A DNA stretch of 16,477 nucleotides from a virus. Location: the IMG/VR virus record IMGVR_UViG_3300045988_151306, one strand, 5' to 3'. Below, piece after piece: positions 1 through 16,477 of the stretch. Positions within the stretch are counted from its first letter, which is position 1, and every line of letters starts with the position of its first letter. The translations under genes were made by a program, and so were the position numbers. The notes below the pieces were generated by a model. That model saw nothing but the letters and a program-made list of their open reading frames with translations, did not search any database and was not told where the DNA came from.

Positions 1-55
1 CACAAAGAAACCCCGCGCACCTGATCTAGCCGAGTCCAGGCACGCGGGGTTGGGA
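1..55. repeat. Left inverted terminal repeat (ITR), 55 bp, exact reverse complement of 16423..16477
   Basis: Positions 1-55 (cacaaagaaaccccgcgcacctgatctagccgagtccaggcacgcggggttggga) equal the reverse complement of the last 55 nt of the window. Identity breaks at position 56 (t vs a). An internal 9-bp inverted repeat (aaccccgcg/cgcggggtt) lies inside the ITR. Confidence 0.9.
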
Positions 56-207
56 TGGGATGGCCCTTCGTTAGTATATGCCTTCAAGCTTCAGGAATCT
101 AGCCTTGTGCAGAGATGGACCGTTTACAAGATCTTGTGCGAACTTCAAGGCAGCCTCGATGCAAGAGAACACACGGCAACTTGAGCCGGGTCGAATTTGA
201 ACATCAA

Positions 208-1620
208 TTACGCGCTATAGCTACATGATCCGCCTACACCACCCATGTTACCGCTTGCTCCGTAAATGGAAAGCTGACCCGATGAATCAATGAAACCGAC
301 CTTTGTTGAGGTGCCGCTATTTGTATAGCAAATATATGACGTATTTGTTGACGGTCTCGCCCAGCCCGGTGCTTGAGCGGATGCATAATTTGGAATGTCA
401 CCTCCGATTTGGAACGTGACGACTCCGTTTGATAATGTGAAGTTTGCAGGCGCGCCGGCAAAATTCACACACCCTTGTTCGAAGCGCCCGTTATACGATC
501 CTTCGATGCCCTGATAGAGAAAACCGGCAATTATTTTCGCGCCCTTTTCATTAGGGTGTATATCACTCGACGGAAAACAGTCTGTGCGCCCCTTCAACCA
601 CGTCCAAGCGTGGTTTAAAACTATAGCTTTAAAATTAGCAAGCTCGTTGCAAACATAACTGCATTCCAGTTTGTCATCGTTCGAAAGCGGAGTTGAGTCG
701 TAGAGATAAGGGGCAACCACAACTTTAGCGTCCGGCCAGTTGTTATTGATAACGCTGAAACAGTTATCAACCGCAGCTCTGGCCTGCTGCTCCGTGATGA
801 TGTCGTTTCGTCCTCCACATATAACGATCAAGTTAGGTTTAAGCTTATCGTTCGCGGCTTTCTGCAGCTGATTCTCAAACTTCTTGCCATTGACGTTCCA
901 TCCGGCGCCGCTGACACAATAATTGTGAAGCGTGCACCCGGGAATGAGCTTCGAGAGCTGGTAAGCCCAGGAGCGTTCTTGCGGCGTTATATCGCCATAT
1001 GAATCGCCGATAGTAAGCAGTACGGTTTTAGTATGCGTTTGTATATCGGCCAGGGCAGCTTGCACAGCGTTAGGCGTGATGCCACCGTCGGTCTGCGCTC
1101 CAACTGCGTTGTAGAGCTTTACGTGTCCGTAATTGGTGGAGTTGCCTACACCATACGTCGTTGCCGTGCTCGCATGGCTGATAGGCGCCTTAGTGCTAAC
1201 TTCCGTTCGGACTGCCTGCACAGCGTTGGGCGTGATGGCCCCGTCGGTCTGCGCTCCGACTGCGTTGTACAGCTTTACGTGGCCGTAATTGGTGGAGCTG
1301 CCCACTCCGTACGTCGTTGCCGTGCTCGCGTGGCTGATAGGTGCCTTGGTCGCAATGCCATTCGCGTTCTGCGTAATCCGCTCGTCAAACCGCGCCACCT
1401 CTGTTCGGTACTGTTCGATTTGAGCGTTATAGTTTCCCGTAAGAGCCCAGTATTCTTCATTAGAGATAAGAATTCCGGCTGGCACGAATTGACGAGACGT
1501 GTATGAATTGCCTTCGTTGTAGACAATCGTCAATGGCTCGTAACTCTTCGATGAATCCCACTGCAGAGGGTCTGCAAACAGGGGCACGTAACGCGCGCCG
1601 ATATATTGCGTGACTGCCAT
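208..1620 (-). CDS. Tail fibre / receptor-binding protein with C-terminal SGNH (GDSL) hydrolase domain and an internal 52-aa tandem duplication
   Basis: 470-aa ORF with ATG at 1620. SGNH blocks are present: LLTIGDSYGD (block I), VICGGRND (block III), SSDIHPNEKG (block V, DxxH). The N-terminus (QYIGARYVP...WDSS...YxxxSxxxVPAGI...EYWAL) resembles conserved virion-anchor N-termini of Gram-positive phage fibres. It is the last gene of the structural operon, in the position of the phi29 appendage genes. Confidence 0.65.
   Translation of the reverse strand: MAVTQYIGARYVPLFADPLQWDSSKSYEPLTIVYNEGNSYTSRQFVPAGILISNEEYWALTGNYNAQIEQYRTEVARFDERITQNANGIATKAPISHASTATTYGVGSSTNYGHVKLYNAVGAQTDGAITPNAVQAVRTEVSTKAPISHASTATTYGVGNSTNYGHVKLYNAVGAQTDGGITPNAVQAALADIQTHTKTVLLTIGDSYGDITPQERSWAYQLSKLIPGCTLHNYCVSGAGWNVNGKKFENQLQKAANDKLKPNLIVICGGRNDIITEQQARAAVDNCFSVINNNWPDAKVVVAPYLYDSTPLSNDDKLECSYVCNELANFKAIVLNHAWTWLKGRTDCFPSSDIHPNEKGAKIIAGFLYQGIEGSYNGRFEQGCVNFAGAPANFTLSNGVVTFQIGGDIPNYASAQAPGWARPSTNTSYICYTNSGTSTKVGFIDSSGQLSIYGASGNMGGVGGSCSYSA
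1039..1350. repeat. Two tandem copies of a 156-bp unit (52 aa each, TKAPISHASTATTYGVG[S/N]STNYGHVKLYNAVGAQTDG[A/G]ITPNAVQA...) inside the fibre gene
   Basis: Direct repeat units at 1195..1350 and 1039..1194 are about 90% identical by eye. The antisense ORF 1033..1506 is an artefact of this repeat. Confidence 0.85.
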
Positions 1621-1632
1621 TTTAAGTCGTTC

Positions 1633-1872
1633 CTATTCCGTATCGTCGCTATTACTCAGAGGCGTGTACAGGGTTACTTTGATTTTGTCGATGTTGGTAG
1701 TTGCGTCGTTAACTTTTGCAACCAGCTCGTTAACTTTTGTAGCCAGCTCGTTAATTTTGTCGACGTTGGTAGTTGCGTCGTTAACTTTTGCAACCAGCTC
1801 GTTAATTTTGTTGATTGCTTCAACGGTGGACGGCCTTAGATTTTTGCCGAACTTGATGGGTTGAATTGCCAT
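1633..1872 (-). CDS. Small coiled-coil repeat protein (fibre-associated or assembly protein, function unknown)
   Basis: 79 aa, ATG at 1872, preceded by AGAGAGAGG. Its start overlaps the TAA of the upstream gene (gttaacATG). A heptad-like repeat INELVAKVNDATTN(V/I)DKI occurs twice. Confidence 0.6.
   Translation of the reverse strand: MAIQPIKFGKNLRPSTVEAINKINELVAKVNDATTNVDKINELATKVNELVAKVNDATTNIDKIKVTLYTPLSNSDDTE
1683..1806. repeat. 72-bp periodic direct repeat (two near-identical 52-bp cores) within the small coiled-coil gene
   Basis: ttttgtcgatgttggtagttgcgtcgttaacttttgcaaccagctcgttaa recurs 72 bp later with 3 mismatches. Confidence 0.8.
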
Positions 1873-1873
1873 G

Positions 1874-2443
1874 TTAACCTCTCTCTGTTAGCGATGTATA
1901 AACGGTGTGTTGCAGCTCACGTATTTCGCTTTGCAGCTTTGCGATGTCTGCAGACGGGTCTTTAATCCCGTAATTAGGCGCGGTGTTGTCTATGACTCCT
2001 CGGCCCGATGTGTTGTATTTGAGCAAAAGTCTTCCGTAACTATCGGTGCCGTACACGGCGCCAGTGTCGAACGTGATGTCTGCCCATGAATCCGGCACGT
2101 AAGCGCAGAAACGGCCGTCGGATGTGAGTCCGAAGAAAACCATGTCGGCGAACGTATCCCACAATTGTAGAAGGTTGTCGTTGATCCACTGCTCTATCTG
2201 CGCGGCGTAGTAGTCTTCGAACCCGGACTCCATGAACTTATGCATAAGCTCTTGTAGCTCGGCGATCGCCTTGCTGTTCGCGTTCACCTGCGCGTCAGCC
2301 TCGTCGATGTGTCCGCGCAGGGCCTCGATGATGCAGTACAGATTGGCGATGAGTTGTTCTGGACTTTTGACCTCCCAATACAGCTTAGGAAGCGTCGGAT
2401 TCGTCAACATCCACGGATTAAATGGTGTAAGTGGGTTGTACAT
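1874..2443 (-). CDS. Putative tail fibre / appendage protein
   Basis: 189 aa, ATG at 2443 with GGGAGGTGA RBS. It sits downstream of the portal and collar candidates in phi29-like order. No motif was recognised with certainty. Confidence 0.45.
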   Translation of the reverse strand: MYNPLTPFNPWMLTNPTLPKLYWEVKSPEQLIANLYCIIEALRGHIDEADAQVNANSKAIAELQELMHKFMESGFEDYYAAQIEQWINDNLLQLWDTFADMVFFGLTSDGRFCAYVPDSWADITFDTGAVYGTDSYGRLLLKYNTSGRGVIDNTAPNYGIKDPSADIAKLQSEIRELQHTVYTSLTERG

Positions 2444-2511
2444 ATGCTTTCACCTCCCATCGGTTCCCATCATAGTATACACACTCGCGATCTGCGTCCA
2501 TGCGAGCCTCT

Positions 2512-3060
2512 TTACCACAGCGGTACGGTCGGAACCATAATTCCGGTGAACAGCACGTGCTCCAACTCGTCGAGGATCAATACGTCCACGTCGTTCCACG
2601 TTCGGGCGAATTGCACCGCGAGATTCGCGGCGTTGCCCTCGTGGATAACGTCCGCCTCGCGGTCATTGCCGGTCGATGCATAATCGGAGTTTCCGGAAAG
2701 CATCGTCTCGGGGAAGTCCGAGAAGATATCGCGCGACTTCGAGCGCTCGCGCCCGTCCTGAAACGGATTCACGCCCTGCTCAACGCGTTCATAGAGAAGC
2801 TTGTATTTCGGCATGATCTCGTTGAGCTTGCGCAGATACGCGCGTTTCCAGCGTGAGGGCGTGATGATGGACACCTCGCGGTCGTAGAAGCGGTTTAGGA
2901 ACTTGCGACAAAGCTGCGTGTATTGCAAATCGCTGTAAGCGTCGAAGCGCCAAGAATCATCCTCGAACGGCCGATAGAATCCCATTTCATACCACTCGCC
3001 AAGGGTGATCGTCATACCGTCGTAACGTGCGTTAGTGGGAACATCGGAAAAGTCGAACAT
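2512..3060 (-). CDS. Putative lower collar / tail tube protein (positional analogue of phi29 gp11)
   Basis: 182 aa from ATG at 3060 (MFDFSD...) with RBS GAGAGGAG 6 nt upstream. An alternative in-frame ATG at 3075 would overlap the portal gene. The function call rests on synteny only. Confidence 0.4.
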   Translation of the reverse strand: MFDFSDVPTNARYDGMTITLGEWYEMGFYRPFEDDSWRFDAYSDLQYTQLCRKFLNRFYDREVSIITPSRWKRAYLRKLNEIMPKYKLLYERVEQGVNPFQDGRERSKSRDIFSDFPETMLSGNSDYASTGNDREADVIHEGNAANLAVQFARTWNDVDVLILDELEHVLFTGIMVPTVPLW

Positions 3061-3061
3061 G

Positions 3062-3997
3062 TCAACTCCTCTCAATAAGCGTGTCGTAGCGGTGCCGCAT
3101 GTCGTAATTGTCGGTGATGTTGTCGCGCGCCCACACCACGGTCACAGGTTCCGTCAACCTGCCACCGAATCGCGCATTGAGCTTATCGCACGCGGCTCTG
3201 CGCGTGGTGAGCGGTGAAAGGCGCGCGAGCTCGGTCGGCTGCATGGTCGAGTTTACCTCGTCCTCGATCATGCGCTCTTCCTTGAATGGCATGGAGTCGA
3301 TGCCCAGCTCGCGGTAGATCGCATCCCACGTGTTAGCCCAGTCCTGCTGGAGTTTGTCCCCGATATACTCCTTGGCGCGCTCGGGCATGGTCGCGCTGGT
3401 CTGGATGTCGCTAAAGTTGTCATATGCGAGGACGAAAGGCTCGCCGTTGGCTATGTTCTTGTAGAAGTTCTGCACGTCGAATGCGCGGTCTTGCGGCCCG
3501 GTGATGACCAATGGCATGCGCATGTGATAACGGTTGATCTGCTTCGTGCGCATGATGTCGGTCAGCTCGCGCGCCCATATGTTAATCTTGACCATGAGCG
3601 GGTAGCGCGTCGAATTGTCCCAAATCCATACGCCGTTCGTCCAATTGCATAGAAAATCGGTCTTACCGGTCGCGCCAATCGCGCGCCATGCACGAGGCTC
3701 GTCGTACATGTTCGGCGCGCCCTGCTGCACGCATTTGAGCGATAAAAGCGTATCACTGGTGAGCGACGGATATGCGAGAGTTGCGGCTCCCTCAGTTAAT
3801 AGTACCCATTCCAGATAACGTTCGTTGCACGTCTCGGGGAGTCCCACCCAGCGGAAGCGCGATAGAGCAAGCTCGATAAGGTCGTTTTGGAACATGTTGA
3901 ACAACTGCTGGTTGTACGCTTCGGTTTGCCAGTACGTCGCTTGCTGTCCCGGCCTGAACGGTTTTTTCTGCTTGTAGCCCCTGCGGCCCTTGCTCAT
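3062..3997 (-). CDS. Head-tail connector / portal protein (phi29 gp10-like)
   Basis: 311 aa (phi29 gp10 is 309 aa). By-eye alignment to phi29 gp10: F-R-W-VGLPET vs FEWENLPPT, EERMIEDEVNSTMQPTE vs KKERMVTDEVSSNDEQIE, AACDKLNARFG vs EACEKINELYG. RBS AAGGAGGT lies 6 nt before the ATG at 3997. Confidence 0.85.
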   Translation of the reverse strand: MSKGRRGYKQKKPFRPGQQATYWQTEAYNQQLFNMFQNDLIELALSRFRWVGLPETCNERYLEWVLLTEGAATLAYPSLTSDTLLSLKCVQQGAPNMYDEPRAWRAIGATGKTDFLCNWTNGVWIWDNSTRYPLMVKINIWARELTDIMRTKQINRYHMRMPLVITGPQDRAFDVQNFYKNIANGEPFVLAYDNFSDIQTSATMPERAKEYIGDKLQQDWANTWDAIYRELGIDSMPFKEERMIEDEVNSTMQPTELARLSPLTTRRAACDKLNARFGGRLTEPVTVVWARDNITDNYDMRHRYDTLIERS

Positions 3998-3998
3998 T

Positions 3999-4262
3999 TT
4001 AGACCTCCTTGTAAACGATCTGCGCTTGCAAAGCGGCTTTCATGGATTCTAGCGCGTCGCGCTGCGCGGCTGTCTGCCTCTCTATAAGCGCCGTCATAAG
4101 CGCGTCGTGCGCTTGCGCATCTTTGCCCACGGTGGCCTCGCGTCGCGCGCGCTCGACCTTGTAGGCGATGAGCGCGTCGATCTCCGCGTCGCTCATGTTC
4201 TGGTACGTCCCGGCATTCAACAGTGCGTCGATGTCGGGTTTAGGCTCGATCAAGTCCGGCAT
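3999..4262 (-). CDS. Hypothetical small helical protein between tail knob and portal genes
   Basis: 87 aa, ATG at 4262 with strong RBS AAGGAGG. phi29 has no counterpart at this position. Confidence 0.55.
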   Translation of the reverse strand: MPDLIEPKPDIDALLNAGTYQNMSDAEIDALIAYKVERARREATVGKDAQAHDALMTALIERQTAAQRDALESMKAALQAQIVYKEV

Positions 4263-4271
4263 TTTTCCTCC

Positions 4272-6698
4272 TTAAAAGTTGTCGTAAATGCTAACGCGGC
4301 CTATCTCCTCGGGCTTGTCCCAAACGGTCACGCCCTTAATGAGTATATCCTTTACAGCGGCCTGCGCGCCCTCCACGACGTCACCGGTGCCGCTGCACCA
4401 TACCTCTGTGCATTTCCAATAGGTGAAGTGCCGCATGACCTGCATCCGCTCCATGCTCCACTCGCGCATGAGCGTGTATCCGTAGCGCGCGAAGGCCGAT
4501 GCCGCATTCATGATGTCGCATTCACGTTGCGTGACGATCTGCGCGAACAGCGCGCGCGGTGCGGTCGCGCTCGATCGTCCGTTTGCGCCTACGCCGAACT
4601 GCACCGGCGCCGCGACGCCCGCCTGCTTCAAACCGGCATTGATCGCGTCAATCGCGGTCGCGTACGCGCGCCCCGCATTCGCATCTCCAGTTTCCTTTGA
4701 ACGCCCCGCGTTTGCGTCTCCGGTGGACTTCGAGTTGTCCGCGTTGGTGCGCGTGAGCGTGGCGCTTGCGTTTGCGCTGTATGTGCTTGCGTCGTTGCGT
4801 ATGTTGGTGTTGCTGGTGGCCGTCTCGCTCTGAATGCCGTAAGTGGCCGCGGTGTACTGCATGGCGTGCAATGTCTTTTCAAGTGAGTTGGACTGCGCGA
4901 GCCCTGCGGCTCGAACGTTGCTCGATTGCGAGACCGCCGCAGCTGCGTTTGCAGACGGGAAAGATACTGCCATGTCGGTAACGCCGCTCACGGCTGCGGT
5001 CGTGGCTCCTGCAGCTCCGCCGAAAAGGCCCCCCGTGACCACGCTTCCGATGGTTCGCGCGGCTGCGGTCGCGTTGTTGTTCGCGGTGGTTATCGCGATA
5101 ACGTCGTTCTTGAGGTCCGCCATAGATGTCGATGTCGCGTTGTCGCTGTCGCAGTCTGCTTTCAGTTTTTGATTTGCGGCGGCGGCTCCATTTAAGGCCG
5201 CTGCGTTTGCGTTGGTCGTGATGGAGTTGTTCGCGTTTACGTTCACGCGGTTCACGTCGACGATGTTCGCGGCAACGTTGTTCGCGTTGGTTTGCGCGGT
5301 GGCGTTAGACGCAAGCGCGTTGGTGTACGCGGTCGCGTTAGATGCGAGCGCGGAGGCCTGCGCGTTGTCCGCTGCGAGCTTCGCATGAGCGCGGTTGTAC
5401 ACGGTCGTGTAATCGGCACGGCTCGCCGCGCTCTGCGTGACCTGCATGATGGGGAGGTTCCAGCTCTTAAGGTACTCACCCCAAGCACCGCCGAAGTCGT
5501 ACGTGCGGCCCTCCATCGTCTGAAACGTGAGGGTATCGGTCGCACCGGCGATGTCAAGCAAACGCGCGTCGATGGATATGTAGGGCATGATCAAGTTCAC
5601 GGCGCTCGCGATCTCGATGCCATGCGCGCCCAAGTCCTCCACACGCACGATGGAGGATCGCCCGCGCTCGTCGCTCACGCGGATCGCCGCGTAAGGGTAG
5701 GTATAGAGCTTTGCGAACGGGGCTGCTTGTGTTGGATAGCCGAAATCCGAAATACCCGGCCGCAAAAGCGGCTCGACCTTCTGTACCGCGTCGCACACGG
5801 TGACGGTCACTCCCCACATCGTTAAACCGCCTGACTGCGTGAGCAAGTCGGCGGGCGCGAAGAACACGCCCTGAATGGTCTGTTTGACCCACGGCGCGTT
5901 CTGCTCCATCGCGCGCAGGAACTTCTGCAGATCGCCCACCGCAACGGAATACACGCGAGACGCGAGGATACCCGACGTCTCCGGCTCGGAAAGCGCGGGC
6001 ACGGTCGGTGCGGATGCCGTGCCTAAATCGCCCTGCAGATCGCACGTTGTCGCGATGCACGCGCGCTGGGTCGCGGCGCTGTAATTCTTGACGGCGCGGC
6101 TGCGCTCGATGTAGGGTTCCCCACCGGTGTTCACGTCCGCCGTGAGCAGGTAGGTGGAATTGTCTTTCGGGTCGGCGAGGTAATCGGCGATGGGCGATGC
6201 CGCGACGGGGGCGTGCCCGCGTTCGAGCAGTATGTAATCGAATCGCATGTCATTGATGTAGGTGGTCCACATGTCCAGTTCGAGAACAAGGCGCGTGGAG
6301 TTCGGTGAGAGCTGCTGCGCGTCCAAAATGAAATAGAAGTAACGCGCCTTGCGCTCGCCGCTCGCGTGCTCGATGGGTTGCGCGTCGCTCGTCATGCGCG
6401 GGAGATCGACCACGATGTAATTGTAGACCTGCGCGGATGTCACCGGCACGGGTACCTTGGCGCTTCCATCGGGCTTGACGTTGAACATGGTCTCGAGATT
6501 CACCACGTCACCGGAAAGCGCGTCAAACCACTCATCGCGCTTGGCGTCGTTCTCGAACTTCACGACGTTCTCGTAATCCCCGCACCACGGGACATTGCAC
6601 ATTTTGAGTCGGGCGGTCGGCTTGAACCTCGAATAGTCGAACGTGTTTTCGTATGCGTACACGTCCACGTTTCCGAGATTAGGGAAATCCGCATTCAT
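4272..6698 (-). CDS. Tail knob protein (phi29 gp9-like) with a greatly expanded Ala/Asn/Thr/Ser/Gly-rich low-complexity region
   Basis: Similarity to phi29 gp9: YFYFILDAQ..LVLELDMWTTYINDMRFDYILLERGH vs [35 protein letters not shown], and C-terminal FARYGYTLMR / GVTVWDKPEEIG vs FHKYGYKINR / GITLWHTDNIG. The hydrophobic Gly/Ala loop IGSVVTGGLFGGAAGATTAAVSGV (about 4950..5060) corresponds to the gp9 membrane-active loop. Of two adjacent ATGs (6704, 6698), the second has correct AGGAGG spacing. Confidence 0.85.
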   Translation of the reverse strand: MNADFPNLGNVDVYAYENTFDYSRFKPTARLKMCNVPWCGDYENVVKFENDAKRDEWFDALSGDVVNLETMFNVKPDGSAKVPVPVTSAQVYNYIVVDLPRMTSDAQPIEHASGERKARYFYFILDAQQLSPNSTRLVLELDMWTTYINDMRFDYILLERGHAPVAASPIADYLADPKDNSTYLLTADVNTGGEPYIERSRAVKNYSAATQRACIATTCDLQGDLGTASAPTVPALSEPETSGILASRVYSVAVGDLQKFLRAMEQNAPWVKQTIQGVFFAPADLLTQSGGLTMWGVTVTVCDAVQKVEPLLRPGISDFGYPTQAAPFAKLYTYPYAAIRVSDERGRSSIVRVEDLGAHGIEIASAVNLIMPYISIDARLLDIAGATDTLTFQTMEGRTYDFGGAWGEYLKSWNLPIMQVTQSAASRADYTTVYNRAHAKLAADNAQASALASNATAYTNALASNATAQTNANNVAANIVDVNRVNVNANNSITTNANAAALNGAAAANQKLKADCDSDNATSTSMADLKNDVIAITTANNNATAAARTIGSVVTGGLFGGAAGATTAAVSGVTDMAVSFPSANAAAAVSQSSNVRAAGLAQSNSLEKTLHAMQYTAATYGIQSETATSNTNIRNDASTYSANASATLTRTNADNSKSTGDANAGRSKETGDANAGRAYATAIDAINAGLKQAGVAAPVQFGVGANGRSSATAPRALFAQIVTQRECDIMNAASAFARYGYTLMREWSMERMQVMRHFTYWKCTEVWCSGTGDVVEGAQAAVKDILIKGVTVWDKPEEIGRVSIYDNF

Positions 6699-6710
6699 GA
6701 ACATACCTCC

Positions 6711-6752
6711 TTAACAAAAGCGCCCCCGCTCACGCATGAGCAGGGGCGCGCG
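6711..6752 (-). terminator. Intrinsic terminator immediately downstream of the major capsid gene, abutting the tail-knob RBS
   Basis: Minus-strand RNA: 12-bp GC-rich stem (one G.U) cgccccugcuca-ugcg-ugagcgggggcg followed by cuuuuguuAAGGAGG. Confidence 0.6.
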
Positions 6753-6778
6753 GCCTATGACCGGATTATACACGCATT

Positions 6779-8155
6779 CTATGCGATGGTGATGTCAACG
6801 GTCGCGGTGTACTTGCTCGTCGCGCCGGACGGATTCACGTAAGACGTGGTGCCGGTGACGTGCAGGACGTTGTTCGCCTCCAGATCGGACTTCTGCACGT
6901 GCAGCACGCCCAGACGATCGACGCGCGTCGCGGAGTTGAGCGCAAGCGGTTCGCCCTCGCTCGCCGCGGTCTCGCCTGAAACGCTCCACGTCACCGCGTC
7001 TGGCGCAACCTCGATGCCCTCGTCATTCGCGGTTACGGTGCCGGTGAGCTCCACGGTCATCTGCGTGGACTCGCCCGGCTTAAGGCTGGTCTTGGCAGCG
7101 GTGATGTTCACGCCGGTGACGGACTGCGTGATGGTGGAGACGGTGGTAGGCGCGTCGGTAGTGAACAGGATCGCAGGGACGAACGGGGACGCGCTCACGA
7201 CCTCCCAGTGGTGCAGGTAGTAGTTCGTGCTGAGGGTCTGAGGATTGTAGAAAGACTCGTTCGCGTAGACGTAGTCGTTGCAGACAAAGAAATTATCGGT
7301 GGTGAGCAGGGCGAAGGCGTTGGGGATGGGAAGCTCGGGAACCTCGATGGTGCGGTATGCGGCCTCGGCCTTGTCCAGATTGAACACGCTCGCGAGGGTG
7401 TCGACGTCGATGGAAGCGGCTGCGTCCGCGGTGATGAAAAGCACGAGCTCCTCGGGCTTGGCGAAGGTGGGAATGCCGTACTCGGCGGACACGGGGGAGT
7501 AAAGCGACGTCGGGAACTTAAGCTTCTTGGCGTAGGCGCGAACCGCCTTCAGGAACTCCTTACCGGTCGCCTCGTCGGTCGGGGCGGCGCTCACCTGATG
7601 CTTGTAGAAACCCCAGTTCCGCTCGTAATATGCGAGCTGGTTGAGCATGCACAGGTACTCGTCGTAATTGTCTGAATTGCGCGGAGCGGTCATGATCGCG
7701 TCGATGAGGCGGTTCAGGCCCATCTCGTCGGCGAAAGCCTGCTGCAGATCGGGGAGCTCGACGCTGATGTCGTAACGGTCCTTGCGGTTGACGGTGTGAT
7801 ACCACACTGCGGCCTCGGGGCGGCTCACCTTAAGCAGCGTTGCATCGTCCACGTCGTAGGTGTGCGCCTTGATCCACTTGAGCGCGGACTCCTGAATGGC
7901 CGAACCGTAGCGGAGATTTGCGCCCTTGAAGACGGTGAGCGGATTCTCCCACTGGTTGTTATGCACGATCTGCGTGCCGATGCGATTGACGAAAGCGTCC
8001 ACGAACTCGTTCAGATAACGTCGGTTCATGGGGTCGAAAAGAAACTTGCTGGTCGCGTCGATGCCCTCGATGGTCGGGTTCGGCACGCGCTGCTGAAAAT
8101 CGTTGGTGCCGGAAAGGTACACGCGGCCCGCGATGGTGGTGTTGTTGGTTGCCAT
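6779..8155 (-). CDS. Major capsid protein (phi29 gp8-like) with C-terminal BIG2 Ig-like domain
   Basis: 458 aa (phi29 gp8 is about 448 aa). Matches to gp8: [10 protein letters not shown] vs [26 protein letters not shown] vs [35 protein letters not shown] vs [31 protein letters not shown] vs YWNYYYHVWQTLS. The C-terminus [27 protein letters not shown]...VTWSVSG is a Big_2-type fold. RBS AAGGAGGG is present. Confidence 0.85.
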   Translation of the reverse strand: [458 protein letters not shown]

Positions 8156-8169
8156 GTAAAGTTCCCTCC

Positions 8170-8472
8170 TTAAAGGTCAAGGTCAAGCTCGTCGTAATCG
8201 GGGATGACCGCCACGTCGTCCTCGATGATGTCAGCATCCCCATCACCGTCAACATCGCGCACGCTCGCTCCGTTGTCGATGTCGATTGCCTCGGCGGTTG
8301 TTCGCATTGCGGTGAGCATGTCGGTGATGCCCTGCAACATCCCTTCCATGCGCTCTAGCCGGTCGCGCAAATCGTCGAACTCGCCAATGCGGTGGGCTTC
8401 CTCGCCGTCAACGCCTGCGGTCCGCTCGATCTCCTGCTCATCCGGGGCCAGATTGTCATTCTGCTCGTCCAT
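8170..8472 (-). CDS. Head scaffolding protein (phi29 gp7-like)
   Basis: 100 aa from ATG at 8472 (RBS AAAGGAG). Highly acidic and helical, immediately upstream of the capsid gene (gp7 is 98 aa). The ORF-track start at 8592 lacks an RBS and would consume the regulatory gap. Confidence 0.65.
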   Translation of the reverse strand: MDEQNDNLAPDEQEIERTAGVDGEEAHRIGEFDDLRDRLERMEGMLQGITDMLTAMRTTAEAIDIDNGASVRDVDGDGDADIIEDDVAVIPDYDELDLDL

Positions 8473-8684
8473 GCGCTTACTCCTTTCGTGTATATAAGTT
8501 GAGCGCGACCACGCGAGGTTGTTACCTGCGTAGTCGCGCTCATTATAACGCATGGCGAAGCTGAGGCACGTTCCATTGAAACACGTAGCCAACTCGCGCG
8601 GGGTTCGGGTACCGACTGAACGGTACAGCTTCCCGAATCATCCCTACTCACGGATTTTCGTGCTCGCCGTCGCTCGCGTCACAT
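8473..8684 (-). promoter_or_regulatory. 212-nt non-coding region between the packaging ATPase and scaffold genes: late-promoter candidate (-10 TATAAT at 8542..8547, weak -35) followed by a 10-bp-arm inverted repeat (8500..8509 / 8533..8542). Also a candidate locus for a packaging RNA
   Basis: No ORF with an RBS. A perfect TATAAT on the minus strand directly abuts tgagcgcgac...gtcgcgctca. A second hairpin gtaccg-ttcagt-cggtac lies at about 8600..8620. The position is equivalent to the phi29 late A3 promoter upstream of gene 7. Confidence 0.4.
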
Positions 8685-9755
8685 TTACTTTACCCCATAC
8701 AAAGCCATCGCGTCTAGGAAACCTTCGCGCACCTTCACACTCTCAAAAAGCACGCTCCCCTCGTAATACATCTGAACGATCACCCTAAGCGTCTTGCTAA
8801 CCCGCTGCGCTGCGATGCGGTTTGGGGTGTTGTCCTTGCGCGTTAGCGCGTACACGTTACCCGCGTTATTTGGTATCTTTCCGGTGACGTGGTAGTACCC
8901 TTCGGAAATGTCAATCCAGATTCCGTACTCCGTTCCCATATGAACGCACCCCATGACGTACTTCGCGCGCGGGGGCTTCTTGGCGATGTAACGGTTATCC
9001 TCGGCGAAGTCGTTCGCGTAGGTTGCTTTTGCGTAACCGGTCACCCGCCCCATTCGACCCGCAAGGGTGTGCTCCATGCGGTAAGCATCGTGCTCGTCGG
9101 ACTCAACGATGTGCAACAGGCACATCTTGTCGAGATACCACGTGTACCCGAATTTAGGTACGCCAGTCACACCAAACGCGGCGAAATAAGGATTAATCAA
9201 GTCAACTGCGTTGCCCAACAAGAACAGACGCGGCTTCACGCGATTCTCGTTATAGGCGTCCTCGCGCGCCAAAGAATCGATCATGCGGCTCAACGTATTC
9301 CATTCATCGCGCTTGTACTGATGTGAGCTGTCGATTTTTTCCATAATGGCCTCGTCGAAAATAATATTCTCGACGTTTACGAACGTGCTTTTTTTCGCTC
9401 GCTGCAATTCGGCGAAACCGACTATGTAACCACACGTCTTCCACGGCGTGCCCTTCTTCGAGTTCTTCGGGCGGTATTTGAACTCGTCCGCCTTGCACAT
9501 ATATTCATAGGCGCTAAATTCATCATCCGTGGCGATGAGCTTGTCAAAATAACTATGCTTCACCGCGTCGCGCTCGTTTAAAGTGCGGCACACCTCCACG
9601 AACCTCTGATCTTTCTTGATCGCGCGGTTGAGCGCATAGGCGCGAAGTCCGTATGTCTTTCCCTTGTTCGGCGCGCCGACGACCATAGTGATGTCTGCGT
9701 TGTAGGAAAGCGTTTTTTCCCAGTTGTAATGCACGCCGTCATTAAGATTTACCAT
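8685..9755 (-). CDS. DNA packaging ATPase (phi29 gp16-like encapsidation protein)
   Basis: 356 aa. Walker A is GAPNKGKT and Walker B is ENIIFDEA. Matches to gp16: KTLSYNADITMVVGAPNKGKTYGLRAYALNRAIK vs KMLSYDRILNFVIGARGIGKSYAMKVYPINRFIK, and LLGNAVDLINPYFAAFGV vs CLSNAVSVVNPYFLFFNL. The start overlaps the pol stop (ATGA-type coupling). Confidence 0.85.
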   Translation of the reverse strand: MVNLNDGVHYNWEKTLSYNADITMVVGAPNKGKTYGLRAYALNRAIKKDQRFVEVCRTLNERDAVKHSYFDKLIATDDEFSAYEYMCKADEFKYRPKNSKKGTPWKTCGYIVGFAELQRAKKSTFVNVENIIFDEAIMEKIDSSHQYKRDEWNTLSRMIDSLAREDAYNENRVKPRLFLLGNAVDLINPYFAAFGVTGVPKFGYTWYLDKMCLLHIVESDEHDAYRMEHTLAGRMGRVTGYAKATYANDFAEDNRYIAKKPPRAKYVMGCVHMGTEYGIWIDISEGYYHVTGKIPNNAGNVYALTRKDNTPNRIAAQRVSKTLRVIVQMYYEGSVLFESVKVREGFLDAMALYGVK

Positions 9756-12250
9756 TGCGCTTCATTCCCTTCATCGTCTATATACGTGTAGGTCGCCCGA
9801 TCGTCCTCAATATCTATTACGCGCTCTGTGGTGTCAACCGCGCGCCCGTACCGCTCTCGCATGTACGCGATGGTGCGGGCGTTGCCACCCTTATCCGCGT
9901 CTCCCAACAAGCGCTCGGACGGATACAGCGCGATTGACTCGTGCGTATGCACGTGGGACGTTTGCCCCGTGTAGTCGGTTATGTCCATGTCCAGCACGTC
10001 CGCCGCTGCCGGACGGTAATGCTCCAATGCATGGCAAACCGGTTGCGAGACGCGAACGCCCCATCCCAACACGCGTGGGGCCACCTCCTCGAATCCATGC
10101 ACCGCGCTCATGTCATCAATCCAATTCTCGATGTGATACATACCCGTCGGTCGCGATAGGCCCGCGCATGTGATGTGCGCGTGATGCCCGTCCCAGCTCA
10201 CGCGCGCCTTGTTCCAAGCGTCCATGTGCATGGGGTACGCCTCGCCCTCGACCTCGAATGTGCCAACTCCGGTGAGCGGTGAGGCGTAATCGGGGAAGTT
10301 CTTGCGCACGCGGCTCATGCATAGGTCGATTGATGCCGTCACCGCCTCGTGAAACGGAGCTAGTGCCCGCATGAGATCGCTTGCAGAAACATCTGCATCG
10401 CATGAGATTTTAAGTGAATCGGTGTCACCTCCCAGCACGCGCACGCGCTCGCCGAACGACTTATATACAAGCTCGATTGCCGCGACGATCGCCATGCGGG
10501 AACCTCCGACGATGCGAAGGCCGTAAGGATATAGAACGAGCTTCTTCTTAGCGTCCTCATAATGCTCCTTATATGTCTCGCGTGTTACGATCGTGTCACG
10601 ATCAACGCATATCTCACCAGCATCGACCTTGTATGCGCATTTGAACACGTCTTGCGCCTCCATTCCGTAAATCGAATTAAACATTCCCTTGACGGTGGAA
10701 TTGTAATAGGCCTCGAGGTCTGCGCGTTCCATCGCACCGCTGCGGATGCGCTCGGCGATTCCCTCGGGGATGCTGCCTGGTATCTCGCGCGTGTACGGCT
10801 CTCCCGTCTCGTATGTCTTAAGGATCTGCTTGCAAGCGTCCTTGCGCGCATAGAACAGATTAGACAACAACGTCACGTAGTCCGGCGGCTTAACGAAGCT
10901 CATTGTCCCCTCGCCTAAAATTACCTCCATCGCATCCCAGGCATACACGCGGCTCATGCACCACAGCTCCAGCTCAGAGACGTTCACGATGCACGACGCG
11001 GCTTGAACGAGCTTGCCGAACGCGAAGCGGCCGTTTTCGGCCACGTCCACGTACCCGGCACTGCGAACCGCCGTCACGGTGTCGCGGTCCGCCTCGCCTC
11101 CCCACTCGCCCAGCTGTCCGGAGCCCTTGAACTTCGCTTCGGATAGCAACGCGATGTCCCAGGACTCGAACGCGCTCCCCTCACGCAAGCGGAGGTTCTT
11201 GAACCTGATTTGCGCGTGGAACGCGTACCCGAAAGGCTCTTCCCAGTGCCGCATCGCCTGATCTAAATCAGTGCTGCAAACGCCCTCGGCCATCGCCTGC
11301 AGGATGCTCGGGAGGACGCCGCGAAAATTAACCGGCTGCATGTGGCCGTTGATGTAAGCATGGTGAGCGGACGTCTCGTCGATGCTGTAAACGTTTTTCT
11401 GCACGATGCCGGAATACCGCGCGGAGGTGAACGTGAAGCCTCCCCTGAAACACGCCTTACGCAGTGCGTATTGCGCGTAAGTCGGGGCGAGTTCCTCGGC
11501 ACACATGCGCTCGAACGCCGCTTGCACTGAGATCGGTTTGCCTTTTTCGCGCGGGATGCGCAGACGGCCAGTCTCCATCTTGCCCGCCTGACGCACAAGT
11601 GATGTCTTGGTCAGCACGCGCACGCCAAGCCATTCAGGCTTCAACCATTCATTCGATTCCAACAGATAACGCAGGTAAGCCGGAATCACCTCGGTGTCTC
11701 GACCTGCGTAATAAAGCTCCTCGTCGGTCAGCGGGGTTTCCGGAGTGCGAACCTTCGAGTAATCCCAATCACCAACGGCCTTCGGCAAACCGCACGTTTC
11801 TCCCATCTTCGCAAGTCCGCGCATCTCAAGATAAAAGGTGTCCCAGAACCGCAACTTGACCGCGCCGTCCTGCACGATGTCAACGGTGTATGCGCTCGTC
11901 GCGCTCTGCGCGCTCGCGACCATGTCCCAGCGCTCGTTAAGCTCGTACATGAGCGGTTGGAGGTCGAACATTAAGTTATAGGCGCATATGACCGGAATGC
12001 AATGCTCGTCTTCGCCCCACGTTATGTAATCGTCTATGACACGCTGCATGTCCTCGCCGTGCCGGTAAAACGACACGCGCCCCGAGCCCACCTCATATGT
12101 GCGCAGATCGCAACCGCGAACGTCATTCACGATGTAAAGCACCGGGTAGGCGCGCCACTGGTTCTCACGCTCGTCAATGCAGACGTTGCACGTCTCGGTG
12201 TCATACGCGGCTGCGATCTTGAATTGCGGTTTACGTTCCTTACACCCCAT
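9749..12250 (-). CDS. Protein-primed family-B DNA polymerase
   Basis: 833 aa. Exo I is YDTETCN, Kx3NSxYG is KGMFNSIYG, motif C is LGGDTDS. The size and inserted regions fit protein-primed PolB. It lies downstream of and translationally close to the terminal-protein candidate. Confidence 0.9.
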   Translation of the reverse strand: MGCKERKPQFKIAAAYDTETCNVCIDERENQWRAYPVLYIVNDVRGCDLRTYEVGSGRVSFYRHGEDMQRVIDDYITWGEDEHCIPVICAYNLMFDLQPLMYELNERWDMVASAQSATSAYTVDIVQDGAVKLRFWDTFYLEMRGLAKMGETCGLPKAVGDWDYSKVRTPETPLTDEELYYAGRDTEVIPAYLRYLLESNEWLKPEWLGVRVLTKTSLVRQAGKMETGRLRIPREKGKPISVQAAFERMCAEELAPTYAQYALRKACFRGGFTFTSARYSGIVQKNVYSIDETSAHHAYINGHMQPVNFRGVLPSILQAMAEGVCSTDLDQAMRHWEEPFGYAFHAQIRFKNLRLREGSAFESWDIALLSEAKFKGSGQLGEWGGEADRDTVTAVRSAGYVDVAENGRFAFGKLVQAASCIVNVSELELWCMSRVYAWDAMEVILGEGTMSFVKPPDYVTLLSNLFYARKDACKQILKTYETGEPYTREIPGSIPEGIAERIRSGAMERADLEAYYNSTVKGMFNSIYGMEAQDVFKCAYKVDAGEICVDRDTIVTRETYKEHYEDAKKKLVLYPYGLRIVGGSRMAIVAAIELVYKSFGERVRVLGGDTDSLKISCDADVSASDLMRALAPFHEAVTASIDLCMSRVRKNFPDYASPLTGVGTFEVEGEAYPMHMDAWNKARVSWDGHHAHITCAGLSRPTGMYHIENWIDDMSAVHGFEEVAPRVLGWGVRVSQPVCHALEHYRPAAADVLDMDITDYTGQTSHVHTHESIALYPSERLLGDADKGGNARTIAYMRERYGRAVDTTERVIDIEDDRATYTYIDDEGNEAQW

Positions 12251-12266
12251 GACCCTTTACCTTTGG

Positions 12267-12920
12267 CTACCCGAACATGACGACCCTTGATGCCCATATA
12301 GGCGAACCGATCAACTCAGCGTCGTATTCGACCTCGGAATAAAACGCCTCGTTCTCGTCGGTAAAACCCTCGACCTCGGAGGTCGGAACGCCTGATGCGA
12401 TCGCGGCTTTAAATGCCCGTTCGTTCGCGCGTAGAACCTTCTCAAACGCCTCGGAAAGCGATGACGCGCCTAAACCACGCATAATCAATCGGTTGCGCTC
12501 CTTAGGGTCTTTGCCGCGCCAATATCGACGCGTGGCCGCGTAAAAGACGTCAACGGCCTCCTTGCCGTGATCACCGAGTGTGCTTGGAGCTCCGATGCGC
12601 GCAAGATTGATTTGACGCTGAAAAAGCATGTCGGAACGCTCGCGCGAACTCTTGACCTTGCGAGGCGCGGAGGTCATGCGATCTAGTCGCTCGCCCGCGC
12701 TCTTCGCGCGTTTCTGCGCGCGCCGAACCTCCCGCACGTCTCGTGTGCCCTGATACGACTGTGTTATCTGCGCGCGCACGCTCTCCATGTAATCAGCTCT
12801 CGCGCGTTTCTGTGCGGTGCTCATACCGCTCACATCCTCGCGCTCCATGCGTGCCAGCAAACGCTTTGCGCGCCTGCGTGCGTTGTAAATCTCGTCCGAT
12901 GCGCGTTTAGCACGTGCCAT
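12267..12920 (-). CDS. Terminal protein (TP) candidate
   Basis: 217 aa from ATG at 12920 (MARAKRAS..., RBS GGAGG 8 nt upstream). The ORF-track extension to 12983 runs through a terminator hairpin. Very basic N-terminal half and acidic, Ser-containing C-terminus (EVEGFTDENEAFYSEVEYD) as in phi29 TP. It sits immediately upstream of pol as phi29 genes 3 and 2 do. Confidence 0.55.
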   Translation of the reverse strand: MARAKRASDEIYNARRRAKRLLARMEREDVSGMSTAQKRARADYMESVRAQITQSYQGTRDVREVRRAQKRAKSAGERLDRMTSAPRKVKSSRERSDMLFQRQINLARIGAPSTLGDHGKEAVDVFYAATRRYWRGKDPKERNRLIMRGLGASSLSEAFEKVLRANERAFKAAIASGVPTSEVEGFTDENEAFYSEVEYDAELIGSPIWASRVVMFG

Positions 12921-12930
12921 ATGCAATCCT

Positions 12931-12969
12931 CCAAAAGAAAAAAGGCGATGCGGTTTGAACCGCACCGCC
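12931..12969 (-). terminator. Intrinsic terminator between the SSB and TP genes, U-tract running into the TP RBS
   Basis: Minus-strand RNA ggcggugcgg-uucaaa-ccgcaucgcc (10-bp stem, one G.U) followed by uuuuuucuuuuGGAGGauugcaAUG. Confidence 0.6.
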
Positions 12970-13008
12970 AAAACGTAACGCAACGGGATTGAGGTTTGAA
13001 GACTTGAC

Positions 13009-13422
13009 TTAAATCAATACGAGCGTCTTGCGAGAGTTGCCATTCGGGAGCGTGGAAGAAACGAGCTTCATAGGAACGATCTCGCCATCATCGAACAAAC
13101 CCGCTGCCATGAAGTTATCAGCTGCGTTGCGAACGCCCTCGGACTGCGAGAAATAGGCGGAACCATCGGCGCACACGATGGTGGTGTTCGTGCAAAGGGT
13201 GTCGATGCCGTTCTTGTCACGAGCGCGACGCACGCCCGGCTTGGTGAAAACGCCGATGACGTTAAGCGTCTCGCCCTCATGGTTGGAAAGCGACTCGGCG
13301 TTGTTCATGGCGTTGACCACGAGCTTGCGAGTCTCAGCGTCTGCGGGCTTGATTGAGGAATAGTTAGAAGGCGCGTACAAATCAGTGGAATCGACGGTTG
13401 CGAGTTGGTTGGTATCAGTCAT
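13009..13422 (-). CDS. Single-stranded DNA-binding protein (phi29 p5-like)
   Basis: 137 aa. TTIVCADGSAYFSQSEGVRNAADNFMAAGL resembles phi29 p5 TTIFAADGSLYSAISKTVAEAASDLIDL, and the C-terminal KLVSSTLPNGNSRKTLVL resembles p5 KVKVVQGTSSKGNVFFSL. This is from memory of the p5 sequence. Confidence 0.5.
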   Translation of the reverse strand: MTDTNQLATVDSTDLYAPSNYSSIKPADAETRKLVVNAMNNAESLSNHEGETLNVIGVFTKPGVRRARDKNGIDTLCTNTTIVCADGSAYFSQSEGVRNAADNFMAAGLFDDGEIVPMKLVSSTLPNGNSRKTLVLI

Positions 13423-13436
13423 GGTTGGTTTCCTTT

Positions 13437-13748
13437 CTAGAAGTCATTGACTTGTTTACCGTATGCGAGATTAATCTCACTTTTGCTGTTCTTGTAATCA
13501 ATTGCCGTTTGGACGAAAAGTTTCAGCGGAATGGAATAGTAATCAGAATCGACTTCAACGCTTGTGATTACAATTGAATTGTCATGCGTCCTGCGTCGCA
13601 ACGTGTTCGTTGCTTTTTGGACGTTGGAGTAATCGCCGATTAGCTCGAACTCAAAATCGACTAACTCGCCGGATTCCACGCGCTTACCCTTGCAATGGGA
13701 AAACGCGACGGTGCGGCCTATCATCCCACGTTCTAGTTTCTTTGGCAT
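13437..13748 (-). CDS. Hypothetical protein, AT-rich moron-like gene with its own promoter
   Basis: 103 aa from ATG at 13748 (MPKKLERG..., RBS GGGAAAGGGGG). Local GC is clearly lower than the flanking genes. No recognisable motif. Confidence 0.55.
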   Translation of the reverse strand: MPKKLERGMIGRTVAFSHCKGKRVESGELVDFEFELIGDYSNVQKATNTLRRRTHDNSIVITSVEVDSDYYSIPLKLFVQTAIDYKNSKSEINLAYGKQVNDF

Positions 13749-13782
13749 AAAATACACCCCCTTTCCCGTTGCTGTGATTAAC

Positions 13783-13812
13783 AGTATAGGTAATGGGGGC
13801 GTTTCATGTCAA
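13783..13812 (-). promoter_or_regulatory. Near-consensus sigma70-type promoter (-35 TTGACA at 13807..13812, 18-nt spacer, -10 TATACT at 13783..13788) driving the 103-aa gene
   Basis: Minus-strand sequence TTGACAtgaaacgcccccattaccTATACT lies in the 72-nt gap between the endolysin stop and the next RBS. Confidence 0.55.
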
Positions 13813-13830
13813 CAGCCAAAGCGATGATTT

Positions 13831-14499
13831 TTAATAATACGTGATGATTGGCTTGTAACCCTTCGAGCGGAGCTCACCGGCGAACTTCTCCGCGTTGGAC
13901 TTGATCGAGAACGCGCCCAACTGGACGCGGTAGAGCTTGCCCGGAGTGCTCGGGGCATCGGGCGTCTCGGGAGCGATGACGTTCGCGCCGATGCCAGCGG
14001 CTTGCAGGATACCGCGCGCCAGATCGTCCATCTGATTCATGAACTTTGCGCGATCACCGTCATTGGAGATGAAACCGCATTCAAGAAGCCGGTAATTCAC
14101 GCCCGCGCTCGCGGCTCGGTTCGGATTCGCCAAATCGGAACGGCCCACGATCGTGGAGGAACGCCCGGGAAAAAACGAAACGATGAAAGAGGCAAGAGCC
14201 TTATCGAACGCATCCGGGCTAAATCCCTTCTTGATGATGACGTGACCACCGCGCGCGGATGGTGCCGCGCTATCCATGTGAAGCTCAAGCACCATCGCGC
14301 CCTTGGGACACTGACCCTTGCCGATGCCGTTGGACTCATACCAATTAACGTCCATGTCGCCGATTTGAACATCGGAGGTGCCCAGATCTTTGATGCGCGC
14401 GGCGAGCTTGCGCACCAACGCGGCCTCGGTCTGACCTCCAGCGCACGCGCCTGAGTCTCCGGCTCCATGGCCGCAGATGATAAATAGCTTACAACTCAC
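13831..14499 (-). CDS. Endolysin: N-acetylmuramoyl-L-alanine amidase (Amidase_3) with C-terminal SPOR domain (CwlC-like)
   Basis: 222 aa. Amidase_3 signature ICGHGAGDSGA...E...LHMDS...RLLECGFISN. C-terminal SPOR-like segment YRVQLGAFSIKSNAEKFAGELRSKGYKPIITY. The start overlaps the holin stop. Confidence 0.8.
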   Translation of the reverse strand: MSCKLFIICGHGAGDSGACAGGQTEAALVRKLAARIKDLGTSDVQIGDMDVNWYESNGIGKGQCPKGAMVLELHMDSAAPSARGGHVIIKKGFSPDAFDKALASFIVSFFPGRSSTIVGRSDLANPNRAASAGVNYRLLECGFISNDGDRAKFMNQMDDLARGILQAAGIGANVIAPETPDAPSTPGKLYRVQLGAFSIKSNAEKFAGELRSKGYKPIITYY

Positions 14500-14681
14500 G
14501 CTTGCACCTCCGGGGCAATCGAATCCAGCTTCTCGGCGAGCTTGGTCATGATAAGGGTGTTCTCCTCGATGGTCTTGCGCATGTCTTCAATGGTCTTCGT
14601 GCTCGAATAAAACATCATAACAAACGCCGCGATGGGGAATGCCACGTTGCTCACCAACTCCGTAATCGCACTAATGTCCAT
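14496..14681 (-). CDS. Holin, BhlA/UviB family-like
   Basis: 61 aa from ATG at 14681 (MDISAITELVSNVAFPIAAFVMMFYSS...) with RBS GAAGGGAG. It has one N-terminal TM segment followed by a charged coiled-coil tail, like UviB/BhlA. It overlaps the endolysin start by 4 nt. Confidence 0.6.
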   Translation of the reverse strand: MDISAITELVSNVAFPIAAFVMMFYSSTKTIEDMRKTIEENTLIMTKLAEKLDSIAPEVQA

Positions 14682-14696
14682 GTACTTTCTCCCTTC

Positions 14697-14736
14697 AAAG
14701 AAAAACAGGGTTGCGTCACTTTTAACGCAACCCCTT
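14697..14736 (-). terminator. Intrinsic terminator downstream of the 142-aa gene, U-tract abutting the holin RBS
   Basis: Minus-strand RNA ggguugcgu-uaaaagug-acgcaaccc then uguuuuucuuuGAAGGGAGaaaguacAUG. Confidence 0.55.
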
Positions 14737-14739
14737 GCC

Positions 14740-15168
14740 CTAGGAAAGATTATACACACGTTTGCGTCGGTCGCGCTCGCGCTTCAATTTGATTAACGCT
14801 TGCTCGTACCTGCGCCGTGCAAGTTTGAATTGATGAGCTCCGTGCCGCTCGCCCGTTGCCCATCGCGCTGCTGCGAACACACGCATAATCTCGGCCTTGT
14901 ACGTGTAGAACTTGATGAGTTCCGCGATGCCCTCATCAGGCCAGATGCGCAGGACGTTGCAATCGAGGTGCGTCACCTGCTCGGGCTTCACACGGGTGGG
15001 GTCGAACGCGCACATATGCGCGCATTGCAGCTCGCGCTCGCGCTTTAAAACGTGCTCGACGTTAACCAAATAAGGGTACAAGTCCGGATATACAGACTTG
15101 GCAATGTGCATGACCCAATCGCGGCGCACCGGAGTTGAGTTCTTCACAAGCCATGTAGAGACTTTCAC
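14740..15168 (-). CDS. Hypothetical protein with basic C-terminal tail (KLKRERDRRKR). Possible nucleic-acid-binding early protein
   Basis: 142 aa. GTG start at 15168 preceded by AAGGAA at 6-nt spacing. The in-frame TAA of the upstream gene is 4 codons before. Confidence 0.5.
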   Translation of the reverse strand: MKVSTWLVKNSTPVRRDWVMHIAKSVYPDLYPYLVNVEHVLKRERELQCAHMCAFDPTRVKPEQVTHLDCNVLRIWPDEGIAELIKFYTYKAEIMRVFAAARWATGERHGAHQFKLARRRYEQALIKLKRERDRRKRVYNLS

Positions 15169-15180
15169 GCGATGTTCCTT

Positions 15181-15414
15181 TTACACCAAATCGGGAATGA
15201 CCCCGAGCCGAAAGTAAATGTTGCAGAAAAGAACGATGCATATGAGAACGACGATTATTAGAGCGGATGTTAGGACGTAGAGCCAATTAGTCAGATGTTC
15301 GTTGAGCTCATATTGACGTTGCATCTTACTAGCTAAAACATGGTCAACTCTCACGACCATCTTGTAACACTGTTTAAGTGGTAGGCACTTCATATCCTTT
15401 TCAGTGTAAACCAT
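15181..15414 (-). CDS. Small membrane protein (single C-terminal TM segment), AT-rich
   Basis: 77 aa, RBS GGGGAAA. Hydrophobic stretch LYVLTSALIIVVLICIVLFC. GC is well below the genome core. Confidence 0.5.
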   Translation of the reverse strand: MVYTEKDMKCLPLKQCYKMVVRVDHVLASKMQRQYELNEHLTNWLYVLTSALIIVVLICIVLFCNIYFRLGVIPDLV

Positions 15415-15436
15415 ATTGTTTCCCCTTTCCCTTTAT

Positions 15437-15898
15437 TTAACGACTTATACACCCCTGAACTGCACTGGTGATGATTATAGGATCGCGTGAAGTTTCGATT
15501 GTGGACGTAATTATAAGCGGTGCTACGCGCTTGCTGCCCTTGCCATGGTGAAACTGCATATTCTTTGACCCCAACACCCTATGAGGTCGCATCGCGAGCG
15601 CGATACAAGCAGGGTCGTAGTAAGGAGGCATGCCGGAGAAATTGCGATCGTCAGGATCATAATCAAGGATTGCATTGAAGGTGCGCGCGCGATCCATGTA
15701 TGCGATTGAATGGCCGAAAAGCGCTTTGAAGATGCTGCCCGGTTGGTACAGGCCCTCGATTCGATGCATGACGTATGTATTAGTTACGTAAATTACCCGA
15801 TTATGAACGCACACGCAATCAAATGGCGCGTGCGTCCCAGGCTTGCATGTGCACGCACATAAGGCGCGCCATAGAGCATTTGTCTCGGTCTTGTTCAT
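15437..15898 (-). CDS. Hypothetical Cys/His-rich protein (first gene of the right-end leftward operon)
   Basis: 153 aa from ATG at 15898 (MNKTETNALW..., RBS AAAGGGGAG). Cys cluster CACTCKPGTHAPFDCVCVH. No confident family assignment. Confidence 0.5.
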   Translation of the reverse strand: MNKTETNALWRALCACTCKPGTHAPFDCVCVHNRVIYVTNTYVMHRIEGLYQPGSIFKALFGHSIAYMDRARTFNAILDYDPDDRNFSGMPPYYDPACIALAMRPHRVLGSKNMQFHHGKGSKRVAPLIITSTIETSRDPIIITSAVQGCISR

Positions 15899-15933
15899 GT
15901 GCTCCCCTTTCATGGAGTTGGTACGTGGTTATT

Positions 15934-15961
15934 ATTTTAATGAACGTGAGCATAATTGCAA
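15934..15961 (-). promoter_or_regulatory. Candidate early promoter for the leftward operon (-35 TTGCAA at 15956..15961, 16-nt spacer, -10 TAAAAT at 15934..15939)
   Basis: Located in the AT-rich 129-nt divergent intergenic region. Confidence 0.4.
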
Positions 15962-15982
15962 CTTGTTTTTTGTTGTTACGAG

Positions 15983-15991
15983 TGTTAATAT
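15983..15991 (+). promoter_or_regulatory. Candidate extended -10 promoter (TGtTAATAT) for the rightward gene
   Basis: TGnTAATAT lies about 37 nt upstream of the ATG at 16028. No good -35. Confidence 0.3.
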
Positions 15992-16027
15992 AGTTGTGTC
16001 AGGAAAGGAAGCGGGAAGGAGCTTCAG

Positions 16028-16396
16028 ATGATCGTTTACGAGTACACCAAGGATTGCGGTGATGAGACTCACACCGCGAACATTTACATCAATCGCGGTC
16101 ATATCTGGGTTTCCATCCAGGCCGCAAACAAAAGTTACGAGTACGACGTTAACACGCTTGAGGCAGCAACCGATCTTGTATTCAAGTACGGATTTGTTGA
16201 AGCTGATGGACCTATCGAGGTGATTGAAAAAATGACTACCTATAAGCAGTTCGACGTGCGCTATTTTGACTTCGCATACAACAACGAGCGCACGCGTACG
16301 TTCTCCGATCTCTCCGACGCGATGGAGTTCATGGAGTGGATCGTGTTGTGTCGTAAGCATCAGATGCGCTTCATTGCGCTCGAAAGTGTATACTAA
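16028..16396 (+). CDS. Hypothetical acidic protein, the only plus-strand gene, transcribed toward the right terminus
   Basis: 122 aa. RBS GGAAGGAG 7 nt before the ATG. The stop is 27 nt before the right ITR. GC is lower than the core. Confidence 0.6.
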   Translation: MIVYEYTKDCGDETHTANIYINRGHIWVSIQAANKSYEYDVNTLEAATDLVFKYGFVEADGPIEVIEKMTTYKQFDVRYFDFAYNNERTRTFSDLSDAMEFMEWIVLCRKHQMRFIALESVY

Positions 16397-16422
16397 GCCT
16401 CGCGCCCTCGTGCGCACCCCAT

Positions 16423-16477
16423 TCCCAACCCCGCGTGCCTGGACTCGGCTAGATCAGGTGCGCGGGGTTTCTTTGTG
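16423..16477. repeat. Right inverted terminal repeat (ITR), 55 bp
   Basis: Reverse complement of 16423..16477 is identical to 1..55. The window therefore appears to span a whole linear replicon. Confidence 0.9.

Follow-up and report, generated by a model that had tools for sequence, protein, structure and literature searches.

The window analysed here, the whole 16,477-nt stretch of viral DNA in IMG/VR record IMGVR_UViG_3300045988_151306, very probably comes from a phi29-like podophage of the human gut, uncultivated and with protein-primed replication, and holds about 99% of its linear dsDNA genome; the inverted terminal repeats (ITRs) of this genome, at least 128 bp long, have been clipped. 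The phage is an ordinary new member of the phi29-like kind, a broad group that comprises Salasmaviridae, Guelinviridae, Rountreeviridae, Madridviridae, Dybvigvirus and others. The window encodes the set of proteins that marks a phi29-like podophage, namely a major capsid protein (MCP), a connector, tail and collar proteins, a gp16-type packaging ATPase and a protein-primed family-B DNA polymerase (PolB), and its length and ITRs fall within the linear, ITR-bearing genomes of about 11–20 kb of this group. The original prediction of a linear, ITR-bounded, phi29-type protein-primed phage is borne out by the MCP, the connector, the gp16 ATPase, the single-stranded DNA-binding protein (SSB) and the PolB fold. 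It had also set aside a prophage fragment, in agreement with the window, where no integrase or host flanks are seen, and with the relatives, whose terminal motif always lies at contig ends.

True ends of the genome

Positions 1..55 of the window are the exact reverse complement of 16423..16477, and the inverted terminal repeat is in this sense real; the chance probability of a perfect 55-nt match exactly at both termini is about 4^-55. The end-to-end match stops at position 56, past which the two ends are weakly alike, with one indel and then a common TTAGTATA box, and the window has no direct terminal repeat. The repeat length of exactly 55 is not biological, and independent assemblies continue outward at both ends. 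One of them (L039, ENA ERZ654221 NODE_5699) is 100% identical to window positions 1–1771 and runs 73 nt past position 1. A strain of about 95% identity (L047, ENA OQBJ01004625, 93–96%) covers the right end and runs 35 nt past 16477; apart from one mismatch, these extra 35 nt agree with the left extension of L039. The outward continuation past CACAAAG reads GCCTAAATC...CTCGA. The window had been taken for a complete replicon, but at least 73 nt are missing at the left and at least 35 nt at the right, and its ends are not the physical ends of the DNA. Because these contigs extend past the window and the relatives end at a common terminus, the true ITR is at least 128 bp, not the 55 bp first proposed, and is probably about 135 bp long; among contigs of the exact strain, none shows a complete ITR at each end, and the right extension comes from the ~95% strain. 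The repeats at 1..55 and 16423..16477 are stubs, the innermost 55 bp of this longer ITR, and about 80 bp per end, replication origins included, is missing from the window.

The number 55 is most probably the k-mer overlap of the assembler. Two Logan contigs assembled at k = 31 (L040 and L041) end at window positions 26 and 16452 and contain exactly 30 nt of the repeat. The SPAdes contig NODE_488 (99% identical) stops exactly 55 nt into it, as the window does, and the relatives L031 and L014 also have exactly 55. Breakpoints that move with k in this way are the pattern of de Bruijn contigs breaking at a collapsed repeat. With k = 55, a value taken for the window from the breakpoint pattern across assemblies, a de Bruijn-graph assembler would merge both ITR copies in a single edge and put out the unique body plus exactly k bases of repeat per end, so that the outer ~80 bp would be lost. 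Cutting the ITRs short in this manner removes the true DNA ends, and with them the replication origins.

The relatives end at a common terminus, 5'-ACATATTGC, which is seen at left ends as well as right ends. In six contigs the first nucleotide is that of the motif, and others are 1–9 nt short of it. The motif lies within 34 nt of the contig end in all 18 of its clade occurrences in IMG/VR, and clade contigs contain no internal copy. L002, the closest relative, has a contig end beginning with ACATATTGC and its counterpart of the 55-mer 120–175 nt away from that end; where the assembly of a relative passes through the ends, the ITRs measure about 100–140 bp or 484–488 bp (overall about 100–490 bp). 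Nextera adapter sequence is present at the contig ends of some relatives. The ITR of the window phage most likely starts at 5'-ACATATTGCC, in which the outermost 7 nt (ACATATT) would be those of the relatives. CACAAAG, proposed earlier as the 5' end for sliding-back initiation, is displaced from that role by the clade terminus; it lies about 80 nt inside the genome and is the complement of the terminator U-tail described below. The sequence CACAAAGAAA was considered as an origin reiteration and rejected, as it is the complement of the terminator hairpin tail.

Other explanations of the repeat have to be weighed against a clipped ITR. That the window is the whole replicon, with an ITR of exactly 55 bp and a 5' CACAAAG whose 3'-GTGT reiteration serves sliding-back or jumping-back, agrees with the perfect repeat sitting exactly at both window ends and with a second assembly, of a 99% strain, stopping at the same nucleotides. 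It is extremely unlikely, however, given that identical or near-identical contigs run 73 and 35 nt past the window ends in sequence common to both, that breakpoints follow the k of the assembler (at k = 31 after 30 nt of repeat, with SPAdes after 55 nt) and that CACAAGAAGA-type sequence is a conserved internal feature, about 50–80 nt inside the ITRs of relatives. Hardly more probable is an artefact of assembly or library preparation (fold-back chimeras, palindromic reads), in which case there would be no ITR and the genome would perhaps be circular or circularly permuted. The equality of the repeat length with a default k-mer, the deposition of the related record OP549880.1 as circular and the Nextera adapter on the contig ends of some relatives could be taken that way. 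However, the same terminal sequence occurs at both ends in many independent contigs (SPAdes-named ENA contigs, Logan k = 31 contigs and IMG/VR relatives) and is never internal in the clade, the window is without a direct terminal repeat, and cultured relatives have long ITRs. A protein-primed PolB together with a gp16-type ATPase also implies unit-length linear DNA, which argues against a circular or permuted genome.

Terminator-like hairpin in the ITRs

In a linear genome with clipped ITRs, the 55 bp kept by the window is a putative outward-facing intrinsic terminator. On the minus strand, RNA folding of 1..52 gives an intrinsic-terminator-like hairpin (stem about 11–52) with a U-tail (10–1) at the end of the late operon, and the mirror copy in the other arm of the inverted repeat (16426..16477, plus strand) lies downstream of a 122-aa gene. 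The outward strand folds at -30 to -34 kcal/mol (z -3.3 to -4.4) and the inward strand at -25 kcal/mol, G.U pairs being found in the outward strand only. A homologous hairpin and tail are present in all clade ITRs at a conserved position. The stem sequence differs between subclades at the same site, and that of the window differs from that of the main clade; structure and tail are kept. The left-end terminator would stop the late operon before transcription runs off the DNA end, and its right-end counterpart would do the same for the transcript of the 122-aa gene.

The element could instead be mainly a DNA-level replication signal, for instance a site in displaced ssDNA that folds into a hairpin or binds protein, or else an internal element of the origin. 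It is situated within the ITR, a hairpin is possible on both strands, and the tail TCTTCTTGTGCG is conserved beyond what a plain U-tract needs; moreover, the U-tract is interrupted, which makes for a weak terminator consensus, and a simple terminator scan did not list the element. This role is nevertheless considered unlikely, since the outward RNA is markedly more stable than the inward RNA via its G.U pairs, at each end the element directly follows the last gene that reads outward, and the stem sequence is free to vary between subclades while structure and tail persist.

The 122-aa gene (16028..16396) is the sole plus-strand gene of the window. It is transcribed outward, has the RBS GGAAGGAG and is called in several assemblies. 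A decayed copy of its C-terminal 35 codons is found near the left end (71..178, minus strand; tblastn 36% identity, E 6e-4, LEGIY* versus LESVY*) and is a remnant of a formerly longer ITR. A homolog of the gene lies inside the 484-bp ITR of L010 and is therefore present at both ends of that genome; of the two longest ITRs, those of L010 (484 bp) and L035 (488 bp), this was the one translated.

Replication genes

All other genes of the window are on the minus strand. PolB (9749..12250, 833 aa) is of the protein-primed type (PHROG 1907, 3e-22), and its motifs Exo II, Exo III, A, B and C align in order to phi29 gp2. The sequence has no Pfam or PDB match and none significant to phi29 DNA polymerase. 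Its AlphaFold (AF2) model (pLDDT 88) finds phi29 DNA polymerase as the best match in the PDB (2ex3_A and 1xhx_A, E 6e-17 to 1e-14) and RNA/DNA-primed PolBs at about 1e-7 or weaker, which places it in the protein-primed class as predicted. More than 1,700 homologs of PolB exist, and the contigs that carry the best 120 of them do not exceed about 21 kb.

The ORF immediately upstream of PolB (12267..12920, 217 aa) is a plausible candidate for the terminal protein (TP), from synteny and composition only. It has a homolog in the same position in OP549880.1 and 277 homologs at E <= 1e-3, of which the best 120 are 70–100% identical. The protein is all-helical, with a basic N-terminus and an acidic, disordered C-terminus that has invariant Ser, Thr and Tyr. 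Position, size, charge and synteny favour the assignment made earlier, and against it stands the absence of any similarity to known TPs in sequence or fold; a review notes that TPs are seldom detectable by homology (PMC11476376). Further upstream are the gp5-like SSB (13009..13422; Pfam Phi29_Phage_SSB 5e-6, PHROG 6243 1.4e-7) and, adjoining it, a 103-aa protein that is possibly a p6-like dsDNA-binding protein (13437..13748; weak match to PHROG 6370, 1.4e-3). In the proposed mechanism, the TP would prime with dAMP at the 3'-T of each end and the SSB would help strand displacement.

Structural, packaging and lysis genes

From the left end, the structural module begins with a tail fibre or receptor-binding protein (208..1620) with an SGNH (GDSL) esterase domain (Pfam Lipase_GDSL_2 2.4e-11) and a weak phage fibre repeat match; its gene contains a 142-nt tandem duplication. 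Two small genes of the module (1633..2443; a 79-aa coiled-coil repeat protein and a 189-aa protein) have weak coiled-coil or tail matches only. They are followed by a gp11-like lower collar or adaptor protein (2512..3060; PHROG 5472 2.3e-6, a 182-aa gene in other assemblies), the gp10-like upper collar connector or portal (3062..3997; Pfam Phage_connector 3.3e-24, PHROG 2038 1.6e-41), an 87-aa protein (3999..4262) that is also called in other assemblies, and a gp9-like tail protein (4272..6704; PHROG 2248 1.3e-34). The MCP (6779..8155) is of the phi29 type with a C-terminal Ig-like domain (Pfam Phi29_MCP 8.3e-84), and a strong terminator lies after its gene at 6749–6720. The adjacent gene (8170..8472), called in other assemblies, encodes a 100-aa acidic protein with no family match, whose position suggests a scaffold role. 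The DNA encapsidation ATPase (8685..9755) is gp16-like (Pfam Podovirus_Gp16 4.1e-36, PHROG 2150 1.4e-54), and with the connector it would package unit-length TP-DNA. Lysis is represented by an endolysin with Amidase_3 and SPOR domains (13831..14499; Pfam 2.4e-12 and 3.2e-7) and a 61-aa holin (14496..14681; PHROG 4898 6.2e-10, also a gene call). Three early genes (14740..15898; ORFs of 142, 77 and 153 aa with gene calls) have no family matches.

The segment right after the ATPase gene (8473..8684, minus strand) contains a conserved structured RNA, in the order of a three-way junction of about 140 nt, an invariant TATAAT box and a second hairpin. The fold has a z of -4.25, and the 5' and 3' ends of the three-way junction are paired. 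Of 59 pairs, 23 covary and 97% of cells are paired, compared with 8.4 +/- 1.8 covarying pairs in shuffles and 3–8 in slid controls. The junction is a possible pRNA, the remainder of the segment being a candidate late promoter or leader. An Rfam search at E <= 1 gave no match to any family, and so none to a pRNA family; inspection of the alignment found no loop-loop complementarity.

Relationship to known phages

The window has no nucleotide match to any phage record. With phi29 (Salasmaviridae) it shares the PolB fold, the gp5-like SSB, the MCP, connector and gp16 ATPase, a TP gene (in the window a candidate) next to the polymerase gene and a linear genome with ITRs. In contrast, the ITRs of phi29 are only 6 bp long, its early and late operons diverge, its pRNA is at the left end and its PolB has 572 aa. 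Membership in Salasmaviridae, whose members have 6–8-bp ITRs, divergent operons and close core proteins, was rejected on an ITR of at least 128 bp, nearly all genes on one strand, the lack of nucleotide matches and a PolB search in which phages of Bacillus, Streptococcus and Actinomyces were absent. Streptococcus phage Cp-1 (Madridviridae), from a low-GC host, is phi29-like with 236-bp ITRs and replicates by TP priming with sliding-back.

Actinomyces phage Av-1 (Dybvigvirus) and the phi29-like phages of Bifidobacterium (Badaztecvirus), Curtobacterium and Arthrobacter have MCPs of 31–38% identity to that of the window. The ITRs measure about 210 bp in Av-1 and 227 bp in BadAargau2; one strand carries nearly all genes of the former, in which the order is ssb-TP-pol, and most genes of the latter. 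The PolBs of these actinobacterial phages, however, have about 470–570 aa and no BLAST match to the 833-aa PolB (with Av-1, hhalign aligns about 150 columns of the exonuclease part only), their TPs are unrelated at the sequence level and their terminal sequences differ from those of the window clade. Dybvigvirus membership was rejected on an MCP identity of only 32% to Av-1, the ~150 PolB columns and the unrelated TP. The closest GenBank phage record is OP549880.1 (Bacteriophage sp. UC074V2_C064, vaginal metagenome), with 44% identity in PolB and 48% in MCP, the TP-candidate homolog upstream of PolB and, in its 15.8 kb, a long (150-nt) inverted repeat. It differs in GC content (37% versus 56%) and in a late module inverted relative to the replication module. 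Although deposited as circular, it has 150-nt perfect inverted arms 40 nt apart, which look like fused ITRs.

Much closer is an uncultivated human-gut clade (IMG/VR UViGs L002–L038 and ENA UABL01000488.1, NODE_488) of 14–17-kb contigs with 54–62% GC, whose 833-aa PolBs are 76–94% identical to that of the window. Its ITRs share the anatomy of terminus, C-run and terminator hairpin, whereas the tail-fibre region and the early genes diverge. It is conceivable, if somewhat doubtful, that this abundant clade is a family-level phi29-like lineage with its own TP family, a new pRNA class and terminator-bearing ITRs. Its TPs could be unrelated in sequence and predicted fold to known ones and paired with the enlarged 833-aa PolB, the RNA encoded directly after the packaging ATPase gene could be a new class of pRNA, and the outward-facing terminator could be a fixed component of ITRs that begin 5'-ACATAT... 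Such a terminus would lack a simple homopolymeric reiteration of the kind that serves sliding-back in phi29, Cp-1 and PRD1, and, if true, would imply a different recovery of the terminal nucleotide.

Genome Ends and Inverted Terminal Repeats

The first 55 nt of the window (1–55, CACAAAGAAACCCCGCGCACCTGATCTAGCCGAGTCCAGGCACGCGGGGTTGGGA) are the exact reverse complement of 16423–16477, with the identity ending at base 56, and a search for a direct terminal repeat in the window found none. A terminal match of this length cannot be chance. Past 55 nt, the two ends are only patchily similar, with one indel followed by a common TTAGTATA box. The original prediction took the window as a complete replicon whose ends are the genome ends, bounded by a 55-bp inverted terminal repeat (ITR) and beginning with CACAAAG as a template reiteration for sliding-back initiation. 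This exact model is contradicted by ENA contigs from the same phage or a close strain. L039 (ERZ654221 NODE_5699, 1,844 nt), which has 100% identity to window 1–1771, runs 73 nt outward of position 1, where GCCTAAATCTACTCCTACCATGCCCCCGCTATACTTGTCAACACGCGACACAAAACAAACACAACACACTCGA leads directly into CACAAAG. L047 (OQBJ01004625 NODE_4625), from a 93–96% strain, spans the right end and extends 35 nt past 16477 (CAACACGCGACACAAAACAAACACAACACATTCGA), and this extra sequence differs from the left-end extension at one position. Since the two extensions agree, the repeat must run further out at both window ends. L039 was able to pass through the repeat only because the right-end contig of the same low-coverage assembly, L044, ended short of it.

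The length of 55 bp reflects the assembler. Logan contigs of the same strain, built at k = 31, stop at window 26 and 16452, which is 30 nt (k − 1) into the repeat, and the window and the SPAdes contig UABL01000488 NODE_488 (16,479 bp, 99% identical) both stop exactly 55 nt into it; in the relatives L031 and L014 the repeat is likewise exactly 55. Such assembler-dependent breakpoints are expected of a de Bruijn graph with an ITR-U-ITR' arrangement, in which both ITR copies would become one edge and the unique contig would retain exactly k repeat bases at each end. The ITR of the window phage is at least 128 bp and probably about 135 bp, and the full genome is about 16.64 kb, so that about 80 bp are missing from each end of the window.

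The likely true terminus is seen among 37 IMG/VR relatives of the same clade, whose PolB (family-B DNA polymerase) identities to the window are 76–94%. Six contig ends begin exactly at ACATATTGC, others are 1–9 nt short and none is longer, and the terminal motif is present at left and right ends alike. When all of IMG/VR was scanned for AACTTTGTTAGCCCCCC, all 18 clade matches lay 4–34 nt from a contig end and were oriented inward. An internal terminal 17-mer in two IMG/VR contigs (L064 and L065) was considered as evidence of a junction or circle and rejected, as these contigs are unrelated. Exact searches of IMG/VR with the ITR and the outer ITR gave no match, which means that the window is not among the contigs searched. 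The contig ends of the relatives L003 and L017 in IMG/VR carry the Nextera transposase adapter AGATGTGTATAAGAGACAG, a case of untrimmed adapter contaminating public viral contigs. The closest relative, L002 (~86% nucleotide identity), has its homolog of the 55-mer 120–175 nt from such a terminus. L039 aligns to L002 starting at nucleotide 8 of its terminus, which leaves about 7 nt (ACATATT) yet to be observed in the window phage. Where both ends are assembled, the ITR is ~100–140 bp in L006, L020, L028 and L030 and 484–488 bp in L010 and L035.

The inferred true end, 5'-ACATAT..., places template T at positions 1, 3 and 5, and the template strand would read 3'-TGTATAACGG. Inspection of 5'-ACATAT revealed no homopolymer and no exact di- or trinucleotide repeat, so no claim is made here on sliding-back or the mode of initiation. 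Near the terminus, a C-run preceded by G or AG occurs in very different phi29-like phages, at nt 24–33 in the clade (TTAGCCCCCC), nt 8–16 in Av-1 (GTGCCCCCC) and nt 6–17 in phi29 (AAGCCCCCACCC); it could be a common origin feature or a coincidence.

A reading in which the ITR is purely an artefact, or the genome is circular or permuted, might draw on the closest GenBank phage, OP549880.1 (PolB 44%, MCP 48%), which was deposited as circular. However, that record has two perfect 150-nt inverted arms at 15461–15800, separated by a 40-nt non-palindromic spacer and lying between diverging gene blocks, and it is probably a linear ITR genome whose ITRs were fused, and which was artificially made circular, by assembly. 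The artefact or circular reading is contradicted by the window itself, which has no direct terminal repeat, by a terminus that recurs at left and right ends across many independent assemblies, by a clade terminal motif that does not occur internally or at a junction, and by a machinery of protein-primed replication and unit-length packaging. A linear genome with an ITR longer than the window retains is the reading that accounts for the ends. More generally, an inverted repeat equal to a common assembler k (55; also 31, 77, 99 or 127) at both contig ends indicates a collapsed ITR. A terminal repeat of length k is no measure of the ITR, its contig ends are not genome ends, and inferences of origin sequence or sliding-back from them are unsafe.

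Terminator Hairpin and Inner Boundary of the ITR

On its outward strand, the 55-bp segment folds as RNA into a GC-rich hairpin of 17–18 bp followed by UUUCUUUGUG, with an energy of −30 to −34 kcal/mol (z −3.3 to −4.4). The inward strand folds worse (−25), and two stem positions that are G.U outward would be C.A inward. At the left end the hairpin comes after the final gene in the long minus-strand operon, and at the right end it comes after the sole plus-strand gene (16028–16396), which has a good RBS. All relatives carry a GC hairpin of differing sequence at the same place in the ITR, followed by TCTTCTTGTGCG or TTTCTTTGTGCG, and the L002 ITR holds two such hairpin-plus-tail units. We infer that the hairpin is a candidate conserved, outward-facing intrinsic terminator, of a non-canonical kind as its U-tract is interrupted; a simple terminator scan of the window missed it. 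The hairpin could also act at the DNA level as a replication signal, a role that may coexist with termination. As the first bases of the window, CACAAAGAAA, are the complement of the terminator tail and lie ~80 nt inside the genome, CACAAAG is not a template reiteration.

At the right end, the TTAGTATA box, which lies immediately inward of each repeat, is where the 122-aa gene stops (...LESVY*). At the left end, the non-coding DNA at window 71–178 (minus strand) preserves the final 35 codons of this gene in decayed form (...LEGIY*; 36% identity). The 484-bp ITR of L010 (1–484) includes a homolog of the 122-aa gene, which is therefore present at both ends; the translation covers L010, and the 488-bp ITR of L035 is known by length. 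The decayed left copy in the window and the gene within the L010 ITR imply that the clade ITR expands and erodes at its inner edge. By these sequence comparisons, the inner ITR boundary shifts in evolution, and in the window phage the perfect identity now stops at the terminator.

Gene Content

The window (16,477 bp, 55.6% GC) has all its long ORFs but one on the minus strand. Profile searches recover a full phi29-type gene set, which includes the major capsid protein (MCP; 6779–8155, minus strand; Phi29_MCP, 8.3e-84), a gp10-like connector (3.3e-24), a gp9-like tail protein (PHROG, 1.3e-34), a lower collar (PHROG, 2.3e-6), a gp16-like encapsidation ATPase (4.1e-36), a gp5-like SSB (5e-6), a possible p6-like dsDNA-binding protein (a weak match, 1.4e-3), an endolysin with Amidase_3 and SPOR domains (13831–14499; 2.4e-12 and 3.2e-7), a holin (PHROG, 6.2e-10) and a tail fibre with an SGNH esterase domain (2.4e-11). 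The window showed no sign of an integrase, of host genes or of tRNAs. For the ORF at 15437–15913, gene callers place the start later. Three strong canonical terminators on the minus strand split the single-strand gene array, one after the SSB gene and just upstream of the TP gene start (12944–12969), one after the MCP gene (6720–6749) and one ahead of the holin gene (14707–14734). A sub-threshold Rfam sRNA match was rejected, as it is the terminator at 12944–12969.

The fibre region is the least conserved part relative to L002 and L003. The tail-fibre gene carries a 142-nt tandem duplication (window 1053–1350, 89% identity) giving two ~52-aa repeat copies, and the adjacent 79-aa gene has 59-nt repeats (window 1679–1809) that encode a coiled-coil heptad-like repeat.

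DNA Polymerase and Terminal Protein Candidate

Sequence searches with PolB (9749–12250, 833 aa) gave no Pfam and no PDB match. The protein matches PHROG 1907 (3e-22), and its alignment with phi29 gp2 shows Exo II, Exo III, RGGFT and motifs A, B and C in order; ~220 residues follow motif C, compared with ~115 in phi29 gp2. When an AlphaFold2 model (pLDDT 88.4, pTM 0.86) was compared with PDB, structures of phi29 DNA polymerase took the first nine places (E 6e-17 to 1.4e-14; target-normalised TM 0.64–0.71), headed by 2EX3, the complex with terminal protein; RNA- or DNA-primed family-B enzymes trailed at about 1e-7 to 1e-6. The model fits phi29 polymerase best, and thus the predicted protein-primed character of PolB is supported; it was the structural comparison that resolved this.

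The candidate terminal protein (TP) is the ORF at 12267–12920, directly upstream of PolB. Gene callers give it 217 aa, and the terminator at 12944–12969 explains why the gene has 217 aa although the ORF has 238. It has 277 homologs at E ≤ 1e-3, of which the best 120 are 70–100% identical; an exact-protein match places an identical copy on a 16,839-bp contig, and OP549880.1 also has a homolog just upstream of its PolB (32% identity, 3e-6). The protein is predicted to be helical throughout, strongly basic at the N-terminus, and both acidic and disordered at the C-terminus, where the invariant Ser, Thr and Tyr residues S181, T187, Y194, S206 and S211 are candidates for the priming residue. Comparisons with PDB (phmmer) and with the phi29 and Av-1 TPs (hhalign) gave nothing meaningful, and Foldseek with an AlphaFold2 model (pLDDT 66) gave no meaningful fold similarity. 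According to a 2024 review of phi29-like phages, HHpred detects TPs solely among very close relatives (PMC11476376), so this lack of similarity is uninformative.

Structured RNA Downstream of the gp16 Gene

The 212-nt gap between the gp16 ATPase and scaffold-like genes (8473–8684, minus strand) contains a conserved structured RNA with an unusually strong fold (−87.4 kcal/mol, z −4.25). Compensatory double changes occur in 23 of its 59 predicted pairs across 26 clade members, with 97% of cells paired; shuffled controls give 8.4 ± 1.8 covarying pairs and slid controls 3–8. G.U pairs fix the RNA strand as the coding (minus) strand. A helix formed by the 5' and 3' ends closes a three-way junction that bears two hairpin arms, ~140 nt altogether (8540–8684); next come a TATAAT box that is invariant, another GC hairpin and an RBS. 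We take the region as a candidate packaging RNA (pRNA) with a late promoter or leader behind it. An Rfam scan of the window matched neither pRNA nor any other family, and inspection found no loop-loop complementarity.

Significance and Relationship to Known Phages

The kind of phage was already known, and phi29-related sequences from the human gut had been catalogued before; a 2024 review collected 2,115 phi29-related sequences, many human-gut MAGs included (PMC11476376). The biological result is modest, and the main gain of the re-examination is the corrected ends. It places a widespread human-gut clade firmly with the protein-primed phi29-like phages and defines its likely true terminus and ITR anatomy. 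The TP and pRNA candidates would be useful for reconstituting replication or packaging or for booting uncultivated phages from synthetic DNA, and so would the corrected ends, since the outer 80 bp at either end would be indispensable.

No GenBank phage matched the whole window by megablast. The PolB family has 1,745 matches, the best 120 of which lie on contigs of up to ~21 kb. By tblastn, the nearest cultured relatives of PolB are Astrithr-like, ~11.5-kb phages of Gram-negative bacteria (Salmonella astrithr and assan, and Enterobacter, Vibrio, Acinetobacter and Pectobacterium phages; 21–25% identity), the actinobacterial phi29-like PolBs being more distant by BLAST, whereas MCP is nearest to the actinobacterial phages of Curtobacterium, Arthrobacter, Actinomyces (Av-1) and Bifidobacterium (31–38% identity). 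The two modules have different nearest relatives. The endolysin differs from the capsid module too, since the best phage matches of its catalytic domain are lysins of Clostridium phages CS266P1–4 (57–58% identity). Assigning a host from the endolysin was rejected because the genome-collection matches are weak and scattered, and the host is left at "high-GC gut Gram-positive".

The window phage works like phi29, Cp-1 and Av-1. Of the features that define the broad phi29-like group, it has those for which the tests gave a clear outcome, while its TP and pRNA are candidates. It lies outside Salasmaviridae and Dybvigvirus, because its sequence relationship, the length of its ITR and the layout of its genes are at odds with them. 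The late module of OP549880.1 is inverted relative to that of the window. The ITR of phi29 is 6 bp, in contrast to the far longer ITRs of the clade and of its cultured actinobacterial relatives, ~210 bp in Av-1 and 227 bp in BadAargau2.

Follow-up and report, generated by a model that had tools for sequence, protein, structure and literature searches.

A long predicted helical hairpin at the L-loop position of a phi29-type phage tail knob protein

The minus strand of the window, the whole 16,477-nucleotide stretch of viral DNA analysed here (IMG/VR record IMGVR_UViG_3300045988_151306), encodes at 4272-6704 a tail knob protein of the phi29 gp9 type. Its compositionally biased central segment corresponds to the L-loop of gp9, both helices of which are greatly extended in the AF2 model, rather than to a foreign or disordered insert. 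The explanation preferred here, under which this lengthened hairpin would be stored in the knob, extruded and used to extend the tail tube, is considered probable as a whole.

The tail knob gene and its central segment

The knob open reading frame specifies 810 residues, or 808 when counted from the Met at codon 3, where the public gene calls for P0001 place the start. The protein matches phrog_2248 ('tail protein', E=1.3e-34), and a profile search of the PDB with the knob alignment recovers phi29 gp9 (5fb4, E=5.5e-13) and C1 gp12 (4eo2, E=3.4e-9) over four collinear stretches. A profile from the alignment was needed for this result, as a phmmer search of the PDB with the single knob protein gave only chance matches, and a Pfam search with the protein alone gave no match. 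Foldseek comparison of the single-chain AF2 model (mean pLDDT 83.7) identifies 5fb5 (E=4.8e-16), Andhra gp12 (8egs_Y, E=9.5e-15), and 4eo2 (E=7.9e-14); together with 5fei and 5fb4, these matches span E values of 5e-16 to 8e-14, each with a probability of 1.00. The regions on either side of the central segment can also be aligned to gp9 directly, with residues 35-365 matched to gp9 14-359 by hhalign (probability 96.9%), residues 735-806 to gp9 527-594 by BLASTP, and positions 728-798 to gp9 528-594 by the profile search.

Gene order supports the same assignment. From Pfam and PHROG assignments of its neighbours, the knob gene is flanked by the major capsid gene on one side and by the connector and lower collar genes on the other, matching the phi29 gene map, in a protein-primed podovirus genome in the 16-20 kb range; the window carries 55-bp terminal inverted repeats at both ends. 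A separate fibre gene encoding a GDSL esterase occupies 208-1620. Plus-strand open reading frames at 4107-4700, 4510-4833, 4843-5172, and 5292-5825, along with an out-of-frame minus-strand frame at 5554-6060, lack Pfam matches and were treated as by-products of high G+C content. The domains expected of the fold are all present in the AF2 model and its Foldseek matches. An N-terminal knob body (residues 1-434, nucleotides 5403-6704, minus strand) contains the tube-protein-like β-sandwich and the tip β domain, with pLDDT mostly >90, and a C-terminal domain (residues 697-810 plus the stop codon, 4272-4616, minus strand) is likewise modelled at pLDDT >90. PHROG, PDB profile, Foldseek, and synteny thus establish the protein as a phi29 gp9-type tail knob, homologous to phi29 gp9, C1 gp12, and Andhra gp12.

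An earlier note on this DNA had proposed a gp9-like knob of 808-810 residues, compared to 599 in phi29 gp9, with the excess placed around the equivalent of the hydrophobic, membrane-active gp9 loop and composed of an Ala/Asn/Thr/Ser/Gly-biased segment with repeated short motifs. The identity and the position of the excess are borne out by the PHROG, PDB profile, and Foldseek matches, and the length, bias, and repeats are confirmed. The size and bounds assigned to the segment, an insertion of ~270 residues at 4640-5420, require revision. Because phi29 already has an L-loop of ~75 residues at the same position, the net excess is ~190 residues, and the structural unit is residues 435-696 (nucleotides 4617-5402), which runs slightly past one end of the interval first proposed. 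That interval corresponds to residues 429-689, with 26% Ala, 13% Asn, 12% Thr, and 9% Ser, compared to 11% Ala, 7% Thr, and 6% Ser in residues 1-428. The structural unit, of which Ala/Asn/Thr/Ser make up 60%, surrounds an uncharged, 26-residue Gly/Ala tip, TIGSVVTGGLFGGAAGATTAAVSGVT, at residues 551-576. The tip resembles that of phi29 both in Gly+Ala+Ser+Thr content (73% vs 75%) and in 25-residue Kyte-Doolittle hydropathy (1.19 vs 1.13). Only one Pro occurs in residues 430-699, and Gly is infrequent outside the tip.

In the AF2 model, a helix-tip-helix loop bearing this Gly/Ala-rich tip connects the tip domain to the C-terminal domain. The ascending helix (residues 435-545, 5070-5402, minus strand; 29% Ala, 21% Asn) is predicted as a single unbroken helix of 111 residues, with pLDDT falling from ~92 at its base to ~50 near the tip. 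It is followed by the presumed membrane-active turn (residues 546-587, 4944-5069, minus strand), identified from the model, composition, and hydropathy, and then by an unbroken descending helix of 109 residues (588-696, 4617-4943, minus strand), in which pLDDT rises from ~48 to >90 toward the base. At ~110 residues per arm, the hairpin would measure roughly 165 Å (~16 nm) if straight. Model confidence declines symmetrically along both helices, to pLDDT <50 over residues 538-596; values <70 over the distal third of the hairpin count against the structural assignment. The tip region aligns weakly to gp9 393-488 in the profile search. Hydropathy power spectra of the two arms in the window contain no significant periodicity at 3.5-3.7 residues (p=0.66 and 0.74) and no significant peak over the wider range of 3.3-3.9 residues, and a classical amphipathic coiled coil is therefore not claimed for this sequence.

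Pairing and length variation of the two arms

Sequence variation bears on the contacts between the two arms. The close relatives of the knob protein comprise 119 sequences with 72-100% identity; P0020 (875 residues) was left out as apparently chimeric or misassembled, with duplicated blocks. Among the 20 strongest cross-arm column pairs by MI-APC, 45% fall within 4 of i+j=1132, compared to a background of 10.5% (binomial p=9e-5), and a scan for the best constant returns i+j = 1128-1132.

The same register is marked by two duplications of an 11-residue unit. In the ascending helix, LASNATAYTNA/LASNATAQTNA (residues 453-474, 5283-5348, minus strand) is encoded by 33-nucleotide copies at 5283-5315 and 5316-5348 with 28 of 33 positions identical, detected by TRF with a period of 33, 2.1 copies, and a score of 105. 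In the descending helix, STGDANAGRSK/ETGDANAGRAY (residues 660-681, 4662-4736, minus strand; repeat family D4) contains a DNA repeat at 4669-4734, the copies of which (4669-4701 and 4702-4734) share 24 of 33 positions. The motifs ALASNATA (residues 452 and 463) and GDANAGR (residues 662 and 673) are spaced by exactly 11 residues in each pair, and the Gly/Ala tip lies between the two duplications. Centred at residues 462.5 and 670.5, the duplications sum to 1133; the i+j≈1132 register predicts residue 669.5 opposite the first. Under the preferred explanation, they would represent one matched pair of units facing each other across the hairpin. Both are present together in P0001, P0002, and P0021, and one copy of each is absent from the other 116 of the 119 relatives. 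The paired duplication represents a single evolutionary lineage, which weighs against the preferred explanation. Co-variation, the facing duplications, and the co-variation of arm lengths described below together demonstrate that the arms pair antiparallel at a fixed register of i+j≈1130; the 11-residue periodicity of both arms, also described below, likewise supports an antiparallel hairpin.

The earlier note had also suggested that the segment might be hypervariable and prone to slippage, a suggestion that does not survive comparison with the close relatives. The two 11-residue units are the sole indels in the arms and are fixed in one clade, and the only other indels, of 3-5 residues, lie inside the tip. 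Because the repeat copies have diverged, with DNA identities of 85% and 73%, the duplications are not the product of recent slippage. Column entropy in the segment is about twice that of the flanks.

The long segment is typical of a large family of uncultured phages, in which 857 clusters (50% identity) match the knob at E<1e-3. Across 148 family representatives, the central segment ranges from 194 to 585 residues with a median of 264, and the centre of the tip, which is clearly recognizable in 118 of them, is found at 0.483±0.039 of the segment. The N-arm and C-arm lengths are correlated (r=0.81, p=3e-36), as are the changes in arm length between 26 mutual-nearest-neighbour pairs (r=0.73, p=2.5e-5; 18 of 23 with the same sign). 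Both arms carry an 11-residue periodicity family-wide at the sequence level, with lag-11 self-identity averaging 0.197 in the N arm and 0.192 in the C arm of the 148 representatives, compared to ~0.10 for the remaining lags. The highest value falls at lag 11 in 92 N arms and 95 C arms, and the median z scores are 2.8 and 3.15, respectively. The corresponding values in the window, 2.0 and 5.9, derive in part from the duplications; P0003, a relative without them, yields only 0.35 and 2.4, indicating weak periodicity in this lineage. At the other extreme, P0210 has ~18 near-perfect units per arm, modelled by AF2 as long helices, with the consensus ADxSAETAKTN placing A/S/A/A at positions 1, 4, 5, and 8, which would correspond to the hendecad core positions a, d, e, and h.

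The description of the segment as a low-complexity insertion is borne out for its composition and is not supported in the sense of an unstructured add-on. The earlier note had set its reading against the existence of homologues with equally long segments of conserved sequence that fold into a domain. Homologues whose segments are as long or far longer (194-585 residues) do exist, and these segments are predicted to fold, although into a helical hairpin built of repeats and not into a globular domain.

The shortened stem tube and possible functions of the hairpin

The lower collar protein provides a context for the length of the hairpin. Its gene (2512-3075, minus strand; 182-187 residues; phrog_5472, 'lower collar') encodes a sharply shortened β-tube domain, with residues 37-103 aligning to phi29 gp11 37-106 (hhalign probability 99.2%). 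In phi29, gp11 residues 103-258 form a 180-Å stem tube (PMC6542822). Only ~44 residues occupy the position of this 156-residue tube domain here, with two segments missing from the alignment, one on each side of a FPQT..DYA motif. Cultured phi29-like phages of Actinobacteria (Av-1, Bifidobacterium BP1/BD811P, Microbacterium Curie, Curtobacterium Reje, and Arthrobacter Anjali/Bouclier) have knob or 'major tail' proteins of the same architecture, with 25-28% identity over both flanks; they differ in having shorter central segments of ~151-194 residues and longer lower collars of 223-270 residues. Across 14 phages, lower-collar length is inversely related to hairpin length (Spearman -0.79, p=8e-4), a correlation that is largely a contrast between clades and whose statistics ignore phylogeny, and the estimated tube-plus-barrel length is 194-226 Å in 10 of the 14. 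A similar trade-off within the family was considered and rejected on the basis of four contigs with collars of 183-197 residues whether the hairpin is 194 or 585 residues long; because the collar is constant while the hairpin varies threefold, variation within the family is not explained by compensation of reach.

Adaptation to a thicker envelope, raised in the earlier note as a possible cause of the expansion, is somewhat disfavoured, because the segment of a phage of Rhizobium, a Gram-negative host, is just as long (~157 residues) as those of the cultured Actinobacteria phages, and because the segment is instead longer where the stem tube of the phage itself is shorter. Host assignment yielded a single lead, a phage contig of 15.5 kb placed in the bin of an uncultured Collinsella MAG; this lead is weak, and no claim on envelope thickness is therefore made.

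Structures of homologous knobs suggest how a hairpin of this kind might operate. The L-loops of phi29 form a helix bundle in the knob tube and then exit to produce a 37-Å helix barrel with a 32-Å channel (PMC6542822), and residues 393-500 of the Andhra protein form a luminal helical loop, termed a gatekeeper, that narrows the channel to 12 Å (PMC9710869). In the mechanism proposed here, each subunit would contribute an antiparallel two-helix hairpin of ~110 residues per arm, made of degenerate 11-residue repeats in which small and polar residues are abundant, with an uncharged Gly/Ala tip as its cap. By homology, six hairpins may be stored as a 12-helix bundle that plugs the channel in the knob lumen. 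During infection, they would be pushed out through the tail tip to form an α-helical barrel about four times longer than that of phi29, the tip of which would enter the cytoplasmic membrane and allow DNA to pass through. The hairpin is proposed to be a deployable extension of the tail tube, restoring reach across the cell wall, because the lower collar has lost most of its β-barrel stem tube. Its length would change across the family as 11-residue units, each worth three helical turns, are added to or removed from both arms.

A function mainly as a gatekeeper or plug and assembly scaffold is compatible with this mechanism and not exclusive of it. On this view, the DNA and terminal protein would be kept in place by hairpins occupying the lumen of the knob and, where they are long, also the channel of the portal or the axis of the capsid; their length after ejection would play no part in crossing the wall. 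The Andhra gatekeeper is a precedent for such a plug, the 165-Å bundle is about equal to the 145-Å length of the knob, the near-absence of a stem tube would bring its tips to the portal, and a composition of small residues is well suited to 12 closely packed helices. The loops of phi29 and Andhra nevertheless plug the same lumen with 75-108 residues, such that 262-585 are not needed for this purpose, and the conserved uncharged Gly/Ala tip argues for a retained membrane-active role. Plugging and scaffolding are accordingly considered unlikely to be the main function of the hairpin.

Display outside the knob as a fibre-like stalk on the host surface, serving as a host-range element, is less probable still. 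In its favour are the polar character of the arms, with their abundance of Asn, Thr, and Ser, and the behaviour of the distal part as an exchangeable cassette, as in P0045 and P0003, which are only 27-50% identical over the distal 170 residues and 93-100% identical in the flanks. The longest hairpins, at ~290 residues per arm or roughly 430 Å, also seem too long for the lumen of a 145-Å knob unless they are folded back or run through the portal, which weighs against the preferred explanation as well. Against external display, the segment is inserted where phi29 has its L-loop and Andhra its channel loop, elements that lie in the lumen in the two virions of known structure; uncharged Gly/Ala sequence rather than a binding domain makes up the tip, and the GDSL-esterase fibre is encoded by a gene of its own. 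Least probable of all, and largely refuted, is a disordered, compositionally biased linker that drifts in length by replication slippage and merely tethers the hydrophobic loop, for which the low-complexity composition, two tandem 33-nucleotide duplications, insignificant amphipathic periodicity, doubled entropy, and low pLDDT around the tip might be cited, but which is contradicted by arms free of indels apart from one matched 11-residue pair in 119 relatives down to 72% identity, by the divergence of the repeat copies, by predicted helices with pLDDT >90 at their bases, and by co-variation along an antiparallel register, correlated arm lengths, and a central tip in the 148 representatives.

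Relation to known systems and implications

Phi29 gp9 (PDB 5FB4/5FB5; Xu et al. 2016, 2019) shares with the knob protein of the window its family, fold, gene position, and a helix-tip-helix element with an uncharged Gly/Ala tip at the same site in the chain. It differs in having a loop of ~75 residues and a barrel ~37 Å high with a hydrophobic outer surface, in contrast to the 262 residues here, in which hydrophobic character is confined to the tip between two polar arms, and in its 180-Å stem tube, for which there is room for only ~50 Å here. The 'channel loop' of Staphylococcus phage Andhra gp12 (PDB 8EGS), the homologue detected by Foldseek above, is a helical hairpin resolved within the cylinder of the knob, and its extrusion as 12 helices has been proposed; it has 108 residues rather than 262, and an 11-residue repeat array is not reported for it. 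A hexamer model of the Bouclier protein was compared to phi29 over 33% of atoms, and the hairpin is not mentioned in the text of that study (PMC13286697). Long antiparallel Ala/Thr-rich helices with 11-residue periodicity also occur in hendecad-repeat hairpins with Ala-rich cores, including the winter flounder antifreeze protein 'Maxi' (4KE2) and SMC and chemoreceptor arms, and Foldseek returns weak matches to the hairpin part (4ke2, probability 0.93, E≈1; 5xg2; 2ch7). These proteins are not homologous and differ in context and function, and the resemblance is architectural only. By analogy, the proposed principle of a helical protein kept in the lumen of the tail or head until its release to bridge the envelope may also be compared to tape measure and ejection proteins such as T7 gp14-16. 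Those are separate gene products, unlike the covalent loop of a distal tube protein considered here, and assignment of the segment to that class was rejected on the basis of its location inside the knob open reading frame, flanked by conserved knob domains. Neither the lengthened loop nor its repeats were described in the literature searched.

Structural details of how short-tailed phages move DNA across the Gram-positive wall, which is tens of nanometres thick, are to our knowledge available only for phi29 and a small number of phages of staphylococci and streptococci, in which the knob loop spans just the bilayer. In the present family, which numbers hundreds of sequence clusters drawn mostly from metagenome assemblies, this loop is longer by a factor of 3-8, and the closest relatives with annotation were obtained from human samples. 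The length of the loop appears to be under simple, repeat-based control and is inverse to that of the fixed tail tube. A more far-reaching possibility, offered tentatively and held to be rather doubtful at present, is that the family replaced the rigid β-barrel stem by a deployable α-helical tube of twelve helices, 16 nm long here and up to ~43 nm in other members. Such a tube would be stored in the lumen, with the longest examples continuing past the portal to form an inner core of the capsid, would telescope out across the wall and membrane, and would be tuned in three-turn steps as matching 11-residue units are added to or lost from the two arms. The analysis also illustrates that structure can be inferred from co-variation of indels and lengths in sequence that looks low in complexity. 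If the hairpin does act as a deployable tube, tail reach in these phages would be set partly by a stored, extrudable element, which would bear on host-range prediction and on the engineering of small therapeutic phages.

Genome organisation and identity of the knob protein

The 16,477-bp window holds a complete linear genome of the phi29-like type, as its two ends form an exact 55-bp inverted repeat (1-55 and 16423-16477) that starts from the very first base. Terminal inverted repeats of this kind fit protein-primed replication. The minus strand carries nearly all genes, including those for a protein-primed B-family DNA polymerase (9749-12250, 833 aa), a gp16-type packaging ATPase (8685-9755), a phi29-type major capsid protein (6779-8155), the 810-aa tail knob protein (4272-6704), the connector (3062-3997), the lower collar (2512-3075), a GDSL-esterase fibre-like protein (208-1620), and an endolysin combining Amidase_3 with a C-terminal SPOR domain (13831-14499), a domain that binds septal (denuded) peptidoglycan. 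The order of the structural genes is that of phi29 gp8-gp9-gp10-gp11. The polymerase is divergent, given that a Pfam search yields no match at E≤0.01 and that its match to PHROG 1907 is limited to the N-terminal ~290 aa.

Between knob and connector lies an 87-aa ORF (3999-4262, minus strand) without a family match. ORFs of similar size occupy this slot in two related phage contigs, L010 (87 aa) and L012 (80 aa), and in OP549880 (108 aa); Av-1, Curie and Reje have no ORF there. The 470-aa GDSL/SGNH esterase protein, which contains an internal tandem duplication of ~51 aa (roughly 1040-1350; TKAPISHASTATTYGVG.STNYGHVKLYNAVGAQTDG.ITPNAVQA) and weakly matches the phage tail fibre repeat PF03406, is probably a tail fibre or appendage. 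The sole lead to a host points weakly to Collinsella: a near-complete related genome with a 71% identical knob (L009; CALGKS010000032.1, 15.5 kb) was binned in an 'uncultured Collinsella sp.' MAG.

Sequence and structure comparisons identify the 810-aa product as a tail knob protein. PHROG 2248 'tail protein' is matched at E=1.3e-34, and along four collinear stretches a 90-sequence profile searched against the PDB recovers phi29 gp9 (5fb4, E=5.5e-13) and C1 gp12 (4eo2, E=3.4e-9). Given an AlphaFold2 model of the protein (mean pLDDT 83.7), Foldseek retrieves the knobs of phi29, Andhra and C1, with E-values from 5e-16 to 8e-14. The added length is bracketed by collinear anchors aligning with gp9 residues ~362 and ~528, and the extra residues thus occupy the L-loop position. 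As a member of the gp9 knob family, the protein carries the L-loop homologue as its central element.

A predicted helical hairpin at the L-loop position

The earlier note, working from sequence alone, described a low-complexity insertion of ~270 aa at 4640-5420, corresponding to aa 429-689. The compositional bias holds (Ala 26%, Asn 13%, Thr 12% and Ser 9%, compared with 11% Ala, 7% Thr and 6% Ser in the N-terminal 428 residues), as do the repeated 'ASNATA' and 'ANAGR' motifs, which are part of two 33-nt tandem duplications, at 5283-5348 (copies 28/33 identical) and 4669-4734 (24/33). Each doubles one 11-residue unit. Between them sits a 26-aa uncharged Gly/Ala stretch (aa 551-576), nearly identical in composition and hydropathy to the phi29 L-loop tip.

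The segment is modelled as a hairpin rather than a disordered insert, and three further observations agree with the model: co-variation across the arms, the facing duplications, and the co-variation of arm lengths. In the AlphaFold2 model, two helices run without a break over aa 435-545 and 588-696, with pLDDT >90 at the base falling symmetrically to a low-confidence tip (538-596). Among 116 distinct close relatives, the most strongly co-varying cross-helix column pairs cluster at an antiparallel register of i+j≈1128-1132; 45% of the top 20 lie within 4 of 1132, a share that is 10.5% among cross-arm pairs as a whole (binomial p=9e-5). The 11-aa duplications are centred on aa 462.5 and 670.5, a sum of 1133, and therefore face each other in this register. 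Both are present in 3 of 119 relatives (72-100% identity) and neither in the other 116; none has a single one, and no other indel was found in the arms across this set. Since they arose in one lineage, the facing duplications are suggestive support for the antiparallel hairpin and carry no statistical weight.

Repeat construction and length variation in the family

Across the family, the hairpin arms are arrays of 11-residue repeats. Family-wide residue self-identity reaches 0.197 and 0.192 for the two arms at lag 11, compared with ~0.10 at other lags, and echoes occur at lags 22 and 33. Lag 11 scores highest in 92/148 and 95/148 arms, and the signal rises with arm length. P0210, the longest family member at 1150 aa, carries ~18 near-perfect copies of the unit in each arm (consensus ADxSAETAKTN), and AlphaFold2 predicts long helices for it too, at lower confidence and with a few breaks. 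The lineage of the window itself has a degenerate repeat: with the duplications excluded its lag-11 signal is weak, and a hydropathy spectrum of the window's arms reveals no significant helical periodicity. The 'ASNATA' and 'ANAGR' repeats are one-unit gains within this old architecture. A stretch of 11 residues completes three helical turns, which is why the hairpin can grow by one unit per arm and keep its register.

An exhaustive HMMER search yielded 857 clusters at 50% identity. Measured between anchors in 148 full-length representatives, the central segment spans 194-585 aa (median 264). By the same anchors the window's segment has 254 aa, and its knob protein is ordinary for the family, near the median. 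The Gly/Ala tip lies at 0.483±0.039 of the segment in the 118 representatives where it is clear, and N-arm and C-arm lengths are correlated (r=0.81). Changes in arm length remain matched when shared ancestry is crudely controlled for by comparing 26 mutual-nearest-neighbour pairs (r=0.73, p=2.5e-5; same sign in 18/23).

The proposal of a hypervariable length is not borne out, as close relatives are strictly constant in segment length. Hairpin column entropy is ~2x that of the flanks. Between the knobs of two relatives, P0045 and P0003, identity is 93-100% in the flanks and falls to 27-50% across the distal ~170 aa of the hairpin (about aa 460-630), without an indel. This mosaic suggests that the distal half is exchangeable, through cassette-like recombination or rapid divergence at fixed length. 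A further relative, P0020 (875 aa, NCBI), has a truncated C-terminus and duplicated internal blocks (N-terminal ~70 aa; ~75 aa from the ascending helix), features that suggest a chimeric assembly and not a natural variant.

The shortened collar and a proposed extrusion mechanism

In phi29 gp11, a beta-tube domain of 156 residues spans 180 Å (PMC6542822). Residues 37-103 of the window's lower collar (182-187 aa) align with gp11 37-106 (probability 99.2%), and the alignment stops where the beta-tube domain begins; ~44 residues remain there, and the beta-hairpin from which the stem tube is made is largely missing. Two segments that border a conserved FPQT..DYA motif are kept in the collars of cultured actinophages (214-270 aa) and absent from those of the family (183-197 aa). 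Lower-collar and hairpin lengths are inversely related across 14 phages (Spearman -0.79, p=8e-4, kinship ignored), and the summed length of tube and barrel, roughly estimated, is 194-226 Å in 10/14, with 214 Å for phi29 and 226 Å for the window's phage. These data support compensation of reach between clades, through a correlation that ignores phylogeny. Within the family such compensation fails, collars being 183-197 aa whatever the hairpin length. Adaptation to a thicker envelope, as the earlier note had offered, does not fit in its simple form: Rhizobium phage RHph_N3_8, whose host is Gram-negative, has the same knob architecture (2953-5106) with a central segment of ~157 aa, similar to that of cultured Actinobacteria phages.

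The L-loops of phi29 make up a bundle of helices in the knob tube and, after genome release, a helix barrel ~37 Å high with a 32-Å channel (PMC6542822). In the Andhra knob, a helical loop in the lumen (residues 393-500) constricts the channel to 12 Å, and its extrusion as 12 helices has been proposed (PMC9710869). By homology with both, the hairpin would be stored in the lumen and then extruded, the tip alone entering the membrane. At ~110 residues per arm it would be ~165 Å long, four times the phi29 barrel and roughly equal to the whole Andhra knob (145 Å).

Loops in solved phages measure 75-108 aa and segments in cultured phi29-like phages of Actinobacteria an intermediate 151-194 aa, compared with 262 aa in the window's hairpin and up to ~590 aa in relatives. 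Full-text literature searches found the lengthened element nowhere described, and the text that presents the one published hexamer model, that of phage Bouclier, does not mention the central element. What is new is the scale of the element, its construction from 11-residue repeats, the matched length changes of its two arms, and its association with a nearly tubeless collar.

Follow-up and report, generated by a model that had tools for sequence, protein, structure and literature searches.

Phages related to phi29 share a hallmark set of genes (p2, p8, p9, p10, p11 and p16), and a 2024 review of more than 2000 such sequences reports frequent rearrangement of gene order among them (PMC11476376). 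In phi29 itself (Salasmaviridae) the early and late blocks diverge, the late operon ends with the ATPase and lysis genes, and the packaging or prohead RNA (pRNA) is encoded at the genome's left-hand end. Reviews describe pRNA as restricted to phi29 and the Bacillus phages related to it (PMC11476376, PMC5066667). The actinobacterial phi29-like phages and Cp-1 are nearly one-directional, with replication genes followed by morphogenesis genes, and, as in phi29, the genes for the ATPase and lysis come after those for the tail. In CI461P1, phiYS61 and the Astrithrvirus phages (Astrid and Phanie), genes for a terminal protein (TP) or TP-like protein, the polymerase and the ATPase are located upstream of the capsid genes, all on one strand.

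The window, by which we mean the entire 16,477 nt stretch analysed (GC 55.6%, 20 ORFs), is the nearly complete and presumably linear genome of a phi29-like phage known only from uncultivated material, with presumably protein-primed replication; from it the outer parts of the inverted terminal repeats (ITRs) are missing. Nineteen of its ORFs are transcribed leftwards, the single exception being at 16028-16396, and the ordered array extends from 208 to 15913, beyond the segment 8170-15898 that was first singled out. The features are as follows, from right to left in the order in which the minus strand is read; promoter- and terminator-like sites are used here only if they are conserved in relatives, and their totals in the window do not exceed those in shuffled sequences.

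16423-16477, right ITR, inner part only, pairing with 1-55
16028-16396, plus strand, the only rightwards gene, 122 aa, directed towards the terminus, no family match
15961-15934, minus strand, promoter-like site upstream of the accessory genes
14740-15913, minus strand, three accessory genes (158, 77 and 142 aa), no PHROG or Pfam match
14734-14707, minus strand, terminator-like hairpin just upstream of the holin gene
14496-14684, minus strand, holin, 62 aa, ATG at 14684 (phrog_4898, 6.2e-10)
13831-14499, minus strand, endolysin (Amidase_3 and SPOR domains)
13783-13812, minus strand, promoter-like TTGACA-18-TATACT before the replication genes
13437-13757, minus strand, possible p6-like dsDNA-binding protein, 106 aa (weak match to phrog_6370, E=1.4e-3)
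13009-13422, minus strand, single-stranded DNA-binding protein (SSB) of the phi29 p5 type (PF17427, 5e-6; phrog_6243, 1.4e-7)
12944-12969, minus strand, hairpin resembling an intrinsic terminator, between SSB and TP; relatives from two clades have it as well
12267-12920, minus strand, putative TP, 217 aa, ATG at 12920 (directly upstream of the polymerase gene; basic N-terminus; ITRs)
9749-12250, minus strand, protein-primed family B DNA polymerase, 833 aa (phrog_1907, 3e-22)
8685-9755, minus strand, gp16-type DNA packaging ATPase (PF05894, 4.1e-36, profile positions 4-320 of 331; phrog_2150, 1.4e-54)
8687-8692, minus strand, -10-like TAAAGT over the ATPase stop codon, 7 nt ahead of the closing helix of the RNA
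8548-8679, minus strand, candidate prohead (packaging) RNA, domain I, 132 nt (fold, covariation, topology, covariance-model chain)
8501-8547, minus strand, TATAAT (8547-8542) followed by a 41-nt hairpin (8541-8501)
8170-8472, minus strand, putative scaffold, 100 aa, very acidic (position, size and composition)
6779-8155, minus strand, major capsid protein of the phi29 type with Ig-like domain (PF25622, 8.3e-84, above the curated cut-off; Big_2)
6720-6770, minus strand, TATAAT (6770-6765) with a strong terminator hairpin (6749-6720), both following the capsid gene and conserved in relatives
4272-6704, minus strand, tail knob-type protein, 810 aa (phrog_2248, 'tail protein', 1.3e-34)
3999-4262, minus strand, small conserved gene, 87 aa, between tail and portal
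3062-3997, minus strand, portal or upper collar, gp10 type (PF05352, 3.3e-24)
2512-3075, minus strand, lower collar (phrog_5472, 2.3e-6)
208-2443, minus strand, three distal tail or fibre genes (189, 79 and 470 aa)
1-55, left ITR, inner part only, a perfect 55-nt inverted repeat with 16423-16477

The first-pass annotation, made from the letters alone, recognised a phi29-type gene set here, and profile searches bear this out. The gp16-type ATPase, the capsid and the gp10-type connector are recognised by their families, the gp11-type lower collar somewhat more weakly, and the p9-like tail knob also finds the tail genes of Av-1 and BadAargau2 by tblastn. As a single sequence the polymerase has no match among PDB chains, and a profile of the lineage's polymerases matches phi29 polymerase (1XHX) at 1.3e-63; the motifs DxE, NxxxFD, YxxxD, KxxxNSxYG and DTDS can all be read in the sequence. 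The TP is putative, assigned from position, size and composition, and has no significant similarity to PDB chains, phi29 TP or the gene upstream of the Astrid polymerase; the comparisons gave only a seven-residue resemblance at the N-terminus (MARAKRA against MARSPRI). The ITRs typical of a linear genome are present, albeit truncated. Because the repeat is exactly 55 nt and the termini of relatives are longer (138-488 nt, beginning ACATATTGC), it appears that the outer 100-135 nt or so of the ITRs are absent from the contig.

The scaffold gene has a conserved start at the ATG at 8472, behind the ribosome-binding site (RBS) GAAAGGAG; an ORF starting at 8592, as drawn in the first-pass annotation, is over-extended. 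No homology of the scaffold to phi29 gp7 was detected by hhalign. The 470-aa fibre gene (208-1620) encodes a GDSL/SGNH hydrolase domain and contains two 142-nt repeats. The plus-strand gene has a homologue at one end or the other in relatives, invariably pointing outwards. The possible p6-like gene occupies the position of gene 6 in the phi29 early operon, and a TTGACN-N16-19-TANNNT sequence lies upstream of it in 47 of 62 relatives.

The endolysin is of a type found in none of the 63 IMG/VR relatives of the window, where other lysins occupy its place. A large protein search places the same lysin on other contigs of about 16 kb, and its catalytic domain is 70-76% identical to domains on large contigs that also encode SH3_3, CW_7, PG_binding_1 or SLH domains; a search against one genome per species returned only weak or partial matches, at most 28% identical over the catalytic domain. 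We note that the host signals differ: Actinobacteria are suggested by the structural proteins, Firmicutes-type prophages by the lysin domain.

Nucleotide comparison of the window by megablast with 50,697 phage records gave no matches, and between two and seven of its 20 proteins are detectable in any one reference phage, at 19-48% identity. The nearest record in the annotated phage collection is OP549880.1 (Bacteriophage sp. UC074V2_C064, a MAG from a vaginal metagenome), with 48% identity in the capsid, 44% in the polymerase and 41% in both the ATPase and the portal. It shares with the window the TP-polymerase-ATPase block with overlapping genes, the internal order of the structural genes and the same RNA upstream of the scaffold gene; it differs in having its structural genes on the other strand, so that they converge with polymerase and ATPase, and in a much lower GC content. 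Astrithrvirus-type polymerases are the next nearest, and in Astrid and Phanie the polymerase and ATPase genes overlap, as they do in the window (by 7 nt). However, protein identity between the window and CI461P1, phiYS61 or Astrithrvirus does not exceed 28%, Astrithrvirus has the portal before the capsid gene, and CI461P1 has three genes between ATPase and scaffold. The nearest structural proteins among isolates are those of Av-1 (Actinomyces), Curtobacterium, Arthrobacter and Glutamicibacter phages, BadAargau2 (Bifidobacterium) and Cp-1 (Streptococcus), with capsid identities of 30-38%; the polymerases of the actinobacterial phi29-like phages and Cp-1 were undetectable by tblastn with that of the window. 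With phi29 the window shares the genes p2, p5, p8, p9, p10, p11 and p16, the internal order of both blocks and the combination of ITRs with a (here putative) TP. Membership of Salasmaviridae is not indicated, with no nucleotide match, only three of 20 proteins detectable in phi29 by tblastn (25-28% identity) and a different gene order. Judged by sequence similarity, then, the lineage is distinct from every cultured or classified phage, as had been proposed.

The 212-nt gap between the ATPase and scaffold genes, which contains the candidate RNA, is noncoding, with indels that break the reading frame. Its RNA folds with a minimum free energy of -87.4 kcal/mol (z=-4.25), and RNAalifold gives 54 pairs, of which 24 have compensatory changes. 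In the proposed structure 97.8% of cells are paired, as against 31-43% in slid controls, and 20 pairs are changed on both sides; none of 500 shuffles reaches the observed values. Covariation was found independently in two other clades. The RNA has a long closing helix between its 5' and 3' ends and a three-way junction from which two arms extend; in one a 5' bulge loop precedes a small hairpin, and the other is a hairpin with a loop complementary to the bulge loop. The complementary segments change in step between lineages (AGCU/GGCU, UGCU/GGCA, GCUA/UAGC and GUCG/UGAC, as well as UACCC/GGGUA, UUCCA/UGGAA and GGAAA/UUUCC), giving 3-6 bp in all tabulated lineages; in the largest sub-clade the complementarity is only 3 bp, one of them G-U, and several lineages are not individually significant relative to shuffles. 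The loops could pair between molecules or form an intramolecular pseudoknot.

These features correspond closely to phi29 pRNA (RF00044; phi29, PZA, M2/Nf, B103, SF5 and GA-1). Both have the closing helix, the three-way junction and the two arms just described, with 6 nt in the loop of the small hairpin and a second hairpin whose loop is complementary to the bulge. The secondary structure of pRNA domain I (A helix, three-way junction, C/E arm with 5' bulge loop, and D hairpin) is reproduced, and the RNA is encoded in a genome with both a gp16-type ATPase and a gp10-type connector. In phi29 pRNA, domain I is succeeded by an A/U-rich linker and then by a terminator hairpin, and the window RNA is likewise trailed by such a linker and a hairpin. 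The two differ in that domain I is 132 nt in the window and about 117 nt in phi29, with an extra helix segment below the junction, and in that the window RNA is encoded between ATPase and scaffold on the main coding strand rather than at the genome's left-hand end.

A sequence link to phi29 runs through a sister lineage. Searches of the window with Rfam model RF00044 gave no match at E<=1 (whole window) or E<=10 (the region alone), and the Rfam hits listed are at chance level. Covariance models seeded from the window's clade recover the RNA of lineages L080 (2.6e-5), L083 and L051 (both about 1e-4), and the chain next reaches L081, L082 and L087 (about 1e-4); with the third-round model, phi29 pRNA itself is still not recovered. 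The cross-lineage alignment was built by iterated cmsearch, as MAFFT failed across lineages and the first model was too narrow. The L081 sequence GGAUUAAGCCCUGAUUGAUUUCAGC can be compared with phi29 pRNA GGAUUAAACCCUGAUUGAGUUCAGC: the L081 and L082 RNAs are identical to it at 24 of 25 nt in the segment comprising the CE loop and E hairpin, and L081 RNA has the same minimum-free-energy topology as phi29 pRNA. Of the Rfam families, RF00044 scores best on the L081 region, as a local, sub-threshold match of 16.3 bits relative to a gathering score of 100. A pattern of 22 specified bases occurs in only four of 2.9 million IMG/VR contigs, L081's own and three that have the size of Bacillus phi29-group genomes.

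Because of its fold and covariation, its constant place just upstream of the scaffold gene, its phi29-like topology and this link through a sister lineage, we read the RNA at 8679-8548 as a putative pRNA homologue heading the late operon. We infer the position of its 3' end and the timing of all transcription, as well as ring formation and a role in packaging; if it works as in phi29, it would assemble into a ring on the portal's basic N-termini (MSKGRRGYKQKKPFRP) and dock the ATPase for DNA packaging. The two detachable parts of the motor, ATPase and RNA, would then be encoded next to each other where the prohead genes begin. The TAAAGT box at 8687-8692 is a putative promoter for the RNA itself; the GTA-AAR-stop sequence in which it lies is retained in close relatives, and equivalent -10 boxes are present just before the RNA in other lineages. 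Downstream of the RNA, TATAAT at 8547-8542 is unchanged in 50 of 50 sequences, and compensatory changes occur in the hairpin after it. This segment (8501-8547) may correspond to the linker and the domain II or terminator part of the 174-nt phi29 pRNA; alternatively, it may be a late promoter with a 5' stem-loop. In a variant of the latter that we considered, transcripts would begin inside the hairpin and so escape it, but the comparable box before the terminator that follows the capsid gene is at a distance that would not permit escape.

Under the alternative that merits most consideration, which we regard as unlikely, the RNA would not serve packaging but would act in cis, as the leader of the late operon (scaffold and capsid). 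Read-through of the hairpin or terminator could then be controlled by a put-like antiterminator, an attenuator or a 5' structure that stabilises the mRNA, with the loop-loop pairing being an intramolecular pseudoknot. The location of the RNA would suit such a role, as it adjoins the scaffold gene on the 5' side in every case, also when the ATPase lies at another place, as in OP549880.1 and L083, which have an inverted polymerase-ATPase block; the hairpin that trails it has a clear U-run in L050, L051, L114 and L001, and the scaffold RBS follows with little or no space for another promoter. Parallels are the first late gene of Av-1, also preceded by a promoter, leader and strong terminator, and the similar TATAAT box and terminator pair after the capsid gene. 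Against a leader stand the element-by-element match of topology to phi29 pRNA and a sister lineage in which the prohead-contacting segment of pRNA is retained at 24 of 25 nt; phi29 pRNA itself also has an A/U-rich linker and a terminator hairpin after domain I. The two roles are, moreover, compatible with each other. Covariance-model searches found no RNA of this kind in CI461P1, phiYS61, Astrid or Phanie; the annotated 'packaging RNA' of Av-1 folds no better than shuffles (z=+0.5), and the polymerase-scaffold gap of BadAargau2 has an unremarkable fold (z=-1.0).

Read along the minus strand, accessory genes are followed by holin and endolysin, p6-like protein, SSB, putative TP, family B polymerase, gp16-type ATPase and scaffold, and then by capsid, tail knob, portal, collar and fibres. 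The order and near-uniform strand described in the first-pass annotation are real, the order recurs in all 63 IMG/VR relatives, and the three departures from phi29 hold: early and late genes are co-directional, the ATPase is between polymerase and scaffold, and the lysis genes are upstream of replication. The replication block (p6-like protein, SSB, TP, polymerase) and the morphogenesis block (from scaffold and capsid through tail knob, portal and lower collar to fibres) each keep their phi29 internal order and are joined head to tail on a single strand, with the gp16-type ATPase attached to the end of the replication block, its start overlapping the end of the polymerase gene, and the lysis cassette placed upstream of the replication genes.

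The same annotation saw in this order, combined with high GC, an unusual arrangement marking a new kind of pico-podovirus, and here it fares less well. The absence of nucleotide matches, the few proteins detectable in each reference phage, and a lysis cassette upstream of the replication genes, seen in none of the ten annotated reference genomes examined, favour that interpretation. We nevertheless consider it improbable: at least 63 public genomes and several sister lineages have the same order, the lysis cassette changes ends within the clade, and all features other than its position are annotated in cultured phages, with TP, polymerase and ATPase preceding the capsid gene in phiYS61 (Weissella), Astrid (Salmonella), Phanie (Acinetobacter) and CI461P1 (Clostridium), and nearly one-directional genomes in Cp-1, Av-1 and BadAargau2. 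Frequent rearrangement is already documented (PMC11476376), and relatives with this layout are already public, which largely answers to what the annotation had itself named as counting against novelty. GC content is not a marker of the lineage, because more distant lineages with the same layout range from 34% to 57%. GenBank has relatives at 90% or more protein identity as TPA MAGs: DAM24533.1 and DAJ72723.1 share 90% clusters with the window's polymerase and capsid. The layout is standard for its clade, a large group of human-associated phages present in public catalogues yet uncharacterised. That the contig is chimeric or misassembled and its order an artefact is scarcely credible: the exactly 55-nt ITR resembles an assembler k-mer overlap and the termini are incomplete, but chance and misassembly are ruled out because 63 independent contigs carry the same order, contigs with several IMG/VR sample identifiers share it at 75-96% capsid identity, and genes abut or overlap throughout with no breaks.

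We therefore think it probable that the window is a phi29-like genome with the gene order standard for its clade and with the 132-nt RNA as that clade's pRNA. The gene-order result adds relatively little, documenting a common, uncharacterised clade of small gut phages, with the ATPase and lysis cassette as the mobile pieces of the phi29 plan. The RNA outweighs it; the need for an RNA in the DNA-packaging motor is an open question in the field. Two annotations can be corrected, since the 36-aa 'hypothetical protein' of OP549880.1 and the over-long scaffold ORF both overlie the RNA. A divergent natural pRNA family, with dozens of sequences and clear covariation, would offer comparative data on which parts are constrained, new self-assembling three-way-junction scaffolds for RNA nanotechnology and a search model for other phi29-related lineages. 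We also lean, with rather less assurance, towards the RNA at 8679-8548 being a working prohead RNA throughout this large human-associated clade of 34-57% GC. If so, the motor RNA would be ancestral or widespread among phi29-related phages and not a peculiarity of Bacillus phages, it would be the first element of the late operon in this clade, and a single promoter-RNA-terminator unit could provide the motor RNA while also gating the transcription of prohead genes.

The first-pass annotation had described the window as carrying phi29-type genes in a rearranged, almost one-directional order. Profile searches bear out its list of genes and the order itself is confirmed, with corrections to starts and labels.

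Genes of the window and the profiles or domains that identify them
Holin: phrog_4898 (6e-10)
13831-14499, endolysin: Amidase_3 plus SPOR
SSB: PF17427
9749-12250, DNA polymerase: phrog_1907
gp16-type ATPase: PF05894 (4e-36)
Capsid: PF25622 (8e-84)
Tail: phrog_2248
Connector: PF05352
Lower collar: phrog_5472
Distal fibre: GDSL hydrolase domain
16028-16396, plus strand: 122-aa gene, the sole plus-strand gene

The terminal protein (TP) and scaffold are labelled by position and are putative. The TP gene starts at the ATG at 12920, 3' of a terminator hairpin, and homology searches with its product gave no detectable relative; the putative scaffold is a very acidic protein of 100 aa starting at the ATG at 8472. 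A 106-aa gene preceding SSB matches the phi29 p6 family weakly (1.4e-3), and if this match is genuine the p6-SSB-TP-pol block is ordered as in phi29. We also note two 142-nt direct repeats in the fibre gene (1053-1350), which are 89% identical and encode a repeated fibre motif, and internal repeats of ~59 nt in a gene for a 79-aa coiled-coil protein (1679-1809).

Perfect 55-nt inverted repeats (1-55 and 16423-16477) flank the window and almost all of its genes are carried by the minus strand, so that it represents essentially a whole linear genome. Several relatives likewise terminate in 55-nt repeats (among the ends of L002, L003, L028, L044, L049 and L051), and this recurrence makes the length suspicious; a repeat of exactly 55 nt resembles a k-mer overlap left by the assembler. 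The terminal repeats of other relatives measure 138-488 nt, or their sequences extend ~110-135 nt further out to a common terminus beginning ACATATTGC, and the outer part of each repeat is probably missing from the window. One contig end of L003 carries Illumina Nextera adaptor sequence. The GC content of the window is 55.6%, reaching ~60% in the middle and falling towards the ends. The 122-aa terminal gene lies at different genome ends among the relatives (right ends of L004-L016, L044, L046 and L049) and is transcribed towards the terminus in all cases, whichever the end, as if terminal segments had been swapped via the inverted repeats. Near the left end of L114, a relative with the layout of the window, there is a tRNA gene (470-542; Rfam tRNA, 61.7 bits).

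The gene order differs from that of phi29 and is unusual by that standard, but the claim that it is novel is for the most part refuted. An IMG/VR scan by capsid recovered 63 genomes, 48 at 75-96% capsid identity and 15 at ~52%, and gene order and strands match those of the window in every one. Scans that started from two distant relatives brought in more lineages, with GC contents from 0.34 to 0.57, in which the order SSB-TP-pol-ATPase-scaffold-capsid-tail-portal-collar-fibre is kept. The 90% clusters containing the window proteins have 151 (polymerase), 628 (capsid) and 17 (ATPase) members, and include GenBank TPA entries titled 'MAG TPA ... Bacteriophage sp.' Among named phages, Weissella phiYS61, Salmonella Astrid, Acinetobacter Phanie and Clostridium CI461P1 resemble the window in having the ATPase gene right after pol and 5' of the capsid gene, and Cp-1, Av-1 and BadAargau2 in being nearly one-directional with replication genes before structural genes. 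Rearrangements are described as frequent among more than 2000 phi29-related sequences surveyed in 2024 (PMC11476376).

Of the layout features, only the position of the lysis cassette 5' of the replication genes is unmatched in the ten annotated reference genomes examined (nine isolates, one MAG). The cassette is movable within the clade: the groups of the window, L051 and L114 have it on the left side, and the group of L050, L080 and L087 has it 3' of the fibre genes. Endolysin content is also exchanged at a fixed position, with the window, L002 and L051 each differing; the lysin type of the window is found in none of the 63 IMG/VR relatives and is present on other contigs of ~16 kb. Read from sequence, the L002 lysin (1919-2839) has 306 aa with two C-terminal repeats, and that of L051 (2288-3154) has 288 aa and looks GH25-like. 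The ATPase gene is opposite in strand to the structural block in two lineages, L083 and the vaginal MAG OP549880.1, and in the complete record of the latter the entire TP-pol-ATPase block is inverted.

A distinct lineage, which had also been proposed, is confirmed relative to cultured phages. Megablast of the window against 50,697 phage records gave zero matches; the best phage record is the vaginal MAG, at 41-48% protein identity, and among isolates the actinobacterial phi29-like phages come closest, with capsids 30-38% identical. Between 2 and 7 of 20 window proteins are detectable per reference genome. The lineage is genuine and uncharacterised, yet abundant in catalogues. As a single sequence the window polymerase finds zero matches in PDB, but a lineage profile matches the phi29 polymerase at 1.3e-63, and exonuclease and polymerase motifs are readable in the sequence. 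It is 833 aa long, against 575 aa in phi29, with insertions near profile positions 304-374 and 468-511 and some 200 C-terminal residues that do not align with the phi29 enzyme. After the vaginal MAG, the closest polymerases are of the Astrithrvirus type, from small phages of Gram-negative hosts (Phanie, Astrid and Vibrio K58), whereas the structural proteins are closest to those of actinobacterial phages. By these sequence comparisons the genome is a mosaic, its structural proteins and polymerase having different nearest kin.

Totals of promoter-like and terminator-like sites in the window do not exceed those in shuffles, and weight is therefore given only to sites conserved in relatives. The predicted minus-strand transcription map has a consensus promoter, TTGACA-18-TATACT, 5' of the p6-like gene, where TTGACN-N16-19-TANNNT is found in 47 of 62 relatives. 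It also has terminator hairpins 5' of the holin gene, in the SSB-TP interval and 3' of the capsid gene, together with the RNA unit of the ATPase-scaffold gap. At two junctions, from ATPase and RNA to scaffold (8547-8542) and from capsid to tail (6770-6765), a hairpin or terminator is directly preceded by TATAAT. Both sites are kept in relatives, and possible roles for the motif are promoter, pause element and processing site.

Once the scaffold start is corrected, the gap from the ATPase stop (8685) to the scaffold ATG (8472) comprises 212 noncoding nt. The RNA read from this gap has a folding energy of -87.4 kcal/mol (z=-4.25), a value reached by none of 200 shuffles, and its elements are as follows.

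Elements of the RNA and the sequence 3' of it
8679-8548, minus strand: domain I, with a long helix closing the 5' and 3' ends
Within domain I: second helix, opening into a three-way junction
Arm 1: bulge loop on the 5' side, then a 5-bp hairpin with 6-nt loop UUCAGU
Arm 2: 5-bp hairpin with a 9-nt loop
8547-8542, minus strand: invariant TATAAT
8541-8501, minus strand: 41-nt hairpin, then the scaffold RBS

RNAalifold on the window and 49 close relatives gives 54 pairs, 24 of them preserved by two-sided changes and almost none disrupted. Across 30 distinct sequences, 97.8% of cells are paired in this structure, compared with 31-43% when partners are slid by 1-3 columns, and double-change pairs number 20, compared with 1-7 after sliding; the observed values are reached by none of 500 shuffles.

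A homologous element lies immediately 5' of the scaffold gene in further lineages, including L050, L081, L082, L083 and L085. It has covariation of its own in the clade at ~52% capsid identity and 62 pairs, 14 of them compensatory, in the L114 clade, and in L080 an additional ORF separates it from the ATPase gene. In OP549880.1 it is found at 14849-14968 (minus strand), with the ATPase gene on the other strand, and overlaps an annotated 36-aa 'hypothetical protein' (14856-14966) that is probably not a gene. Since the RNA stays 5' of the scaffold even where the ATPase strand differs, it travels with the structural operon, and the breakpoint between the two block arrangements falls between ATPase and RNA. 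Every lineage has a -10-like box 4-8 nt 5' of the closing helix. In the window clade this is TAAAGT or TAAAAT, built from the ATPase stop codon and the two codons that precede it; the L051 clade has GATAAT or TATAAT, and OP549880.1 has an extended -10 box, TGATATAAT, just 5' of the RNA. From these conserved boxes we infer that the RNA is driven by its own promoter.

The RNA is a well-supported candidate homologue of the phi29 prohead RNA (pRNA). The clade RNAs share with domain I of phi29 pRNA the order A helix, C helix, CE bulge loop, E hairpin with 6-nt loop and D hairpin, the bracket strings of the L081 RNA and phi29 pRNA are superimposable, and in both phi29 and the clade an A/U-rich linker and a terminator hairpin (domain II) follow 3' of domain I. 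The bulge loop is complementary to the second hairpin loop in every lineage tabulated, with varying sequences in the register of phi29, although the pairing is just 3 bp in the largest sub-clade and several lineages are individually non-significant.

Complementary loops (bulge / hairpin loop)
phi29: AACC / GGUU
L081: AGCC / GGCU
Window: AGCU / GGCU
L002: UGCU / GGCA
L004: GCUA / UAGC
L017: GUCG / UGAC
L058: UACCC / GGGUA
L050: UUCCA / UGGAA
OP549880.1: GGAAA / UUUCC

In L081 the segment GGAUUAAGCCCUGAUUGAUUUCAGC is identical at 24 of 25 positions to the CE-loop/E-hairpin segment of phi29 pRNA, and a pattern of 22 specified bases occurs in 4 of 2.9 million IMG/VR contigs, L081's own and three sized like Bacillus phi29-group genomes. 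An Rfam search of the window left its copy undetected, and on the L081 region the top match among all 4227 families is RF00044, the Bacillus phi29-group pRNA model, with a score of 16.3 bits (E=0.66) that falls far short of the threshold. Covariance models seeded from the window clade alone reached L081 stepwise: R1 found L080 (2.6e-5), R2 found L083 and L051 (about 1e-4), and R3 found L081 and L082 at full length (1.3e-4), L087 (2.6e-4) and L058 (6e-16), but not phi29 pRNA itself. The window ATPase matches the gp16 profile in full, and the portal N-terminus is a basic tail, MSKGRRGYKQKKPFRP, which we take to resemble the RNA-binding N-terminus of phi29 gp10.

The main rival explanation is a cis-acting regulatory RNA, as the position is that of a late-operon leader with a terminator after it; the two roles are compatible and could coexist. 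In Av-1 (4471-4611 and 16295-16402), the region preceding the first late gene is a leader with a strong terminator and folds strongly (z=-4.1), and the annotated 'packaging RNA' folds at the level of shuffles (z=+0.5). Apart from predictions for Cp-1 and that annotation in the Av-1 record, no pRNA-like gene outside Bacillus phages is reported in the literature searched. The interest of this region lies in its pRNA-like gene more than in its gene order.

What the first reader, a model, noticed from the sequence alone, without database searches (positions are those of the whole stretch)
8473..8684. 212-nt gap beside the packaging ATPase gene: late-promoter/operator architecture and a candidate packaging RNA (pRNA) locus
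All phi29-family motors studied require a roughly 120-174-nt pRNA, and no obvious pRNA gene is annotated here. This is the largest non-coding gap in the core and is adjacent to the gp16-like ATPase. It contains a perfect TATAAT with a poor -35 (activator-dependent, like phi29 A3) that directly abuts a 10-bp-arm inverted repeat. It also contains a further hairpin (gtaccg-ttcagt-cggtac). The stretch ttcaatggaacg on the transcribed strand loosely recalls the phi29 pRNA 5' end UCAAUGGUACGG, which may be coincidence.
Basis: partly seen in the sequence, partly recalled or inferred. Interest (0 to 1): 0.55.

Follow-up and report, generated by a model that had tools for sequence, protein, structure and literature searches.

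The report
Packaging-RNA-like small RNA gene
The gap between the DNA-packaging ATPase gene and the capsid genes of this small phi29-like phage holds a conserved, strongly folded small RNA gene that is built like the "prohead RNA" of phi29 packaging motors, an RNA so far established only in Bacillus phages.

Summary
The window is a complete 16.5-kb phi29-like genome with 55-bp terminal repeats and all genes on the minus strand. The 212-nt gap is kept in 62 related genomes, down to 42% ATPase identity. It always lies just upstream of the scaffold and capsid genes. On the gene-sense strand it folds into a roughly 136-nt domain (8681-8546): a long closing helix, a three-way junction, an arm with a 5'-side bulge and a hairpin. 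In 39 of 44 pairs, both sides change together. The bulge and the hairpin loop are complementary and co-vary between lineages (p about 3e-4), as do the "hands" of pRNA. A conserved TAnnnT -10 overlaps the ATPase stop codon and places the start of the RNA at the base of the helix. This hairpin is a U-tailed terminator in most lineages. Best reading (about 0.65): a divergent pRNA gene of about 185 nt, with the late promoter embedded ahead of its terminator. Rfam's pRNA model does not match, so I do not file it in that family. The resemblance to the phi29 pRNA 5' end is coincidence, and the inverted repeat is not an operator.

The parts
8711..8716 (-). -35-like hexamer TAGACG, 18 nt upstream of the P1 -10, inside the ATPase coding sequence (codons for FLDAM)
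   Evidence: Reads TTGACG in L137, L139 and L161, and TGGACG, TCGACG or TAGACG elsewhere. It is constrained by coding, so it is weak evidence on its own.
8687..8692 (-). P1: -10 element TAAAGT overlapping the last codons and the stop codon of the ATPase gene. It predicts a transcription start near 8680, the first base of the closing helix.
   Evidence: A TAnnnT lies 9-13 nt before the start of the model match in 13 of the 15 lineages shown, and 16-24 nt before it in L161 and L162. The V/L/I codon that supplies its TA is NTA in all 17 codon contexts, against 10.6% NTA among V/L/I codons genome-wide.
8546..8681 (-). Domain I of the RNA: closing helix A (5' strand 8680-8647, 3' strand 8580-8548), two-nt junction UA (8646-8645), and a three-way junction
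   Evidence: Models R1 and R2 give one match in the window, 131.5 and 127.9 bits. RNAalifold predicts 55 pairs, 20 of them compensatory. With distant lineages, 39 of 44 pairs are compensatory and 98.4% of cells are paired, against 33-44% when partners are slid.
8632..8644 (-). 5' strand of the C-like helix (GGG-AU-G-A-UUCGGG); it pairs with 8609-8600
   Evidence: Almost invariant in close relatives (one of its ten pairs varies there). It covaries in distant ones: UUCGGG/CCCGAA becomes AGGGCG/CGCCCU, GGUUUG/CAAACC and others.
8626..8631 (-). Bulge loop AAGCUG on the 5' side of the C/E arm, the counterpart of the pRNA right-hand (CE) loop
   Evidence: Complementary to the D loop in 22 of 24 sequences, with partners that differ between lineages.
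8610..8625 (-).
   Evidence: Three of its five pairs have compensatory changes among close relatives (UACCG, UAUCG, CACCG, CACCA), and all five do once distant lineages are added.
8581..8599 (-). D-like hairpin GCGCG-AGUUGGCUA-CGUGU; its loop, 8594-8586, is the counterpart of the pRNA left-hand loop
   Evidence: Stem covariation. Loop complementarity to the bulge.
8542..8547 (-). P2: TATAAT, a conserved -10 element in the linker between domain I and the terminal hairpin; the probable late promoter
   Evidence: Invariant in 51 sequences. It reads TATACT, TACAAT, TATGAT or TATCAT in distant lineages, so positions 1, 2 and 6 are kept. In every lineage that has the hairpin, it lies 0-1 nt before that hairpin (L142 has none).
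8501..8541 (-). Terminal hairpin of about 17 bp, the counterpart of pRNA domain II. It is a terminator-like element in most lineages; in this window the U tail is degenerate (AACUUAUAUA).
   Evidence: Compensatory pairs. Stems of 13-18 bp have unrelated sequences in 12 lineages, and 9 of 10 distant ones have a U-rich tail. 20 G.U against 2 A.C.
8470..8486 (-). RBS AAAGGAG (8486-8480) and ATG (8472-8470) of the 100-aa acidic protein placed like a scaffold protein, the first late gene
   Evidence: The gene order scaffold-like ORF then capsid gene is conserved.
8685..9755 (-). gp16-type packaging ATPase gene (context; its 3' end carries P1)
   Evidence: PF05894, E = 4e-36.
3062..3997 (-). phi29-type connector (portal) gene with a basic N-terminus MSKGRRGYKQKK (context; the presumed docking partner)
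   Evidence: PF05352, E = 3e-24. N-termini of relatives are equally basic, as is phi29 MARKRSN.

Best explanation
The gap is a small non-coding RNA gene of about 185 nt on the gene-sense (minus) strand, roughly 8680 to 8497. It most likely encodes this phage clade's version of the prohead (packaging) RNA.

Shown by sequence analysis:
- A -10 element that overlaps the ATPase stop codon places the 5' end at the base of a long closing helix.
- The first roughly 136 nt fold into helix A, a three-way junction, an arm carrying a 5'-side bulge and a terminal hairpin, and a second hairpin. This is the same order of elements as in phi29 pRNA domain I (A5'-C5'-CE loop-E-C3'-D-A3').
- The bulge and the loop of the second hairpin are complementary by 3-6 bases and change together between lineages.
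- A short linker and a 13-18-bp hairpin follow, as domain II follows domain I in phi29. In most lineages this hairpin has the U tail of an intrinsic terminator.

Inferred by analogy:
- Copies of the RNA join bulge to loop into a ring on the basic N-termini of the connector, and dock the gp16 ATPase through the distal helix A.
- The linker also carries a second conserved -10 (the TATAAT), placed 0-1 nt before the hairpin. Transcripts from this late promoter would start about 7 nt into the 5' arm, so they would lack the base of the stem, could not form the terminator next to the U tail, and would read into the scaffold and capsid genes. Transcripts of the RNA gene, and of the replication and ATPase operon upstream, would end at the hairpin.
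For: Context:
- The window is a complete phi29-like genome with 55-bp inverted terminal repeats, a phi29-type connector, capsid protein, SSB and gp16 ATPase.

Conservation:
- The gap is kept in 50 IMG/VR relatives and 12 more distant contigs. Its length is 165-227 nt, and it lies directly upstream of the scaffold-like gene.

Structure:
- 98.5% of cells are paired, and 21 pairs have compensatory changes in 51 close sequences, against 0-6 when partners are slid.
- 39 of 44 pairs are compensatory once nine distant lineages are added.
- G.U pairs that never vary (for example three pairs with GU in 50-51 of 51 sequences) fix the strand.
- Selection is comparable to coding sequence: 75% identity against 53% at third codon positions.

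Loop-loop pairing:
- GCUA:UAGC, UGCC:GGCA, GUC:GAC, GGCU:AGCC, CCGC:GCGG, GGCC:GGCC, GCCU:AGGC, UGUGA:UCGCA and UUGUCA:UGGCAA.
- The cognate score is 141. Loops permuted among 14 lineages give 119 +/- 6 (p = 3.5e-4) and shuffled loops give 109 +/- 7 (p = 5e-5). E-loop controls give 87-88.

Own promoter:
- A TAnnnT lies 9-13 nt before the start of the model match in most lineages, and the codon that supplies its TA is always NTA, against a 10.6% background.

End of the RNA:
- A hairpin with a U tail in most lineages.

Uniqueness:
- With filters off, the model finds a single match in the window, and the terminal non-coding region is not unusually structured.

Synteny:
[quoted passage not shown] Here the RNA ends the replication/ATPase block.

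Connector:
- Its N-termini are strongly basic, like the phi29 N-terminus that interacts with pRNA (PMC1636484).
Against: - There is no expression, prohead-binding or packaging data.
- Rfam RF00044 gives no match even at E <= 10 on a 281-nt slice.
- My broader model R2 does not find the pRNAs of phi29, Nf, MG-B1 or Bfsp1. The in-register R1 match to the phi29 pRNA locus is not significant (6.9 bits, E = 4.4). Homology is therefore not shown.
- The junction differs from phi29: a two-nt UA linker between helices A and C, rather than a U-rich bulge between C and D.
- Bulge-loop complementarity is weak (2 G-C pairs) in L136 and L138. Sequence cannot tell intermolecular pairing from an intramolecular pseudoknot.
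- In the window's own lineage the hairpin lacks a good U tail.
- One lineage (L141) keeps a comparable fold but is not matched by the model.
- Whether every phi29-like motor needs a pRNA is itself unknown.
Confidence: 0.65

Rival explanations
1. A cis-acting leader of the late operon. P1 would be the late promoter, the folded domain would be a sensor or a protein-binding site, and the hairpin would be an attenuator whose read-through sets scaffold and capsid expression (riboswitch-like or antitermination-type control). The bulge-loop pairing would then be an intramolecular pseudoknot.
For: The layout promoter, structured domain, terminator hairpin, RBS and ATG is the classic attenuator layout. 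The element tracks the scaffold and capsid genes rather than the ATPase gene in L144 and, at borderline significance, in L143. The possible analogue in Bifidobacterium phages has no second -10. Three-way junctions with tertiary loop contacts are common in riboswitch aptamers (general knowledge).
Against: No alternative antiterminator-type pairing between the domain and either hairpin arm exceeds shuffled controls (mean z = -0.2 over 12 lineages). This reading does not explain the second -10, conserved in a TAnnnT pattern 0-1 nt before the hairpin. The U tail is lost in the window's own lineage and the hairpin is absent in L142 while the domain is kept. No Rfam cis-regulatory family matches.
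Confidence: 0.15
2. A trans-acting phage small RNA with a function other than packaging, for example regulation of host or phage mRNAs or sequestration of a host protein, that happens to share a three-way-junction shape with pRNA.
For: It has its own promoter and a terminal hairpin. There is no demonstrable sequence or model-level homology to known pRNAs.
Against: The specific pRNA signature, a 5'-side bulge in one arm that is complementary to the loop of the other arm and co-varies with it, is present. Regulatory small RNAs usually keep a single-stranded seed, whereas here almost every base is paired or belongs to the two complementary loops. Strict linkage to the morphogenesis genes of a phi29-type motor across ATPase identities of 42-99%.
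Confidence: 0.1
3. A passive intergenic element: a processing or stability structure at the 3' end of the ATPase message and the 5' end of the late message, with no function of its own beyond setting RNA ends.
For: It sits at an operon boundary. The terminal hairpin could stabilise 3' or 5' ends.
Against: A 136-nt, three-helix domain with 44 maintained pairs, invariant junction motifs (GAGUAGGG, CCCCGC, GUUUCA) and co-varying loops is far more than end protection needs. The conserved -10 just before the helix indicates a dedicated transcript.
Confidence: 0.07
4. A DNA-level promoter and operator only (the first half of the reader's title): the repeats are protein-binding sites and no functional RNA is made.
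For: A perfect -10 abuts an inverted repeat.
Against: Helices keep G.U pairs, which would be A.C mismatches on the other strand. Repeat sequences are unrelated between lineages while the pairing is kept. Covariation extends over 136 nt upstream of the -10.
Confidence: 0.03

Closest known systems
phi29-family prohead/packaging RNA (pRNA; Rfam RF00044 Phage_pRNA; phages phi29, PZA, Nf/M2, B103, SF5, GA-1, and the DLc1 and Goe4 groups)
   Same: - It is encoded by a protein-primed phage with a phi29-type connector and gp16 ATPase.
- It is a small gene with its own promoter and a terminal hairpin, about 185 nt against 174 nt.
- Domain I closes through a long bulged helix of the 5' and 3' ends.
- It has a three-way junction with the element order A5'-C5'-bulge loop-E hairpin-C3'-D hairpin-A3'.
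- The bulge loop is complementary to the D loop by 2-6 bases, with G-C pairs at the core, and the two co-vary.
- A single-stranded linker and a second hairpin domain follow.
- It is placed at the end of the replication gene block.
   Different: - There is no detectable sequence or covariance-model similarity. That test is weak, because RF00044 at its gathering score also misses the annotated Nf pRNA.
- Domain I is about 136 nt, not 117.
- The junction has a UA linker between helices A and C, and no U-rich bulge between C and D.
- The D loop is 8-9 nt.
- No CCA bulge is identifiable in helix A.
- The gene lies in the middle of a genome with all genes on one strand, between gp16 and the scaffold gene, not near a genome end.
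- Its linker holds a conserved -10 for the next operon.
- It is G+C-rich (58-72%), and the phages come from human-associated metagenomes; one contig was binned with Collinsella.
Packaging RNAs predicted in non-Bacillus relatives (Actinomyces phage Av-1 record, misc_RNA 16295-16402; Streptococcus phage Cp-1)
   Same: They are proposals that phi29-like phages outside Bacillus also carry a pRNA. Av-1 infects an actinobacterium and has most of its genes on one strand.
   Different: The Av-1 feature lies near the right end and overlaps ORFs on the opposite strand. It folds weakly (-14.6 kcal/mol for 108 nt), and my model does not match it. A covariance model could not reliably find the Cp-1 pRNA (PMC6266182). 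I found no covariation support for either in the papers I read. The RNA described here has that support.
Transcription-attenuating leaders and riboswitches with three-way junctions (for example the purine riboswitch architecture)
   Same: A promoter, a folded three-way-junction domain with a tertiary loop contact, a terminator hairpin, then RBS and gene.
   Different: No mutually exclusive antiterminator pairing. A second promoter element sits between the domain and the terminator. No Rfam family matches. The closing helix is about 25 bp, much longer than a riboswitch P1.

Membership tests
phi29-type pRNA (functional class) | Encoded by a phage with a phi29-type connector (gp10) and gp16 packaging ATPase | tested here: met
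   PF05352 (E = 3e-24), PF05894 (E = 4e-36) and PF25622 capsid; 55-bp terminal repeats.
phi29-type pRNA (functional class) | Domain I: the 5' and 3' ends pair in a long bulged helix A that leads to a three-way junction with a C/E arm and a D hairpin | tested here: met
   RNAalifold and pair counts: 98.4-98.5% of cells paired, and 21 pairs (close set) or 39 of 44 pairs (with distant lineages) compensatory.
phi29-type pRNA (functional class) | A right-hand (CE bulge) loop complementary to the left-hand (D) loop by at least 2 G-C pairs, co-varying between phages | tested here: met
   22 of 24 sequences have 3-6 contiguous pairs and two have 2 G-C pairs. Cognate pairing exceeds permuted pairing, p = 3.5e-4. 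Whether the pairing is intermolecular cannot be told from sequence.
phi29-type pRNA (functional class) | A discrete transcript with its own promoter, and a domain II hairpin or terminator after a single-stranded linker | tested here: met
   At sequence level only: a conserved -10 across the ATPase stop, a linker, and a covarying hairpin with a U tail in most lineages. The transcript itself was not observed.
phi29-type pRNA (functional class) | U-rich bulge at the junction and a CCA-type bulge in helix A that contacts gp16 | tested here: inconclusive
   An invariant GUUU lies at the D/A junction, but it is predicted to be paired. Helix A has conserved bulges but no CCA.
phi29-type pRNA (functional class) | Binds the connector on proheads as a ring and is required for DNA packaging | not testable with these tools
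   Only an indirect hint: the basic connector N-termini are conserved.
Rfam RF00044 Phage_pRNA (sequence/structure family) | Covariance-model score at or above the gathering threshold (100 bits) | tested here: not met
   No match at the gathering score or at E <= 10 in the window, in a 281-nt slice, or at the gathering score in nine relatives. The same model at its gathering score finds only the phi29 pRNA and misses Nf, MG-B1 and Bfsp1.
Intrinsic terminator (the terminal hairpin) | A G+C-rich stem immediately followed by a U tract | tested here: inconclusive
   Met in L136, L137, L138, L139, L141, L144, L159 and L161, and partly in L140 and the largest close group. Not met in the window itself (AACUUAUAUA) or in L162, and L142 has no hairpin.
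Sigma-70-type promoter (P1 and P2) | A -10 hexamer TAnnnT conserved at a fixed position; a -35 hexamer 16-18 nt upstream | tested here: inconclusive
   The -10 is conserved for both. The -35 is partial for P1 (TTGACG to TAGACG, within coding sequence) and absent for P2. Start sites were not mapped. The consensus scan did not list either site.

The most novel reading that the evidence does not exclude
Packaging RNAs are not a peculiarity of Bacillus phages. On this reading, a second, sequence-unrelated class of pRNA serves phi29-type motors in G+C-rich phages from human-associated metagenomes; one contig was binned with Collinsella, and Bifidobacterium phages may carry a more distant analogue. 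This class is built as a promoter-to-terminator gene at the boundary between early and late genes. The late promoter is embedded in its linker, so late transcripts would start inside the terminator stem and escape it. If so, an RNA component is ancestral to this whole motor lineage.
Probability: 0.55. Interest if true: 0.8.

Novelty: new variant of a known kind. Interest (0 to 1): 0.72.

Why it matters
pRNA is the only known RNA that is an essential part of a viral DNA-packaging motor, and its role is still debated. A 2024 review calls it a feature unique to phi29 and related Bacillus phages (PMC11476376). The latest structure-based survey, from 2025, added only relatives of the Bacillus-phage pRNAs used as search seeds (PMC12670572).

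A well-supported pRNA-like RNA in a distant, G+C-rich clade would matter in four ways.
- It makes the question "do all phi29-type motors use an RNA?" directly testable.
- It offers new G+C-rich three-way junctions and kissing-loop pairs for RNA nanotechnology, which relies heavily on the phi29 junction.
- It gives annotators of gut viromes a model for an RNA gene that Rfam 15 did not detect in these genomes.

The arrangement of a promoter inside the linker ahead of a terminator would also be a compact way to separate early and late transcription in a genome with all genes on one strand.

Tried and rejected
- **Rfam:** searches at the gathering score and at E <= 10 on the whole window and on a 281-nt slice gave no pRNA and only chance-level hits elsewhere.
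- **Near-identical DNA in GenBank phages:** none found.
- **Motif search (AGTAGGGANGATTCNGG) in IMG/VR:** 84 stretches, but only those from the clade already in hand matched the RNA model. The rest are chance.
- **IMG/VR scans with two distant ATPases:** no new lineages.
- **Homology to known pRNAs through my own models:**
  - R1 placed a weak, in-register hit on the phi29 pRNA locus (E = 4.4).
  - The broader R2 found none of the phi29, Nf, MG-B1 or Bfsp1 pRNAs, so I do not count this as evidence.
- **R2 on other phi29-like genomes:** nothing in Av-1, BadAztec1, OP549880 or MT835826.
- **Promoter-like TTGACA-17-GATATT at 9837-9809, ahead of the ATPase gene:** not conserved in relatives, so rejected as chance.
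- **A pRNA near a genome end, as in phi29:** the 207-nt left terminal region has no unusual fold (z = -1.5 and -0.1) and no model match.
- **Coding potential of the gap:** one- and two-base insertions and deletions between relatives rule out the overlapping ORFs (8170-8592, 8355-8651, 8552-8788).
- **Antiterminator-type alternative pairing:** none above shuffled controls.
Full report
**What the window is**

The window is a complete linear genome of 16,477 bp. It has 55-bp perfect inverted terminal repeats and 55.6% G+C. All large ORFs lie on the minus strand. Pfam identifies four phi29-type proteins:
- a connector (3062-3997);
- a capsid protein (6779-8155);
- a gp16 packaging ATPase (8685-9755);
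- a single-strand DNA-binding protein (13009-13422).

Read in the direction of transcription, the order is: small early genes, lysin, SSB, a 238-aa and an 833-aa protein, ATPase, the gap, a 100-aa acidic protein, capsid protein, tail, connector, and a fibre protein. No GenBank phage is similar at the DNA level. The closest ATPase in that collection is 41% identical.

**The observation**

- The gap is 8473-8684.
- TATAAT lies at 8547-8542 on the minus strand, without a -35.
- An inverted repeat starts one base later. It is in fact about 17 pairs long (8541-8501).
- The hairpin gtaccg/cggtac lies at 8626-8609.
- ttcaatggaacg lies at 8580-8569.
- The gap is the largest internal non-coding stretch.
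- As RNA, the sense strand folds at -87.4 kcal/mol with z = -4.25. The predicted transcript 8682-8495 folds at -85.5 kcal/mol with z = -4.62.

**Conservation**

- Fifty IMG/VR contigs encode an ATPase 77-84% identical to the window's, and all contain the gap. Its length is 213-216 nt in the 36 of them in which the script located the next start codon.
- Twelve more distant contigs from ENA and Logan assemblies (ATPase 42-70% identical) mostly keep the gene order. They have a gap of 165-227 nt directly upstream of the scaffold-like gene.
- In L144, two small ORFs separate the ATPase gene from the gap. In the rearranged L143, a borderline model match again lies just upstream of the scaffold gene. 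The element therefore tracks the boundary between the replication/ATPase block and the structural genes, not the ATPase gene itself.
- Domain identity to the window averages 75.2%. The ATPase gene averages 75.8%, and its third codon positions only 52.9%.
- One- and two-base insertions and deletions exclude a coding function.

**The structure is real and lies on the sense strand**

- On 51 sequences, RNAalifold predicts 55 pairs, 20 with compensatory double changes and almost none broken.
- For the structure plus a bulge-loop helix, 98.5% of cells are paired and 21 pairs have double changes. With the 3' partners slid by 1-3 columns, 30-46% of cells are paired and 0-6 pairs have double changes.
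- A covariance model built from the close set (R1) finds the same position in ten of the twelve distant contigs. E-values run from 5e-14 to 0.015 with default filters, and from 2e-11 to 9e-4 with filters off. L141 gives no match, and L143 gives only a borderline match to the broader model.
- On the resulting 24-sequence alignment, 39 of 44 pairs show compensatory changes and 98.4% of cells are paired. That alignment is fitted to the model, which favours the structure. The slid controls still give only 33-44%.
- The C-like helix is almost invariant among close relatives (one of its ten pairs varies there) but changes in distant ones, from UUCGGG/CCCGAA to AGGGCG/CGCCCU, GGUUUG/CAAACC and others.
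- G.U pairs that never vary would be A.C mismatches on the other strand. This fixes the RNA on the gene-sense strand and rules out a purely DNA-level element.

**Anatomy (window coordinates, minus strand)**

| Element | Coordinates |
|---|---|
| Helix A, about 25 pairs with bulges | 8680-8647 with 8580-8548 |
| Junction UA | 8646-8645 |
| C-like helix | 8644-8632 with 8609-8600 |
| Bulge AAGCUG on its 5' side | 8631-8626 |
| E-like hairpin | 8625-8610 |
| D-like hairpin | 8599-8581 |
| Nine-base loop of the D-like hairpin | 8594-8586 |

GAGUAGGG, CCCCGC and GUUUCA at the junction are the most conserved motifs. This is the same order of elements as in phi29 pRNA domain I, as described in PMC5066667.

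**Bulge-loop complementarity**

- The bulge and the D loop can pair by 3-6 contiguous bases in 22 of 24 sequences. The paired bases differ between lineages:
  - GCUA:UAGC, UGCC:GGCA, GUC:GAC
  - GGCU:AGCC, CCGC:GCGG, GGCC:GGCC
  - GCCU:AGGC, UGUGA:UCGCA, UUGUCA:UGGCAA
- Two lineages have only two G-C pairs.
- Over 14 deep lineages the cognate score is 141.
  - Loops exchanged among lineages give 119 +/- 6 (p = 3.5e-4).
  - Loop letters shuffled give 109 +/- 7 (p = 5e-5).
  - Controls with the E loop give 87-88.
- Complementary, co-varying right- and left-hand loops are the signature used to recognise pRNAs (PMC12670572).
- Sequence cannot say whether the pairing here is between molecules or within one.

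**A gene with its own signals**

- Upstream of helix A, a TAnnnT hexamer overlaps the last codons and the stop codon of the ATPase gene. In the window it is TAAAGT, 8692-8687. Elsewhere it reads TAAAAT, TACGAT, TATAAT, TATCAT or TAAGAT.
- It starts 9-13 nt before the start of the model match in most lineages.
- The V/L/I codon that supplies its TA is GTA, CTA or ATA in all 17 codon contexts seen, while neighbouring wobble positions vary freely. Only 10.6% of V/L/I codons in this genome end in TA. This points to selection on a -10 element.
- That -10 places the start of the RNA at about 8680, the first base of helix A.
- A -35-like T[TGAC]GACG lies 17-18 nt upstream, but it is within coding sequence.

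**The second -10 and the terminal hairpin**

In distant lineages it reads TATACT, TACAAT, TATGAT or TATCAT, so positions 1, 2 and 6 are kept.
- It lies 0-1 nt before a hairpin of 13-18 pairs.
- The hairpin keeps its pairing while its sequence is unrelated between lineages. It shows 20 G.U against 2 A.C in 702 pairs.
- A U-rich tail follows it in 9 of 10 distant lineages. The window's own lineage does not have one.
- I therefore read it as an RNA hairpin or terminator, the counterpart of pRNA domain II, and not as an operator.
- Inference: transcripts from the second -10 would start about 7 nt into the 5' arm. They would lack the base of the stem next to the U tail and could read into the late genes. 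Transcripts from upstream would end at the hairpin.

**Is anything else in the genome a better pRNA candidate?**

No.
- With filters off, the broader model R2 gives one match in the window, 127.9 bits at 8546-8681. Everything else has E >= 0.6.
- The 207-nt left terminal region is not unusually structured.
- The TTGACA-17-GATATT promoter match ahead of the ATPase gene is not conserved.

**Comparison with known pRNAs**

- RF00044 does not match. This is a weak negative. At its 100-bit gathering score the model finds only the phi29 pRNA, and misses the annotated packaging RNA of Nf as well as MG-B1 and Bfsp1.
- R1 run over phi29 puts its second-best hit exactly on the pRNA locus and in register, but at 6.9 bits and E = 4.4. 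R2 does not reproduce this in four Bacillus-group phages. Homology is therefore neither shown nor excluded.
- Architecture, loop signature, two-domain layout, size and position at the end of the replication gene block all agree with pRNA (PMC6266182).
- The junction details, the loop sizes, the central position in a genome with all genes on one strand, and the embedded promoter differ.
- The connector N-terminus is strongly basic, as in phi29, where that N-terminus interacts with pRNA (PMC1636484).

**Rival explanations**

- The main rival is a cis-acting attenuator leader for the late genes. Three results speak against it:
  - the conserved second -10;
  - the lack of any alternative pairing between the domain and the hairpin arms (mean z = -0.2);
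  - retention of the domain where the U tail or the hairpin has been lost.
- A different trans-acting small RNA, or a passive processing element, cannot be excluded without experiments.
- A DNA-only promoter and operator is contradicted by the strand-specific covariation.

**Novelty**

- The papers I read place established pRNAs in phi29 and related Bacillus phages (PMC11476376, PMC12670572).
- Predicted pRNAs exist for Cp-1 and Av-1 (PMC6266182). I found no covariation support for them in those papers.
- I file this RNA as a new variant of a known kind. It works like a pRNA by every test that sequence allows, but it does not meet the Rfam family's threshold, and its function is unproven.

Noticed in passing
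window 1-55 and 16423-16477: The genome ends in 55-bp perfect inverted terminal repeats, much longer than the 6-bp repeats of phi29. Each contains an internal G+C-rich hairpin (AACCCCGCGCACCUG...CAGGCACGCGGGGUU).
   Followed up: partly
window 14754-14680 and 6770-6704 (minus strand): Two more places have the same layout as the finding. A TATAAT is followed 14-15 nt later by a strong terminator-like hairpin with a U tail (14734-14707 and 6749-6720), then directly by an RBS and ATG. All five TATAAT in the window are on the gene strand. The terminator after the capsid gene is conserved in most distant lineages checked, but its TATAAT is not.
   Followed up: partly
L174 (CALGKS010000032.1, 15.5-kb contig): A close relative (ATPase 79% identical) sits in a metagenome bin labelled as an uncultured Collinsella species. 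This is a hint at the host, resting on binning only.
   Followed up: no
L172 12676-12870 (minus strand; Bifidobacterium phage BadAztec1) and L173 126-320 (BadAargau2): The gap between the polymerase gene and the scaffold-like gene of these isolated honeybee-gut phages has a -10 (TATAGT or TATAAT). A closed domain of about 115 nt containing CAGUAGG and a UUAAGU-loop hairpin follows, then a G+C-rich hairpin. Four pairs change on both sides between the two phages. It may be a distant analogue, but my model does not match it and only two distinct sequences exist.
   Followed up: partly
L169 16295-16402 and 4465-4615 (Actinomyces phage Av-1): The Av-1 record annotates a 'packaging RNA' that overlaps ORFs on the opposite strand and folds weakly (-14.6 kcal/mol). 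Its gap ahead of ORF 8, the gene before the capsid gene, has a strong hairpin with a U tail placed directly before the RBS, like the arrangement here.
   Followed up: partly
L137 45-116 and L141 622-693 (minus strand): Two distant relatives carry a tRNA gene near one genome end. The window has none.
   Followed up: no
window 9749-12250 (minus strand): The 833-aa protein in the position of the DNA polymerase has no Pfam match at E <= 0.01. The protein in the same position in OP549880 is annotated as DNA polymerase B. Its stop overlaps the ATPase start (9749-9755), which suggests that the two are expressed together.
   Followed up: no
L142 8538-8708: This lineage keeps domain I and the TATAAT but has no terminal hairpin. 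Only about 20 nt separate the -10 from the called start codon, so the late message there would have a very short leader or none.
   Followed up: no
window 12969-12944 (minus strand): A strong terminator-like hairpin with a U tail lies inside the 5' end of the listed 238-aa ORF (12267-12983, TTG start). This suggests that the true start of that gene is further downstream.
   Followed up: no
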